Of a stretch of DNA of 64,000 nt, positions 1-64,000 are shown in pieces. The position numbers were made by a program, and so were the translations under genes. The notes beneath the pieces are model-generated. The model was not told where the DNA came from, made no database searches, and saw nothing but the letters and a program-made list of their open reading frames with translations. This DNA is from an uncultured delta proteobacterium (GTDB taxonomy: Bacteria > Desulfobacterota > Desulfobacteria > Desulfobacterales > JAHEIW01): positions 577,519 through 641,518 of the forward strand of contig CAVPNL010000004.1 in assembly GCA_963706575.1 (NCBI GenBank). The letters are read 5' to 3'. The stretch's first letter is position 1. Each line of letters opens with the position of its first letter.

Positions 1-2
1 TG

Positions 3-173
3 CAAGTCGAACTGCGCCGTATCAAAGAGCTGGGATATTCGCCCTATTTCCTCAAAACACAGGCCGGTCAGCTTAAATTGGTGGTGGGCGCTTTTGTTAC
101 AAAAGAGGGCGCCGAAAACCAGAGAACAGAATTGCAGTCAAAGGGCATTCAAAACACGGTCATCATTCGCTAA
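3..173 (+). CDS. C-terminal end of a SPOR-domain protein (5' part outside window)
   Basis: Manual translation QVELRRIKELGYSPYFLKTQAGQLKLVVGAFVTKEGAENQRTELQSKGIQNTVIIR*; VGAF..K..A....L...G pattern typical of SPOR. Confidence 0.6.
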   Translation, partial: QVELRRIKELGYSPYFLKTQAGQLKLVVGAFVTKEGAENQRTELQSKGIQNTVIIR

Positions 174-181
174 GACGCATC

Positions 182-628
182 ATGAAAGTTGAAAGTCAAC
201 ACCATAACTATCAGGGATTGACCATAAAAGAATTGACGGTTGGTCAATCCTACGAAAAAACCTTTACGATTACGGCTGAATTGATCGAGCGTTTTGCCGA
301 ACTGACCGGTGATCTCAACCCGATCCACCTGAACGAAGACTACGCCGCCAAAAGCATTTTTAAACAGCGAGTGGCCCAGGGAATGCTGCAGGCCGGCCTT
401 TTGTCCGGAATTTTGGGTTGTTATTTTCCCGGAGTGGGAACCATCTATCTTTCTCAAACACTCAAATTTATCAAACCGGTCTTTATCAAAGATCAGATCA
501 CGCTGCGCCTGGAGATTTTGGAAATCATCAGCGAGAAAAACCGCGTTCGTCTCGAAACACGATTCACCAATCAGAACGGTGAAGCCGTCATCATTGGTGA
601 GGCGCTCGTTAAGCCCCCGCCCGAATGA
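182..628 (+). CDS. MaoC family (R)-enoyl-CoA hydratase/dehydratase
   Basis: FAELTGDLNPIHL..YA motif, PG.GTIYLSQTLKF..PV. Confidence 0.9.
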   Translation: MKVESQHHNYQGLTIKELTVGQSYEKTFTITAELIERFAELTGDLNPIHLNEDYAAKSIFKQRVAQGMLQAGLLSGILGCYFPGVGTIYLSQTLKFIKPVFIKDQITLRLEILEIISEKNRVRLETRFTNQNGEAVIIGEALVKPPPE

Positions 629-708
629 TTAAATCCACCCTGCCCCATTGATTTTGTCGCCTTGTTGATTAGATTATACCTTTACGAAAACTGATTTAAA
701 AATAGTTG

Positions 709-835
709 GAAGTGCCTAAAGTGAGCTAAAGTGCCTATAGTTGAGGGGTCGCTATCGCTCCATCTTATATTATAAAAATGATAGAATTCCTTAATTTTAG
801 TCACTCTAGATCACTTTAGGCACTTTAGGCACTTC
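709..835. repeat. Intergenic palindromic element built from 9-10 bp subrepeats (copy 1)
   Basis: Perfect 15-bp terminal IR GAAGTGCCTAAAGTG (709-723) / CACTTTAGGCACTTC (821-835); homologous to 59380-59432 and 62337-62484. Confidence 0.85.
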
Positions 836-856
836 TAAGAAAAGGATTCTGAACGA

Positions 857-1552
857 ATGACAACCATCTTAGTGGTTTCAGCCCATCCGGATGATGAAAC
901 CCTTTTTAGCGGCGGAACGCTGGCAAGGTATGCTCAAAAAGGACACGACATTTTCATCCTGGAAACCACCCGCGGAGAGGGCGGCGAGGTGGGTGAGCCG
1001 CCGTTAACCACCCGCGAAAATCTGGCTGCCTTCAGGGAGCAGGAGGTCCGCCAGGCCGCCGGCATCCTGGGTGCGCGCGATATATTTTTCCTGCCTTACA
1101 TTGACCCGTTCATGGAGATCAACGGCACCGCCCGTCGAATCGACGCTCCCCTGGCGGAATTTACCGCGGCGATTGCAACATACGTTCAAAAGATTGCTCC
1201 CCAACTGGTCATCACCCACGGCTCAAACGGTGAATACGGCCACCCCCAGCACATCTACACCCATCAGGCGACCCGCATGGCCTTAAACAGTGCCCGGCCG
1301 GGCACCGCATTTATAACCTGGTCGGCCTGGCATACACCGGCCGATTACGAGCGCATATTAAATCAAGACGATCAAGCCGATATCATCAGCGACATCAGCC
1401 CCTGGCACGATATAAAGGTTGACGCCGCCCTCTGCCACAAAACCCAGCACGCCATGTTTCTGCGAAATTCCGGCGCTCGTTCGGTTGCGGGCATGGTCCG
1501 GAAAACCGAAACCTTCCACATCTGGCAGGGCCCGTTACCGCAAGACTTATAA
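857..1552 (+). CDS. PIG-L/LmbE family deacetylase
   Basis: SAHPDDE, TRGEGG, YGHPQH motifs. Confidence 0.9.
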   Translation: MTTILVVSAHPDDETLFSGGTLARYAQKGHDIFILETTRGEGGEVGEPPLTTRENLAAFREQEVRQAAGILGARDIFFLPYIDPFMEINGTARRIDAPLAEFTAAIATYVQKIAPQLVITHGSNGEYGHPQHIYTHQATRMALNSARPGTAFITWSAWHTPADYERILNQDDQADIISDISPWHDIKVDAALCHKTQHAMFLRNSGARSVAGMVRKTETFHIWQGPLPQDL

Positions 1553-1807
1553 TAAGCGGTTATTCAGCCTCTCATTATTCCTCAAGATAAGGCCATCCAT
1601 ACCGATAATATATCTAAGGTTTCCAGGTTGAGCGCTTTGTCCAGTTACCCGTTAGCCGGCAAAAAAAATATTATCAGACATTTTCCAGCTTCAGCGCGTT
1701 CAATTCGCCTACGGCGGACCAACCAGAAACCGTGATCTATTGTTTTCCAAACAGACTCCAAATCGCTGGAATTTTTATATCGTCAATACGCCTCTTCGAG
1801 AAAATTT

Positions 1808-2573
1808 ATGACGGAAAATTTATTGAACTCAGCCCGGGGCCTTCAACCGGTCTGGAAGCGTAAGCTGAAGCGGGCAGGCCGCGCGATCCAAAATTGGCTG
1901 CGGGAGCTAATCCGTTCACTGATCGAAATCACAATCCTGTTTACCATCACGGCTGTAATGGTCGGCATCTTACTTTCAATTCTGGAGGCCTTCTGGTACC
2001 TCTATCTCGAAACCCCCGTCGGCATCAAATATACCGCGGACCCTGCCAGATTATCGCCGCACCTGTTGACGCAATTATTCAAACAGGATCTGTTTTTGTT
2101 TTCCGTTGAAGTTGCCATAGCCGCTCTGACCGCCAGTCTGATAATAAGTGCTGCATTCCAGATTACCGCTTTGCGCCGCTATTTTTATGTTGGCCGCGGC
2201 CTGTTCAACCGCGTCATTGTACTTTTGCTGTTCAGCGCCGCTGCGGGTTTTAAGCTGGCGCATACCGGCCTGATAGACCTGCCGGTCGCCCTCGGGAGTA
2301 TCGATCGTTCCGAGCCTGTGCCTGTTTCCATCGTGTATGAATATTTCAGCCAGAATATTACCCGAATTGACTCCCTTGGGAATTATGAAAATAATCATCA
2401 ACGCAAAAAACTTTCTCATTCATTCCGGTGACCGGGCTATGCCGGAGCCGCAAGCATCCCTTTATCCGACGAGCCGCGGCAATTCACAGACGCCCCCTGC
2501 CCTCAAACCTGCCACTGCAGTAAAAAACCGCGGTGCGGGCCGCGTCACGCCGGATGCGAGCGGAGCAGTTTAG
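1808..2573 (+). pseudogene. Membrane protein split by a single-base frameshift near 2295
   Basis: Hydrophobic ORF 1808-2431 continues as ...ALG/VSIVPSLCLFPSCMNISARIL in the frame of ORF 2337-2573 if one base is removed in CTCGGGAGTA. Confidence 0.55.
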
Positions 2574-2955
2574 AAAAACAAAAATTCAAATATTTCATAT
2601 TGCGTTAGCACATCCAACAAATTTTCAACCTCTCCAAATTTTAACATCAGGCACGAAATTCCCAATTTTAGATAAGTCTAAATTTTTTAGTTTGGCTAAA
2701 GCAATATACAATTCCCTTTAAGGATAATGAGCCACGGTATATTGTGGTATGCTCTTTTCCAAATCTCTTGAATTTCGTATTTGGATATGAAACAAATATC
2801 GTAGCAATCGGTACACAACGGAAACTCCATATAAAGCATGCAATCATTTTTTATAGGGAAAAAAACGATGATTGTGTTGTTTATGTTGCCAAAAAAAAAG
2901 ACCACATAAGACGATATTAAAAATACCTTAAAGATTGGAAACAGGAGACGAAAAA

Positions 2956-4650
2956 ATGATATTAAACCCCAGAGAAAATAAATACGAATACCTGGATGAA
3001 AAATCCAGGTCGATTATGTTGAAAACAATTGAGTTTTTCGAAAACAAAGGGAAGGCCAAGCTCAAATCCGATTATCACGAAAAGGTGTGGTACGCGGATT
3101 TTATTGAATTTATAAAAAAGGAAATGGTGTTTGCCACCCTGCTGACACCCTCTGCCCACGGGGGGGAGGGGTGCCGTTGGGACACTTACAGAAATTGCGC
3201 TTTCAATGAAATCCTGGGTTTTTACGGCCTGCCATACTGGTACACCTGGCAGGTGACCATTCTCGGTTTGGGGCCCATCTGGATGGGGGCCAACGAAGCT
3301 GTGAAAGCAAAAACGGCCCGGCTGCTCAAGGAAGGCGGTATTTTCGCCTTCGGGCTATCGGAAAAAGGGCACGGGGCCGATCTCTACTCCAGCGAAATGT
3401 CCCTGACACCCCTGGGTGAGGGGAAATACGTTGCCGACGGCGGGAAATACTATATCGGAAACGCAAATGAGGCGGCCCTGGTGTCGACCTTCGGCAAGGA
3501 TACGGAAACCGATGAATACGTGTTTTTCGTAGTCAATTCCAAGCACGACAATTTTGACCTGGTGAAAAATGTCGTCAGCTCCCAGAACTATGTTGCCGAA
3601 TATGCGCTCCAGGGATACCCCATAACCAAAGAGGATATCCTCACCAGAGGGCAGGATGCGTGGGATTCTTCCCTCAACACCATCAATGTCGGCAAATACA
3701 ATCTGGGCTGGGCATCCATCGGCATCTGTACACATGCACTGTACGAAGCCATTACCCATGCCACCAACCGGATACTCTACGGCAAGCGCGTAACTGAATT
3801 CCCCCATATACGGCAGTTGTTTGTAGATGCCCACACGCGGCTTGTGGCCATGAAGCTTTTTGCCTTGAGGAATGCGGACTACATCAGGGCGGCCTCAGCG
3901 GAGGACAGGCGTTACCTGCTTTACACGCCCATGACCAAGATGAAGGTAACCACCCAGGGGGAAGAGGTGATCAACCTGCTGTGGAATGTCATCGCGGCCA
4001 AGGGGTTTGAGAAAGACATGTATTTTGAGATGGCGGCACAGGACATTCGGGCGCTTCCAAAACTCGAGGGCACTGTACACGTCAACATGGCCTTGATCAT
4101 CAAGTTCATGGCCAACTATTTTTTTAATCCGGGTGAATTCCCGGAAATCGTCCAGAGAAACGGCACAGAGGATGACAGCTTTCTCTTCAACCAGGGACCC
4201 ACCCGCGGTCTGGGCAAAATCCGCTTTCATGATTTCAACATCGCCTACAACAGCATCAATCTTCCCAACCTGACTGTGTTCAAAGAACAGATCAGGGTTC
4301 TGCAGGAGCTTTTAATGACTGCACCGCCCGAAAAAGATCAGCAGAGAGAAATCGATTTTCTATTGATTCTGGGGGAACTGTTCACCCTGGTGGCTTACGG
4401 CCAGTTGATCATTGAAAATGCAAAAATCTACAAGGTTGAGGATGAATTTATCGACCAGATTTTTGATTTCATGGTCCGTGATTTTTCCAGATTTGCCCTT
4501 CAGCTCTATTCCAAAACAAGCAGCACGGAAGCTCAAATGGAAATCTGCCTGAAGATCATCAAAAAGCCAGTCAGAGATGCGGAAAGATTCGACCGCATCT
4601 GGAGCAGATATGTTGAACCGCTCAACAATGCCTACGAGATGAACCCATAA
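2956..4650 (+). CDS. Acyl-CoA dehydrogenase family protein
   Basis: FAFGLSE..HGAD, GKYYIGN, LPKLEGT motifs; AGGAG RBS before ATG 2956. Confidence 0.9.
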   Translation: MILNPRENKYEYLDEKSRSIMLKTIEFFENKGKAKLKSDYHEKVWYADFIEFIKKEMVFATLLTPSAHGGEGCRWDTYRNCAFNEILGFYGLPYWYTWQVTILGLGPIWMGANEAVKAKTARLLKEGGIFAFGLSEKGHGADLYSSEMSLTPLGEGKYVADGGKYYIGNANEAALVSTFGKDTETDEYVFFVVNSKHDNFDLVKNVVSSQNYVAEYALQGYPITKEDILTRGQDAWDSSLNTINVGKYNLGWASIGICTHALYEAITHATNRILYGKRVTEFPHIRQLFVDAHTRLVAMKLFALRNADYIRAASAEDRRYLLYTPMTKMKVTTQGEEVINLLWNVIAAKGFEKDMYFEMAAQDIRALPKLEGTVHVNMALIIKFMANYFFNPGEFPEIVQRNGTEDDSFLFNQGPTRGLGKIRFHDFNIAYNSINLPNLTVFKEQIRVLQELLMTAPPEKDQQREIDFLLILGELFTLVAYGQLIIENAKIYKVEDEFIDQIFDFMVRDFSRFALQLYSKTSSTEAQMEICLKIIKKPVRDAERFDRIWSRYVEPLNNAYEMNP

Positions 4651-5319
4651 AGTTTCATACTCAATCGCGTAAAAAAACGCAGGTTTATGGGTTTGCATTG
4701 AAAAGCCGCAGTTATGCAATAAATACAACGGATTAAAATTTATTGTGTCTTTGAAAACACCCAATTATTTATAGCGGATAAGGTGAGGCATAAGCTTCAG
4801 GGTGATGGTTTCGCCATCGCTCTAAAGGAGTATCCGGAGTACTACCTGGGGTCCGTGTTTCGGGCGTCTTCTACAGCAAGGATGACGACCTCATTCAGGT
4901 GGCCTAAAAACTTCGAATTGTGTTTGTTTGACTTCGGCTATGTACCCGTCATCACGATAATATACAACTTGAATCAGCACATCTAACATATTTCAGGACC
5001 CTCCAAAGTTTCAACTCAGGCACGCTATCCACAATCCAAATCATTTAAAAATGGATTATGTTGCCGTATGAAGCCCAAAGTATTGCAACTCGAGAACAAA
5101 AGGTAGTAGTGCTTCAGAATTTTTCTATCACAAAAGATACCACTATCTAGTAAATCTTTACCTTGGGTATTCTGATACCTTCAGTGAATTGTGGGAGTAT
5201 TACCTTTTCGATTTTGAGATCGGTTTTTCTGAGAGGCATATCGGCGATGTCAAGAGAGTATTTGCGAAACAATGTTACCGCCGCAATTCCTATTTTAGCT
5301 GAGGTAAAGTGATCGATGA

Positions 5320-6234
5320 TCATTTACTCAATTTATTCTGTTTTATGTCAATTTCTCGCATCAGTTTGAGGACGGCCAGTTCTTTGGCTTTTGCTTCAAC
5401 TTCCACGGTAATGTCCAGGTTCAGCCAGAATACCGGAAAGTCCTTGAGATTAATGTAATCATGATGATTTCGGTGATTTCCATTCTCCCAGGGCTGTAAA
5501 GGACTCGAAATATGAAAAAGTGGCTCCCGGTTCCAAGTTTTCAGTACCTGATGAGTCGCGTCTTTAATGCTCAGACCGTCAGGCAGGCAGCGATGATGAT
5601 GTAGGTCGTATACGAGAGGGATTTTCAATTTTTTGCAAATTGGCAGCAAATCTCGGGGCGTATACAGCCTATCATCGTTCTCCAGGGTAAGGCGACAGCG
5701 AATGCTTCGTGGTAGACTCCGAATTCCCCTAACCAGGCGTTGTAGGGCCTTATCCTTGTCTCCGTAAACACCACCGGCGTGAATATTGATCACATCGGCG
5801 TTGACCCATTTCGCAACTTCCGTCTGATATCTAAGATCGGCAATTGATCTGCGGGTAACCTCTGGATTCGGCGATGATAATAGAATGAACTGATCGGGGT
5901 GGAAGCTCGTACGCATATCGTTTCTTCTGCAGAAAGTCCCGCATTTTTTGAATTTGTTCACGATTTCATTGGATTGGGGCAACGCTTCTATGGTGTATCC
6001 TAGTTTAGGATGTGTTTTAAGTGGCAAAATCTGGCTGTTGATCCGAAAGGCGTTAATACCATTACGCCGACAAAATTTAAGTGCCGCGAGAAGAGAATTT
6101 GCGTTGTGCAGGCAGATACCGGAAATATAATCCATCCGCTCGTTCGGAGATAGTTTGCTTAAGTACCTTGCTGTCGTGCGGCGGAACTTTATTGGCTCTT
6201 CACGAAAAATACAACACAGACCCCATCGAATCAT
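5320..6234 (-). CDS. uvsE: UV DNA damage endonuclease (UvsE/UvdE)
   Basis: FRI.SQILP..THP, SFHPDQF..L.S, NIH.GG.YGDK, LENDD, VYDLHHH, HISS, VEAKAKE. Confidence 0.93.
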   Translation of the reverse strand: MIRWGLCCIFREEPIKFRRTTARYLSKLSPNERMDYISGICLHNANSLLAALKFCRRNGINAFRINSQILPLKTHPKLGYTIEALPQSNEIVNKFKKCGTFCRRNDMRTSFHPDQFILLSSPNPEVTRRSIADLRYQTEVAKWVNADVINIHAGGVYGDKDKALQRLVRGIRSLPRSIRCRLTLENDDRLYTPRDLLPICKKLKIPLVYDLHHHRCLPDGLSIKDATHQVLKTWNREPLFHISSPLQPWENGNHRNHHDYINLKDFPVFWLNLDITVEVEAKAKELAVLKLMREIDIKQNKLSK

Positions 6235-6685
6235 GACTGACCTTTCTTCAAAAAGATAGCTGGTCTAATTTTAAGTATCTTTTGGACCAACATATCGAGC
6301 TAACTGACATTTTTTGATTGATACTTAGATTAACTCTTATTTGAGCTCCGTCAACCAATCACGACCCATAGGGAAAGCGAGCTCATAGTGACCTATTGTT
6401 GGTGACGAGTCCCAGTCAAAGGTTTGATTTTTTTGCATTTGCGGAATAAACCAAACAAAAAGGGCAGCAATTGTAGACCGGCTATTTTGATTTTTTCGCC
6501 ATCTGACTTGACTATGCAAAGCGAATTCTTAGAATTATTAATATTTTTGGGGTAGAGCTCACCCGTTAAGACGAAACATTGGAACATCTAAGGCCTGTGA
6601 ATCCGGCTGAGCAGGATGTTGTTTGTGTTTTTGCGAGCCATATGTTAAGTGAGATAGAAACTAAACGGAAAAGAAAGGACTAGAC

Positions 6686-6988
6686 ATGCAAGTACAAGAC
6701 TACTGCAAGGCGATGTTGGCTGAAGTTACAGCATGGAAAGAGAAGCTCGAGGCAATGAAAAAAGTCGCTGACAGCTATGGAACAGAACAGAAAGAAAAGG
6801 TACTTCCGCTTATCGGGCAGATAGAGCAGGAAGTCGTGAATGCGCAAATGCGTGTGCAGAAGCTCGAAACTGAATGCCCGTCTGACTGGTCGCCGATGAA
6901 AAATGAGCTCGATGATCTCTTCGGTACCATCGGAAGCAGTGTCGACCGTGCCTGGCGCGACCTGTCTCCTGGCGAAGTTGGTGGTTAG
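6686..6988 (+). CDS. Hypothetical coiled-coil protein
   Basis: Clean ORF with AAGGA RBS; followed by hairpin at 6999-7022. Confidence 0.7.
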   Translation: MQVQDYCKAMLAEVTAWKEKLEAMKKVADSYGTEQKEKVLPLIGQIEQEVVNAQMRVQKLETECPSDWSPMKNELDDLFGTIGSSVDRAWRDLSPGEVGG

Positions 6989-6998
6989 CAGAAATCCT

Positions 6999-7022
6999 GA
7001 GGAGAGGCTCCGGCCTCTCCTC
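6999..7022. terminator. GC-rich hairpin, probable terminator
   Basis: GAGGAGAGGC-TCCG-GCCTCTCCTC perfect 10-bp stem. Confidence 0.5.
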
Positions 7023-7121
7023 TGAGGCTGGAATATTTTTTTATGTTGGCTTACCCTTTACAACCCCCACCTTAAAATTCTGATTGTGGTAGTCGATCAG
7101 ATTGACGAATCGTTATTGTTA

Positions 7122-7395
7122 CTAATCGCTAACATCTCTTTGTATCGCGAGGTAATGGGTAATTTCGTCTTTTTCTTTGCGGATCGGAACAATTTTCCAT
7201 TCCATCATGAATTCGGATCCATCTTTTCTATAATTAATTGCCTGACCGTGAAACAACCTCCCCTCGGAAGTATCCTGATTCAACCGTTCGAGTACGGCTT
7301 GATCGGTATTCGGCCCTTGTAGTATAGTGATTTGCCGATGATTTCATGGGGCCCATAACCGGTAAGCTCGCAGAACGCTGAATTTTTAAATAAAA
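7122..7395 (-). pseudogene. Frameshifted PAS (LOV-like) domain remnant
   Basis: Manual translation FLFKNSAFCELTGYGPHEIIGKS / (frameshift at ~7326) / ILQGPNTDQAVLERLNQDTSEGRLFHGQAINYRKDGSEFMMEWKIVPIRKEKDEITHYLAIQRDVSD*; not in ORF track. Confidence 0.8.
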
Positions 7396-7588
7396 AGGCT
7401 ACAAAGCGGACAGCGGCAGTTCCTTTTTTGTGTGCTCAAATACTAACCTTGCATGTCCAGCTCTATAGCCAAAAAAAATATGGGCATTGCGCTAAACTGC
7501 TGGCGCTTCATCGAGGCGCTATTTTTTGCATTGGATTCTCTGAATTTTGTCCACAACGTGAAAAATTTTAAACTTCCGAATGAATAAC

Positions 7589-8530
7589 TCAGCCGTTTTG
7601 CAGCTTTCGCAAGTTGTCGATTGCTATTCTGAAGCTATCAACATCCTTTAAAATCTGCATTTCAGGTCCATCGAAAAAACCAGCCAGAGGCGATGCGCCC
7701 TGCCCACCAATGAAAATAGTAATATCATCGCCCAAATAACGCCTCAATTTCTTTATCTCTAGATTCAATTGATGGCTGTCCTCATAATAGGTGATGCTAA
7801 GCGCCACTGCTCGAGCATCCGCATATGCTACCGCCGCTGCAATTTCTTCTGCCGGCAAACTGGGACCGAAATACAAGGATTGCCAGTTGGATTCACATGC
7901 AATTAATGCAATTGCCAGCGCGCCGAGCTCATGCTGATGTCCTGCCGGGGTCGCAATGACAATCTTCGGTGATGTCTCTGAAACTTCAGCTGAACGCAGC
8001 AGATTCCACAAAAAGGATCGGATGACCGTGGTTGTCATATGCTCATTGATGACTTTTAGCTCTCCGTGTTCCCATAACTCTCCGATTTTTTGGCATAGTG
8101 GTTCGATGACGGCCTTGATCAACTCCAATTTGCTCAGGTGTACCGCTGCTCGATCAAGGACAGATTCCAAACCTTTGGCATCAAAATTGAGGACGGTGGA
8201 CAGCGATCGTTCGTAGAAATAGGTCGCATCCAATGAAGCGGATTCGCGAGCAGTAGAAACCTCGGAAGCAGCTGGCACATCCAACTTAACGAGCTCCATC
8301 AAATCCTCGGGAGATAGACCTGCAATCTGAGAAATGCTGTGGCCGATTTTTACACCTGTTTTCAGCATCTTAAGGCGCTCGATATCCTTTCCGCAAAACA
8401 TCCGCCGGTTGGTTTCTGTTCTTTTGGGCACAACCGCCTGGTAGCGCTTCTCCCAAATACGTATTACATGTGTCGAAAGACCGGTTTGCTGTGCAACATA
8501 TCGAATTGGATATACATATTTAATTTTCAT
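7589..8530 (-). CDS. MerR-family cobalamin-binding transcriptional repressor (CarH/LitR type)
   Basis: N-terminal MerR HTH (IRIWEKRY...P.RT..NRR), W-x9-EH motif (WEHGELKVINEH), B12 Rossmann motif HQHELG (ExHxxG with E replaced by H), YFGP.LP, ALS. Confidence 0.92.
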   Translation of the reverse strand: MKIKYVYPIRYVAQQTGLSTHVIRIWEKRYQAVVPKRTETNRRMFCGKDIERLKMLKTGVKIGHSISQIAGLSPEDLMELVKLDVPAASEVSTARESASLDATYFYERSLSTVLNFDAKGLESVLDRAAVHLSKLELIKAVIEPLCQKIGELWEHGELKVINEHMTTTVIRSFLWNLLRSAEVSETSPKIVIATPAGHQHELGALAIALIACESNWQSLYFGPSLPAEEIAAAVAYADARAVALSITYYEDSHQLNLEIKKLRRYLGDDITIFIGGQGASPLAGFFDGPEMQILKDVDSFRIAIDNLRKLQNG

Positions 8531-8536
8531 GGCTGG

Positions 8537-8591
8537 AATATAACATTTTTCTTTGACATTGTCAAATTTTTGTTTAACTTATGTCTAATTT
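8537..8591. promoter_or_regulatory. Divergent sigma70 promoters overlapped by three 11-bp direct repeats (CarH-type operator)
   Basis: TTGTCAAATTT/TTGTTTAACTT/ATGTCTAATTT at 8559-8591, all matching nAnnTnnACAn on the minus strand; TTGACA on both strands (8553-8558 +, 8560-8565 -) with -10 boxes TAACTT (8575-8580 +) and TATATT (8537-8542 -). Confidence 0.8.
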
Positions 8592-8658
8592 AAAGTGCAT
8601 TTATACCTTATTTCATTCAGACCTAAATTCAAAACCCTTAAATTGTTAGGATCTAAAA

Positions 8659-11157
8659 ATGACCAGAGATGCAAACTCAACAGCGGATAACGAAAAGATC
8701 TTTGAAGATCAAATGAATATTCCAGAAGAATTACCCATCTTGACCCTAAAGGAGCAGGTGGCATTTCCAACACTGAATATGACCTTAGCGATTCAGGCGG
8801 AGGCAACTTCACTGATTGAAAAGGCCATGAAAGGCGATCGAATTATCGGGGCTGTGGGTATCCGGAATCCAGTTGATGATCAGTCCATGACCAAACGGGT
8901 CTTTGAAACCGGCACTGTGATCCGGATTTTGTATGCGACCCGTGCATCCGACAACACCACCCTGTTGGTTGCCAGGGGGTTAGAACGATTCCGTATCGAC
9001 CAATGGCTCTCAGAAAAGCCTTACCTGAAGGCTCGCATTACACTGGCTCCTGAAATAACTGAGACGGATATTGAGACGGATGCATTGTTTCGCAGCCTAC
9101 GCGGCCTCTCGCAGGAAGTATTTTCCTTGATGCCCAACATACCCAAAGAGGCGGTCGAAGGGCTGGCAAGCATCCGAGACCCTTTGCATTTAGCCTATAT
9201 CGCTGCCGCCCATGCCGATATCGATTTTCAAAAACGGCAAAATCTACTGGAAGAAGACCGCCTCAAGGTAAAGCTGCGCGAATCAGTGACGATCTTGTCC
9301 CGTGAAAAAGAGGTGCTGGCGCTCGGGAAAAAAATCCAAACCGAAGCCCAAGACGAAATGAACAAGTCACAGCGGGAATATTATTTGCGGCAGCAACTCG
9401 AGGCCATAAAAAAAGAGCTGGGAGAAACCAATGGCGAGAAATCCGAATCCGATGAATACCGACAACGCATCGAAAAATCAGACATGAGTGCCGAAGCGCG
9501 TAAAGAAGCCCTCAGAGAGCTGGACCGATTCGCCCAAATGACGCCCCAGTCGGCTGAGTACTCCCTGATCAAAACCTATCTGGACTGGTTACTGGATCTC
9601 CCTTGGAATCAACTAAGCGAGGATCAAGCGGATATTAAGGTCGCACGGGAAATCCTAGACGAGGATCACTATGGTCTGCAAGAGGTCAAGGATCGCCTTA
9701 TTGAATACTTGGCGGTTCGAAATCTTCTGAAGATCCGAGGACCCCAGAAAAATAAGGAACCCAAGGCGCCATTTTCAACCGCCATGGGCGTCATATTGTG
9801 TTTTGCCGGACCGCCGGGTGTCGGTAAAACCAGCTTGGGACAGAGCATTGCGCGAGCCATGGGGCGTGAATTTACTCGCATGAGCCTTGGCGGAATACGG
9901 GACGAAGCTGAAATTCGAGGTCACCGTCGGACATATATCGGCGCAATGCCGGGACGAATCATTCAGGCGATTAAGCGCGCCGGCACCCGCAATCCTGTCT
10001 TTATGCTGGATGAAGTCGACAAGATCGGTTCGGATTGGCGCGGCGACCCCAGTAGTGCCTTATTGGAGGTATTGGATCCTGCTCAAAACGCCACCTTTCG
10101 CGACCATTACCTGGATGTCGATTTTGACCTGAGCGATGTAATCTTTATTGCCACAGCCAATCAATTGGAAAGTATTCCGTTGGCATTGAGGGATCGTTTG
10201 GAAATCATTCAATTAGAAGGCTATACCGAGTTTGAAAAAACTCAGATCGCCAAACGACACCTAATTCCCCGGCAATTGACCAGTCATGGCCTGATCGATA
10301 GCGAGATGACCTTTATGGACGAGGCGATCCGGAAAATTATTAGTAGCTACACCCGCGAAGCCGGAGTCCGTCAACTAGAAAGGCTTATCGGTTCCGTCTG
10401 CCGTAAATGCGTCGTCAACCTGACGACCCATGGTTGGTCGCATGTCATCGTTACTCCTGAGCAAGTGACAGAATACCTGAAGAAAGAGAAATTCGAAACC
10501 GAACATTCTGAAGTTATTGATATGCCGGGCGTTGCAACCGGTTTGGCGGTGACGGCAAACGGAGGTGACATTCTCTATATTGAGGCAACGCGAATGCACG
10601 GTGACGGGCAACTGCACTTAACCGGTCAACTCGGCGACGTCATGAAAGAAAGTGCTCAAATTGCCTACAGCTATATCCGTGCACACGCCGAAAAGTTGGC
10701 GATTGAGCCCCAAGCATTTGATAAACGGAAAGTTCATTTGCACGTGCCGGCCGGTGCAATTCCCAAAGATGGTCCTTCGGCGGGAATCGCCATGACCATG
10801 GCCCTGGCGAGCCTGTTCAGCAACCGTCCCGTGCGCAGTGATGTCGGGATGACCGGCGAAATCACGTTACGCGGGCGCATACTTCCGGTGGGTGGAATTA
10901 AGATGAAGGTTCTAGCGGCCCACCGCGCCGGGCTCACGACCGTGATTTTGCCCAAGCGTAATGCACGCGATCTGCACGACGTACCCGAAGAGATTCGTAA
11001 TGCCATGCAATTTATACCGGTGGATCGGATCGATGAGGCCATCGATATCGGACTGACACGATCAGAAAACAGCGCGGGAGGCGATTATCGCCCCATTGAT
11101 CGTAACCTGGATCCACTCAACGAAGAGATTTCAGCGTTAGATTCTTCCGTTAGGTAA
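8659..11157 (+). CDS. lon: ATP-dependent Lon protease (endopeptidase La)
   Basis: GPPGVGKTS, DEAEIRGHRRTYIGAMPG, PKDGPSAG catalytic Ser motif. Confidence 0.97.
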   Translation: MTRDANSTADNEKIFEDQMNIPEELPILTLKEQVAFPTLNMTLAIQAEATSLIEKAMKGDRIIGAVGIRNPVDDQSMTKRVFETGTVIRILYATRASDNTTLLVARGLERFRIDQWLSEKPYLKARITLAPEITETDIETDALFRSLRGLSQEVFSLMPNIPKEAVEGLASIRDPLHLAYIAAAHADIDFQKRQNLLEEDRLKVKLRESVTILSREKEVLALGKKIQTEAQDEMNKSQREYYLRQQLEAIKKELGETNGEKSESDEYRQRIEKSDMSAEARKEALRELDRFAQMTPQSAEYSLIKTYLDWLLDLPWNQLSEDQADIKVAREILDEDHYGLQEVKDRLIEYLAVRNLLKIRGPQKNKEPKAPFSTAMGVILCFAGPPGVGKTSLGQSIARAMGREFTRMSLGGIRDEAEIRGHRRTYIGAMPGRIIQAIKRAGTRNPVFMLDEVDKIGSDWRGDPSSALLEVLDPAQNATFRDHYLDVDFDLSDVIFIATANQLESIPLALRDRLEIIQLEGYTEFEKTQIAKRHLIPRQLTSHGLIDSEMTFMDEAIRKIISSYTREAGVRQLERLIGSVCRKCVVNLTTHGWSHVIVTPEQVTEYLKKEKFETEHSEVIDMPGVATGLAVTANGGDILYIEATRMHGDGQLHLTGQLGDVMKESAQIAYSYIRAHAEKLAIEPQAFDKRKVHLHVPAGAIPKDGPSAGIAMTMALASLFSNRPVRSDVGMTGEITLRGRILPVGGIKMKVLAAHRAGLTTVILPKRNARDLHDVPEEIRNAMQFIPVDRIDEAIDIGLTRSENSAGGDYRPIDRNLDPLNEEISALDSSVR

Positions 11158-11248
11158 ATCGAAAGCTTTTACACCGAATAATGAGCCACTAAAAATCGGC
11201 CTGGTAAACGCATTGAGTCTTCGCGCGTAATAAAGAAAGGATTGACCC

Positions 11249-13114
11249 ATGCAGAATCAAAATCGGCTAAGAACATTAATAATTATTGGTGGTATTTGGC
11301 TTGCCTTGCTGCTGTTTAATTTTCTATCGACGAATGCCGCCGTGAAGACAATACCATACAGCGAATTCTTACAACTCGCCAAAGAAGGAAAGGTTTCGGA
11401 AGTTGCGGTGTCAGACAATGTCATTCAGGGCAAAATGTTTACCGACAACTCCGACCCTGAACAGGGCGAATCCTTCCAAGCGGTACGGGTCGATGCGGAA
11501 ATCTCTGATGTACTTGAGCAAAACGGCATTGAATATGCCGGAAAAATCCAGTCGAATTTTCTTTCAAATCTTTTTTCATGGATTTTTCCAGTGCTCCTGT
11601 TTCTTGGCTTATGGTTTTTGATTATGCGACGATTTCAAAAACAGCAGGGGGGATTCATGACCCTGGGTAAAAATAAGGCCAAAATCTACATGGAAAACGA
11701 CGTCGAGGTCAGATTCGAAGACGCCGCGGGCGTTGATGAGGCCAAAGAGGAACTGGTGGAGGTTATCGATTTTATAAAAGAACCCGAGCGGTTTACACGC
11801 ATCGGCGGACAGATTCCGCGCGGCATTTTGCTGGTCGGCCCTCCTGGCACCGGAAAAACCCTGTTGGCAAAGGCAGTGGCTGGGGAAAGCGGAGTGCCTT
11901 TTTTCAGTTTAAGTGGCTCGGAGTTCGTCGAAATGTTTGTCGGTCTGGGCGCAGCACGGGTAAGAGACTTATTTAAACAGGCCAAAGACAATGCGCCCTG
12001 CATCATTTTCATCGATGAACTGGACGCCCTGGGCAAAGCAAGGGGATTCGGCACCGTCGGCGGGCACGATGAACGCGAACAAACTTTAAATCAGCTTTTG
12101 GTGGAATTAGACGGATTTGATCCGAATATCGGTGTCATCTTGATGGCGGCGACCAACCGCCCGGAGATCCTTGACCCCGCTTTGCTGAGGCCGGGTCGTT
12201 TTGATCGCCAGATACTGGTTGATCGACCCGACAAACAGGGCAGGAAAGAAATTTTAAAAGTTCATCTCAAAAAAATAACGGCCGCAGATGATCTGGACGT
12301 TGATACCCTGGCCGGTATGACTTCAGGCATGGTGGGAGCCGATCTTGCCAACCTGGTCAATGAGGCTGCCCTTTTATCCGTAAGAAGAAATAAGCCTGCA
12401 GTGGGTATGACCGAGTTTGAAGAGGCGGTTGAAAGGGTCGTTGCCGGTCTTGAGAAAAAGAATCGGTTGATCAACCCGAAAGAAAAAAAGATTGTCGCCT
12501 ATCATGAACTCGGGCATGCGATTGTCGCCATGACACTGCCCGAAACCGATCCTGTCCAAAAGATCTCTATTATCCCGCGGGGTATTGCTGCCCTTGGCTA
12601 TACCATGCAGGTGCCCACTGAAGATCGGTTCTTAATGCGCCGAACCGAGTTGTTGAATCGAATTGCGACGCTATTGGGCGGACGGGCTGCTGAGGAAATT
12701 GTATTTGATGATATTTCCACCGGTGCACACAATGACCTCTCCAGAGCGACTGATATCGCGCGTAGCATGGTCAAGGAGTACGGCATGAGCCGTCAATTGG
12801 GGCAGGTCTATTTTTCCCGCAATAAGCAAAGCCCATTTCTCAATGCGAATCCGGACAGCGGTGGTGATTACAGTGAAATGACGGCTCACTTAATCGACAA
12901 AGAGATTCGTCAAATCATCGATGAGCAGTATGAAAGAGTTCTGGGCATATTAAAATCCAGGCGGGATATTTTGGATGAGGCTGCGAAGAAACTGCTGGAA
13001 AGTGAGGTCATAGAGGGCGAGGAGCTCAAAGCACTGGCGGAGACCGTGTCACAAAGCGGAATGCCAGAAGACGATTCCGGTATTTCACAAAGCAGTCATG
13101 CCCTGGCGGCTTAA
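11249..13114 (+). CDS. ftsH: ATP-dependent zinc metalloprotease FtsH
   Basis: Two TM segments, [31 protein letters not shown]. Confidence 0.97.
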
Positions 13115-13190
13115 CCTGTCTGGGAGGGGTTTCAAAACCCCATCTGTTGGATGTAGCAAATAAATTAAAATCTTATCGGAGGTGAATCCC

Positions 13191-13682
13191 ATGAAAACGT
13201 TAATATCTATTATCATATTGATTCTGTTTATCGTCCCCAATGTAATGGCTGCAGGTAGTGCATCGTCCAGCCCTGCCGTTTCCAAGGATGTTAAAATCTA
13301 TAACAAAGGGGTTAAGCTGATGCTGGACAAGAAATTTGCTAAAGCTGAAAAGCAATTCCGGAAAGCCCTGGAAATTAACGAGCGTTTCGCAGAAGCCCAT
13401 AATAACCTGGCCTATACTTTAAGAAAGCAGGGGGCCGATCATTTCGACGAGGCCCTGATGAATTATAATCGGGCGATCGAGCTAAATCCGAATTTACCAG
13501 AACCGTATATGTATCGCGGGGTGCTGTATGTACAGATGGGAAACAAATCGTTCGCGCTGAAAGATCATGAAAAGCTGGTCACGATGGGCCCACCCCTATC
13601 AGATGAACTGGAATACGTTGTGGTCAATGGACGCGAAAAAGAGCCTGAACAATTTTTCGGTGTATCGCGTAAGATGAAATAG
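13191..13682 (+). CDS. Exported TPR-repeat protein
   Basis: Signal peptide, AEAHNNLAY and YNRAIELNP TPR motifs; GGAGG RBS. Confidence 0.85.
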   Translation: MKTLISIIILILFIVPNVMAAGSASSSPAVSKDVKIYNKGVKLMLDKKFAKAEKQFRKALEINERFAEAHNNLAYTLRKQGADHFDEALMNYNRAIELNPNLPEPYMYRGVLYVQMGNKSFALKDHEKLVTMGPPLSDELEYVVVNGREKEPEQFFGVSRKMK

Positions 13683-13886
13683 ATTCAGCTTCGCAACGAT
13701 AACCTCTTGTTTTTCCGATATACAAAAAGAGGTTAAGCTATCATTTCTAAAATCTTTCTTGATTGACTAAAAATGGTGATTTATATTCTATTTTTAATCA
13801 ATTATTTTATTTTTTTCGGGTCAATTAATGTAATTATGAATTTGCTTCACGTTTGAAAAGCCGCTTAATGAAGGATATTGAAATAA

Positions 13887-14249
13887 ATGAATAAAAAAAA
13901 TCTCCAATACTTTAAGCGTAAGCTCACTGCACAGCTTCAAGATTTATTGACCGGCTCTGATTGTAATTTTGGCGACCTTAAGGCACCCGACGAGCATCTG
14001 GCGGATCCGGTCGACCGGGCAACTTATACCACCGAGCGTAATTTTTCCCATCATCTGTGCAGCAGGAACAACAGTGTCATCAAAGAAATCGAGCAGGCAC
14101 TGCAGGATATTGAAAATGGTGATTACGGCATTTGTGACCGCTGCAACGAGGATATTCCCATCAAGCGGTTAAAAGTCCGGCCGATGGCGCGCTATTGTAT
14201 CAGCTGTAAATCGCAGCTTGAAAATGAACAGATGCTCGCCGACAGTTGA
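13887..14249 (+). CDS. TraR/DksA C4 zinc-finger protein
   Basis: DPVDRA coiled-coil tip; YGICDRC..I...RL...P.ARYCISC. Confidence 0.9.
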   Translation: MNKKNLQYFKRKLTAQLQDLLTGSDCNFGDLKAPDEHLADPVDRATYTTERNFSHHLCSRNNSVIKEIEQALQDIENGDYGICDRCNEDIPIKRLKVRPMARYCISCKSQLENEQMLADS

Positions 14250-14274
14250 GCCTCAAATATTCAGGAGAACACCA

Positions 14275-14838
14275 ATGACAAACTCAATAACAAGACCTAT
14301 GCCAATTTTTGCGGCACGGTTTAAAATAATACCTTTTTTAGTGCTGTTTTTTGCGATAACGGGCTGTGCGACCGCCCCCCCGATTGAAACGGTTGATTCG
14401 GTCAATATAGAGCGTTTCATGGGAGACTGGTATGTGATCGCCAATATTCCTCACGCTATTGAAAAAGATGCTTATAACGCCCTTGAATCTTATCGTCTGG
14501 CTGAGGATGGAACCATTGAAACAACCTTTACTTTCAACAAGGGCGGTTTCGATGGCCCACTCAAGACCTATAAACCCCGGGGGTTTATTCAGGATAAGGA
14601 ATCAAATGCTGTTTGGGGAATGCAGTTTTTTTGGCCGATTAAGGCAGAGTACCGCATCATCTATCTTAACGAGGATTATACCCAAACGGTCATCGGTCGC
14701 ACCAAAAGAGACTATGTCTGGGTCATGGCCAGAAAACCTTATATTCCGCACGATGACTACAACCGGATCTTGGATTTTATCAAATCGCAGGGCTACGACC
14801 TGAGTAAGCTGCAAAAAGTTCCACAGCAGGTTAGATAG
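14275..14838 (+). CDS. Outer-membrane lipocalin (Blc family) lipoprotein
   Basis: Lipobox ITGC, RFMGDWYVIA, FFWPIKAEY, YVWVMAR; AGGAG RBS before 14275. Confidence 0.9.
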   Translation: MTNSITRPMPIFAARFKIIPFLVLFFAITGCATAPPIETVDSVNIERFMGDWYVIANIPHAIEKDAYNALESYRLAEDGTIETTFTFNKGGFDGPLKTYKPRGFIQDKESNAVWGMQFFWPIKAEYRIIYLNEDYTQTVIGRTKRDYVWVMARKPYIPHDDYNRILDFIKSQGYDLSKLQKVPQQVR

Positions 14839-14986
14839 GATCATTTAACGGATATTTAACGTATTTGCCGTCAGATGATTGTGTAATGTGTTCGTAACAC
14901 TATCCAAGATCCCGGTGGGGGATGTATTCTAATGACGGTTTGATTCTCTTTAAATACTGACCCTGCTTTATTGGAAGGACAACAAG

Positions 14987-15565
14987 ATGAGCCTAAAACT
15001 TTACCGGTCCCTATATACCATCGTTGCGTTGATCGCGATGATTTTAATCCAGCCCCAGAGCAAAGCGGCAGAGGTTAATGGTATCAACTTTGATGATCAG
15101 TATGCGGCCGGAGACACGGTGTTGAAAATAAGAGGTGCCGGTCTATTGCGCGTCATGGCATTTGCAAAGGTATATGTCAGCGCCCTCTATCTGCCGGAGG
15201 ATTGTGCTTCTAAACTGGTGCTTTCAGATGTGCCCAAGCGATTGGAAGTTGAATATATGAGATCCATCGCGGGCAATGATTTCGGCCGTGTCACCAACAA
15301 AAAAATATCTGAGAATGTAGATTCGCAGACCTTTGAGCGGCTGCGACCCCGCATTCTATATCACAATTCACTGTATCAGGATGTTCAACCCGGCGACCGG
15401 TATTCTTTGACATACATTCCCGGTAAGGGGACGGAACTGGCGTTAAACGGTGAACCCCAGGGTGTTATCGAAGGCGCTGATTTTGCGGCCGCCGTGTTTT
15501 CCATCTGGCTGGGGCCTAAACCCATCAGCGAATCCCTAAAAAAAGATCTCCTGGACTTATCGTGA
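14987..15565 (+). CDS. Chalcone isomerase-like exported protein
   Basis: GAGLLR...KVYVSALYL, F..AVFSIWLG..P....LK..LL. Confidence 0.85.
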   Translation: MSLKLYRSLYTIVALIAMILIQPQSKAAEVNGINFDDQYAAGDTVLKIRGAGLLRVMAFAKVYVSALYLPEDCASKLVLSDVPKRLEVEYMRSIAGNDFGRVTNKKISENVDSQTFERLRPRILYHNSLYQDVQPGDRYSLTYIPGKGTELALNGEPQGVIEGADFAAAVFSIWLGPKPISESLKKDLLDLS

Positions 15566-16965
15566 AAACCCAGCATGCAGATCCTGTCGCTTTGTCGAAA
15601 AAAATCGCCTATTCAGCGCCGGCCTTTGCCCTGGCGGTCGTCGGCATACCGGTTTACGTCTATATCCCCAAATTTTATACCGACGTGGTGGGTATCAATA
15701 TCGCGGTTTTAGGCACCCTTTTATTCAGCGTGCGCATTTTTGATGCCCTGACCGATCCCGCTATTGGGTATATCTCGGATCGGAGCCAAACCCGATTTGG
15801 CAGGCGCCGCCCGTATATTGCCATCGGATCGCTTTTTGTCGTCGTAAGCATGTATCTGCTGTTTACACCCCCGCAGGCGTCTGCTGATTTCGAGACCTGG
15901 TGGTTTGGCATCTGTATCTACGCGTTGTTTTTGTTTTGGACCGTGGTGGTGGTCCCTTTTGAATCCCTGGGTCCTGAAATCACTTTCGACTATCATGAAC
16001 GCACCTCCCTTTTTGGCATGCGCGACGGATTTCTCATCGCCGGCACCCTGATGGCGGCCAGCTCACCGGCAATCGTCGAATGGGCCTTTGATCTGACTTC
16101 AGACGCTGCAGGCGAGCGCGCTAAATTTTTCTGGATCGCAGTGATATATGCGCCTTTGTTAATCGGCTCCTGCTGGTGGTGTGTCTTCGCAATTAAAGAA
16201 AAACCAGCCGGCCAAGCCCTGAATCCCACCGGACTGTGGATGGGGTTTCGCTATGTGGCCCGCAATCGACCCTTTGTTATTTTGATCATCTCTTATACGA
16301 TTGCGGCAATCGGCAGTAATTTGCCGGCAACTCTGATTTTATATTATGTCGAGTACGTCTTGCAGTCGCATCTGGCCGATACCTTCCTACTGCTTTATTT
16401 TGTGACCGGAATCATCTTTCTGCCCGGTTGGATTTTGCTTTCGCGTCGCATCGGTAAGAAGGCGGCCTGGCTGACATCCATGGTCATCAATACCGGTGCA
16501 TTTATCGGTGTCTTTTTTCTGGGCCCCGGTGATGCGCAGATCTACGGTATCCTGGTTGTTCTATCCGGCATCGGCTTTGGCGCCACCCTGGCGTTGCCAT
16601 CCGCCATTCAGGCGGATGTCATTGATTACGATGAACTGCTTACCGGCCAGCGACGGGAGGGACAGTATATCGGCCTGTGGTCTATTGCCAAAAAATTTGC
16701 TGCTGCCATCGGTGTGGGCGCGGGACTGTCCATCCTCGGTTACGCCGGTTATGAACCAAATGTCGCACAAACCCAACAGGTGCAGCTGACCCTGAGAACT
16801 TTGTATGCGCTGGTGCCGTCGGCCTGCAATGTGATCGCCTTTGTCATCGTTTTGGCATACCCGATCAGCAGCCGCGTTCATGAGCAAATTCGCAACGCGA
16901 TTGCTGAGCGCCAGGCCGGCAATCCGGTGGCAGATCCGTTGAAGCCGCAGCGAATGATCTCATAA
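15562..16965 (+). CDS. MFS transporter, GPH (MelB-like) family
   Basis: RIFDALTDPAIGYISDR..TRFGRRRPY, ADVIDYDEL.TGQRREG. Confidence 0.9.
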   Translation: MKTQHADPVALSKKIAYSAPAFALAVVGIPVYVYIPKFYTDVVGINIAVLGTLLFSVRIFDALTDPAIGYISDRSQTRFGRRRPYIAIGSLFVVVSMYLLFTPPQASADFETWWFGICIYALFLFWTVVVVPFESLGPEITFDYHERTSLFGMRDGFLIAGTLMAASSPAIVEWAFDLTSDAAGERAKFFWIAVIYAPLLIGSCWWCVFAIKEKPAGQALNPTGLWMGFRYVARNRPFVILIISYTIAAIGSNLPATLILYYVEYVLQSHLADTFLLLYFVTGIIFLPGWILLSRRIGKKAAWLTSMVINTGAFIGVFFLGPGDAQIYGILVVLSGIGFGATLALPSAIQADVIDYDELLTGQRREGQYIGLWSIAKKFAAAIGVGAGLSILGYAGYEPNVAQTQQVQLTLRTLYALVPSACNVIAFVIVLAYPISSRVHEQIRNAIAERQAGNPVADPLKPQRMIS

Positions 16966-16994
16966 AAACGGATAGGGTGTCTGGAGTAATTAGA

Positions 16995-17783
16995 ATGGAA
17001 AATTTAATCACCATTTTCGGCGGAAACCTTGTCGCAGTGATAAGCATGATGATTTGCGGCTGGTCGATCAGCCTGATTTATAAAAACGTGTCTGTTGTCG
17101 ACAGTCTCTGGGGACTGGGATTTGTCCTTATTGCCTGGTTGACCTTTGGCCTGGCTGAGGGATTCGCCGGGAGAAAAATTCTAATCGTTTTGCTTACCAC
17201 GGCTTGGGGACTGCGGCTGAGTGCGCATTTGTCCTGGCGCAACTGGGGAAAGGGTGAAGATCCCCGCTATGGTGGCTGGAGAAAGGCCAGCGGCGACCAA
17301 TTCTGGATCGTCAGTCTATTTAAAGTGTTTTTGCTCCAGGCTCTGTTTTTATGGGTGATCGCCCTGGCGATTCAATACGGTCAGGTATCACCCACACCTG
17401 CCCATTTGACCGGGCTCGATGTTTTGGGATCGATCATTTGGATGATCGGTTTTGTTTTTGAATCCGTCAGCGACTGGCAGCTGGCGCGATTTAAAGCGGA
17501 TCAGACCAACGCGGGTAAGGTGATGGACCGCGGATTATGGGCTTATTCGCGTCATCCCAACTACTTCGGTGAGTGCTTAATCTGGTGGGGGATTTTTCTG
17601 GTTGCATTATCCACGCCAAATAGCTGGTGGACTGTAGTGAGTCCCATAGTCATTACCGCCGTCTTGCTCAAAATGACTGGCATTCCGCTGACTGAAAAAA
17701 CTATCATCAATACCCGGCCCGGGTACCGCGACTATATCAAGCGCACCCCGCCGTTTTTTCCCTGGTTTCCCAAAAAAAATTAA
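16995..17783 (+). CDS. DUF1295 (steroid 5-alpha reductase-like) membrane protein
   Basis: VDSLWG, GEDPRY, GLWAYSRHPNYFGE. Confidence 0.9.
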   Translation: MENLITIFGGNLVAVISMMICGWSISLIYKNVSVVDSLWGLGFVLIAWLTFGLAEGFAGRKILIVLLTTAWGLRLSAHLSWRNWGKGEDPRYGGWRKASGDQFWIVSLFKVFLLQALFLWVIALAIQYGQVSPTPAHLTGLDVLGSIIWMIGFVFESVSDWQLARFKADQTNAGKVMDRGLWAYSRHPNYFGECLIWWGIFLVALSTPNSWWTVVSPIVITAVLLKMTGIPLTEKTIINTRPGYRDYIKRTPPFFPWFPKKN

Positions 17784-18256
17784 TTTGAATTTGATCTGCG
17801 GTGAGCAGACAAGGTGCGAATTACCGGCTTTGAGGCGCTGTAGAGCATCAGGATCAGCAATGGGCTGATGACCAGCCATGTAAGAATTGCATACAGGGTC
17901 AAATCCCACAGGTTGGCCATGCTGCCCCAAAAATCATTTTGAAGTAAGCCGATCAAATCTGTATCGATCAATGGCAACCCCTGCTGTTTAAACAACCAGT
18001 TGCCGATGCCGTAAAATGGCGCCAGCATAACGAGCTGCAACGGGTAAACCATATAGTTCACGACCTGAATGGCCGGCAGATTCAACCGCAGCGCCAGGGC
18101 GGCAACGGTGCACAGCATGGTAGTTGTGCCCAAGATGGGAAATATGCCCAAAACAGTTCCAAAAGCAATGCACAGCGCTATTTTTTTCAGGCTCATACCC
18201 TCTTTGAGCATCGATTTTACCATACTCAATATCTTTGTCTTAATTGCTCTGATCAT
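17780..18256 (-). CDS. DUF2062-like membrane protein
   Basis: IA..IAFG..LGIFPILG.TT, RLN.PAIQ.VNY..YP.Q. Confidence 0.75.
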   Translation of the reverse strand: MIRAIKTKILSMVKSMLKEGMSLKKIALCIAFGTVLGIFPILGTTTMLCTVAALALRLNLPAIQVVNYMVYPLQLVMLAPFYGIGNWLFKQQGLPLIDTDLIGLLQNDFWGSMANLWDLTLYAILTWLVISPLLILMLYSASKPVIRTLSAHRRSNSN

Positions 18257-18277
18257 GAGATGCTTTCATCAAATTTG

Positions 18278-18982
18278 TTAAGGGATTCTGTCCAAGACCG
18301 ACTTCATCCGGATCATACGGGTCTCCTGAGCAGCACCCATCCACACAAAAAATGCGATGAATAAAAGTATCGGATTGTAAAATAATCCAATAATCCCAAA
18401 AAGCAAGGCGATCGCCTGACCCAGATTGGCAGAAATCTGTGTGGCCCTGACATATGCCAGGCGCGTGGCAAGCAAAGCGCGGAAGACCCGACCGCCGTCC
18501 ATCGGAAATGCGGGTATCATATTAAACAGGATCAAAAAAATGTTGACACCCATAATGCGCTCAACAAATGCTGCGGTGGTCATCGTTAATTGATTATCCG
18601 GTGTAAGAGTATTGGTGATCCATAGGTAAACCGCAAGCAAGGCAACAATCACGACATTTACCGCCGGGCCAGCTAATGCCACCCACAGTTCTTGAATGGG
18701 CTGGTTTGGCATTTTTTCCAGGCGAGCCACACCGCCGATCGGCAACAGGATAATATCTCGGGTTTTAATCCCATATTTTTTTGCTGCTAAGGCATGGCCT
18801 AATTCATGCAGAACAACGCATGAAAATATTGCCAGGATGAACACGACGCCTGAAAAGGCCGCACCAATGGATCCGTTTAATTTCAACTGAATCAACGCCA
18901 CCCATGTTAACAATATAAAGAACGTAAAATGGATGAAAATATCAATTCCTGCCAATTTGGCTATTTTCAATGACCATCGCAT
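18278..18982 (-). CDS. Site-2 (M50) intramembrane metalloprotease without CBS domains
   Basis: HELGH, LLPIGG, ALAGP, FNMIPAFPMDGGR; ends where homologues usually start a CBS pair. Confidence 0.9.
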   Translation of the reverse strand: MRWSLKIAKLAGIDIFIHFTFFILLTWVALIQLKLNGSIGAAFSGVVFILAIFSCVVLHELGHALAAKKYGIKTRDIILLPIGGVARLEKMPNQPIQELWVALAGPAVNVVIVALLAVYLWITNTLTPDNQLTMTTAAFVERIMGVNIFLILFNMIPAFPMDGGRVFRALLATRLAYVRATQISANLGQAIALLFGIIGLFYNPILLFIAFFVWMGAAQETRMIRMKSVLDRIP

Positions 18983-19014
18983 CGTATCACCACCTTCGTA
19001 ATTGCTCGTTGAGC

Positions 19015-20016
19015 TTAACCGCCATAACCGCCTTCACTGTATGCGGCATAATCGGGCAATGCGTGCTTAAATGACGCTTTCATTTTTGCGATGATGTTTT
19101 TTTGGATCTGACGGACCCGTTCTCTTGAGATCCCATATCGCTTGCCGATTTCCGCCAGTGTTTCAGGATCTTCTGCGAAAATACGCTGGTTAAAAATATC
19201 GAGTTCTCGTTGATTCATTTCCTTTTTGAATTCAGCAATTCGTTGATGAAGAATCGTTTCAAACTCTTTTTTTGATATCTTGTCTTCGAGTGGTTCGGCG
19301 GAAGTTTTCAAAAATTCTATTCGCGCTGTATCCGTGTTGTCTGTTAAAGGGGCATCCAGTGAAACATCCCAGCCATTGATCCGTTGGTCCATTTCAACCA
19401 CTTCTTTTTTGGACACCCCCAGTCTTTCGGAGATAAGCTCCGCTTTGGGTTCAAAACCTTCATCCCGTAATTTTTGCTTTTCTTTTTTGAGACGGAAAAA
19501 GAGCTTTCGCTGCGCCTGGGTGGTTCCGATTTTTACCAGACGGAAGTTATCCATTAAGTGCTTGATAATGTAAGCTTTGATCCAAAATGAAGCGTAGTAT
19601 GAAAACTTCACCTTTTTCTCTGGATTGAATTTTTCAACCGCTTTCATCAGCCCGATGTTGCCCTCCTGAATGAGATCCAGCAGATTCTGCATCCACATTC
19701 TGCGGTAATCCAAGGCAATTTTTACGACGAGCCGGAGGTTTGACGTCACCACCTTGTGGGCCGCTCGGCTGTCGCCCTGTTCCTTCAGTCTTTTAAAAAG
19801 GATTAGTTCTTCATTTCTGCTCAGCAACTTATACTGGCTGATGCTCGTCAGATAGCTCTGAAGCGTATTGGGAACAACCGGTCTTTCGGCCGGCGGCGCC
19901 GGCCTGGTCGAGAAGCTAGGTGCCTCTTTACGCCGATTTCGTTTCCCGTTTCCGCTTACATTACGGGTCTCCGGATTTTGCTTACCTCTTACAACCTTTT
20001 TTTTCTGACTCAGCAT
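19015..20016 (-). CDS. RpoH/sigma32-like RNA polymerase sigma factor
   Basis: SNLRLVVKIA, DLIQEGNIGL, RpoH box TTQAQRKLFF.L, ISRERVRQI; GAGGAGG RBS. Confidence 0.9.
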   Translation of the reverse strand: MLSQKKKVVRGKQNPETRNVSGNGKRNRRKEAPSFSTRPAPPAERPVVPNTLQSYLTSISQYKLLSRNEELILFKRLKEQGDSRAAHKVVTSNLRLVVKIALDYRRMWMQNLLDLIQEGNIGLMKAVEKFNPEKKVKFSYYASFWIKAYIIKHLMDNFRLVKIGTTQAQRKLFFRLKKEKQKLRDEGFEPKAELISERLGVSKKEVVEMDQRINGWDVSLDAPLTDNTDTARIEFLKTSAEPLEDKISKKEFETILHQRIAEFKKEMNQRELDIFNQRIFAEDPETLAEIGKRYGISRERVRQIQKNIIAKMKASFKHALPDYAAYSEGGYGG

Positions 20017-20030
20017 TCTGTTCCTCCTCT

Positions 20031-20158
20031 GCCCATTCCCGCCTTAAGGTCTGCCGCATAAACCAATACCCCGTTAAGAGCCTTTGCATTTGATATGCTT
20101 TTCAGGGTATTGAAATCAGGCTAAATCGTTTATGCAGTCAGATTTTAAGCCTAATGGC
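20031..20158 (-). ncRNA. Candidate structured 5' leader (long irregular hairpin) of the sigma factor gene
   Basis: Nested complementary segments CCGCATAAAC 20054-20063 / GTTTATGCAG 20128-20137, CAATACCC / GGGTATTG, CTTAA / TTAAG, CCATT / AATGG, ending next to the RBS. Confidence 0.4.
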
Positions 20159-20229
20159 TGTCGTTTTATAAGACATTGAATCTGTTATTGATAAAACTAA
20201 GTATTAAACAAAATATAAAATTTTTATTT

Positions 20230-20251
20230 TTGTCTAAGTTTTGTCTAAAAA
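20230..20251. promoter_or_regulatory. Second candidate CarH-type operator
   Basis: TTGTCTAAGTT / TTGTCTAAAAA tandem 11-mers resembling the 8559-8591 repeats. Confidence 0.55.
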
Positions 20252-20490
20252 AATAAACATTTTCATTGGCTTGTCAACCATCGCAACCCCTTTATTCTAC
20301 TTTTACTTTGTTATTCTCTAGATTCAGAACTGAAGTGCTGATGGATCGTATAAATTGCATAAAACCGGCCTATTTTAAGCAAGATTCCGCAAACCTTGAC
20401 TCAGGATTAGTAAGTGTTAGCTTAAAATCAGTAAACCAGCGGGTAGGAGCGGTGGCAACTTCAGACAAATCGAGCGAATTGGGAATGGAA

Positions 20491-21363
20491 ATGAAGAAAT
20501 TTCAAAAACGCGCCAGAATTATTATCATCGCTGGCATCAATCTGCTTTTACTTTATGCGCTGGCCTGCACCTATCTCTGGGCCGAGCAGAGCCATTTTAT
20601 TTTCATGCCGCGGCGAGAAATCAAAAAGACACCGGCAATTTACCAGTTGCCCTACGAAGACGTCTACGTCTCAATTGAACTCCCGAATGGTCAAAAAGAA
20701 CGCATCCACGGGTGGTGGATTCCGGCACAAATACCATCTGACAAAACCCTGCTTTACCTGCACGGCAGTGCGCTCAACATCGGCGCCAATGTCGATCATG
20801 CGCGCCGCTTCCATAACCTGGGTTTTTCCGTTTTTCTGGTCTCCTATCGCGGATACGGGCTGAGTGACGGCGAATTTCCGTCAGAAGCGCAGATGTATGC
20901 TGATGCAGAAGCAGCCTGGAATTACCTGGTCAAACAAAAGCACATCAACCCCGATCACATTTTCATTTACGGACATTCCATCGGCGGTGCTATTGCCATC
21001 GACCTTGCCACGCGCCACCCGGAAGCGGCCGGGTTGATTGTCGAGGCATCATTTACGTCCATCTTCGATATGGCGCGGTTAAAATACAGATATCGTCTCT
21101 TACCCATGGGTCTCATTGTTGAGCAAAAGTTTGATTCCCAGAAGAAAGTCGGGCAGTTGAAAATTCCGGCGCTGTTTATCCATGGTACAAAAGATGCTCT
21201 GGTTCCGCCTGAGATGAGCCGCCGCCTGTATGAAAAAACGTCATCTCCTAAACGATTAACATTTATCAAGGGCGGCGGTCATAACAACAGTGCCGCTGTT
21301 GGTGGTGAGGATTATTTGCGCAGCATCAGACAATTCGAGGAATTTATCAGTCAAAAATCATAG
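20491..21363 (+). CDS. Alpha/beta hydrolase with N-terminal membrane anchor
   Basis: YLHG, YRGYGLS.G, GHSIG nucleophile, IHGTKD, GGHN; start chosen at MKKF. Confidence 0.88.
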   Translation: MKKFQKRARIIIIAGINLLLLYALACTYLWAEQSHFIFMPRREIKKTPAIYQLPYEDVYVSIELPNGQKERIHGWWIPAQIPSDKTLLYLHGSALNIGANVDHARRFHNLGFSVFLVSYRGYGLSDGEFPSEAQMYADAEAAWNYLVKQKHINPDHIFIYGHSIGGAIAIDLATRHPEAAGLIVEASFTSIFDMARLKYRYRLLPMGLIVEQKFDSQKKVGQLKIPALFIHGTKDALVPPEMSRRLYEKTSSPKRLTFIKGGGHNNSAAVGGEDYLRSIRQFEEFISQKS

Positions 21364-21385
21364 GAAAGATCTGCCTCTTCACAAA

Positions 21386-21793
21386 TCATATCAGCCACTT
21401 GGCGATGTAAAAGCTTAGCGTCGCAACCAGCGTACATAGAACCACGCCCCAGAGAATATCGGCCACCACAATATTGAGCGGCCAATCTTTGAGCAGGGCT
21501 AAATTCGTCAGATCATAGGTTGCATATGTAAAAAACCCAAAAAGCGCACCCCACACCGCCGCGTGACGCACTGAATCTTTAGCGACGCCCGGCAGGACGG
21601 CGAAGATCAGAATCCCGGCAATATACATCAGATAAAAAATGATGGCGGCGGTCCAGTTGACATTCGGGCTGAGGATATATTTCAAGTTTTTCTGATAAAA
21701 TCCCTTGGCTACAACTCCCAGCCAGATCAGGTCAATAATGAAAAAAACGGGTACGGTAAGTGCATACAGCTTAAGATAAAATGAAATGTTCAT
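21386..21793 (-). CDS. DUF2177 family membrane protein
   Basis: IDLIWLG, YATYDLTNLA.L..W......D..WG. Confidence 0.85.
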   Translation of the reverse strand: MNISFYLKLYALTVPVFFIIDLIWLGVVAKGFYQKNLKYILSPNVNWTAAIIFYLMYIAGILIFAVLPGVAKDSVRHAAVWGALFGFFTYATYDLTNLALLKDWPLNIVVADILWGVVLCTLVATLSFYIAKWLI

Positions 21794-21832
21794 TGGAACC
21801 TCGACTAAAGTACAGTTATCCCAAACAGGTGA

Positions 21833-22270
21833 TTATTTTGCCGAATTTTCAAATGTCGCGCGTAACCGCTCCACCCGCCGGCGGTTGGCACCAAAGTCAT
21901 AATAACCGGTGCGGGATGCAGACCTCACATGAATGATGCGATCTTCTGAAGAAAAGTAAAATTCGACGTCATCGACAAAGTTAAAAACTAATGAACGAAA
22001 TTCAGCATGAATGTAATCCGTTTCAACGCGTATCAGCCGGGCACGTTTCGAGCCCTCCAGGAGGCCGATGAGTTTTTGCCTGGCATCGGCACGATTGCCG
22101 GTATAATGCAGCGGTTCGATAAAACGCGCTGGATCTTTGCTCTGGGAAGAAACACAGTTGGGCGAATCCAGACAGGGCGATAACCTGTTGGTTCCGGCTG
22201 CCGCATGGGTTGCGCTCAACAGGATACAAACATACAGGGACAGGCGCTTTGTAAATAAGTCGTTCATCAT
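21833..22270 (-). CDS. DUF1499 family protein
   Basis: L.PC..SPNCVSSQ, FVDDVEF, IHVRSASR.GY.DFG.NR.R; ATGA overlap with usp stop. Confidence 0.88.
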   Translation of the reverse strand: MMNDLFTKRLSLYVCILLSATHAAAGTNRLSPCLDSPNCVSSQSKDPARFIEPLHYTGNRADARQKLIGLLEGSKRARLIRVETDYIHAEFRSLVFNFVDDVEFYFSSEDRIIHVRSASRTGYYDFGANRRRVERLRATFENSAK

Positions 22271-22704
22271 ACCGGTATAATCACAGTGGGGATTGATGTG
22301 CATTTAATCACACGGTCGGCAACACTGCCGAAATCAAAATGGGCCTCGCTGCCCTGGCTGGCCATAATGACCATGTCGATATCCTCATTCTGGATCAGTT
22401 TGAGGATCTCTTTAACGGGATCACCGACACTGATGTGGCGAACATAAAGCGGGCAGGCGTTTAAAAAATTTTCGCAGATTTCGTCCAGCCGTTTTTCGGC
22501 GGTTTCCTGCTCCCATTGCCGCATTTTTTCGTAATCGCCGGGGTCACTGTAGCCATAAGATGCGCCGAATTCAGGATAATCTTTCAGCACGTATAGAATA
22601 TGAATCTCAGCAGCATATTTTTGCGATAAGGATGTCACCAGCGGCAGCGCTGTTGCGGCGTTTTCCGATAAATCCGTTGGCCACAAAATTTTTTTAATTT
22701 CCAT
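22267..22704 (-). CDS. Universal stress protein
   Basis: KKILWPTD.S, GDP..EI, FGSVADRV. Confidence 0.9.
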   Translation of the reverse strand: MEIKKILWPTDLSENAATALPLVTSLSQKYAAEIHILYVLKDYPEFGASYGYSDPGDYEKMRQWEQETAEKRLDEICENFLNACPLYVRHISVGDPVKEILKLIQNEDIDMVIMASQGSEAHFDFGSVADRVIKCTSIPTVIIPV

Positions 22705-22967
22705 TGCTATGCCTTCCTCCGGGCTTATTAAGTTCATGTTGCGTCATTTACCCGACGAATGGTTAAAGGTTTATTAACCCAATTAATTTAACACCATAAG
22801 CACTTCTTTTCTGTTCGCCAAATACTATTTTAAAATTCTGGTTTTTTGCATAGAAATGCCTCACAGTGGATGCAATAAGAGAACACGGTCACCCTAAAAT
22901 AGGGTCTGGAACTGATCGACGATGATGAGTGTTTTATCAAAGGTTCGCAATGCTTGTTTAGAATGTA

Positions 22968-23052
22968 TGGTGGTTCAGTAGCTTGACCCAGCCGAGGAAA
23001 GGAGGAAACTCAGCGTAAACTGAACCAACACTGCGTAAACTGAACCACCACT
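22968..23052. repeat. 12-bp inverted repeat plus 20-bp tandem duplication
   Basis: TGGTGGTTCAGT ... ACTGAACCACCA; GCGTAAACTGAACCA(A/C)CACT twice at 23013-23052. Confidence 0.6.
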
Positions 23053-23142
23053 GTATGATGGAGAAATAAGCAATCAATATGGAGATTATTAAAGAGACAA
23101 AAAAACAGACAGAAGTTACAGTATTTGGTCTTTGCTGCAAAT

Positions 23143-23289
23143 TTAATCGCTGTTTGCCGCCCCTTCGGTCGTTTTGATCATATTTTCAAATAAGTCCCGA
23201 ATGTCGCTGAGATAAGCCATACAGTGCGCGCCAAACCACCAGACTTCGACCAGCATCAATAACAGTAAAATCGGCACCCAAACATTCAT
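23143..23289 (-). CDS. Small (48 aa) single-TM peptide at the end of the cfa operon
   Basis: MNVWVPILLLLMLVEVWWFGAHCMAYLSDIRDLFENMIKTTEGAANSD; AAGGAG RBS; starts 26 bp after the cfa stop. Confidence 0.5.
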   Translation of the reverse strand: MNVWVPILLLLMLVEVWWFGAHCMAYLSDIRDLFENMIKTTEGAANSD

Positions 23290-23315
23290 CGGTGTACGCT
23301 CCTTTCCGACAGGAT

Positions 23316-24602
23316 CTAATAAGCACTTAAATCAGGGATGAGTGGCTCACGCCGGCACATGGGTTTGGTGAACAGCATTTGCACATCTCCGATATAGCGC
23401 TCTGCGAAACCCGCTTCACAATAGCTGAAATAATAATCCCACATGCGAATAAACGCTTCTGAATATCCCAGCGCTTTGACCGCATCGATATTGTTGAAAA
23501 ATTGTGACCGCCAGCAGGCCAGCGTCCGGGCATAGTGAGGGGTAATATCTTCCAGATGAAATAGACGCAGGTCGGTGGCCGTGGCAATCGACTTCGTCAT
23601 CGCCGCAATTGACGGGATGCAGCTGCCCGGGAAAATATAGCGTTTGATAAAATCAACCGAACGCTTGTGGCGCTCAAACACCTGATCGGCAATCGTAATC
23701 GCCTGCAGCAGCATCACTCCGTCCGATTTCAGCAACTGGCCGCAGGATCGAAAAAAGTCATCCAGATAGTGGTACCCGACGGCCTCGATCATCTCAATCG
23801 AAACCAGTTTATCGTATTTTCCTTTCAGATCCCGGTAATCTCTCATCACCAAATCAATGCGATCGGCCACGCCGGAATCCGCAATACGTTCTTTAGCCAG
23901 TTTAAATTGTTGGTCGGAAATCGTGGTGGTAGTGACCCGGCAGCCGAAGTTTTGGGCGGCATAAATGGCAAAGCCGCCCCAGCCGGATCCGATTTCAATC
24001 ACCTCATCATCGGGGCCTAGCTCAAGTTTCTGACAGATGCGGTTGTATTTTGCAATCGAGGCATCGCGCATGGTGCTGGCTTCATATTCAAAAATACCGC
24101 AAGAATAGGTTAGGGTGTCGTCCAAAAACAGTCGATAAAAATCGTTGCCCAGATCATAGTGGGCGACGATATTTTTGCGACTGCCGCTGCGGGTATTTTT
24201 CCGCAGAAAATGCCATATCCGGTTCAGCGGGGCCGAAACCTTTGACCAGCCCTTGTCCAGGCGCTCAAAGCTATCGCGATTCAAGGCCATGATGCGCAGG
24301 GCGGTGGTGAGATCGTCTGCCGACCACAAACCGTTCATATAAGCTTCCGCAATGCCGATGCTGCCACCCAGAACGGATTTGCTGTAAAATCGGGGATGAT
24401 AGACGTTTATGACCGCCTCGAGTGGATACGCACTGCTGGTTTCACCGAAAACATAACGATTGGGACCGTCGATGATGGTGATTTGTCCGCGTTTTAATTT
24501 GCCCAGAATTCCAAGCAGAAACTTGCGGGCCAATCCATCCATCGAGCGAGCCTTAATGGTTTCCAGCGGCGGCGTATCTGAGGGCATAATCGATGTGGTC
24601 AT
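23316..24602 (-). CDS. Cyclopropane-fatty-acyl-phospholipid synthase family methyltransferase (UfaM-like)
   Basis: NIVAHYDLGNDFY, EIGSGWGG, SIEMIEAVG, FIKRYIFPG, YCEAGF. Confidence 0.93.
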   Translation of the reverse strand: MTTSIMPSDTPPLETIKARSMDGLARKFLLGILGKLKRGQITIIDGPNRYVFGETSSAYPLEAVINVYHPRFYSKSVLGGSIGIAEAYMNGLWSADDLTTALRIMALNRDSFERLDKGWSKVSAPLNRIWHFLRKNTRSGSRKNIVAHYDLGNDFYRLFLDDTLTYSCGIFEYEASTMRDASIAKYNRICQKLELGPDDEVIEIGSGWGGFAIYAAQNFGCRVTTTTISDQQFKLAKERIADSGVADRIDLVMRDYRDLKGKYDKLVSIEMIEAVGYHYLDDFFRSCGQLLKSDGVMLLQAITIADQVFERHKRSVDFIKRYIFPGSCIPSIAAMTKSIATATDLRLFHLEDITPHYARTLACWRSQFFNNIDAVKALGYSEAFIRMWDYYFSYCEAGFAERYIGDVQMLFTKPMCRREPLIPDLSAY

Positions 24603-24607
24603 GCGTC

Positions 24608-25381
24608 TTACCTTTCTGCAATCGGTTTGCGTTTTTTGGGATGATCGAACAATGGCGTTCTTTTAAGCAATAACCGCAGTGCCTGCCAGTAAATCATGGT
24701 GGTGACCTTGGCCGTCATCAGCGGATATTGGATCAACACCCGGTTCAGGGCCCCCGCACTGATCTCGCGTCGTTTCAATGCAAGGCTGGCATCGAAAAGC
24801 TTCTGTCCGTTTTCATAGTCGATCATATGCACGCGAATATCCGTGTCGGGTTCGCGAAAACGCCAGTCATAATCAATATTCATATCGATAAACGGAGAAA
24901 CATGAAAAACCTTTTCAAAACGATGCCGCCGCCAGTTTTTGACCGGATGTTCGTCTTGTTCCCGGCCCAGAACATAGCAATGCACTTCACTCCAGGGAGT
25001 GTTGTGTATTTCGACAACGATGGTTTCTACCGTTGAACCCGTGGCATCATAGCAATAATAAAAACTGGCCGGGTTAAAGCAATACCCAAAATACCGCAGA
25101 TGGGTCAGCATCCGAATGGGCCCCTCAGGCGGGCGTCCGGCTTTTTCGGCAACCAGACGACGCACCGCTTGTTCGATCGGCAGTTTAGGATCGCCGAAGT
25201 GATCTCTACGTCGAAAATATGCGATGTTCGGCCGCTGAAAAGACCAGAGGGGATGATTGTCGAACACGGCGGGCAGTTCTTCCAGGTCCAGATACATAAA
25301 GAACAGTCGATATCTAAAATGATTGGGCGTTGGCCTGAACCGACGATGTCGAACGGTGCCCTCGTAAATGCAGCTATGCAT
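24608..25381 (-). CDS. DUF1365 family protein (UfaO-like)
   Basis: G.VRHRRF.P..N.FRY, FNP.SFYYC, NTPW.E, K.FHVSPF, IYWQALRL..K. Confidence 0.9.
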   Translation of the reverse strand: MHSCIYEGTVRHRRFRPTPNHFRYRLFFMYLDLEELPAVFDNHPLWSFQRPNIAYFRRRDHFGDPKLPIEQAVRRLVAEKAGRPPEGPIRMLTHLRYFGYCFNPASFYYCYDATGSTVETIVVEIHNTPWSEVHCYVLGREQDEHPVKNWRRHRFEKVFHVSPFIDMNIDYDWRFREPDTDIRVHMIDYENGQKLFDASLALKRREISAGALNRVLIQYPLMTAKVTTMIYWQALRLLLKRTPLFDHPKKRKPIAER

Positions 25382-25539
25382 GCGTCATCCTTTTTAAAAT
25401 GAAATCTATTTCGCTAAACGTTTTCATTATAAGCATAAAATTAATTTCGTCAGCAAATAGATCGAGAATATTTTTAAAAGGTCTAAGGGAATTATGGATG
25501 TCTGTGTCCGGTCGAAATCAAATCATTCGAAAATAGTTC

Positions 25540-26784
25540 CTAAAGGGATTTGCCGAAATGTTTTCCAACCACCAGTGCGCTTTTGACACCATCCTCATGG
25601 AAACCGTAGCCCCAATAGGCGCCACAGAAATAGGTGCGATTGACTCCGTTGATCTCCTCATGACGGTTTCTCGCGGCCAGGCTTTTCGGATTATAGACCG
25701 GATGATGGTAATGCATTTCTTTGATTTTCTTGCCGGGATCAACGGTATGCGGCAAATTGAGCGTAACGCAGTATTCGACTGGGGCGCCCAGGCCTTGCAA
25801 GATGTTCATGTCATAAGTCAGGGCCACACGCCCCAGATCCTCTTGCGGTATATGGTAATTCCAGCTGGCCCAGGCTGCCTTTTTACGGGGTAAAATCGAT
25901 TCGTCTGAATGCAGGATCGCATGATTGTCCTGATAGGGGATGGCTCCTAGGATTTCTTTTTCGCTGTCTGTCGGGTCCTGCAGCATTGCCAGGGCCTGAT
26001 CGCTGTGGGTGGCAATTACCACCTGATCAAAATGTTCTGTGGGGCTGTTATCAGCTTGCACCTCGACGTGATCCGGATATCGCCGAACGGCTCTCACCGG
26101 GCAATTGATTCGGATTTGATCCCGATAACCCCGGGTGATCGGTTTGACGTATTGTCTGGAACCGCCATCGATGACCTGCCACTGGGGCTGGTTGCGCACA
26201 TTCAGAAAACCATGGTTTTTAAAAAACTGGGCAAAGTAAAGGGCAGGGAACTCGTTGAATTTGACGGGATCCGCCGACCAGATCGCTTCACCCATGGGGA
26301 TAATGAAATGTTCTATAAACAGCTTTGAAAATCCCTTTTCAGCCAAAAAATTTTCAAGCGTCAGCGTGTAGTCGTCACCTTTTAGAAGTTCTTCGGATTC
26401 TCGTCGAAATCGAAAAATGTCGAATACCATGCGGTAGAACGATGGGCGCAACAGATTTTTGCGCTGGATGAAAAGCGAATTTAAAGAACTGGGGCTAAAT
26501 TCCAGCCCGGTTTTGTTACATTGCACACTGAAACTCATGTTGGAGGCTTTCCATGCCACCCCCAGGCGTTTCATCAGCTTGACAAAATTCGGATACGTCT
26601 TTTCGTTAAATACAATAAAGCCGGTGTCTACGGCATAGGATGTGCCATTCAGGCTGACATCAATCGTGTTGGTGTGTCCGCCGACATAATCCTCTGCCTC
26701 ATAGACGACCAGTTCATGCTCATCACTGAGCAGGTATGCTGCCACCATGCCTGCAATGCCGGTTCCGATGATAGCGATCCGCAT
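25540..26784 (-). CDS. FAD-dependent oxidoreductase, amine oxidase family (UfaD-like)
   Basis: IAIIGTGIAG, GGHTNT, VDTGFIVFN..TYPN, WASWNY, GAYWGYGFHEDG. Confidence 0.92.
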   Translation of the reverse strand: MRIAIIGTGIAGMVAAYLLSDEHELVVYEAEDYVGGHTNTIDVSLNGTSYAVDTGFIVFNEKTYPNFVKLMKRLGVAWKASNMSFSVQCNKTGLEFSPSSLNSLFIQRKNLLRPSFYRMVFDIFRFRRESEELLKGDDYTLTLENFLAEKGFSKLFIEHFIIPMGEAIWSADPVKFNEFPALYFAQFFKNHGFLNVRNQPQWQVIDGGSRQYVKPITRGYRDQIRINCPVRAVRRYPDHVEVQADNSPTEHFDQVVIATHSDQALAMLQDPTDSEKEILGAIPYQDNHAILHSDESILPRKKAAWASWNYHIPQEDLGRVALTYDMNILQGLGAPVEYCVTLNLPHTVDPGKKIKEMHYHHPVYNPKSLAARNRHEEINGVNRTYFCGAYWGYGFHEDGVKSALVVGKHFGKSL

Positions 26785-26833
26785 TTGAATTTCTCCTCAA
26801 TGGTTTAGCGAAACATTCACGTTCTTATTTAGG

Positions 26834-27799
26834 TTAAAGGGTCTCGGCGACCGCTCGATTTTGTTCTCGCAAACCCTCCGGCAAACCCCGCAGATCCCGG
26901 ACGATGCCCAGCAAACTCAGGAGCTTGAGCAAATAATAGGTAATATCAATTTCCCACCAGTAAAATCCCTGGCGCGCGGAAATCGCATAATGATGGTGAT
27001 TGTTATGCCACCCCTCGCCCAAGGTAATCAGCGCCAAAATCGCATTGTTGCGACTGGTATCCGCAGTATCATAACGACGGCTGCCGATCATGTGATCAAA
27101 AGAGTTGATGGTCACCGTTCCGTGAAAAAGCACCACCGAAGAAATAAAAAACCCCCAGATCAGCAGCTGGGGACCGTTGGTCCCCAAACCGGGTGCATAT
27201 TTTTGCAGTAAATTGCCCCCCAAAAATAATATAACGGCCAATAGAACCGGAATGACAGTGTCGAAGCGATTGATCCAGCGCAGCTCGGGATATTTGGCCC
27301 AATCTTTCACATATTGCATTTTGGTCGGAAAATTCGCGGGCGACGTTAGCCACCCGATGTGGCTCCAGATAAATCCGTGCCGGCTGGGTGAATGGATATC
27401 TTTTTCAGTGTCCGCGAAGCGGTGGTGATGGCGATGATGCGCTGCCCACCACAACGGGCCGCGCTGAACCGAAGAATTGCCGATGACAGCAAAGATGAAT
27501 TGCCAGAACCGATTGGCTTTAAACGCTTTGTGGGAGAAATAACGATGGTAAAATCCGGTAATGCCAAACATGCGGATAAAATAAAGCCCGGCTGCCGTCA
27601 AAACGGCAAACCAGCTCCACCCCACCCAGATGACCCCCAAACACATCAGGTGCAATATCACAAATGGAATGATCCGAAACCAATCGACTTTCTTGACAGG
27701 TGCGTTGGATATTTGATCAGCATACGCATCCGCGTCAAACCAGCGCCAGAGCGATAGCAGAAAATTGGATTTCTTTGAAGTGTTCCCCACTTTTTTCAT
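26834..27799 (-). CDS. Acyl-CoA/acyl-lipid delta-9-type fatty acid desaturase
   Basis: His boxes HRYFSH, HRHHH..D...D.HSP, GEGWHNNHH. Confidence 0.93.
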   Translation of the reverse strand: MKKVGNTSKKSNFLLSLWRWFDADAYADQISNAPVKKVDWFRIIPFVILHLMCLGVIWVGWSWFAVLTAAGLYFIRMFGITGFYHRYFSHKAFKANRFWQFIFAVIGNSSVQRGPLWWAAHHRHHHRFADTEKDIHSPSRHGFIWSHIGWLTSPANFPTKMQYVKDWAKYPELRWINRFDTVIPVLLAVILFLGGNLLQKYAPGLGTNGPQLLIWGFFISSVVLFHGTVTINSFDHMIGSRRYDTADTSRNNAILALITLGEGWHNNHHHYAISARQGFYWWEIDITYYLLKLLSLLGIVRDLRGLPEGLREQNRAVAETL

Positions 27800-27913
27800 T
27801 GAGCAAGCTTATCTGAAAATAGTGATTTCAGTTTACTCCAAATATCCCCGATGATCGCATTCACAACTTTTCTGTAATGGAATTTATTAAAAAATACAAC
27901 AATCATATCATTG

Positions 27914-28630
27914 TTACCGAAAGGTTCTCAGAGCGCTCATGCCTCCATCGATGTGAATAATCTGACCGGTCAGCCAGGTACTGGCATCCGAGAGTAAATA
28001 GATGGCTAAACCGGCAATTTCCTGTGGTGTTCCGATGCGTTTTAAGGGATGACGATCAGCCGATGCCTGACGTTTTTCTTCGCTGGACAATAAATTTTGG
28101 GCCAGGGGCGTATCGGTCAAAGACGGGGCGATGGCGTTAAATCGGATACGGGGCGCAAATTCAGCGGCCAATGATCGCGTAAGTCCCTCCACAGCCGCTT
28201 TGGCGCCGGCGACGGAGGCATGAAATGGCATGCCCGTTTTTACAGCCACCGTGCTGAATAAGACAACCGACGCTCCTGTTTTTGACTTTCTTAGACGGGT
28301 TAAGCAGGCTTGAATGGTCCTCACCGCGCCCAGAAAATTAACCTGAAGATCTTTTAAGAAATCATCGATCGTCAGACGCTGAAAGGGTTTGAGCTGGATG
28401 GTCCCCGGACAATAAACGATTCCATTTAATACTTCTGGTAGTCCTTCGAGATTAAGCGGGTCCGCCGTCACATCCAGCGGCAAATGATGCACGCCAGCAA
28501 GTTCGGCCAGTTGATCATTGGTTCGTGAACCCACGTAGACTTCGTTACCTTTTTCATGAAGCGCTTTGACAATTTCCAGACCAATGCCGGAACTGCCACC
28601 CACAATAAGAAAATGTTTCTCGTCCATCAT
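27914..28630 (-). CDS. SDR family oxidoreductase
   Basis: GGSSGIG, H.S...AK.A.EGL.RSLAAE, HPL.RIG. Confidence 0.9.
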   Translation of the reverse strand: MMDEKHFLIVGGSSGIGLEIVKALHEKGNEVYVGSRTNDQLAELAGVHHLPLDVTADPLNLEGLPEVLNGIVYCPGTIQLKPFQRLTIDDFLKDLQVNFLGAVRTIQACLTRLRKSKTGASVVLFSTVAVKTGMPFHASVAGAKAAVEGLTRSLAAEFAPRIRFNAIAPSLTDTPLAQNLLSSEEKRQASADRHPLKRIGTPQEIAGLAIYLLSDASTWLTGQIIHIDGGMSALRTFR

Positions 28631-28720
28631 TCACCTTCCTCAAATTGTCGTTTTCTTTATTTGCAGTAAATTGGCATCTTTTATGATGCTAAATTCATTT
28701 TCTGTACAGAAAATTCAAAA

Positions 28721-29167
28721 TCATTGATTTTTCCGCTGCATTTCTCTTTGGCGCATCGGCATCGAGTCGATCAATCCAAAAACGTCGCTTAAATCAACTC
28801 GATCCTCACTTTTGAGTTTGATGCCGCCGTCTTTGCCGACCAGAATGAGGTTGAATGTATTGCTGGGTATGGCAAAGTGAGTGCGTATCGAATCGGCTTC
28901 CTTTCGATCCAAAGGACTATTATTCATTCGGGCAGGACCTTGCGCCGGCACCTCAAAAACAATCAAATCCCGGTCGTCTACTTCAGCTTTTTGAGCCATA
29001 ATTTGGCCTTGTAGATTCTTAAAGAAAGGATCGTTGGCATCTTCGGCAAAAAGAAAAAGCAGCCGGTTTTTCCACTGGAACTGCGTTAAATCCATAGACA
29101 ATGCCTCCTCGGGAGCCCAAACAGTTAAACCAATCAAAATCAAAAAAACAACGACAAATCTTCTCAT
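28721..29167 (-). CDS. DUF4174 family exported protein
   Basis: W.NR.L.LFA, LVGKDGG.K, F..IDSMPMR..EM. Confidence 0.85.
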   Translation of the reverse strand: MRRFVVVFLILIGLTVWAPEEALSMDLTQFQWKNRLLFLFAEDANDPFFKNLQGQIMAQKAEVDDRDLIVFEVPAQGPARMNNSPLDRKEADSIRTHFAIPSNTFNLILVGKDGGIKLKSEDRVDLSDVFGLIDSMPMRQREMQRKNQ

Positions 29168-29321
29168 AGCTATATTTCGCCCTTTTTTTGTATGAATTCT
29201 GTTTGCAAATTCTAATTTACTGCGCATTATTGTTTATACATTAACGCATTACTTTGACTTGTAAAGATCTTTTCACTAACCGGAATCTGAATCAATAAGA
29301 CCTTAGCACTTACGTAAGCCA

Positions 29322-30344
29322 ATGAAACCCATTACCATCGGTTTTTCTATTCATCGGTCGGAAGTTATCGACATAGCAGCTGATTTAATGCAGCGCCACG
29401 ATGTCATTTTCCTGGAAGAACCGCCCGTAAACGGATTACAGGAAATGCTTCAAGGCGCCCTGTCAATTGACGACTATTTGTTGCCCGCCGAGGTCGAATA
29501 CCCGGAATTTAGCCGCCGCATGTGTCGGCTGTTGCGTGAGCTTTATCAAGATGGCAAGAAAATCATTCAGGTGGAGCCGTTTTTAGAACATCTTCTGGCG
29601 ATTCATACCTTTTTTTCACTAGGGCATCAGCCTAAAGAACTGCGGCCGGACTCGGTTCACCATCAGGTGTATCGGGCAGAGCGAGATGCCACCAAGGCCC
29701 TTTTGGATTACTACCAGATCGTGATGAACGGTTCATTTAAGGCCGCCATTCAGGCCATCATCCGCTTTGCGCGCTTTGATGCGGCCCGATTTCGATTGCG
29801 TGACAGTCTGCGGGCCCAGGCCTTAGCCGCTGAACTAAATAAAGGGTCTTCTGTATTTATCGAAGCCGGTGTGATTCATCTTGCGTTGTATCATCTGCTG
29901 AAAAAAAGATTGCCGCAATCGCTTCAACTCAAACCCTTATTTATAACCCGTAAAGCGCTGAAAATCCTCGGCGCCAAAGGGCACCTGTTTGGCCCCGGTG
30001 ATCAGTTGACGCTTACCTATATATTTCATCCCAAAACTCATGGAACCTTCAGAGCAGAGCTGCTTGCAGCGCGATCATTGATCTATTCGAAACTAATTGA
30101 AAAAGAAGAAGTCTCGGCCGGCTTAGAAACGTTTCCCCATATTCGCAACGAGCTCGCCTGTATTCGCACCGTCAAATTGCTGACTTTGGTGGATTGCGAT
30201 CGACTATTTCCGTTGATCCGCTGCATTAAAACCGAACACGCCCGGCAGCTTGTAGATGATTATTTGGTCCGCATTAAAAAGCTTCCCCGGCAAAGCTGGA
30301 AGCGTCAATCATTTAAATCGCAGACTGAAGGAGAATATATTTAA
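29322..30344 (+). CDS. Hypothetical protein
   Basis: Long ORF; IFLEEP and EAG.IH motifs, no family recognised. Confidence 0.7.
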   Translation: MKPITIGFSIHRSEVIDIAADLMQRHDVIFLEEPPVNGLQEMLQGALSIDDYLLPAEVEYPEFSRRMCRLLRELYQDGKKIIQVEPFLEHLLAIHTFFSLGHQPKELRPDSVHHQVYRAERDATKALLDYYQIVMNGSFKAAIQAIIRFARFDAARFRLRDSLRAQALAAELNKGSSVFIEAGVIHLALYHLLKKRLPQSLQLKPLFITRKALKILGAKGHLFGPGDQLTLTYIFHPKTHGTFRAELLAARSLIYSKLIEKEEVSAGLETFPHIRNELACIRTVKLLTLVDCDRLFPLIRCIKTEHARQLVDDYLVRIKKLPRQSWKRQSFKSQTEGEYI

Positions 30345-30345
30345 A

Positions 30346-30714
30346 ATGAAACCCATACCCTTTAATTCGCAAAAAGATTTAGCGCCTGTCGTTTTTGACA
30401 CCCAAACCTGCCGTCTGGCAAACGAATTAAAACAACTGGGAATACCCTGGCAACCGCACGTGGGATGTTTCGTATGGGACCCGCATGAGCATATAAAGGC
30501 CGAATCTCCATTTCCCTATAGAATTTACTTTATTCTGAGCCTGCCGAGGTTTCTTGATATATTCGGCAGTATTGAAGCGATTGCTGAAAAACTGGTATGG
30601 CTGCCGACTTGGCATCAGGCCCGGCTGCTGTGCCAACAACTGGGTGTGCCCGATCAAGTCGTGGCAAATATTTGGCATAGCCAAACGACACCATCAGCGG
30701 GTGAAGAATTGTGA
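30346..30714 (+). CDS. Hypothetical protein (possibly truncated by an in-frame TGA; frame stays open to 30753)
   Basis: GAAGGAG upstream; WQPHVGCFVWD, VWLPTWHQAR. Confidence 0.65.
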   Translation: MKPIPFNSQKDLAPVVFDTQTCRLANELKQLGIPWQPHVGCFVWDPHEHIKAESPFPYRIYFILSLPRFLDIFGSIEAIAEKLVWLPTWHQARLLCQQLGVPDQVVANIWHSQTTPSAGEEL

Positions 30715-30791
30715 CAAATCTATGAGCTTCTCATAGGTGTGCTAAAAGAATAAGCCTCATTTTGAAAGCGGTGGGTTAGGAGAAAAGCGTC

Positions 30792-31169
30792 ATGAAAACA
30801 GCGAAACCGGATAGCCGAAACCGTTCCTTTTGCGAGGCCATCATCGCAAAAAGACAGGGAGATATTTCTACCTTGCCAAATAGGTTGGCCCGACACGTAT
30901 CGCACGTTTACGGTGATTTCATTGCGGCCTATTTGAACGTTTTGAGACAGAAAGAAGGCAAACCGCGGGATTGGTTTCCTGAATCACTCTCTATTGATCC
31001 GGCATTGGTAGATGAAATGCGGCATTTTTTTTCAGATTATCAGCATATCACGAAAGCCTTTCTTACCCTGAACAAACAGATGGATGGACTGCACGAAATC
31101 GACAAAGACAAACAGCCAAATTTGTATGAGTACACGGTGGCCAGCATTTTAAGCCATGAACGCCGGTAG
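30792..31169 (+). CDS. Hypothetical protein
   Basis: AGGAG RBS; co-oriented in operon. Confidence 0.6.
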   Translation: MKTAKPDSRNRSFCEAIIAKRQGDISTLPNRLARHVSHVYGDFIAAYLNVLRQKEGKPRDWFPESLSIDPALVDEMRHFFSDYQHITKAFLTLNKQMDGLHEIDKDKQPNLYEYTVASILSHERR

Positions 31170-31200
31170 CGGCTCAGCTGCAGTTTGCCCGGAGGTTTAG

Positions 31201-32466
31201 ATGAAATTAACAGATGTTGACGTTGTCGTTGTCGGTGCCGGCCTTGCCGGATTGTCATGTGCAAGACACCTGATGAACCGCAGCGTGTCTTTTATCATTC
31301 TTGAGGCCGATGACCGAATTGGCGGCCGCCTGAAAACCGATGTGCTGGACGGGTTTTTATTGAACCACGGATTCCAGGTATTGCAGACCGCATACCCCGA
31401 GGCCCGTCGCCAATTAGACTACCATCGCCTCGACTTGAAACCATTTGCCCCGGGAGCGATTATCCGGGTGTCAGGTAAATTTAAGCGAGTCTCTGACCCC
31501 AGGCGTCGTCCGAGAGACATTTGGAGCTCCCTGACGGCGCCGGTTGGCACTTTTGCTGACCGTTTGCGGATGATTCGAATGGCATCCAGCGCCCGGCGGG
31601 GAAGTGTTTCCAGTGTGTTTCAGGGTCCGGATATGACGACGCTCGAATTCCTGCAATCCCAGGGGATTTCAGAAAAAATGATCGAGCGGTTTTTTAAGCC
31701 GTTTTTCGGGGGCGTCTGCCTTGATCCGGCGATTCGAGCATCGAGCAATGTATTCAAATACGTTCTGCGTGTCTTTGCCGAGGGCGATGTTGCTTTGCCC
31801 GGCCAGGGGATGGCGGCCATCGCCAGCCAGCTCGCCGAAGATTTACCAGAGGCGACGATCAAGACCGGAACCCGGGTCGAAGCGATCCATCCGGGCGGTG
31901 CGGTTTTATCATCGGGACAAACACTCAAGTGCCGCGCAGTGGTGTTGGCGACCGATGGTCCGGAGACGATGCGTTTGCTGGGAAAACCCGCATCGATGGT
32001 CTCCCAGGGCGAATTATGTCTTTATTTTGCAGCCCCAAAAGCACCGATCAATGCGCCCTATCTCATCCTAAATGGCCAAGGAACCGGTGTGATCAACAGC
32101 CTGACCGTTCCCAGCGTCGTTGCAACCTCATATGCGCCGACCGGCCAAGAGCTGATTTCCGTGGTGCTGATCGGTCATTTGGAGTTAGATGACAGGACCG
32201 CTCAATTGGAGGTGCGAAAAGAACTAACCGAATGGTTTGGAAACGGGGTCGAAGAATGGCGCCATTTGAAAACTTACCGCATCCAACATGCGTTGCCCGC
32301 CCAGCCGCCGCCGATGCCGGATCCAAACATTCCATCAAAACCGGTGAAGCCGGGTATTTATGTTTGTGGCGAGTACCAAAGCGTTCCGGGTATTCAGTGG
32401 GCCCTTCTTTCCGGCCGACATGCCGCCGAAGCGGTAATCAAGGAACTGGCAGAAATACCTGGATAA
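31201..32466 (+). CDS. FAD-dependent oxidoreductase (amine oxidase/phytoene desaturase superfamily)
   Basis: VVGAGLAGL, IGGRL.TD, GFQVL.TAYPE, ALLSGR.AA. Confidence 0.88.
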   Translation: MKLTDVDVVVVGAGLAGLSCARHLMNRSVSFIILEADDRIGGRLKTDVLDGFLLNHGFQVLQTAYPEARRQLDYHRLDLKPFAPGAIIRVSGKFKRVSDPRRRPRDIWSSLTAPVGTFADRLRMIRMASSARRGSVSSVFQGPDMTTLEFLQSQGISEKMIERFFKPFFGGVCLDPAIRASSNVFKYVLRVFAEGDVALPGQGMAAIASQLAEDLPEATIKTGTRVEAIHPGGAVLSSGQTLKCRAVVLATDGPETMRLLGKPASMVSQGELCLYFAAPKAPINAPYLILNGQGTGVINSLTVPSVVATSYAPTGQELISVVLIGHLELDDRTAQLEVRKELTEWFGNGVEEWRHLKTYRIQHALPAQPPPMPDPNIPSKPVKPGIYVCGEYQSVPGIQWALLSGRHAAEAVIKELAEIPG

Positions 32467-32506
32467 GTTTCAACAATGTAGCGATAGGATTATCGATAAC
32501 GGCATG

Positions 32507-33509
32507 TCACGTGTGCAAAATATCCGGCAATGGCTCAACGAGTCCATCGATCCAGCGAATTGGAAATTTTTCAATGCCGTAGGATGCCCCCATTAGCGCT
32601 CCAAGTACCGCCCCGCGCGCGGCGTTGTCACCGCCGAGATTGGTATTGGCGATGAGCGCATTTTCCGGATCATCGTGGTATTTTAATGCCAGATAAACAA
32701 CTGCCGGAATTGAGTCCTCAACATAACAGGCCGTGCTGAAGCGCGGACCCACCACCCAGTCGTCAGGATCATCCAGCCATTTGATAAAAGGATGTCCAAG
32801 CAAGGGATTTTGCTGTTTTGCAATTTCCTCAACGATGGCTTCTTTCAACCGGACGCCGTTGAGCACCTTCAGCAAAATATCGATCAACAATGATCCGGCA
32901 GTTTTCATTTTGGAACCGGGTGGGTAGCAGGTGGGTCAAGGCGGCCTCGCGGGCTTGGTCGGGCCGATTGAAATAAAAAACAACGATGGGAACAATTCCG
33001 AGCAGACCGCCGATATGCTTTTCTTCGACACCGCATCTGCGTGGCGGCATGTCCCTGGCATAATTTGCGAAGAAATTGCGATGGCACTCCTCGATGTAGG
33101 TGTCTTGGTGGTTGCCCGGGATTGTCATGAAGGCGATGTATCTTCTTAGAAAATCGTCTGCGTTGTAGGTGCCGTTTTGGTTTATCGAGTCAATGAGCAG
33201 CCGGCAAATTTTAACATTTAAGGTGTTCTCACCTGCTTTGAGAAACTGGTGATAATGAATGCCCTTTTGACCCCAGTAGGGGATTTGATCGTGCAGAATT
33301 TCGCCTTTTGCGTTTGACGCTTTGTAGCTGGAGCGCCACAGAATGCTGTCCGGATGCGGATTGCGCGGTGCCAAGTAGTCTGTCACCCGGCCATAATCTC
33401 GATTGAGTGCCTGGCGGTTATAATACCAGTGAACTGGCATCGCCAGTGCATCGCCGATGCACAAACCGTAAAGCGCTCCGCGTGATATAGTATTGATGGC
33501 ATTCGTCAT
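32507..33509 (-). pseudogene. ADP-ribosylglycohydrolase, frameshifted near 32920
   Basis: N-part GDALAMPVHWYY (32829-33509) and C-part N.NLGGDNAARGAVLG (32507-32908) in different frames. Confidence 0.8.
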
Positions 33510-33656
33510 CGTTAATTTTCCAGTCTATTCTTCGTCCAGCTTTAAAGGATCAGCAACAAAGCGATTATGGAAATCTATCTTTACAAATAGATATTTTTAA
33601 ATGGTAAGTCTGGTCGGCACCCCGGGCAAGTGAAAAGAATGATCGGCGTTCCAGGA

Positions 33657-33806
33657 TTATCTGGAAAGCTTGATCGGTCTTTGCATGATCTGGCCCTGAT
33701 TGCGCTTAAAAAATACCTCATTGTCTGTGGTCCAGGTGCGTAGCGATTCAATCGGTGTTTCGGCATTGAGGGGTTTTTCCGTCATGACACGCATCTTTTT
33801 CTTCAT
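33657..33806 (-). pseudogene. N-terminal stub of a sulfite oxidase-family molybdoenzyme
   Basis: Manual translation MKKKMRVMTEKPLNAETPIESLRTWTTDNEVFFKRNQGQIMQRPIKLSR*; PLNAETP...FF.RN motif; GAGGTG RBS. Confidence 0.6.
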
Positions 33807-33824
33807 AGCGGCACCTCAGTTTTT

Positions 33825-35555
33825 TTACATTTTGACCCTCTTTAGGTCATCAACCCAACTGTTTGCAATCCGGGCCGTTGACTGCACAATTCCATGTGCC
33901 ATACTGGCGTCGATGATCTGGCCTCTGGTCATCGCGCCGACAGCATAAATCGAGTTGGATTTAACTGGTCTTTTGTTAGACACCTTCCGAATAACATGGT
34001 GGGTCTCGGGATCTATCCACACGCTTCCGGTTTTATATGTATGTAATTTCGTTTTCGATTGATTGACGAATCGGTTGCCGAGGCCATTTTCTGGTTGAAC
34101 GGGTTGGGTTTCTTCATTTTGGACGATGCCCCGTTCAAGCAGGTTCTTCGTTAAAGGGGAGGGATCTATCTGGATGGACTTTGCCTGACCGCGTGCATTA
34201 ACCACATACCGGTAAGCATCTCTTTTTGTCTCACCGTTAGAATCCTGATAGATAAATTCCCAGACGTCTTTTGTGTCATTTTTGACAAATTGATTATTTC
34301 TTCCCAGTTTAAATACCTCAACCAGCCCGGACTTCATGAGCGCCAGCATTTTTTCAGCATTGATGGCTGGCTGGGTTGCTGCATGTGTAAAAAATATCGA
34401 AGTGTATGTTTTATCGAAACGCTTCCGATCTTCCAGCGATAGTCTCAGATAAATCTCTCGGACCATATCAAAGGACTGATGAAGGACGGTTTGCCACACG
34501 AGTTCGCCATCCGGCCCATCTCCACGTCTTGCGTCTTCCAAATATTGCTGTAACAGCTCTGCGGGCGGTCTCGTCGGGCTTACAACTGCTTTCCAATTAA
34601 TTGCGTGTCCGTATGCCGCTTCCAGCTCTGAATTTAATAACTGAAATACGGCTTCGAGGTTTAAATATCCTTGGTTTTCGGCGATCAAACTTTCCAATTT
34701 TTTGCGCGTCAGAAACATGTTGCGGTATTTACCCATCTTGCCTCTGACTTTCGGCAGCAGTCCTCTTCTGGAGTAGAGCGCAAATTTTCTTGGATTTGCG
34801 GGCGGGACATACACTAGTTCATTAGAATTATCACGAATAAAATTGCCATTTGAAGTGAGGGTTAAAACAACCTCTATGGCACTTAAACTCGTTCCAATTA
34901 CGGCGACTTTCTCGCCCTCTGGAATTTTTTCAAGTAATTGTCTCGCCGGCCACGGTGAGGGAAAGTAGTTATGCTGTTCTTTTTTTTCAAACCAATGCCC
35001 GGTTGCAAGCAAAATACGGTCGGCGAGACATGAAAAAGTTGACCCCGATAACAGTTGCTTCACGGTGAGATGGATCTTATCATCGCTTCGCTTTTCTAAA
35101 TCGATAACCTCAGATCCCGAAAAAAGTTCCACCCCAACACCCAGCGCTTGTGCTTTTTGATGGGCCTCTTGAAATTTTGCTTTAAGGTATTCGCCCATGA
35201 TTGCGCGTGGGTAATGATTGCAGCCTTCATAGCTAAAAGATGTATCATCTATCCATTGATAACGTTCTTTGAGCCGATCATGATTTATGGTCGCCCAATC
35301 TTGGAAATCCTCAGGATGGCCCACCAGGATGCCCATGTCCTTGGCACACATGTTCGTAATATGAAAGGGCATGACGTTTCTATCACAATGGGGAAAGCCG
35401 GGTCCGAAGATGTCTTGCTTTTCAAAAATCTGAATTTTAATCTCAGAAGGATTTAACAAGTTCAGATCAATTTCTTGTCGCACCTTCTCTACAAACATGT
35501 GAAGCATAGCGGTTCCCGTCAATCCACCGCCAACAATTGCAAAAGTAAAGCTCAT
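33825..35555 (-). CDS. FAD/NAD(P)-binding protein
   Basis: AIVGGGLTG, PRAIMGEYL, LATGH, VIGTSLSAI, SRRGLLP. Confidence 0.85.
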   Translation of the reverse strand: MSFTFAIVGGGLTGTAMLHMFVEKVRQEIDLNLLNPSEIKIQIFEKQDIFGPGFPHCDRNVMPFHITNMCAKDMGILVGHPEDFQDWATINHDRLKERYQWIDDTSFSYEGCNHYPRAIMGEYLKAKFQEAHQKAQALGVGVELFSGSEVIDLEKRSDDKIHLTVKQLLSGSTFSCLADRILLATGHWFEKKEQHNYFPSPWPARQLLEKIPEGEKVAVIGTSLSAIEVVLTLTSNGNFIRDNSNELVYVPPANPRKFALYSRRGLLPKVRGKMGKYRNMFLTRKKLESLIAENQGYLNLEAVFQLLNSELEAAYGHAINWKAVVSPTRPPAELLQQYLEDARRGDGPDGELVWQTVLHQSFDMVREIYLRLSLEDRKRFDKTYTSIFFTHAATQPAINAEKMLALMKSGLVEVFKLGRNNQFVKNDTKDVWEFIYQDSNGETKRDAYRYVVNARGQAKSIQIDPSPLTKNLLERGIVQNEETQPVQPENGLGNRFVNQSKTKLHTYKTGSVWIDPETHHVIRKVSNKRPVKSNSIYAVGAMTRGQIIDASMAHGIVQSTARIANSWVDDLKRVKM

Positions 35556-35801
35556 CTAAACCTTAGTCCTGACTTGTGTCCTTTGGTATCGCATACATAT
35601 GATTAAATCCCGACATTATAGATACAGAGAGGACCTTTAAGTTGTAACACCATGAGGAAAAGTGAACTATATTCGTTATAAGACTGTATTTCATGAAAGG
35701 CATATTAAGACAACTCATTTTCATTGAATTTATTCATTCGTTGTGTAATCCATAATTAAATTTATCTTGAATGCGCACCAATCAGAAGGATAGTTGCTTT
35801 T

Positions 35802-36611
35802 ATGAAACTACGCTACGATCCTTACCAGGTATTTCGGTTTAGCAAAACGCCTGTGGGTCTTTATGCCCGACAAAAGTGGCTTGGAGAAGCCGGAACGCCT
35901 CAGTGGAAAATTGACTTTAAGGAGACGGTAGTTGCACTTTTGGCGGACCAATTGCCTGATGGATCATGGCGTAGGGCCACGGTCGAAACCATTCATCGTC
36001 TGTTCGGGCTTCATCTGACAATGCGATCTTCCACTGCACAGATAGATACCGCCCTGACTTGGATTTTAGATAAGATCGCTTTTCAGGCAGAAGGGATTCA
36101 TATCCATGCCGAAGATATATCCACTATCCCCAATCTAAAGGGGCTTCCGTTTATCCCGAGTCGACCAGATATGTTTTTGACAGGCGCGGCGCTATTTCTA
36201 TCCACTATATTTGGCCGCCAAAGTTATCCAGATGTGCTGGCCTTGTATAAGTGGCTGAGTTCAGAAGGGATAAAAAACCAAGGCCGTTGGTTTGATGAGG
36301 CATCTTCCCACAATATTTTCCGCGCCATGGTCGTGCATCCCATATTTGCTAAAAAAAAGGCCACAATACTGGCGGCTAAGCATCTTGCTGAGTTGCAGAC
36401 AGATACGGGTTTTTGGAAGAATGATTTACCGTTTTATCAAACCCTTAATGCGCTGGCGCATTTGGATTTGCATCAGGTAGAAACCCAACTTGAAAAGGCC
36501 TTTGAACGGTTATTTGAAAATCAAAATAGCGACGGCACCTGGAGCAAGTCTGAGCCTGAGTGGAATACGTTTTTAGCAATTCATGCACTAAAAAATAAAG
36601 GGCTTTTGTGA
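35802..36611 (+). CDS. Hypothetical protein with prenyltransferase/squalene cyclase-like QxxDGxW repeats
   Basis: QLPDGSW, QTDTGFW, QNSDGTW. Confidence 0.65.
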   Translation: MKLRYDPYQVFRFSKTPVGLYARQKWLGEAGTPQWKIDFKETVVALLADQLPDGSWRRATVETIHRLFGLHLTMRSSTAQIDTALTWILDKIAFQAEGIHIHAEDISTIPNLKGLPFIPSRPDMFLTGAALFLSTIFGRQSYPDVLALYKWLSSEGIKNQGRWFDEASSHNIFRAMVVHPIFAKKKATILAAKHLAELQTDTGFWKNDLPFYQTLNALAHLDLHQVETQLEKAFERLFENQNSDGTWSKSEPEWNTFLAIHALKNKGLL

Positions 36612-36661
36612 TAAGGCTAATACATTGGAAAGTGATAGAGAACGGATTAGAATGCCCATTT

Positions 36662-37300
36662 TTAATATTTTTCTATAGGAATCAGCACTTCGTTGCGACG
36701 CAGAAACCAGGGCATGAATGGTGGGTCATAGCGTGCCCAGACCGGTGCGCCCTTTTTGGTCAAAACCCGTTTTCGAATGTATTCTTCCAACAGGGCTTTG
36801 TTTTCCTCGTACCCTTCTTCACTCCAGGTCCCTGAATACTTAACAGCGACCATTAGGCGGCCGGATTCTTCTGTCAACCTTACCCTTGTGTCATTGGGTT
36901 CCGGAAGCGTTTCCAGAGTATATTCTGCCGGCATGAGAAAAGTGATTCGCCATCGATTATCTTTCTTCTCCTGTTTGACCGGCGCGGTCATGGCAATTTT
37001 TTTCGAACCGGTTTCCTGGCTGATAGGCGCCGTCATGGAGATTGACTGCTTTTTGGTGTTCTCCCCGGAGATGTAGGCATAGAGGCGGCGAAAACCCTCA
37101 TTGCCTGCATTTTCTAGATCGCCTTCGACAAAGGTTTCAGCCACGATCTGGGGATCATACTGCCTGATTTCAAAACCATCTTCTTTCTCCAAAACTGTAT
37201 ATTTTGCTTTCTCAATGGCCATGGCCGATTTAACCACCAGTAATGATGAAACGCCTAAAAGCGCAAATCCGGCTAATCCAATAATTTTGAATGTTCGCAT
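36662..37300 (-). CDS. SOUL heme-binding protein
   Basis: FEIRQY, GFRRLY.YISG.N, IAMTAPV, YDPPF.P.FLRRNEV. Confidence 0.92.
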   Translation of the reverse strand: MRTFKIIGLAGFALLGVSSLLVVKSAMAIEKAKYTVLEKEDGFEIRQYDPQIVAETFVEGDLENAGNEGFRRLYAYISGENTKKQSISMTAPISQETGSKKIAMTAPVKQEKKDNRWRITFLMPAEYTLETLPEPNDTRVRLTEESGRLMVAVKYSGTWSEEGYEENKALLEEYIRKRVLTKKGAPVWARYDPPFMPWFLRRNEVLIPIEKY

Positions 37301-37886
37301 ATCGATTTCTCCTATAAAACAACAACGAAAATAACATAATCACGCAAACAATGTCTGCAAGGATGCTTCGAACCTTTAAGTGTCACCAATTGTGTGATCA
37401 TACAACTCGAACAAGCAAACATCCTTTTACAGGACTATCCTCACTCACAAAATTATTACGATATGATCTAAGCTTTGACATCACTGTTATTATTACCAGA
37501 AAAGAATTAGCTTGAAAACATTCAACTATGGGCAAATTAGAGACAAGCGGATATTTTGACTGCCCCGGGAAGATTTACCTTCAAAGCTGGAATCGTGAAT
37601 TTATTTGGTAACACTTTCTCAAAAATTAAGGACTATTTCTCAGTTGAACTTTCAGCCTTTTGATAACAATGATTGACAAAATGATATTATAATGTTCATT
37701 TTAATGCTGTTATTTCTGCATCAAAATAAAAGATAGGCATTCGCTATTAGTTCTGCCATATGAAAATTTGTAACAGACGTTTTTCCCCGTATTTATAGAT
37801 TATGATCGGAAATTTTTACACGGTGGGGTAAATATTCGCGCGTTTGCGATTGATATCTGCAGCTTGAACAAATATGGAGGTGGGGG

Positions 37887-38603
37887 ATGCCATTGAAAGA
37901 AAAAAAAGCGGTTGTGATTGGAGGCAGCTCTGGAATTGGTTTGGCCATTGCCAAGGCGCTTGTTAATTCTGGTGCGCACGTTGTCATTGCGAGCCGTTCA
38001 TCTAATAAACTGAATGAGGCGCAAAGAACCATCGGGGTGAATACAGTGGCCTATCGGCTGGACGTCACACAGGAGAAAAAGGTGCAGCAATTCTTCGAAG
38101 ATATCGGTCCTTTTGACCACCTCGTGTGCACTGCCGTTAGCGGGATAAACGCCCCATTCCTTGAAATGGATACCACTGATGCTAAAACTGTATTTAAGAC
38201 CAAGTTCTGGGGACAATACTATGCTGCCAGGTACGGGGCGCCCAAGATCAGGCCGGGGGGCTCCATTACACTGTTTTCCGGCATTGCCAGTCACAAACCC
38301 GTTGAGGGACTCTCCGCTATCGCTGCTGCGAATGGTGCCGTCGAGGCCCTCTGCCGCTCTCTGGCCGTTGAATTGGGGCCAATACGGGTCAACACTGTCT
38401 TACCCGCGGTCATTAGCACACCCCAATATGATCGCATGCCTGACGACAAACGCAAAAAATACTTGGAACACTACGGCGCTAAGCTTCCTGTGAAGCGTCC
38501 GGGGAACCCTGATGACGTGGCCGCAACCGTCCTTTACCTCATTTTGAATGCGCATACCACCGGGACCCTGGCAGAGGTCAACGGCGGCTATCGACTTGTT
38601 TAA
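37887..38603 (+). CDS. SDR family oxidoreductase
   Basis: IGGSSGIG, KFWGQY, LAVELGPIRVN. Confidence 0.9.
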   Translation: MPLKEKKAVVIGGSSGIGLAIAKALVNSGAHVVIASRSSNKLNEAQRTIGVNTVAYRLDVTQEKKVQQFFEDIGPFDHLVCTAVSGINAPFLEMDTTDAKTVFKTKFWGQYYAARYGAPKIRPGGSITLFSGIASHKPVEGLSAIAAANGAVEALCRSLAVELGPIRVNTVLPAVISTPQYDRMPDDKRKKYLEHYGAKLPVKRPGNPDDVAATVLYLILNAHTTGTLAEVNGGYRLV

Positions 38604-39087
38604 AGGCATGGTTTAGAAAACACTCCTATGGGAGATGGGGTGTGATTAATGCTAATTTGGTTCGATAAAGAATATTTCGAGAACACGGAAGGCAGCGGGA
38701 TTCTGGCGACTGCAAATAGCGGCGGCAAGGTGGATTGGGCATAGACAGGAAATTGCCTTGGTGGGCGCCGGGGAATAAATTTGGCAGCCGATGAACCCGT
38801 TTAAGTCAACAACGCTCGAGAGTCATATGGATATCATATCTATGGAAACGAACTTTGAACTGCATTCGATATTCATACCCCAGAGCCTTTTCGTCCTCCT
38901 GTACTGGTAGGTTCGCTATCCGTTCCATCAGTATATTTTCTTCGGCATGCTCAAGGCCATGGCCAAATCCATTAACAAACCAATACTGGCCGGTCCGGAG
39001 CGGTTTACTCCCAAGCTCCACACCAGTTGTGCTCTACCGCCCAAGCACAGTCATTAGAACGCGGCTTCTTTACAGTCAATCAGGACG

Positions 39088-40638
39088 ATGATTATCATGC
39101 CCAAGCAAAAAACCCTGCGCCTGATTCTCGGCGACCAGCTGAACGAACTTCATTCCTGGTTTCAAAAACCGGATAAGAATGTCAGCTTTGTTCTGATGGA
39201 GATCCGCCAGGAAACAGACTATGTCGCCCACCATATCCAGAAGGTGGCGGCTTTTTTTGCGGCCATGCGGGCATTTGCCAAACGTCTGCGCGGTTTAGGG
39301 CATCAGGTCATCTACCTGAAACTCGATGACCAGCAGAATCACCAGACCATCGCCGGTAACATCGGTGAGTTGCTGAAGGGAAAGAAGTTCAACCGCTTTG
39401 AATACCTGCAACCCGACGAATTTCGCCTGGATCTCCAGTTGCGGGAGCTGTCTGAATCCCTCCCAGTGCCATGTGAAATGATGGACAGCGAGCATTTTCT
39501 CACCGGTCGCATGGAGCTTGAAGACTTTTTTGCCGGAAAAAAACGATATCTGATGGAGTCCTTCTACCGCTGGATGCGAATGCGCTATGACATCCTCATG
39601 GATGATAAGAGGCCTGTGGGTGACCAATGGAATTTTGATCAGAAAAACCGCCATCCTTACGACGGTAAAGTGCCTGTGCCCGAGCCACTGCTTTTCGAGA
39701 ACAACGTCAGCTCCGTCTGCAAAACCATCCGCAAAGCAAAGGTGGCGACCATCGGAGAGATCAAAGCCGACCGGCTGATCTGGCCCGTCTCCCGGGATCA
39801 GGCCCTCAAACTGCTGAAAAGCTTTGTCACCCACTTTTTGCCCGCCTTTGGCACTTATGAAGATGCCATGGTCGCAAATAACTGGCATCTGTTCCATTCT
39901 CGTCTTTCATTTGCTCTGAATACCAAGATGCTTCATCCACGGGAAGTCATAGAGGCAGCCGTCGCAGCATGGAAAAAAAAGTCTGGTGACATTGAAATCC
40001 ACCAGATTGAAGGTTTTGTCCGTCAAATCCTTGGGTGGCGGGAATACATGCGCGGCATTTACTGGACACTGATGCCCGATCTGGAAACCATGAATTTCTT
40101 CGATCAGAAAGCGACCCTGCCGAAATTTTACTGGACGGGTGAAACACGAATGAATTGCATGCGGTGCGCTATCGGACAGTCGCTGAAGCATGCATATGCT
40201 CATCACATTCAGCGCTTGATGGTTACCGGCAATTTTGCGCTGTTAGCCGGTGTTCACCCGGATGCGGTGGATGAATGGTATCTTGGGATTTACATCGATG
40301 CCATCCAGTGGGTGGAGCTGCCCAATACCCGGGCCATGAGTCAGTTTGCCGATGGCGGTCTGGTAGCCACCAAACCCTACATTTCATCCGCCAAGTATAT
40401 TCAAAAAATGAGTGACTACTGCGAAAGCTGCGATTATGACTGGAAGAAACGAAACGGGGACTTGGCCTGTCCGTTCAACAGTCTATACTGGCATTTTCTC
40501 CACCGGCACCGCCGGCGTCTGGAGATGAACCCGCGGGTGGGAATGATGTATCGGGTCTGGGACCGCATGAAAAATAATGAAAAGAAAGCTGTCTTAGATA
40601 AAGCCGCCGCCTACCTCCAGGAAATAGATCACCTCTGA
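39088..40638 (+). CDS. Cryptochrome/photolyase, FeS-BCP (PhrB/CryB) clade
   Basis: LILGDQL, HHIQK, EGFVRQILGWREY, AHHIQRLM, WVELPN, KPY.SS..YI..MSDYC..C, ACPFN; four FeS cysteines. Confidence 0.93.
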   Translation: MIIMPKQKTLRLILGDQLNELHSWFQKPDKNVSFVLMEIRQETDYVAHHIQKVAAFFAAMRAFAKRLRGLGHQVIYLKLDDQQNHQTIAGNIGELLKGKKFNRFEYLQPDEFRLDLQLRELSESLPVPCEMMDSEHFLTGRMELEDFFAGKKRYLMESFYRWMRMRYDILMDDKRPVGDQWNFDQKNRHPYDGKVPVPEPLLFENNVSSVCKTIRKAKVATIGEIKADRLIWPVSRDQALKLLKSFVTHFLPAFGTYEDAMVANNWHLFHSRLSFALNTKMLHPREVIEAAVAAWKKKSGDIEIHQIEGFVRQILGWREYMRGIYWTLMPDLETMNFFDQKATLPKFYWTGETRMNCMRCAIGQSLKHAYAHHIQRLMVTGNFALLAGVHPDAVDEWYLGIYIDAIQWVELPNTRAMSQFADGGLVATKPYISSAKYIQKMSDYCESCDYDWKKRNGDLACPFNSLYWHFLHRHRRRLEMNPRVGMMYRVWDRMKNNEKKAVLDKAAAYLQEIDHL

Positions 40639-41266
40639 CGGCGTAACCCGCATATTTAGGTGTGACGAACCAGATGTTATAAATCTGGTGACACCTGCAA
40701 CGCCCAGAGTACATAAGTGTTCTTGTATTTTCCCCCTTGAAGCAAAAAAATTCAAACTGCCAGCATTGCTGGCAGGCGGTGCGCATTAATATTTTATAAA
40801 GAAATAAAAAATGTCAAAATGTCTTCAGGTTAGACCAAAATTGGAAAGTAAAGACGAAAGAAAAATTTGCACCTCAATTATACTCAAAAGCACCAAAAAA
40901 ATTTTCACCCATCGGGCGAGCCGGAGCTTATATCAGTATGGAGCAGTTTGAGATTAGCTAACGCTATACACAAATTCTGAAAATTGTGTCTTCCGGATAT
41001 AAGCCCAACCTTTTGAAAAAGCTTACCTTCCGTTCGCCAATCTTCAATTTTTCGTATGCTCTCAATGATTCGATACAGCACGGAGCATACAGAATAAGGC
41101 AATTCTAAATTTGTTCTATTAGCTGATAAAATTCACAATGATATTTTCCGGTTTATAATATTCCGCACCTCCTCATGGCCCAGGTTGTCATTGGTCAATA
41201 TCGTGATTAAGATTACATTCATGATAATTAAAAATAATAGATATTTATTCTCAGGGAGGCAATGGA

Positions 41267-41827
41267 ATGGTCCAAATTACCCGGTTGGAACCAGAAAAGA
41301 AAAAGGGACTGGTTGTTGTGATTACCGGTCACGGGAAGGGAAAAACTACAACTGCGCTCGGGATTGCGGTCAGGGCCTGTGGGCACAACATCCCGACTTG
41401 CATCATTCAGTTCATGAAGGGTGACATATATGCGGGGGAATGGGATGGAATTAGGAAGATGAGTTGCCCGGTAGAGATAACCTCTACGGGGAAGGGTTTT
41501 TGTGGTATTCAAGGAAATCCTTATCCATACAAAGAACACAGGAAGAACGCCCAGGACGCTATCGAGCTGGCTCACGAAAGGATGCAATCAGGACAATTCG
41601 GTATCCTTATTCTAGATGAGATCAATAACGCTTTGCACCTCAAGCTCGTGGATCTCCAGCAGGTTCTTGAGATTATCCGCAAAAAGCCTCCTGAGATGCA
41701 TCTGGTGCTTACGGGAAGGGACGCGCATCATGAGGTAATTAAATTGTCAGATACGGCAAGTGAGATTCTTGAAGTGAAGCATGCTTACCAGCAGGATATC
41801 GAACCTCAACCTGGTATCGACTGCTGA
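41267..41827 (+). CDS. cobO: Cob(I)alamin adenosyltransferase (CobO/BtuR)
   Basis: TG.GKGKTT.A.G, IQFMKG, ILDEI, LVLTGR, KH.Y..GI. Confidence 0.92.
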   Translation: MVQITRLEPEKKKGLVVVITGHGKGKTTTALGIAVRACGHNIPTCIIQFMKGDIYAGEWDGIRKMSCPVEITSTGKGFCGIQGNPYPYKEHRKNAQDAIELAHERMQSGQFGILILDEINNALHLKLVDLQQVLEIIRKKPPEMHLVLTGRDAHHEVIKLSDTASEILEVKHAYQQDIEPQPGIDC

Positions 41828-42035
41828 TCAGAGTTGAATTATTCTCATTCCGCTAAGGCAGACAAATCTCATTTCCTCACTTTGATCAGATGAAAATGCT
41901 GATGCAAAGAGTCGTATTCCGCATCAAAATATTCGGACAATTCCATTGTTTAGATTTCGTGACGAAATATTAAAAATGGTTGATCGATAAATTCAGGCTA
42001 TAAGGGAAAACTGTGACAGGCGAATTAAAATAAGC

Positions 42036-42072
42036 AAAAACGGCAACCCGCGAATTCGGGCTGCCGTTTTTT
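42036..42072. terminator. Bidirectional intrinsic terminator
   Basis: AAAAACGGCAACCCG-loop-CGGGCTGCCGTTTTTT between convergent genes. Confidence 0.75.
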
Positions 42073-42093
42073 CAGTAAGAAAGGCTGATGATC

Positions 42094-42639
42094 TTAGCGA
42101 CGCCGGGCCCTCCCTCCATCGCGGGATACATGCCTTCTGTGCTGTCTCCGATCTTCTTTAAATTCGCGAACATCTTCTTTGTGATCCCGTCTATTTTCTC
42201 GCCGGTCCCATTTATCTTCGCGGCGGTCCCGTCGATCCTCCCTGCGGTCACGCACATCTTCCCAGCGATCCCGGCGATCTTCGCGGCGGTCTCGAACGTC
42301 CTCTCGGCGATCCCAACGATCTTCCCGTCGATCGAATTTATCTTCACGGCGGTCCCGTCGATCTTCAGCGCGATCAAACTGTCTGCGCGCATGCCGTCTC
42401 TCATTGCGATCAAGTTTGCCATCATCATTGCGATCAAAGCGATTTAAATACTGTTCCCTGTAAGCCGCTTTTTCATCCGCATCGATGGTGCCATCGCCAT
42501 TGGCGTTAATCCGTTGCCGCAAAGACACTCCCGGCTGCAAACCTGCGCTATCATCTTCAGCCAGAATGGGATTGGGATTTGATGCAAAGGCCAGACACAG
42601 TGTCACCCCGGTTAATGCCGTCAACAGTTTTTTTCTCAT
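42094..42639 (-). CDS. Exported protein with two EF-hand-like loops and a DRRED(x)x heptad repeat tail
   Basis: GGAGG RBS, signal peptide, NANGDGTIDADE and DRNDDGKLDRNE, about 10 seven-residue repeats. Confidence 0.75.
   Translation of the reverse strand: MRKKLLTALTGVTLCLAFASNPNPILAEDDSAGLQPGVSLRQRINANGDGTIDADEKAAYREQYLNRFDRNDDGKLDRNERRHARRQFDRAEDRRDRREDKFDRREDRWDRREDVRDRREDRRDRWEDVRDRREDRRDRREDKWDRRENRRDHKEDVREFKEDRRQHRRHVSRDGGRARRR
42160..42380. repeat. Degenerate 21-bp coding tandem repeat
   Basis: Period-21 units such as TCTTCGCGGCGGTCCCGTCGA; encode DRREDRR/DRREDVR/DRREDKW on the minus strand. Confidence 0.8.
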
Positions 42640-42820
42640 TTTCCGAACCTCCGTTTTTATGTCTATTTGATAATTTTTCATTTGGCGGGTCTCGACTTTA
42701 CTTTGATTAAACACCCCGGCCGCCAAAAAGTTTCGCTATATTTTGACAAAAATCATGAAATAGTGAAATATAGGTGCGGTTTTATTTAGAATCGGTCGAT
42801 TGAAAATGGAGGGAGAAGCG

Positions 42821-43312
42821 ATGGCGGATATGTTGATAAAATTATATGAACTTGAAGATGATTGGCAGTTTCTGGCAAAACAGCAGGCGCTTGGAATTGG
42901 CATTCGCAAACCGATCGGACCTGAGAAACACGGCATTATTGCCTGGGTGGCCGATCATTTCAGTGCCGGCTGGGCCAGTGAAACCGATGTGGCCCTCTCC
43001 AATAATCCCTGCACCTGTTTTGTGGCCGTAAAAGGAGCGAACATTATCGGATTCGCCTGCTACGATGCCACCGCATTGGGATTTTTCGGCCCCATCGGCG
43101 TTGAAAAATCAGATCGTAAAAAAGGTACGGGCACGGCATTAATGAACGCATGTTTGATGGATATGAAATTGAAAGGCTATGGCTACGCGATCGTCGGCGC
43201 CGTTAAGGATGCGAATTATTACAAAAATGCCGTTGGCGCTCTGAAAATTCCCGATTCCTCACCCGGGTTTTACCATTCACAAATCAAGAATTCTCATCCT
43301 AAAATCAAATAA
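42821..43312 (+). CDS. GNAT family N-acetyltransferase
   Basis: MADMLIKLY, GFACYDAT..GFFGP.GV....R.KG.G, GYGYAIVG. Confidence 0.88.
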   Translation: MADMLIKLYELEDDWQFLAKQQALGIGIRKPIGPEKHGIIAWVADHFSAGWASETDVALSNNPCTCFVAVKGANIIGFACYDATALGFFGPIGVEKSDRKKGTGTALMNACLMDMKLKGYGYAIVGAVKDANYYKNAVGALKIPDSSPGFYHSQIKNSHPKIK

Positions 43313-43398
43313 AACGACAAAAAGATTCTACTTAAACTAAAAACCACGAACCTTGCCTGACCTATCTGTGTAATCTGTGGATTAAAATAATTCCGCAG

Positions 43399-43992
43399 TC
43401 AAGCAGGTTTGTCCGGCTTCAGCTGCTTTTCAATCGTGGCCAGGCGTTTTTTTAGATTTATGAGCTCTTCTGTGGAACTCTGATCGTGCTGTTTACGGTC
43501 GATTGCCTCACAAAACGCCCGAATATTGGCGTTGATGGTGCTGATCATCAATTGATCTTCGGAACTGTAAATCCGGGCTAACATTTCAACAGCGGCACCG
43601 AAGCCGGGAATGTCCTCTTCGCTTTGCAATTCATCTCCCGGCCGGGGCTGCCAGCTCACCTGAAGTTTATAGGGTGACGCCTGGCTGGATAGCTCACTCT
43701 TCGGTTTCGACCCCGCTGAAGTATATTCCACGCGTACCTTTGGGCCGTGTCCAAAGCGCAGCCAATCCATGGAGCACCCGCTTAACTCCGCCACTTTATA
43801 AATCCATCCCGGAGGAACATCGTCCCGTTTTCTGGCCGCACCGATATTTTGCCGTGTAATGCCTAAATATTTTGCCAGTTGTCCGTCGGATTTGACGTCC
43901 AGCACTTCTTTCAAACGCCCGATGATTTCCTCTGTTTCGCTCAGCGAGAGTTTCATCTCATTGTTATTATTTGTTTTTTCTTTTTCCGTCAT
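43399..43992 (-). CDS. Phage CI-repressor-like HTH protein lacking an S24 peptidase domain
   Basis: RLKEVLDVKSDGQLAKYLGITRQNIGAARKR..VP..W, SMDWLRFG.GP. Confidence 0.8.
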   Translation of the reverse strand: MTEKEKTNNNNEMKLSLSETEEIIGRLKEVLDVKSDGQLAKYLGITRQNIGAARKRDDVPPGWIYKVAELSGCSMDWLRFGHGPKVRVEYTSAGSKPKSELSSQASPYKLQVSWQPRPGDELQSEEDIPGFGAAVEMLARIYSSEDQLMISTINANIRAFCEAIDRKQHDQSSTEELINLKKRLATIEKQLKPDKPA

Positions 43993-44042
43993 ATTTCGCT
44001 CCCGGCCGTTCAGTAGATAGAGGAAGTTTTTAGTAAATTATT

Positions 44043-44246
44043 TTTGCTTTTAAAGCAAATTTTAGTTGACAAACACAATCTACTATTTTATACCACTTTA
44101 AAGACAGGGTGACCTTACATCTTCAACAGCATAACGTAAACTGATAATAGATGTGCCATCGGTATCAACAAAAAAAGGCTTCTCATTCGTTTAGATGCAA
44201 ATTTTAGGTAACAGTTAATCCGAAAAAAAGCAAGTTATTATTGACA
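44043..44246. promoter_or_regulatory. Candidate operators/promoters between the CI-like gene and comEA
   Basis: GCAA-N7-TTGACA at 44055 and 44230, GCAA-ATTTTAG-GTAACA at 44197; palindrome TTTGCTTT-T-AAAGCAAA 44043-44059. Confidence 0.45.
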
Positions 44247-44337
44247 GTATTTAAAAATATGACGTCGCGTTTTCAAAGATTCCCTGTCGCGGGGGCATGG
44301 GAATTATTCATAAACCCTCAATTGAAAGGAGAACAAA

Positions 44338-44652
44338 ATGCAAAATCGTAGACAAATTGTAACCGTATGGATTGTTGTTTTAATGAGCCTGATCGTTGCG
44401 ACCGGTGTTTATGCCGGCGATGTCGAAAAAATTAACATCAACACGGCCACAGTTGAACAGCTGACGCAATTAAAGGGCATCGGTACAAGTCACGCTGCCG
44501 GTATCATCGCATATCGCGAAAAAAATGGGCCATTCCAAAAACCGGAAGATTTAATGCAGGTGCCTCGAATCGGCCGGAAAACATTTGAAAAAAACGAAGC
44601 TTTGATTGTGGTGGGCAAAACCGGGAAAAAGCTGTCTAAAAAATCCAAATAA
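44338..44652 (+). CDS. ComEA-like helix-hairpin-helix DNA-binding protein
   Basis: Signal peptide, KININTAT.EQL..L.GIG...A..II.YRE.NGPF...EDL..V..IG. Confidence 0.9.
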   Translation: MQNRRQIVTVWIVVLMSLIVATGVYAGDVEKININTATVEQLTQLKGIGTSHAAGIIAYREKNGPFQKPEDLMQVPRIGRKTFEKNEALIVVGKTGKKLSKKSK

Positions 44653-44666
44653 GCTTTAGTAACCGG

Positions 44667-44695
44667 CTCAGCCGCCTGGCTGCCAGGCGGCTGAG
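44667..44695. terminator. Perfect 14-bp inverted repeat after comEA
   Basis: CTCAGCCGCCTGGC-T-GCCAGGCGGCTGAG. Confidence 0.55.
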
Positions 44696-44745
44696 TTAGA
44701 ACCGAAGGGCATCGGCCGTAAATGATATAATAAGGAGGATGTAAA

Positions 44746-45162
44746 ATGACCGATAAAATAAACAGCTACAAAGATTTGCGTGTTTTTCAGAATGCGATGA
44801 AGGCTGCCATGAAAATTTTTGAATTAACTGAGAATTTCCCGCCCGAGGAAAAGTATTCGATGACCGATCAGTTGCGGCGTTCTTCTCGTTGTGTTTGCGC
44901 TAACATAACAAGAGCCTGGCGCAAAAGGCGATTCAAAACCCCTTTTATTGCCAAGTTGAACGATTCTGAAGGCGAAGCCTGTGAAACACAAGTATGGGTT
45001 GAATTTGCCAGACAATGCAAGTACCTGGATGATAGCGTATGCGATGATTTGGATGCAGTCTATAATCACATCATGGGGCAGCTCGTGAAAATGATTAATC
45101 AACCGGAAAAGTGGTTGATCAAAAACCAGCAGAAGCCGGCAACCGGCTCGCCTTCATCTTGA
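44746..45162 (+). CDS. Four-helix bundle protein (23S rRNA intervening-sequence protein family)
   Basis: SYKDLRVFQ, FP.EEKYSMTDQ.RRSSR, F.AKL.DSEGEA.ETQ.W. Confidence 0.9.
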   Translation: MTDKINSYKDLRVFQNAMKAAMKIFELTENFPPEEKYSMTDQLRRSSRCVCANITRAWRKRRFKTPFIAKLNDSEGEACETQVWVEFARQCKYLDDSVCDDLDAVYNHIMGQLVKMINQPEKWLIKNQQKPATGSPSS

Positions 45163-45200
45163 CGTAATGACGTTATAACGTTATACTGTTATAGCGTTAA
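45159..45200 (+). promoter_or_regulatory. TA operon promoter with five tandem 8-bp repeats
   Basis: TTGACG-17-TATACT; GACGTAAT GACGTTAT AACGTTAT ACTGTTAT AGCGTTAA. Confidence 0.7.
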
Positions 45201-45223
45201 ATATATTTTGGGGAAGGAAAATT

Positions 45224-45457
45224 ATGGCAACGGGAACAAAACGAGCAACGATATATATGGATTCTGAGCTCCATCGGGCCTTGCGAATGAAGGCAGCTGA
45301 GACTTCCAGCTCGATTTCTGAAATTGTAAATCATGCGGTTAAGCTGGCACTGGCAGAGGACGCCGAAGATCTGGCTGCTTTTGAAGAACGAGCAAAGGAG
45401 CCGCTGGTTTCATTTGAAGATGCCTTAAAAGAGCTCAAACGCAATGGCCGAATATAA
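45224..45457 (+). CDS. CopG/ribbon-helix-helix antitoxin
   Basis: KRATIY....HRALR.KAAET..S.S..VN.A....LAEDAEDL. Confidence 0.85.
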   Translation: MATGTKRATIYMDSELHRALRMKAAETSSSISEIVNHAVKLALAEDAEDLAAFEERAKEPLVSFEDALKELKRNGRI

Positions 45458-45701
45458 GATCTATTTTAAACGATCCGCCGTAAAGGACCTTGACAAGATT
45501 TCCAAAAAGGACCTCCAGCGCATCATTGATCGCATCCATCTTTTAAAAGAATATCCGCGAACACCTGGTTGTGAAAAGCTTTCAGGTCAGGAGCGTTATC
45601 GGGTCCGGCAGGGAAATTATCGCATCGTTTATTCCATTCAGGACGATGTGCTCACCATCTGGGTTGTCAAAATCGGCCGCCGCCGCGATGTCTATCGATA
45701 A
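45444..45701 (+). CDS. RelE/ParE family toxin
   Basis: A.KDL.KI, G.EKLSG...YRVRQGNYRIVY, VVKIG.RRDVY; overlaps antitoxin. Confidence 0.9.
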   Translation: MAEYKIYFKRSAVKDLDKISKKDLQRIIDRIHLLKEYPRTPGCEKLSGQERYRVRQGNYRIVYSIQDDVLTIWVVKIGRRRDVYR

Positions 45702-45706
45702 ACTAA

Positions 45707-45864
45707 TTGGAGGTCACAATTTGTGACCTCCAAATTAAAAAATTTTCAGTCAAATCTAAACCCAGAAGTGACGAAATTTTAATCGCCTCCCTTTCGATTT
45801 TATGTTAGAGCTTTCAAAAAGGGAAAATCGGACTTTAAGATCACAAAATGTGATCTTAAAATGA
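45707..45864 (+). pseudogene. ORF6N-domain remnants forming two perfect palindromes
   Basis: 45772-45864 reads RNFNRLPFDFMLELSKRENRTLRSQNVILK*; 45708-45734 reads WRSQFVTSK; IRs at 45707-45733 and 45834-45860. Confidence 0.7.
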
Positions 45865-45905
45865 AAACAATTTCCAAAATATTTTCTCTTTATTCACAGT
45901 GAAAC

Positions 45906-47699
45906 ATGCAGCCCCAGCAAATCCTGAAAAAATACTTCGGATATGATACATTCCGTGAACACCAGCTCCAAGTTATCCAAAAAATAATCGATGGAAAAGA
46001 TGCCTTTGTTCTTATGCCCACGGGCATCGGTAAATCCATTTGCTACCAGATCCCCTCGATCATTCGTGCCGGGGTCGGGCTTGTCATATCTCCCTTGATC
46101 GCATTAATGCAGGACCAGGTTGGCGCTTTGCGCCAAAGCGGGGTCTCTGCCGAGTTCCTCAATTCCAGTCTGACCCGGCAGGAAGCCCAACTTGTTGAAA
46201 ATCGGGTGGTGTCCGGCAAGGCCGATATTCTTTATGTCGCACCTGAACGGCTGCAGAGCATGGGTTTTCAGCGGTTTATCCAAAAATTCCCTATTGCTGT
46301 GTTTGCCATCGATGAAGCGCACTGTGTGTCCCAATGGGGCCATGATTTCAGACCGGAATACCTCAGGATATCTGAGGTGACCGACAAGTTTCCGAATGTG
46401 CCGCGAATCGCTTTAACGGCGACAGCTGACGCGGTCACACGCCAGGATATACTGGAAAAGCTTAATTTGGGGCGGGCAGCGCAGTTCGTCTCCAGCTTTG
46501 ATCGTGCGAATATCTATTACCGTGTCCTGCTCAAAAATAAAGACAAACAGCAGCTGTACGATTTTATCCAGAGCGAACATTCCGGTGAACCGGGTATTGT
46601 CTATGTCAGAACGCGGCGTCGCGCCGATCAAATCGCAAGCTGGCTGCAAGAAAAAGGGCTGCCGGCTTTTTCTTATCACGCCGGGTTAGACCCGCACACC
46701 CGGACAGAACGTCAAAAGCAATTTCTTCAAGATGATGGTCTCATCATTGTAGCGACCATTGCATTTGGCATGGGCATCGACAAGCCCGACGTTCGCTTTG
46801 TCGCCCATTTGGATTTACCGGCCAGCATGGAGGCCTATTACCAGGAGACCGGACGGGCCGGGCGGGATGGGCAACCGGCGGATGCGTGGATGGTTTACTC
46901 TCTTGCCGATGTGGTGGCCATGCGAAAACTCCTGGATCAATCGGAGGGAGACGAGGCCTTCAAACGTATTCAACAGCGCAAGCTGGAAGCCTTGCTGGGG
47001 TATGGTGAGGCCGTGGAATGCCGTCGCGAAGCCCTGCTGGGTTATTTCGGCGAGACATATCCGGCGCCGTGCCTGACTTGTGACAACTGTTCCCAAACTG
47101 TGGAAGCCTGGGATGGAACCGTTGCCGCCCAGAAGGCGCTTTCCTGTGTGTATCGTACCGGCCAGCGATTTGGCGCCGCGCACCTGACCGATATCCTGGT
47201 CGGAAACTCAAACGAGCGAATCTTACGCTTGCGGCATGACAAGCTAAAAACCTTCGGCGCCGGCAAGGAATTATCCCCAAAGGAGTGGCGGTCGGTGTAT
47301 CGCCAGTTGCTGGCCGCCGGTATGCTCAGCGTCAATATCGGAAAAATTTCGGGTTATCGTCTCACCGAAAAAAGCTGGTCTGTCCTGAGGAGTGAAAGAG
47401 AAGTAAGATTTCGCAAAGACCCCCAGTTGATCAGGGATAAAAAGGCCACCAAAACATCCACAAAACACAAGCCTGACTTTATGAACGACGACGCCCGGCA
47501 ACTTTTCGAAAAGCTTCGCCGCCTGAGGCTCGATCTTTCAAAAAAGCTCGGGGTACCGCCGTTTGTCATATTTCATGACAAAACCTTAACAGAAATGGCG
47601 GCCCTCAAACCGAGCAGCCGCGGAGAATTTCTGCAGATCAACGGGGTCGGCGAACAAAAAGCCGAAAAGTTCGGAGATGTTTTTCTTAAACGCAATTAA
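45906..47699 (+). CDS. recQ: ATP-dependent DNA helicase RecQ
   Basis: MPTG.GKS, DEAHCVSQWGHDFRPEY, YYQETGRAGRDG, Zn-binding Cys, RQC and HRDC. Confidence 0.97.
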   Translation: MQPQQILKKYFGYDTFREHQLQVIQKIIDGKDAFVLMPTGIGKSICYQIPSIIRAGVGLVISPLIALMQDQVGALRQSGVSAEFLNSSLTRQEAQLVENRVVSGKADILYVAPERLQSMGFQRFIQKFPIAVFAIDEAHCVSQWGHDFRPEYLRISEVTDKFPNVPRIALTATADAVTRQDILEKLNLGRAAQFVSSFDRANIYYRVLLKNKDKQQLYDFIQSEHSGEPGIVYVRTRRRADQIASWLQEKGLPAFSYHAGLDPHTRTERQKQFLQDDGLIIVATIAFGMGIDKPDVRFVAHLDLPASMEAYYQETGRAGRDGQPADAWMVYSLADVVAMRKLLDQSEGDEAFKRIQQRKLEALLGYGEAVECRREALLGYFGETYPAPCLTCDNCSQTVEAWDGTVAAQKALSCVYRTGQRFGAAHLTDILVGNSNERILRLRHDKLKTFGAGKELSPKEWRSVYRQLLAAGMLSVNIGKISGYRLTEKSWSVLRSEREVRFRKDPQLIRDKKATKTSTKHKPDFMNDDARQLFEKLRRLRLDLSKKLGVPPFVIFHDKTLTEMAALKPSSRGEFLQINGVGEQKAEKFGDVFLKRN

Positions 47700-47730
47700 T
47701 GAAGGTTCAAATTAAAAATTGGCCATAACA

Positions 47731-48420
47731 TCATGTCTGTTTGATTTTTTGGTAATAGGAATCAGAAAGATATATCGCAGCCAAGGGATTGTGACCGGTC
47801 ACACGGTCTTTTACAGCCAAAACCGTCGTCGGCGCTTCGGCATATTTGAAAAAAATGGAATCGTGGCCCACACACAGACCTAAAAGAATGTTAAGCTCTG
47901 TTTGCTCATGATTCAGTAATTTAGCCTGGAATATCGGATTGCACATGGTCTCGTCGGTGCCTTGATAGATTTTGTCCTCATCCTCGATTCCGATGCGGTC
48001 CTTTGAAGTCCTTCCGGCTTTACAAAGCACCGAAACCACCTCGAAACCGCGGTCCTTTAAGATATTTTCTACGATGGCGGCTTCCTTGGCAAGACCGAGG
48101 CAAAAGGCCAGACCCAGGCGCTGGTATTTCATTTTTTCTGCAAATTCATAGATTTCAACGATTCGGGTCTTGGTCGGCTGCATGACATAGGGTCGTTGGT
48201 GGCGGTTCGCGTAGCAATGCGCCTCCTGCCGGGAAGACTGTCTGGCAAACTCGAGTATTTCCGAGCGATCATATTCCTTGTCGGCTTCGGCAAGCACATC
48301 ATTATAAACCAGCGTTGGACATCCTTTTGAGCTGAGTCCGTCTTCACCAACACAAACCTTCTTCGTTCCTTCATGACCACATGATGCGCAAGCGGGTGGT
48401 GGTGTTTTCTTTTTTGCCAT
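47731..48420 (-). CDS. DUF1847 family metal-binding protein
   Basis: TR..E..EFA..M.Y..LGLAFC.GL, MCNPI.QA, GLCVGHDS, KDRVTGHNP; start MAKKK. Confidence 0.88.
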   Translation of the reverse strand: MAKKKTPPPACASCGHEGTKKVCVGEDGLSSKGCPTLVYNDVLAEADKEYDRSEILEFARQSSRQEAHCYANRHQRPYVMQPTKTRIVEIYEFAEKMKYQRLGLAFCLGLAKEAAIVENILKDRGFEVVSVLCKAGRTSKDRIGIEDEDKIYQGTDETMCNPIFQAKLLNHEQTELNILLGLCVGHDSIFFKYAEAPTTVLAVKDRVTGHNPLAAIYLSDSYYQKIKQT

Positions 48421-48450
48421 GGGGTGTCCTTTCGGGTTCTTAGGCATTGT

Positions 48451-48662
48451 TAGAAGCGTTTCAAAACCCCATCTAAGGCCCAATGGCCGCGCTGCCCCGC
48501 TAAGCGGGATTCGCATCTGATTTTTTAAAGTAAGGTGCAGCACAGGCCTCCGGTAAATGCTCACATACTAGCCCACATGTATGCTGAGAACAACCGCCTT
48601 TAACACCGATGCGGCCTGCGGCTTGAACCTAGAGCCTGATCGAAGTTTTGAAACCGCTTCTA
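48451..48662. mobile_element. MITE-like non-coding element
   Basis: Terminal IR TAGAAGCGTTTCAAAAC / GTTTTGAAACCGCTTCTA (one indel), TA ends. Confidence 0.6.
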
Positions 48663-48714
48663 TTATTGGGGCAGATTAAGAGTTATGCGCCCGGGTGTCA
48701 AGACTGAAAAGCCC

Positions 48715-48765
48715 GAACCTTGCTGACCCTGAAACCATAACCTTTGAACCCTAAACCTTGAACCT
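48715..48765. repeat. Degenerate short tandem repeats (GAACCT/AACC core)
   Basis: gaacctt..tgaccct gaaacc ataacct ttgaaccct aaacctt gaacct. Confidence 0.4.
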
Positions 48766-48813
48766 CCTTCTTATCTTCTTGACCCTCACGCCTTTTCCCC
48801 CTATTTTATTCAC

Positions 48814-50502
48814 ATGCCGATTTCAAAAATAAATTTCTTCCAACCCGGGATATGGGAAAACGGGGCGCTAATACAGGAAATCGAGCGCAACCTGGCCGCA
48901 CCGGTTGATCTTTTTGCCTCCGGCCAATGGAAACCAGCTCTGACTGCCCGGATTTTTGAAAAGTACAAAGATATACTCAGGGGCAGCAAGGGCCGAGACG
49001 TTGAGCGCTTCGATCCGGCCGGCTATCTATCCGAGGTCGGTCTGCCGCAGTCTTTGACCGCCGGCCGGACCAACAGCGATGTGCTGCGTACATTTCATTT
49101 GATTAAAGCGTACCACCCGGACGCGCGCTACTTTCCATTTTCAAAAAAAACAGGCGCCCTGGTACAGAAGATCTTTTTGTCAATTAGCCGCATATCCGCT
49201 CCTGTGGCCATTGCCGCCGACCGCTTGATCGATCCGCTGGCGGTCAAGATGACCGAAAAAAAATATCAGACGGATCAATACCGCTCTGCCCCTTACGGAA
49301 AGTTCGAAGAAATTGTCAAAGGAGAGCAATCCGACCTATCCAAAGAGGCGCGTTATCTGGGTGTCCGGCGCAAGAAGGTGCCCCAGTTCACCTGGGACAG
49401 AGGACCGCACAGTGGAAGCATCGATCCGGACCGCCGCGCCAATGAAGATTTCGGCACCTACGATATTGCCGTTAAATTCGGCTTTAGCGAAGTGCAGGCC
49501 CGCCGCATGGCAACGATGTGTTATGCTGTCGATATCAGCCAAACCCACTATCACGCCCCCGGGGATCGCACCAAACTTCGCATAACCGGCACGGTGGGTG
49601 AAATCGGCGACATCCAGCGCCATTACAACCGCAGCCCGGCCGGTGTGGAAGACACCCGCATCACCGCTGCCAGAATCCATCTCGACCGCGCCCTCAGACT
49701 GGCGGATGATGGCTTTTACGATGCGGCCGAGCAGGAATTGGGCATCGGGCTCCACAGTCTGCAGGATATTTTTTCGCATGCCCAGTTAACGCCCACCACC
49801 CATACCTGTCTGGGAGAGTTCCCCGACCTGGTGAAGTATCACCCGTTATCCCTGTTTGAAACTGCCGTGGCCACCGAAGGCTATTTCAAAAAATTTATCG
49901 CAGGCTTAAATTTAAAACCGCTTGGCCCTGCTCCTGAATCACGGGCTGAGATCCAGTTTCCCGATCCGTTCATCGGGGGAACCGCCGCACCGCAAGATCA
50001 AGCACTGGTGTCGCAAAAAATAGCCGCATTCCCGGAAAAGTTGGCCACATTTTTAAAAGACAACGGTATCCGCATTTTCGTGGGCGCCAAGGAAACCTTG
50101 CCGACTGAACTCGGATTCGGGGTGGATCTTGACGGGGACGGCAAGGTCTCGCCGGATAAATGGGTCGACGTCAACAGAGACGGGCAGAAACAATGGTTCG
50201 AAGTGGAAGATCAGTTCGATGTGGGCAAAACGTGGGATCGGCAGCCGGCGGCATACAACCATCAAAACCGGACCATTTTCATCTCTGCCCGGGTTATAAA
50301 AGAATCTGGGTTGGAATTGGAAGCGGTTCTCAAACACGAGATCAATCATGCCCTTGATCTGACCCTTCAGGGCGATCCCCGGTTAAACGCCAAATGGACG
50401 GCTTACATCAACAAACTTTACCACACCGCCCGGCGGCAGGGAACGATCGCCTTTGACGAACTCGATCCCCACGAGTACTTTGCCAGAATTGACCTGCCTT
50501 AG
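48814..50502 (+). CDS. Hypothetical two-domain metalloenzyme-like protein
   Basis: GIGLHSLQDIFSH motif; C-terminal HEINH...HEYFA zinc-peptidase-like motif; DLDGDG loop. Confidence 0.65.
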   Translation: MPISKINFFQPGIWENGALIQEIERNLAAPVDLFASGQWKPALTARIFEKYKDILRGSKGRDVERFDPAGYLSEVGLPQSLTAGRTNSDVLRTFHLIKAYHPDARYFPFSKKTGALVQKIFLSISRISAPVAIAADRLIDPLAVKMTEKKYQTDQYRSAPYGKFEEIVKGEQSDLSKEARYLGVRRKKVPQFTWDRGPHSGSIDPDRRANEDFGTYDIAVKFGFSEVQARRMATMCYAVDISQTHYHAPGDRTKLRITGTVGEIGDIQRHYNRSPAGVEDTRITAARIHLDRALRLADDGFYDAAEQELGIGLHSLQDIFSHAQLTPTTHTCLGEFPDLVKYHPLSLFETAVATEGYFKKFIAGLNLKPLGPAPESRAEIQFPDPFIGGTAAPQDQALVSQKIAAFPEKLATFLKDNGIRIFVGAKETLPTELGFGVDLDGDGKVSPDKWVDVNRDGQKQWFEVEDQFDVGKTWDRQPAAYNHQNRTIFISARVIKESGLELEAVLKHEINHALDLTLQGDPRLNAKWTAYINKLYHTARRQGTIAFDELDPHEYFARIDLP

Positions 50503-50630
50503 ATCATCATTTTCAATTTAAATCCCGTTTGTTTTCGCTTCCGGTTTGCCCCTTCTCAATTCTCGTTTCCAAATCCTGTTGCTCGATAAAGTTTTTAAAT
50601 TGACTGCTCTAAAGCATTGGACTACATTGC

Positions 50631-51959
50631 TTGGATATGGAATTCCTCAGAATAGATGAAATAATCAGCAATCCTGATTTAGCCAAATACCGCATCACTT
50701 TTGCTTCAGGACAGACCATCTTTTTAGAAGGTGATGATTCTCAAGACCTGTATATCCTCGTGGCCGGCCAGGTTGAAATTTTCAAGGGGGACAAGAAAAT
50801 AAGGGATATAACTGAAGAAGGATCTATCTTCGGAGAGGTTTCCTTTTTTTTGGGGGACCGGCGGACAGCCTCTGTAAAAGCAAAAACCAAGGTGGAGGCG
50901 GTTCGTGTCCCCAAAGAAGAGATCACGCCCTTTTTAACAGAATGCCCAACTGCCGGACAGGAGATCATCCGGCATCTATCGCAATGGCTGAATGAAGCAA
51001 CTCAAATGGTTTATGGCTTAAAGGAAGTAAGCGATCAATTGCCGGACGCCGTTATTGTGACGGATAAGGCAGGCCGCATCCTGGTTTGGAATGCTGCTGC
51101 TGAAAGACTATATGGGCGGGACTGGCAGCAAATGCGCAACACCAATGTCGATGAAATCTACGTCAAACCGGACGAATACAAAAATTTTTTAGAAGAAGTT
51201 CAAAGCCAATATTCGACCAGAGAAAAGGTCTTTGATATCAAGCACCCTCAGAAAGGCTTATGCTGTATCTCGACAAGCTTCACCGTACTTTACGACGGCC
51301 ACCATAACTTCCAGGGTGTCCTCTCATTGGGTCGCGATGTTACGGCCACCAAAAAATTGGAGAAAAAGTATAAACGTACATTTATTTGGCTTATTTCGGC
51401 ATTTGTCTTAATCAGTTTTCTGACAGCAACGATTTTTCTGGGCTATCCGTATTATTCAAAAGGCCACCAGGCTGTCGATTTAAGACAAAAGGAACTCAGC
51501 AATCTTCTGGCCAAAGATTATTTTATGCTAAAATCCTGGTTGGCCGATCAGATTGGCGCTCAAAACCCGGAAGCCCTGAGCCAAATCATGCAACAGTTTT
51601 TTTATATCCAGCAAACGGCTGCAATTCCGTATACTGGCCTGGTTTTGCTGGACAAAGACAAAAAGGTGGTCAGCGCCTATTCAATAAAGGCAGATATCTC
51701 TGCCGGCAACATGATCGGCAGCAGTTATGCCGCCATAGAATTTCAGGGAAGTCAAGACTCACTACACAAAGTTCTCACTGTTTACCGTACCGAAAAAGAT
51801 CATCCCATGGGCAAAAAAAACACCGAGATTGCTTTTGAGCTTTTCAAAGACAAAATATTTGTCGGCTGGCTGATCTTCCAGATGGATATGGATTCGCTGG
51901 CAAATATCTATGGCATTGAAGTCAACAATTTAACAAAACTCCAGTTTGATAAGCCTTGA
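50631..51959 (+). CDS. Cyclic nucleotide-binding + PAS membrane protein
   Basis: IFLEGD...LYIL..G.V, FGE.SF....RTASV; WNAAAERLYG PAS; one TM then a periplasmic domain. Confidence 0.85.
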   Translation: MDMEFLRIDEIISNPDLAKYRITFASGQTIFLEGDDSQDLYILVAGQVEIFKGDKKIRDITEEGSIFGEVSFFLGDRRTASVKAKTKVEAVRVPKEEITPFLTECPTAGQEIIRHLSQWLNEATQMVYGLKEVSDQLPDAVIVTDKAGRILVWNAAAERLYGRDWQQMRNTNVDEIYVKPDEYKNFLEEVQSQYSTREKVFDIKHPQKGLCCISTSFTVLYDGHHNFQGVLSLGRDVTATKKLEKKYKRTFIWLISAFVLISFLTATIFLGYPYYSKGHQAVDLRQKELSNLLAKDYFMLKSWLADQIGAQNPEALSQIMQQFFYIQQTAAIPYTGLVLLDKDKKVVSAYSIKADISAGNMIGSSYAAIEFQGSQDSLHKVLTVYRTEKDHPMGKKNTEIAFELFKDKIFVGWLIFQMDMDSLANIYGIEVNNLTKLQFDKP

Positions 51960-51962
51960 GTG

Positions 51963-53108
51963 ATGAGTAACTCACAAGACTTTCCATCATGCCGCTATGA
52001 AGTTTCACAAAACGCCGATGGAGCGCTGACGCTTCACCTCCAGGGCCGTATGGATGCCACCACGGCGGCCGATACCATCGCCGGCATAAAATCCATTTTG
52101 CAACCTCCGCTGCCGACTGCGTTGACCGTCGATCTTGCAAAGGTAACCTATCTGGATGACTTCGGAGCCCTGGTTCTGGTGGAACTCAAAAAATTGATGG
52201 TCAGCCCAAAAAGCCGGCTTCACATTAAAAACGCCGATCAACGGGTCAAAGAGATCCTCTCTATCCTCAAATACGATGAATCAGGCGCATCGGCCACAAT
52301 TGTCCGCAAAGCGACTCCCAACCTGTTTATTCGCTTGGGTGAAGGTGTCTTCGCTCAGGTGGCAGATCTGAATTTTATTTTTTCTTTTATCGGATCCGTC
52401 TGCTTATCCTTGATCCATGTGATTTTGCACCCCCGCTCGTTGCGATTAGATGACACTTTCTTATCGATGAAAAAAGTCGGTGTGGATGCGCTCCCCATTG
52501 TGGGCCTGATCAGCTTTTTGCTGGGATTGATCATGGCCTTTATGTCCTCGGTTCAGCTGCAACAGTTCGGGGCCAACATCTATGTGGCATCCCTTGTCAG
52601 TCTGGCCATGGTGCGTGAACTGGGGCCGATTATGACAGCCATCATCGTAGCCGGCCGGTCGGGTTCAGCGTTTGCGGCCGAAATCGGGACCATGAAAATT
52701 TCCGATGAAGTCGATGCCCTTTTTACCATGGGCTTTGATCCGACGCGTTTTCTGGTTGTGCCCAAAATAGTCGCTTCCGTTATTACAGTTCCCATCCTGA
52801 CCCTGTTTTCGGATCTGTTTGCCATAATGGGCGGTTTGGTGGTCGGGGTATTTATGCTCGATCTGACGACCAATGCTTATATGGCCCAAACGTTGAGAAC
52901 CTTAACCCTTTTTGATGTCTTTTGGGGCTTTTTAAAAGCGGCTGTATTCGCCCTGCTGATCGCCGGGATCGGCTGCCTGAGAGGGTTTCAGGTCAGGGGC
53001 GGGGCTGCCGAAGTGGGCCAGGCGACCACATCCGCTGTGGTCAGCAGTATCTTTTTAATTATACTGACTGATGCCGTTTTTGCCGTCATACTGCGTTACT
53101 GGAGATAA
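51963..53108 (+). CDS. STAS + MlaE family ABC permease
   Basis: VDLAKVTYLDDFG STAS; RELGP...AII.AGRSGSAFAAEIGTM. Confidence 0.92.
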   Translation: MSNSQDFPSCRYEVSQNADGALTLHLQGRMDATTAADTIAGIKSILQPPLPTALTVDLAKVTYLDDFGALVLVELKKLMVSPKSRLHIKNADQRVKEILSILKYDESGASATIVRKATPNLFIRLGEGVFAQVADLNFIFSFIGSVCLSLIHVILHPRSLRLDDTFLSMKKVGVDALPIVGLISFLLGLIMAFMSSVQLQQFGANIYVASLVSLAMVRELGPIMTAIIVAGRSGSAFAAEIGTMKISDEVDALFTMGFDPTRFLVVPKIVASVITVPILTLFSDLFAIMGGLVVGVFMLDLTTNAYMAQTLRTLTLFDVFWGFLKAAVFALLIAGIGCLRGFQVRGGAAEVGQATTSAVVSSIFLIILTDAVFAVILRYWR

Positions 53109-53118
53109 GACTGCACTG

Positions 53119-53880
53119 ATGAATAAAAAAGCCGTTATTCAGGTTAAGAATCTGGTCGCCAGATACGGCGACGACATTATTCTTGATCGAATTTCATTTG
53201 ATGTTTATGAAGGTGAAATATTTGCTGTTTTGGGGGGCAGCGGCAGCGGAAAAAGCACTTTGCTTAGAAATCTTTTAGGACTTCATCAGCCCGCCTCCGG
53301 CAAAATCCTCATCGATGGGGATGACATTTCCGAATGTGATGAAGACGCTTTGCAGCAGATACTCAGAAAAGTCGGTGTCCTCTATCAGAGTGCCGCCTTG
53401 TTCGGATCGATGACGGTGGCCGAAAATGTGGCCCTGCCGATTTTAGAATACACGGATTTGTCCAGAGAATCTGTGGATCATCTGGTTAAGATGAAGCTCA
53501 ATCTGGTAAATCTGGATGGCTATCAAAATCATTTGCCATCTGAAATCAGCGGCGGGATGAAAAAAAGAGCCGGTCTGGCAAGGGCCATGGCGCTCAACCC
53601 CAAGATCCTGTTTTTTGATGAGCCCTCTGCCGGGCTGGATCCGATCACATCAGCCGAACTGGACAAACTGATTATTCATCTCAATCAAAGTTTGGGAACC
53701 ACCATGGTAATCATTACCCATGAGCTTGAGAGCATCTTTGCCGTGGCCAATCGAGTAATCATGCTGCACAAAAGCACCCGGGGTATTATCGCCGATGGCG
53801 ATCCGAAATATTTGAGGGATCAAAGCCGCAATCCATTTGTGAAACAATTCTTTAACCGTCTGCCCGCAGACAATACCTGA
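53119..53880 (+). CDS. MlaF-like ABC ATP-binding protein
   Basis: GGSGSGKS, SGGMKKRAGLARA, FDEPSAGLDP. Confidence 0.93.
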   Translation: MNKKAVIQVKNLVARYGDDIILDRISFDVYEGEIFAVLGGSGSGKSTLLRNLLGLHQPASGKILIDGDDISECDEDALQQILRKVGVLYQSAALFGSMTVAENVALPILEYTDLSRESVDHLVKMKLNLVNLDGYQNHLPSEISGGMKKRAGLARAMALNPKILFFDEPSAGLDPITSAELDKLIIHLNQSLGTTMVIITHELESIFAVANRVIMLHKSTRGIIADGDPKYLRDQSRNPFVKQFFNRLPADNT

Positions 53881-53961
53881 ATCTTGCATGAAAATTAATG
53901 AAAGCCTCCAACTCGTGCAAAATTCAGGTAATTCGCTTTCGAATGGAAAGGATGGGCCTTA

Positions 53962-54957
53962 ATGGCCACACAGAAAACCAAATTTGCCGTCGGAATGTTT
54001 GTCGCCATGGGAATTACCCTGGCGATAGTGGTCATCATCTGGCTGGGCATGTCGCGCTTTTTTCAAAAAGGCCGGTTTTACGTCACCTATTTCGATGAGT
54101 CCGTTCAGGGCCTGGATGTTGATTCGCCGGTAAAATACCGGGGCGTCTTTACCGGTCGTGTCGAGAGCATCGGCGTGGCGCCGGATTCAAAACTCATCAA
54201 AGTCATTTTAAAAATAGAATCCGGCCAGAAACTCGATCAGAATATCGTGGCCCAGTTGAAATCAGTCGGGATTACCGGAAGCATGTTCGTGGAACTGGAT
54301 CAAAAAAGAGGAGGGGAACCGGATCTGTCGCCCGCCCTTAGCTTTCCTTCAGAGTATCCGATCATTGCCTCAAAACCATCTGAAATCAAAGGATTAATCG
54401 GCGGCTTCGATGCGATCCTGAACCAGATAAAAGCACTGGACCTTGAGAAAATTTCAGGTAAAATTAAGGCGACCCTGGACAATATCAATCAAAGCGTTGA
54501 TGATGCTGATGTGGAACGCATTTCTCAAACGATAAATTCCTCATTTGAGAAAATGGAGCAAATCCTAACAGACCAAAGATGGGATAGAGTTTTAGCTGCA
54601 GCCGATACTGCGGGCCAAGAACTGAACAGCCTGCTGGACAAAGCCGACCGCACGCTATCTCGTGTGCAGGGTATCGTCATCGGTAAAGAAGAGACGGTTA
54701 AAACCGCCCTGGATAATTTTAGCCGGGCCATGCAAAAGGCCAATATCCTCTTGAATAAGGGCACATCGCTGGTCAGCGGAACCGATGCGTCCATATCTGA
54801 ACTGATGCAGCATCTGCTGGTTGCTGCGCAGAATCTGGAATTGGCCAGTGAAAACTTAAACCAGCTAATGGAACTGCTGGCCGACCAGCCGTCACAATTG
54901 CTGTTCGGTGAGCCACCGAAGCCCCGCGCTGCCGATGCGGATATCGGCAATCAATAA
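53962..54957 (+). CDS. MlaD/MCE family protein
   Basis: N-terminal TM, ESVQGL..DSPVKYRGV..GRV, long helical tail. Confidence 0.9.
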   Translation: MATQKTKFAVGMFVAMGITLAIVVIIWLGMSRFFQKGRFYVTYFDESVQGLDVDSPVKYRGVFTGRVESIGVAPDSKLIKVILKIESGQKLDQNIVAQLKSVGITGSMFVELDQKRGGEPDLSPALSFPSEYPIIASKPSEIKGLIGGFDAILNQIKALDLEKISGKIKATLDNINQSVDDADVERISQTINSSFEKMEQILTDQRWDRVLAAADTAGQELNSLLDKADRTLSRVQGIVIGKEETVKTALDNFSRAMQKANILLNKGTSLVSGTDASISELMQHLLVAAQNLELASENLNQLMELLADQPSQLLFGEPPKPRAADADIGNQ

Positions 54958-54970
54958 CGGGAGAAGATCG

Positions 54971-55600
54971 ATGACACGTGTTAAAATAATTCTCATTTTA
55001 TTGATGGGTCTCAGTTTGCCCTTAACCGGTTGCCTCGATCTTAAGCAGCCCAGCAACAAGATTGAGTATTACAGCTTCGAATATGACCCGCCCCGCATGG
55101 TCGACCACCAGTCCGTTTCGCAGGTCGTCAAAGTGGCGCTGTTCAGCGTTTCCCCCATTTATAACACCCGTAAAATCATTTACCGCGATGAGGCATATAA
55201 AAGGGCGGCTTATGACTATCATAAATGGCAGGCGAATCCCGCAGAGCTCGTCACCTATTTCTTGGCCCGCGACATGCGTCAATCCGGTCTTTTTAAGGCT
55301 GTTGTTACCCGCAACAACCGATTTCCCCATGCCTATGTGCTGGGGGGCAGTGTAGATGAATTTTTAGAATCCGACACACAAGCCGGCTGTCAGGCAGACT
55401 TGTCGCTGAACATTATTTTAATGAGCGAACACGAAACCGATGTCAGCAAAAAAATCATTTTTCAAAAATCTTACCATATCAGCAAACCCTGCCGGCAAAA
55501 AAACCCACGGGCTTTAGCAGAAGCAATGAGCGCGGCAATGTCTGAGGCTTCGGCTCAGATCATCCACGAGGTACATAACCATCTGGCAGATCGCCAATAA
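54971..55600 (+). CDS. ABC-type transport auxiliary (PqiC-like) lipoprotein
   Basis: Lipobox LTGC, IIYR...Y.YHKW...PA. Confidence 0.8.
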   Translation: MTRVKIILILLMGLSLPLTGCLDLKQPSNKIEYYSFEYDPPRMVDHQSVSQVVKVALFSVSPIYNTRKIIYRDEAYKRAAYDYHKWQANPAELVTYFLARDMRQSGLFKAVVTRNNRFPHAYVLGGSVDEFLESDTQAGCQADLSLNIILMSEHETDVSKKIIFQKSYHISKPCRQKNPRALAEAMSAAMSEASAQIIHEVHNHLADRQ

Positions 55601-55629
55601 TATGAACCTGGACCGCATATCCGATAATT

Positions 55630-56616
55630 ATGAAAAAATACTTTGAAATTTTAGAGCTTGATGTGTCGGCCTCGATCGAAGAGGTCGAGCAGGCCTATAA
55701 AGAACTGGCCGAAGCCTGGCGCCCGGAAAGCTATCAGAATCTGCCGCGCTTCAAGCGCAAAGCTGAGATCAAATTAAAAGAGGTTAACAACGCCTATGAA
55801 CGCATCAGATCCTATCTGATGGTTAAAGCACCCGGAGAGGATCAAATGGTTTTTGATTTGCCGAAAGATCCGTCGCCGGAACCTGAACCGGCAACTGCGC
55901 CCGCTGAAGAAACCCCACCACCGCAAATCAGCACCCCCTCCCAGAGAAAAAAACTGCTGCTGGGTTTGATTGCCGTCGCTGCTGTTTTGGGCGCTCTGAT
56001 GCTCTATCTGATTTCAGATCGCAAAACGTTACAAAAGCAGATGCCTCAGCCAGTTGTCGCCCAAAAAGATAAACCGGCAACAGACAGCGATACTGCTTCA
56101 CCGCCGGTTTCAGCGGACCATCCCAAAAAAGAATCTGAATCGAATTCAGCAGCCAAATTTAGCGCTGAAAAGCGATCACCTCCTGCGAAAATAAGGCCTG
56201 ACTATGATAGCCTGTTAACTCAAAAAGCGCTGCGCAGATTCAATCGGAATCCAGTTCGGATCAAGAGGATCCAAAATGGCCTGATTACAGTTGGCTATAA
56301 TACGGGGCCGATCGACGGCGTCATTGGCCCGCAGACAACCGAAGCGCTAAGAAAGTTCGCAAACGACCGTGGCCATGTCATTGAAGCCGGCCATCTGTTC
56401 GCATCAGATTTAACGAACACCGTACTCGTATTTGCCGAAGTCTCGACGAAACATCCGGATTGGGATCGAATTATTGGCAGTGAAGATTTATCGCGCTGGC
56501 TGGGCAGCCAGACGGTTATGTCTGCATACCAGGTTAAAAAATTAAAAAACTCCGCAACCGCCCGGCAGGTTATAGAGATGCTGGATTTGTATAAATCCGA
56601 CAAAAAGACGCCATGA
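55630..56616 (+). CDS. J-domain-like membrane protein with peptidoglycan-binding domain
   Basis: YFEILEL...AS.EEV..AYKELA..WRPE...K.KEVN.AY; TM; IQ..L...GY..GPIDG..GP.T..AL..F. Confidence 0.8.
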   Translation: MKKYFEILELDVSASIEEVEQAYKELAEAWRPESYQNLPRFKRKAEIKLKEVNNAYERIRSYLMVKAPGEDQMVFDLPKDPSPEPEPATAPAEETPPPQISTPSQRKKLLLGLIAVAAVLGALMLYLISDRKTLQKQMPQPVVAQKDKPATDSDTASPPVSADHPKKESESNSAAKFSAEKRSPPAKIRPDYDSLLTQKALRRFNRNPVRIKRIQNGLITVGYNTGPIDGVIGPQTTEALRKFANDRGHVIEAGHLFASDLTNTVLVFAEVSTKHPDWDRIIGSEDLSRWLGSQTVMSAYQVKKLKNSATARQVIEMLDLYKSDKKTP

Positions 56617-56619
56617 ACT

Positions 56620-56850
56620 ATGAGGCAAGACGCAGGAATGCGTATTTTTCTGGAGATCCATCATGATAATCCTCAAGAAGGACCTGGTGATTTTGTATCA
56701 ACCCGCCGGGCTTTTTTTCTGCTAAAAGACCTTCCGCCATTGCCGCACATTCTCGATGCGGGATGCGGACCTGGAAGACAGACGTTTGATTTATGCCGGA
56801 AGTATTCGGATTACTATGGTTATGTGTTTTTCATCGCGCAGGCGTTATAA
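56620..56850 (+). pseudogene. Class I SAM methyltransferase with large internal in-frame deletion
   Basis: N-terminal EGPG...T.RA, ILDAGCGPG.QT joined directly to the family C-terminal RKYSDYYGYVFFI. Confidence 0.7.
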
Positions 56851-56852
56851 AA

Positions 56853-57539
56853 ATGATTTTTAAAGACCAGTATGATCCTTCTTTTGGGCGCAAATCCGTT
56901 TTTACGATCTGTCTTACGATTTCCGTATCTGTGAGCATATTGCTCATGTATATCGAGCACCTGCCTTCATTCCCAAGGCTGCAGTCGTATCAAATATCAG
57001 GCGACTTTGTCCGGCGCACAATGATTGCTGCCTGTTTGATCATTTACTTTGTTAGGCTTCAGGTTACGGTCTGGATTTTTCAAAAACGCTTCTGGACCTG
57101 GCTGGAGACCATCACGATTTCAATCCTGATGACATTTGTCCTTTACGCTTTTGCGAAGATCGGTGGAAACAACAAACAGGGTGTCGGCATCATCGAGATG
57201 ATCGGTGTTTTACTGTATGTATCCGGGTCCTGTATCAATACGTTCTCTGAGTCTGCCAGACACGTCTGGAAGTTAAAGGCGGAAAACAGGGGCCGGCTCT
57301 ACACCGGGGGCTTATTTCGTTTAGCGATGCACATCAACTATTTCGGGGATATCATTCTTTTCACCGGATTCGCAATGATAACGCATCGCCCTGGGGCGTA
57401 TATCATACCGTTGGCCATGACTGTGAATTTCATTTTTAATATCATTCCCCTGCTCGATAGATACCTTGAAAAAAAGTATGGAGATGAATTCAGAGATTAT
57501 TCCCAAAAGACAAAAAAGCTGATTCCGCTGATATATTAA
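56853..57539 (+). CDS. DUF1295/isoprenylcysteine methyltransferase-like membrane protein
   Basis: N.GRLYTGGLF....HINYFGD, IP.LD.YL..KYG.EF..Y. Confidence 0.8.
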   Translation: MIFKDQYDPSFGRKSVFTICLTISVSVSILLMYIEHLPSFPRLQSYQISGDFVRRTMIAACLIIYFVRLQVTVWIFQKRFWTWLETITISILMTFVLYAFAKIGGNNKQGVGIIEMIGVLLYVSGSCINTFSESARHVWKLKAENRGRLYTGGLFRLAMHINYFGDIILFTGFAMITHRPGAYIIPLAMTVNFIFNIIPLLDRYLEKKYGDEFRDYSQKTKKLIPLIY

Positions 57540-57586
57540 CCGGCGTGCTTTTCAGATGCAGCCCGCCATCCTGATGCTTCCTTAAA

Positions 57587-57847
57587 TTACTCTGCGGCCG
57601 TTTTATATACCTTATCCCCTTCCCTGACCTTTTCAGGTACTTTGATGCCCACACTGTCACCCTTTTGGGCCTCGGTTACCGATTTGTGCTCAATCTGCAT
57701 GGAGTGCACGGTGGACTCAAAATCTGTGGTGTGCCCCAAAAAATGCAACCGATCTCCAACCGACACAATTCCGTCCGATATCTCAACGGCGGCAACTGAT
57801 ATTTTGCTAAAGTAATTGGAAACCAACCCGATTTTTTCCTCTTCCAT
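57587..57847 (-). CDS. Small translation elongation factor domain-2-like protein
   Basis: IG.V..YF.KI.VAA, GHTTDF...V.SMQIEH, GD.VGIKV...VREGDKVY. Confidence 0.8.
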   Translation of the reverse strand: MEEEKIGLVSNYFSKISVAAVEISDGIVSVGDRLHFLGHTTDFESTVHSMQIEHKSVTEAQKGDSVGIKVPEKVREGDKVYKTAAE

Positions 57848-58261
57848 AGCTAAACCTCCGCTGTTTTATGTTTGGAGATTAATTTTAATTGACTCGCCCC
57901 TATTTCTCCATGGATAGATGTTTTTTCTTTGGAGTTGGCCGTTTTAAAAATCGATCCTATCAGAAAGTGAGCAGGTTGTGTGAGCGCGTAGACAGGGTAA
58001 TTTTACAGCTCGAGACACAGCGAAGGCGGTGAATTTGAGGTTCTGAATGGGCGTTGGGCTGCCGGTGGCGTCCGCGTTTCGGCGATTTAAGGATTGAATA
58101 CCAAAAAATTCCTAAGGATGTCAAACCGTTTGGATGGATTGTCAAAAGGCGGGTTTTGAACCTGATACTTTGATGATTTTTATATGAAACCGGCACCTCC
58201 ATTTTTTACATATTCTTGACTTGTTATTAGATTAACTGCTTTAATCAATGTCCGGATAAGT

Positions 58262-58427
58262 CTAGTATTGTGTCCTACAAATAAGTTACAAAATGATTGT
58301 CACTCCCGCGCAGGCGGGAGTCCAGTTCAAAGACGCCTGGATTCCCGCCTGCGCGGGAATGACGGATGGATACCACGCCTCAGAACTTAATAATATTTTA
58401 GGCAATATTTCTGGGACACAACAATAG
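58262..58427. mobile_element. MITE-like element enclosing a dRS3/REP-like hairpin pair
   Basis: Imperfect IR CTAGTATTGTGTCC / GGACACAACAATAG; internal GTCACTCCCGCGCAGGCGGGAGTCCAG...CTGGATTCCCGCCTGCGCGGGAATGAC (58299-58363). Confidence 0.6.
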
Positions 58428-58513
58428 AACCCATCTCAAAAATGTCTTTTGGCCCAATATCATTGTTGGCGCCTCAATCTTGAACCAAAATCCTATTTTT
58501 GAGATAGGTTCTA
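58425..58513. mobile_element. Short MITE-like element
   Basis: IR TAGAACCCATCTCAAAAAT / ATTTTTGAGATAGGTTCTA (18/19). Confidence 0.65.
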
Positions 58514-58552
58514 ATGACATGGGCTGCCCCCAAGCAAAAAGGAATATACCAA

Positions 58553-59272
58553 ATGACTGGAAGGAACCGGCAGGATATCAGGCCCGGCATCGAAGTAGAC
58601 ATCGTCCTGAAAAAAGACCAGCGCACCGGAAAGCTGACCCGGGGCATTGTTAAAGATATCCTCACCAAATCGACTCATCATCCCCACGGCATCAAGGTCC
58701 GGCTGACCGACGGACAGGTCGGCCGGGTAAAGAAAGTCTTGAATGACCCCGGCTCGGTGTCGACCATTCGTCAATGCAGTGATCGAGATTTTGAGACGAT
58801 CTATTCCATTATCAACGAGGCAGCGCAGGTTTACAAAGGGGTTATACCCGGGGATCGCTGGAAAATGCCTTATATGTCTAAAGATGAGCTAAAACATGAA
58901 ATCGATGCCGGCGTTGTGTTTTGGGGATTTGAAGAAAACAACCGGCTGATAGGCGTAATGGGGATCCAGTATGTTCAGGACGTCACCCTCATCCGGCATG
59001 CCTATGTCCGTTTGCAGAAACAACAACGGGGAATCGGCAAAAAATTGCTGTTGGGACTTTGTAAAAAGTCCGATCGCCCGATTCTGATCGGTACCTGGTC
59101 GGATGCGACATGGGCGATTCGTTTTTATGAAAAACATGGCTTCAAAAGGGTTTCCGAACAGGAAAAGAACCGACTGCTTAAAAAATACTGGTCGGTTCCG
59201 GCGAGCCAGGTCGTATCTTCGGTTGTCCTTGCGGACCGCAATTGGTTCGATATGGTAAATAAAAGTGCCTAA
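58553..59272 (+). CDS. YwbE (DUF2196)-GNAT acetyltransferase fusion
   Basis: IVLKKDQRTGKLTRG.VKDILT.S..HPHGIKVRL.DGQVGRV followed in frame by AYKGVIP.D.W-like, LIRHAYV, QRGIG, AIRFYEKHGF. Confidence 0.8.
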   Translation: MTGRNRQDIRPGIEVDIVLKKDQRTGKLTRGIVKDILTKSTHHPHGIKVRLTDGQVGRVKKVLNDPGSVSTIRQCSDRDFETIYSIINEAAQVYKGVIPGDRWKMPYMSKDELKHEIDAGVVFWGFEENNRLIGVMGIQYVQDVTLIRHAYVRLQKQQRGIGKKLLLGLCKKSDRPILIGTWSDATWAIRFYEKHGFKRVSEQEKNRLLKKYWSVPASQVVSSVVLADRNWFDMVNKSA

Positions 59273-59291
59273 CGTGAACGACAGCTTTGGC

Positions 59292-59365
59292 CTCACGCAA
59301 AGACGCCAAGGTTTTTTTTTAGTGTTTAGATTATAACTCTTTGCGGCTTAGCGCCTTTGCGTGAG
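59292..59365. repeat. REP-like inverted repeat
   Basis: CTCACGCAAAGACGCCAAG / CTTAGCGCCTTTGCGTGAG (17/19). Confidence 0.7.
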
Positions 59366-59379
59366 CAATTCATTAAATA

Positions 59380-59432
59380 GACAGAATTCCTTAACTTTAG
59401 TCACTTTAGATCACTTTGAAATTTAGCGCACT
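59380..59432. repeat. Half copy of the 709-835 repeat family (copy 2)
   Basis: GACAGAATTCCTTAACTTTAGTCACTTTAGATCACTTT vs GATAGAATTCCTTAATTTTAGTCACTCTAGATCACTTT. Confidence 0.8.
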
Positions 59433-59496
59433 GACTGTCAAAAATTTTTAAGATAGTTTCAAGTTTGACCGACACTCTATGCCCGAGGCCTGATGC

Positions 59497-59718
59497 CTAT
59501 TTTTTATTAAACCCTCTTAAGAACTTTATGGCCGGCAAAAGGCTGGGTGCCAGATGAAAGAACAGATCAAAAATATCGACGGGCCGGGTCAGATTGCCAT
59601 CTTTAAGCATGATCAATTTTTCAACCACATGCGGCATCGGACTGAAAGGCGCCAGCAGCGTAAAAGCCGCGATGAAAATAAGAATTGGATAGGATATGCT
59701 GTCAAGAAAACGCCACAT
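59497..59718 (-). CDS. Small membrane protein
   Basis: LAPF.PMPH..EKL.ML..G.L.RP.DIFDL..H conserved-looking motif. Confidence 0.7.
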   Translation of the reverse strand: MWRFLDSISYPILIFIAAFTLLAPFSPMPHVVEKLIMLKDGNLTRPVDIFDLFFHLAPSLLPAIKFLRGFNKK

Positions 59719-59817
59719 GATGGTTTCTCAGATAAATCAAGTTCTAACTTGCATCAGCACCCGCTATTGTCAATAATCTAGAACCATACCATACTTGAAC
59801 ATGTTTGAGACCAAAAT

Positions 59818-61452
59818 ATGCATGAAATATCCACTCAACTAGTACCGTTTGCTGATTTTAATAAAATACGATTCGTGGAGGGATTTGATCGTATCAGCAC
59901 TGAATACCCAACCTATCTGACTGACGAATCAAAATTATCTCCGCAACCTTTTGATTACCTGTTTTTTCCCATGGATGAATCCGAGCTTGCGGCTATCCTG
60001 AAACAGATGTCCGCACAAAAGATCAAAGTAACTATCGCTGGAGCGCGCACGGGACTGGTTGGTGGATGTGTTCCCATAAAAGGAGCGCTGGTGTCCCTTG
60101 AAAATTTTGATCGGGTAAAATCTGTTACCTGGGACCACAAAGTCCAAGAGTGGTGGATACAATGTCAGTGTGCGCTGGATTTACGCAGCCTTAATGAACA
60201 GCTTGTTTCCAAAAACCTTCCGGATATAGCAAATTGTGGTGATCGGCAAGCATTGGATGCATTAAAGCGGTTCAAAGAAGACCCGGCCGGTTACTTCTAT
60301 CCACCGGATCCGACCGAGATGAGTGCATCTATCGGTGGTACCGTGGCCACGAATGCCTCGGGGGCGCGCACGTATCGCTATGGGCCAACGCGCGACTGGG
60401 TGCGGGGAATTCGGGTAATGCTTTCCAATAGTGAAATACTGAGCATTCCTCGAGGGAAATATTTCGCATCACCCGCCGGTGAATTTGCCGTTTTTGATTC
60501 TAAAGGCAACGAACTTAGCATAAAGTTACCAACCTATCGTATGCCGCATACGAAAAATACGGCCGGTTTTTTTGCAGCACCCCGAATGGATCTAATAGAT
60601 CTTTTTATCGGCTCGGAAGGCTGCTTTGGGGTAATTACTGAAGTAACTGTAGCCTTACTGAAGCAAGATGAAAAAATTTCAGTGGTCCAATTCCTTGGTT
60701 CTGATGAACAGGCGATTGGGCTCGTGGATACGTTAAGAAATGATGAGCGTATTCAGTTGGATTTCCTCGAGTTTTACTCCGGCAATGCATTGGATTTGTT
60801 GCAGCAACGGCAGATACAGGACCCCAAATCCGTGGACATGCCGCCAATTCCCGAATATGCTGGAGCCGCTCTTTTCTTCGAATTTAGTTTCGAGGCCATG
60901 GCGGACAACCTCGATTATGGTCTACTTGAAGAAGCGATAAACCGCTGTGGCGCATCAATTTCGGATTCCTGGGCTGCTTATGAAAATCGCGAACTCCAGC
61001 GCCTCAAAGATTTCCGCCATATCCTACCGGAAACGATTAATGCCATCATCGCCGAACGTAAAAAGCAGTATCCGGAACTGCACAAGCTCGGAACCGACCT
61101 TGCGGTGCCCGATGAGCGCCTGCGCGATATGTGGCAAATCTATTATGATGCGCTTGAGGTGGCCGATTTGGAGTGGGTGGCATTCGGTCACATCGGCAAC
61201 AATCACATCCACATCAATATCCTGCCGCGGAATGCGAGCGAGCTCCAGAGGGGATTGGCGCTATACGAGCATTTTGCTGTCAAAGCAGTGGAGTTCGGCG
61301 GCACGGTTTCGGCTGAACACGGTATCGGAAAAATGAAGATAAAATTTCTAGAGCTGATGTACAGCCCGCACCACCTGAAGGAAATGCAGGCGGTAAAATT
61401 AGCCCTGGATCCAAGCCGCATTTTGAATCCGGGCAATATATTTCGCGATTGA
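59818..61452 (+). CDS. FAD-linked 2-hydroxyacid (D-lactate/GlcD-type) dehydrogenase
   Basis: GARTGLVGG, YPPDPTE.SASIGG..ATNASG, FGHIG..H.H.N, SAEHGIGK. Confidence 0.88.
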   Translation: MHEISTQLVPFADFNKIRFVEGFDRISTEYPTYLTDESKLSPQPFDYLFFPMDESELAAILKQMSAQKIKVTIAGARTGLVGGCVPIKGALVSLENFDRVKSVTWDHKVQEWWIQCQCALDLRSLNEQLVSKNLPDIANCGDRQALDALKRFKEDPAGYFYPPDPTEMSASIGGTVATNASGARTYRYGPTRDWVRGIRVMLSNSEILSIPRGKYFASPAGEFAVFDSKGNELSIKLPTYRMPHTKNTAGFFAAPRMDLIDLFIGSEGCFGVITEVTVALLKQDEKISVVQFLGSDEQAIGLVDTLRNDERIQLDFLEFYSGNALDLLQQRQIQDPKSVDMPPIPEYAGAALFFEFSFEAMADNLDYGLLEEAINRCGASISDSWAAYENRELQRLKDFRHILPETINAIIAERKKQYPELHKLGTDLAVPDERLRDMWQIYYDALEVADLEWVAFGHIGNNHIHINILPRNASELQRGLALYEHFAVKAVEFGGTVSAEHGIGKMKIKFLELMYSPHHLKEMQAVKLALDPSRILNPGNIFRD

Positions 61453-61460
61453 GGCGCAAT

Positions 61461-62258
61461 ATGAAAATTGTTGTGTGTGTTAAACAGGTCCCTGAAATCA
61501 CTGACGTGAACGTAGACCCTGAAACCGGAACACTGATCCGTGAAGGCGTAACCTCTATCCTCAATCCGTTCTGCGAATATGCGCTCGATCATGCCGCCCG
61601 GCTCAATTCCGCTGATAGCGAGGCAGAGGTCATCGCAATTACCATGGGACCGCCTCAGGCGAAGTCTGCACTTTATCGCTGCCTGGAGCTGGGTGCCGAC
61701 CGGGCCGTGCTGGTCAGCGACCGCAAATTCGCCGGTGCCGATACCTGGGCCACGGCGTTGACCCTTTCCGCTGCCATCCGGCAAACAGTGCCTGATTTTA
61801 ACCTGATTCTATTGGGCAAACAGGCAATTGACGGCGACACCGCCCAGGTGGGACCGGAGCTGGCTGAAATATTAAATCTGCCGCAGATCATGTACGGCGC
61901 TGAAATGCACCTAACACCCAACATGAAACGAATTCGGGTAAAACAGGAAACGGAAAACGGTTATAAAATACTTGAAGCCCGCTTGCCGGCTGTCGTTTCC
62001 GCCAGCAAAGGTGAGCTCATTCGCAGAGTTCCTTCTTTTCAGGACGTTATTAGCGCACGCACCAAAGACTTGCGGGTGATTACCGCCGATGATCTGAACC
62101 TTGACGAGGCAGAGCTGGGGCTGCAGGGTTCATACACCCAGGTGGTAAATGTCTTTCCGCCCGTCCAGAAACATGGCGGTACCAAACTGGAAGGCCTTGA
62201 ACCGGAAATGGCCGCCAGAAAGATTGCAGCGTATTTAAGAGAAGAGAAATTCATTTAA
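61461..62258 (+). CDS. etfB: Electron transfer flavoprotein beta subunit
   Basis: VCVKQVP, MGPPQA, DRKFAGADTWAT, GKQAIDGDTAQVGP. Confidence 0.95.
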   Translation: MKIVVCVKQVPEITDVNVDPETGTLIREGVTSILNPFCEYALDHAARLNSADSEAEVIAITMGPPQAKSALYRCLELGADRAVLVSDRKFAGADTWATALTLSAAIRQTVPDFNLILLGKQAIDGDTAQVGPELAEILNLPQIMYGAEMHLTPNMKRIRVKQETENGYKILEARLPAVVSASKGELIRRVPSFQDVISARTKDLRVITADDLNLDEAELGLQGSYTQVVNVFPPVQKHGGTKLEGLEPEMAARKIAAYLREEKFI

Positions 62259-62336
62259 TAACATTACTATATGCTATCTTAAAATTGGCAGTTCATCTTG
62301 GAAGACAGAGAAAAACGTTTCAAAGGTGCTGGTAAG

Positions 62337-62484
62337 TTAGAAGTGCCTAAAGTGACTAAAATGAGCTAAAATGCCTAAAGTTGAGGAATTCTGTCATATC
62401 TATAATAAAAGATGGGGCACCTGCGCAGCGCGAGCGAGACCATAATTTTAGGCATTTTAGATCATTTTTAATTTTAGCTCATTT
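62337..62484. repeat. Inverted full copy of the 709-835 repeat family (copy 3), between etfB and etfA
   Basis: TTAGAAGTGCCTAAAGTG..., core GGAATTCTGTCATATCTATAATAAAAGATGG matches the reverse complement of copy 1. Confidence 0.85.
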
Positions 62485-62574
62485 GGTGTTGTAAGCACTT
62501 TTTATAGATTTAAAACTGTATTATCGGGTGTTAAATGCATTTTTGAGATGGCTAAAAAAACTTGATTTCGCACC

Positions 62575-63786
62575 ATGTTAAAAATCGACAAAAACAAATG
62601 CAACGCTTGCGGCCTGTGTGAAACATCGTGTGCGTTTGGTGCCATCACCGTTGATGAAGATGTCGCCCAGGCCAACGACCTATGCACCCTCTGCGGCGCC
62701 TGCGTCAATGTGTGTCCCCAAAATGCTTTAGCTATCAAGCGCCGAAAGGTTTCCGTCGAAGAACTTTCTCATTACAAGGGCGTGTTCATCTGGGCCGAGT
62801 GTGAATCCAGGGGCGAAACGCATACGCCCAAAAAGGTGGCTTATGAGATTCTGGCACAGGGGCGTATGCTGGCCGATCAATTGGGAGAACAACTCAGTGC
62901 AGTCGTTCTCGGTGATGAGCGCCTGGCGGATATTGAAAATCTCTGTCATCACGGCGCAGATCGGGTGCTCTGCTGCCGGCATGATCTTCTGGGGTGTTAT
63001 ACCAGCGATGGTTTTACCAATGTGATTGCAGCCGTCATCGCCAAAGAGAAGCCCTCTATCGTTCTCTATGGCGCCACACCCAATGGACGTGATCTGGCGC
63101 CCCGGGTGGCTGCGCGCATGCGTCTGGGACTGACAGCAGACTGCACCGAACTGGGAATTGATCAACACAGGCAGCTCGTGCAGACCCGGCCGGCATTTGG
63201 CGGCAATATAATGGCCACCATTATCTCCCCTTATACTCGGCCGCAGACCGCCACCGTACGACCCAACGTTTTTGCCGCTGCCGAAGCGGACCCTACCCGT
63301 CCGGTGAATATCGAAGAGGTACCCGTGACACTTACCAAAGCCAATATCCGCACCCGTCTGATAGAAGAAATCCTGCTGGATAGCGAAGAAGAGAGAATCG
63401 AAGAGGCAAAAATCATTGTCTCTGCCGGCCGCGGTTGTCAGGATCCTGAGAACCTGGACACGGTCCGTGAGCTGGCCCGAAAACTGGGTGGTGTTCTGGC
63501 GGGGTCGCGTGCCATTGTGGAGTTGGGATGGATTCCCCACAGCCTGCAGGTCGGTCAATCCGGAACGACCGTTGGGCCGGAACTTTATGTGGCCATCGGC
63601 ATCAGCGGAGCCGTTCAACATGTGGTTGGCATGAGTTCGTCAAAAAAAATCATTGCCATAAACAAAGATCCCAATGCCCCCATATTTAAAATTGCCGAGC
63701 TGGGTATCGTCGGCGACGCCCTGGTTATTCTTCCAAAGCTAATTGACGAAATTGAGCGCATAAAAGTAAGAGCCCAATTAAGTTGA
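62575..63786 (+). CDS. etfA: Electron transfer flavoprotein alpha subunit with N-terminal 2x[4Fe-4S] ferredoxin domain
   Basis: CNACGLCETSC, CTLCGACVNVCP; GLTADCT, TRPAFGGN, QVGQSG, GISGAVQH. Confidence 0.95.
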   Translation: MLKIDKNKCNACGLCETSCAFGAITVDEDVAQANDLCTLCGACVNVCPQNALAIKRRKVSVEELSHYKGVFIWAECESRGETHTPKKVAYEILAQGRMLADQLGEQLSAVVLGDERLADIENLCHHGADRVLCCRHDLLGCYTSDGFTNVIAAVIAKEKPSIVLYGATPNGRDLAPRVAARMRLGLTADCTELGIDQHRQLVQTRPAFGGNIMATIISPYTRPQTATVRPNVFAAAEADPTRPVNIEEVPVTLTKANIRTRLIEEILLDSEEERIEEAKIIVSAGRGCQDPENLDTVRELARKLGGVLAGSRAIVELGWIPHSLQVGQSGTTVGPELYVAIGISGAVQHVVGMSSSKKIIAINKDPNAPIFKIAELGIVGDALVILPKLIDEIERIKVRAQLS

Positions 63787-64000
63787 CGTCTGCTGCGACG
63801 CAGCAAAAATCCCGCTTATGCTTATTCGTCTCGAAAAATCAACCCGAGTGAGGTACGCCAATTTTTAGATTGCTATAATAGGTACAGAAATTTAATAAAC
63901 TGTTTAAGCCGGTTATCTATGGTGTGATAAGCTGTATTTTTTATAAATCTTCTAGGTAATCTTAAATATTTTCAAATCTAAAAATTGAAGATTACACTAA

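Follow-up and report, generated by a model that had tools for sequence, protein, structure and literature searches.

Predicted operators place extra Lon, FtsH, and RpoH paralogues under a putative CarH-type B12 photoreceptor-repressor in a Desulfobacterales-like sulfate reducer

We analyzed a 64,000-nucleotide stretch of DNA (the window) from a dsrAB-bearing Desulfobacterales relative of the sulfate-reducer type (genome of 5.67 Mb, 91.8% complete), and we propose, with a probability of roughly 60%, that it encodes a two-tier photo-oxidative stress circuit under an adenosylcobalamin (AdoCbl) photoreceptor-repressor. Predicted CarH-type operators cover the carH/lon-ftsH promoters and the rpoH2 promoter region, and extra paralogues of Lon, FtsH, and RpoH travel with CarH. 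Direct repression of lon-ftsH and rpoH2 by CarH is highly probable; light, acting via AdoCbl, is the probable input of CarH; and the chances are even that RpoH2 drives most of the remaining island genes. We infer, then, a small direct CarH tier, rather than one 36-kb regulon, and a second tier that the sigma paralogue would direct.

The genes listed by the first-pass annotation are all present at 5320-41827 and were assigned to named families with Pfam and NCBIfam (Table 1), with cobO (146.5 vs 167.75 bits, just below the NCBIfam cobA cut-off) and CarH (113 bits vs a cut-off of 400 for the NCBIfam equivalog NF052513) falling under the curated thresholds. The TPR gene is probably co-transcribed with ftsH, rpoH2-M50-DUF2062 form a probable operon, and the real start codon of the alpha/beta hydrolase probably lies further in. 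The dksA paralogue keeps its DxxDxA motif and 4-Cys finger, and the photolyase, whose best PDB match is FeS-BCP (E 2e-172), has four cysteines (C357, C445, C448, and C461) that align with the [4Fe-4S] cysteines of the solved FeS-BCP. The lipid operon has the Ufa-pathway layout of FAD oxidoreductase, DUF1365, and SAM methylase, which makes furan lipids its putative product.

Table 1. Genes of the island and predicted regulatory sites, in window positions
Feature	Position	Strand	Remarks
uvsE UV endonuclease	5320..6234	-	NCBIfam; without CarH array
sll1863-family small stress protein	6686..6988	+	NCBIfam
PAS gene remnant, frameshifted, 3' of carH	7125..7396	-	LOV-like, without photoactive Cys; intact in relatives
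carH, 313 aa	7589..8530	-	MerR HTH + B12-binding_2 + B12-binding
Predicted carH sigma-70 promoter	8537..8565	-	-35 at 8565-8560, extended -10 at 8542-8537
Predicted lon-ftsH promoter	8553..8580	+	-35 at 8553-8558, 16-bp spacer, weak -10 at 8575-8580; under operator
Operator 1 (predicted CarH site)	8559..8591	-	three tandem 11-bp nAnnTnnACAn repeats
lon	8659..11157	+	Walker A/B and catalytic Ser/Lys motifs; extra paralogue, CarH-linked clade
ftsH	11249..13114	+	Walker A/B, SRH, HExxH; extra paralogue, CarH-linked clade
TPR protein	13182..13682	+	signal-peptide-like N-terminus; 67-bp gap after ftsH
dksA paralogue, lipocalin, chalcone-isomerase-like, GPH-type MFS, DUF1295	13887..17783	+	Pfam, NCBIfam
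DUF2062 and M50 site-2 protease (HExxH)	17780..18982	-	downstream of rpoH2
rpoH2, accessory sigma-32-like factor	19015..20016	-	PRK06596 above cut-off
Operator 2 (predicted)	20230..20251	-	two tandem repeats before rpoH2 and divergent alpha/beta hydrolase
Alpha/beta hydrolase, divergent from rpoH2	20266..21363	+	Pfam
Usp, DUF1499, DUF2177	21386..22737	-	Pfam; without CarH array
Fatty-acid desaturase, FAD oxidoreductase (UfaD-like), DUF1365 (UfaO-like), cfa-family methylase (UfaM-like)	23316..27799	-	furan-fatty-acid-type operon
DUF4174 and SDR	27914..29227	-	upstream of lipid operon
Three ORFs (340, 152, 125 aa) and flavin amine-oxidase-like gene	29322..32466	+	kept in relatives' islands
ADP-ribosylglycohydrolase	32507..33509	-	split by frameshift near 32920; single ORF in relatives
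FAD/NAD(P)-binding protein (-), 269-aa ORF (+), SOUL haem-binding (-), SDR (+)	33825..38603		Pfam
FeS-type (6-4) photolyase/CryB	39088..40638	+	DPRP domain; without CarH array
cobO/cobA, third copy in genome	41267..41827	+	NCBIfam; without CarH array

The 128-bp spacer between the divergent carH and lon genes holds operator 1, the only strict triple nAnnTnnACAn array in the genome and one beyond chance expectation. An operator matrix trained on relatives and then run genome-wide placed its top three matches at the two island sites, with operator 2 ranking third, and 9 of 10 divergent loci left out of the training scored at least 14. The predicted carH promoter matches the consensus at 11 of 12 positions and uses the third operator repeat as its -35; with the carH start codon 6 nt past the -10, a leaderless mRNA is probable. 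The predicted lon-ftsH promoter, which a generic promoter scan missed, has a -10 matching 3/6 of the consensus, a match partly inherent in the repeat consensus itself. A lon-directed promoter pattern inside the operator recurs in 22 of 23 divergent carH-lon/ftsH loci vs 2 of 12 other carH loci (the two exceptions both face cydA), a contrast drawn with a criterion fixed after viewing the sequences and among kin loci that are non-independent.

Consistent with the first-pass proposal that a CarH-type regulator faces lon-ftsH, this arrangement is conserved: of 53 carH loci, 23, from eight families, have lon or ftsH opposite carH (including one decayed lon, in G005, and one truncated ftsH, in G097), and the other 30 do not. 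Further, the suspicion that these proteases are extra copies was supported by phylogeny, which places Lon and FtsH in CarH-linked clades (that of FtsH with a support of only 89 SH-aLRT) and extends the conclusion to RpoH. The operator score before lon is at least 11.7 bits in all 15 linked genes and exceeds 10.1 in none of 23 sister-clade genes. It is very unlikely that the array serves carH autoregulation alone, with lon-ftsH merely adjacent and under its own constitutive or heat-shock control. Such a reading would accommodate the overlap of the carH -35 with the third repeat, the arrays at carH loci that do not face lon, and the weak, scan-missed lon -10, but it is at odds with the 22/23 vs 2/12 distribution of the reverse -35/-10 pattern, with dedicated Lon and FtsH clades that follow carH over eight families, and with repeats that persist where carH is not adjacent, namely before lon in G244 (carH 4 kb off) and, in G117, upstream of ftsH on a fetched stretch that lacks carH.

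The CarH protein was modeled with AF2 (pLDDT 89), and the closest solved structure by both sequence and fold is Thermus thermophilus CarH (TtCarH; best Foldseek match 5c8d, ~27% identity). It contains W153-x9-E163-H164, G197xxH200, and G222xxxP226, and it has all of the light-response signature GxxW, EH, GxxH, and GxxxP given in PMC11796333; by this sequence measure, the regulator keeps the photoreceptor signature of CarH-type proteins. Residues W153, E163, and H164 align with the TtCarH adenosyl cap and are retained in 50, 49, and 48 of 50 CarH homologues, respectively. The recognition helix, RIWEKRY, has Lys for Arg relative to the RxWERRY type, and RxWExRY occurs in 47 of the 50. In the B12 motif, His200, Gly203, S245-x-T247, and G275-G276 are present, and the ligand His is kept in 43/50 homologues, while the acidic D/E position of the D/E-x-H motif is occupied by His here and by His or Gln in 49/50. 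The equivalent of His132, the upper ligand in the light state, is Glu154, and none of the 50 homologues has a His there. TtCarH reports conflict on whether His132, a common but not universal ligand, is needed for DNA release. In PMC10442372, the TtCarH H132A variant mostly does not dissociate and the full light state requires O2. CtMerR carries Arg at this position and still responds to light (PMC11796333).

We also considered whether the same wiring could respond to O2 exposure or AdoCbl supply instead of photons, such that loss or oxidation of AdoCbl in a B12-salvaging anaerobe would leave a non-binding apo-repressor and turn on proteases and O2 defence. This is unlikely, given that the Trp-x9-Glu-His cap, the mark of light-sensing CarH, is complete in 48/50 homologues, and that photolyases, uvsE, and the relatives' rhodopsin-retinal genes point to light; yet it draws on the family-wide lack of His132 and of the B12-motif D/E, and on the relatives' CarH arrays before or beside an additional aprB copy and cytochrome bd genes, both resembling O2-stress targets. 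It also draws on cobalamin supply: CbiC was not found in the genome, which makes salvage of the corrin ring probable. The B12 salvage cluster that the genome encodes (cobQ/cobU/cobS/cbiR/cobA) favors the two-tier circuit. Rhodopsin occurs in 4 of 61 relatives, all four of which also have carH-lon-ftsH, and a sister sigma paralogue heads a sodium-pumping rhodopsin-retinal cluster in relatives.

Sulfate reducers have been described as deep anoxic sediment specialists (PMC8443593). The earlier view of this host as an anaerobe stands insofar as its contig belongs to a Desulfobacterales-like sulfate reducer, but the genome also encodes cbb3-like, bd-type, and catalase-peroxidase matches, and the label needs a caveat. 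The absence of carotenoid genes was upheld: the window has no crt genes, and crtI (TIGR02734) gave nothing above cut-off in the 91.8%-complete genome, where the single SQS_PSY match is stand-alone and scores best, under cut-off, as squalene synthase. ChrR (TIGR02451) likewise had no matches in this genome, although the control search detects it in Caulobacter; the best Cupin_7 match is a stand-alone protein of 121 aa.

The sigma gene rpoH2 falls outside the housekeeping RpoH clade, and arrays precede it in 10 of 10 relatives' loci with upstream DNA, vs 0 of 17 housekeeping rpoH loci. By contrast, CarH arrays are absent, here and in relatives, upstream of the lipid operon, the photolyase gene, SOUL, uvsE, dksA, and cobO, and in this island also upstream of lipocalin and the chalcone-isomerase-like gene. 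The view of the full 36 kb as a single CarH regulon was therefore abandoned, with arrays confined to the carH/lon and rpoH2/hydrolase intergenic regions. A conserved sigma-32-like element lies near 22823, by the Usp/DUF1499/DUF2177 unit, and candidates precede four units (Usp, dksA, sll1863, and the 340-aa ORF). At 13 bits, however, the element gave five island matches vs 2.5 expected, three of the five being training sites, which is no enrichment; it was not consistently found before the lipid operon, photolyase, or uvsE and was not seen before groES.

A less probable but serious alternative is that CarH controls the protease and sigma genes alone, with the lipid, photolyase, uvsE, SOUL, and cobO genes accreted under other regulators, a reading that would leave tier one of the two-tier circuit intact. 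The missing arrays and the unenriched second-tier motif agree with this alternative, as do the presence of DUF1365 in 7 of 27 genomes without a CarH match, a second, array-free lipid cluster on contig C14 that adjoins a LuxR-type regulator, the variable gene order of relatives' islands, and the other contexts in which cobO, SOUL, and photolyase are also found (cobO lies outside the island in the sole close relative where it was seen). It is less easily squared with the position of rpoH2 between the lipocalin-MFS and Usp-cfa blocks in several relatives, or with our 25-genome family search, in which all 10 rpoH2-bearing genomes had a CarH match and none of the seven CarH-negative genomes had rpoH2.

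Under the two-tier circuit, and by analogy with known CarH biochemistry, AdoCbl-CarH would repress the lon-ftsH, carH, and rpoH2 units in dark sediment, and green or blue light, probably with O2, would break the Co-C bond and release CarH from DNA. Lon and FtsH, once freed from repression, would clear photo-oxidized soluble and membrane proteins. Escherichia coli FtsH degrades sigma-32, and FtsH may likewise degrade RpoH2 here as a brake. In the weakest step, RpoH2 would transcribe the furan-lipid operon, the FeS photolyase, uvsE, lipocalin, Usp, and dksA. UfaO is reported to consume O2 (PMC7380195).

The regulator resembles Class I CarH/LitR proteins (TtCarH, PDB 5C8D/5C8E; Bacillus megaterium and Myxococcales; PMC9304148) in its domain order, its W-x9-EH cap, and its lower-ligand His. 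Its predicted operator likewise consists of tandem 11-bp nnnnTnnACAn repeats, with a predicted -35 within one repeat and predicted divergent promoters. It differs in its predicted targets (ATP-dependent proteases plus a sigma-32 paralogue, rather than crt genes), in its sulfate-reducing host, and in the absence of His132 and the B12-motif D/E. A predicted photoreceptor-type operator on a sigma gene is shared with the two-step LitR-LitS cascade of Streptomyces (PMC11519972), with the second step here putative; litS, however, lies divergent from litR and encodes an ECF sigma driving crtE, whereas the sigma here is RpoH-like and lies 11 kb from carH with its own operator, and crt genes were not found. 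Pseudomonas Class II LitR (PplR/PmlR; PMC9758184) offers a comparable carotenoid-free set (photolyase, cryB, SDR, FAD oxidoreductase, and ufaM), so that lipid and photolyase effectors under a LitR/CarH-family repressor are already published; it lacks the Rossmann B12 domain, has a LOV partner and a TGTACA-N12 site, and acts directly on the effector operon, and the abstract, introduction, and first results sections of that paper do not name Lon, FtsH, or RpoH. The order FAD oxidoreductase-DUF1365-methylase equals ufaD-ufaO-ufaM of R. palustris (PMC7380195). In Rhodobacter, the RpoE-ChrR singlet-oxygen regulon with RpoHII and the UfaM/UfaD/UfaO furan fatty acid pathway likewise has an RpoH paralogue beneath a master switch, and the first-pass suggestion that CarH replaces RpoE-ChrR survives as a wiring analogy, with no ChrR found and a B12 repressor as the top switch. 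Rhodobacter rpoHII is under RpoE control. The suggestion does not extend to the effectors, where sigma control is inferred and the lipid genes have no top-switch site.

Characterized CarH proteins mainly control carotenoid genes (PMC9758184, PMC11519972), and conserved, direct CarH control of Lon, FtsH, and a sigma-32 paralogue would, if true, be a new CarH output tying a photoreceptor to protein quality control. We found no paper describing this wiring in a search of main texts, largely outside the subscription literature; the light-induced genes listed in PMC9758184 (Table S1) may be relevant to how new lon/ftsH induction is. Moreover, the clade-wide natural loss of His132 offers a test of its need in DNA release. 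A speculative extension, which we consider doubtful, is that in many Desulfobacterales the His132-less photoreceptor is a coincidence detector of light and oxygen that launches self-limiting proteostasis (Lon, FtsH, and a sigma-32 paralogue removed by FtsH), with the proteases maybe recycling spent CarH and cobalamin. On this doubtful reading, and taken with the sister sigma paralogue at the head of the relatives' rhodopsin-retinal cluster, light would routinely regulate these "dark anaerobes" and would supply energy to some lineages. More broadly, the apparent control of Lon/FtsH and an extra heat-shock sigma, in place of pigment genes, by a B12 repressor suggests that marine sulfate reducers possess a response dedicated to sunlight and air, which would, if true, give them a route to survive stirring into sunlit oxic layers.

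Every gene that the first-pass annotation had named at 5320–41827 is present there, in the families stated, and the carH-lon-ftsH arrangement within this island is real and conserved. In the window, carH and lon are divergent and 128 bp apart, ftsH follows lon after 91 bp, and a TPR gene follows ftsH after 67 bp. CarH homologs occur in 22/61 relatives and in 37/401 genomes of the order; a phylum sample searched at 1e-40 gave a match in 1/400 other genomes, and the wiring was therefore followed within the order only. A contig search returned five loci, two of them distant. Among 53 distinct carH loci (window included), lon or ftsH is divergent within 600 bp in 23, and the 22 of these outside the window, one of which has a decayed lon and another a truncated ftsH, come from 22 genomes in eight families. 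The near-complete genomes G259, G097, G189, and G196 are among those with carH-lon-ftsH. Beneath the operator, a promoter pattern in the reverse orientation (TTG-start −35, 16 bp, TAnnnT) was found in 22/23 divergent loci versus 2/12 nondivergent loci with a same-strand operator, which we read as support and not as a probability, since the criterion was fixed once the loci had been inspected and these are related genomes; the two pattern-positive nondivergent loci face cytochrome bd genes. Moreover, genome G244 has phased repeats (12.3 bits) upstream of lon although its carH lies 4 kb off, and genome G117 carries arrays upstream of ftsH, with no carH within the fetched 5 kb.

The strict triple nAnnTnnACAn array, a tandem CarH-type operator of 11-bp repeats, occurs once in the host genome. 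A matrix trained on 44 repeats from the carH loci of 15 relatives, with the window left out, found 26 pairs of at least 15 bits in the host genome, with a drop in score after the top three sites (next, 20.6 versus 23.8) and two off-island matches at ∼20 bits; of the divergent loci outside the training set, 9/10 scored at least 14 bits. The third repeat forms the −35 of a predicted sigma-70 carH promoter (11/12 consensus), and the carH mRNA is probably leaderless. Across the window and relatives, in the 220 bp upstream of each gene examined, pairs of at least 14 bits were present at lon (12/12), at the divergent alpha/beta hydrolase gene abH (3/3), and at a 269-aa ORF (1/8), and were absent at uvsE (0/3), dksA (0/7), Usp (0/9), desaturase (0/9), SDR (0/7), DUF4174 (0/7), SOUL (0/3), photolyase (0/5), and cobO (0/2). 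The rpoH count in this frame was 0/9, because the site lies just outside the frame or upstream of a small EF-hand gene; a whole-locus scan found arrays in 10/10 loci of rpoH2, the accessory sigma-32-like gene, that have upstream DNA (the eleventh, L111, has none), and in 0/17 housekeeping rpoH loci. The regulon first envisaged is thereby narrowed, with CarH sites retained at carH-lon and rpoH2/abH and none at uvsE, dksA, the lipid genes, SOUL, photolyase, or cobO. The last of these, which has no array and a different context in G014, was rejected as a regulon member. The EF-hand protein, which has a signal-peptide-like start, is encoded by the first gene downstream of the CarH array in six rpoH2 loci, and four other genomes have such a gene close to carH. 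Between DUF4174 and a 340-aa ORF (whose Atlas matches are unnamed clusters only) lies a 94-bp spacer that is strongly conserved, with short palindromes and no CarH array, and may bind a further regulator.

Coordinates of the features discussed (window positions unless a locus, genome, or contig is named)
Feature	Location	Strand
PAS remnant (LOV-like, no Cys)	7125–7396	
carH	7589–8530	−
Strict triple array	8559–8591	
Top three matrix sites	8559, 8570, 20230	
lon	8659–11157	+
ftsH	11249–13114	+
rpoH2	19015–20016	−
DUF4174/340-aa ORF spacer	29228–29321	
ADP-ribosylglycohydrolase	32507–33509	
Two short ORFs upstream of recQ	45220–45700	
Second DUF1295-like gene, beyond the island	56793–57539	
Second lipid-operon cluster	G000:C14, 141–156 kb (L058, L059)	
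EF-hand gene and orthologs	L125:2445–2756	
Arrays adjoining extra aprB	L156:15888–16672; L162:11053–11634	
Rhodopsin/B12 clusters in dsrA-bearing relatives	L121:4260–18261 (G015); L122 (G007); L129 (G008); G027:C50	

The island Lon, FtsH, and RpoH are extra paralogs, with housekeeping copies elsewhere; ftsH and lon copies lie in tilS-ftsH-folP, clpP-clpX-lon, and hsp20-lon contexts, and a second rpoH belongs to a 17-row clade with 100/100 support. The rows of the Lon and FtsH trees were the top-scoring loci, out of 57 and 94 genomes with matches. Among 42 such Lon rows, 16 linked Lons form one group (97) in a FastTree-only phylogeny with long outgroup branches, in which L260 was scored as linked though carH is 4 kb away. 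This group comprises 14 Lons divergent from carH, that of G244, and another at the edge of a contig. Its sister comprises 23 Lons for which carH and ftsH are both absent from the neighborhood and arrays stay at or below 10.1 bits. Similarly, a quick FtsH tree of 38 top-scoring loci recovered an island group (89) with 14/18 members within 5 kb of carH, versus 0/18 in its sister group.

The window regulator contains MerR, B12-binding_2, and B12-binding domains, and Thermus thermophilus CarH (TtCarH) is its best match both (i) by sequence among solved relatives (E 7e-27) and (ii) by fold (Foldseek E 4e-19; AF2 model, pLDDT 89). The W-x9-EH, GxxW, GxxH, and GxxxP motifs, as defined in PMC9304148 and PMC11796333, are all present. 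Across 50 distinct homologs, the Trp, Glu, and His of W-x9-EH are conserved in 50, 49, and 48, respectively, and 43 keep the lower-ligand His. The position after Trp is His in 0/50, and H or Q takes the place of the D/E preceding the ligand in 49/50. According to PMC10442372, the full light state of TtCarH requires O2, and an H132A mutant mostly remains tetrameric, contradicting an earlier report cited there; a homolog with Arg in place of His132 is described in PMC11796333 as still light-responsive. Given these reports and the changes at the His132 position and the D/E, the photocycle of the window regulator may be unlike that of TtCarH.

The window lies at the end of contig C4 in a 5.67-Mb host genome (25 contigs, 91.8% complete, 6.4% contaminated), in which a profile search placed dsrA and dsrB above cut-offs. 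A cbb3-like oxidase is also encoded, with scores that fall short of the NCBIfam cut-offs. The genome also matches the relatives' cydA (74%), catalase-peroxidase (92%), and DNA photolyase (87%). AdoCbl is probably salvaged, since CbiC had no match in the host genome but a cobQ-cobU-cobS-cbiR-cobA cluster is present. The claimed lack of crt genes stands, with no crtI above cut-off anywhere in this 91.8%-complete genome; an SQS_PSY match was rejected as crtB. The lipid, uvsE, and MFS genes are duplicated on contig C14 (68–78% DNA identity to the island copies), where a second uvsE/MFS/DUF1295/lipid-operon cluster adjoins a LuxR-type regulator; several genes of this cluster are split, and it lacks a CarH array. 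The start of contig C13 and the end of C14 share ∼98% identity, which suggests strain mixing or assembly overlap. The PAS and ADP-ribosylglycohydrolase genes are frameshifted in the window and intact in relatives, which may reflect sequence errors; the PAS remnant, frameshifted and without the photoactive Cys, was dismissed as a working LOV partner here. By eye, the two short ORFs upstream of recQ resemble an antitoxin and a RelE-type toxin. RNA material comprised 23 listed runs, 14 recorded as RNA, and contigs from the four compared with the window span parts of the carH-lon spacer, lon, ftsH, M50, and rpoH2 at 99–100% identity; as assembled contigs, possibly DNA, without light/dark contrast, they are uninformative on regulation.

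A second tier, in which RpoH2 drives the remaining island genes, is plausible. In the family genomes, all 10 with rpoH2 have a CarH match, versus rpoH2 in 0/7 CarH-negative genomes; DUF1365 occurs in 27/61 genomes, seven of them without a CarH match. The lipid operon has the R. palustris ufaD-ufaO-ufaM order plus a desaturase, and UfaO, a DUF1365 protein, is reported in PMC7380195 to consume O2. Upstream of four genes we found a conserved sigma-32-like element. It resembles the E. coli sigma-32 consensus, and it was dropped as support for this tier: (i) its matrix (15 sites upstream of the four genes) showed no enrichment in the island; (ii) it was absent at groES (28 upstream regions scored, best 11.6 bits) and hsp20; and (iii) 9.2% of 500 random AT-rich upstream regions attained 9 bits. 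Bipartite-word enumeration over 18 gene sets found nothing common to more than four genes. At the groES loci L215–L234, which gave no CIRCE match, most family members have, ∼110 bases upstream of groES, a conserved element resembling GGAAGGGAGGTGA and then a hairpin, possibly an RNA element.

Among the relatives, a rhodopsin is encoded in 4/61, and the rhodopsin/B12 cluster is independent evidence of the genus meeting light. It comprises a B12 domain (W-x9-EH, E-x-H), a histidine kinase, response regulators, a third rpoH paralog, hemerythrin, encapsulin, a rhodopsin closest to Na+ pumps (NDQ-type motif by alignment), and retinal genes. In G007, G008, and G015, all dsrA-positive, this third paralog (72–78% identical to rpoH2) sits after a stand-alone B12 photoreceptor-type domain and a two-component set, and before the rhodopsin and, in G015, crtI, crtB-like, lycopene-cyclase-like, and blh genes. 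CarH-type arrays adjoin extra copies of aprB (APS reductase beta subunit) in two relatives, possibly a light-triggered swap of a sulfate-reduction Fe-S subunit. Elsewhere, carH is divergent from cytochrome bd (cydA) genes in the same back-to-back promoter layout (L052, L169, L171) or adjoined by catalase-peroxidase (L158, L167). The genus also has a second type of CarH (L039–L050, L056, L057), ∼40–44% identical and with repeats on the opposite strand, which usually precedes a 170-aa cytoplasmic TPR gene. Members of that TPR family occur near carH in ∼20 loci, often with an array of their own.

In the dark, AdoCbl-CarH would occupy both −35 boxes plus the lon −10, and rpoH2 would also be repressed. 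Light, probably together with O2, would release CarH, whereupon Lon and FtsH would clear damaged proteins and RpoH2 would activate the lipid and stress genes and those for DNA repair. FtsH may restrict RpoH2, and new CarH would reset the switch. The sequences establish where the operators lie and that the proteases and the sigma factor are extra copies; cofactor binding, light control, the protease substrates, and the sigma factor's targets are what we infer here. The top of this predicted circuit resembles class I CarH. Streptomyces LitR-LitS, as described in PMC11519972, has a B12 photoreceptor gating a sigma factor, as proposed here, and the Pseudomonas class II LitR regulon of PMC9758184 has similar effectors. 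The circuit is not an RpoE-ChrR system, and the replacement of RpoE-ChrR by CarH proposed earlier applies at most as an analogy in wiring; ChrR was not found in the host genome (91.8% complete). A limited literature search turned up no paper that pairs CarH with Lon, FtsH, or RpoH, or that places it in a sulfate reducer; what is new here is a CarH switch with proteases and a sigma-32 paralog as its distinctive predicted direct targets.
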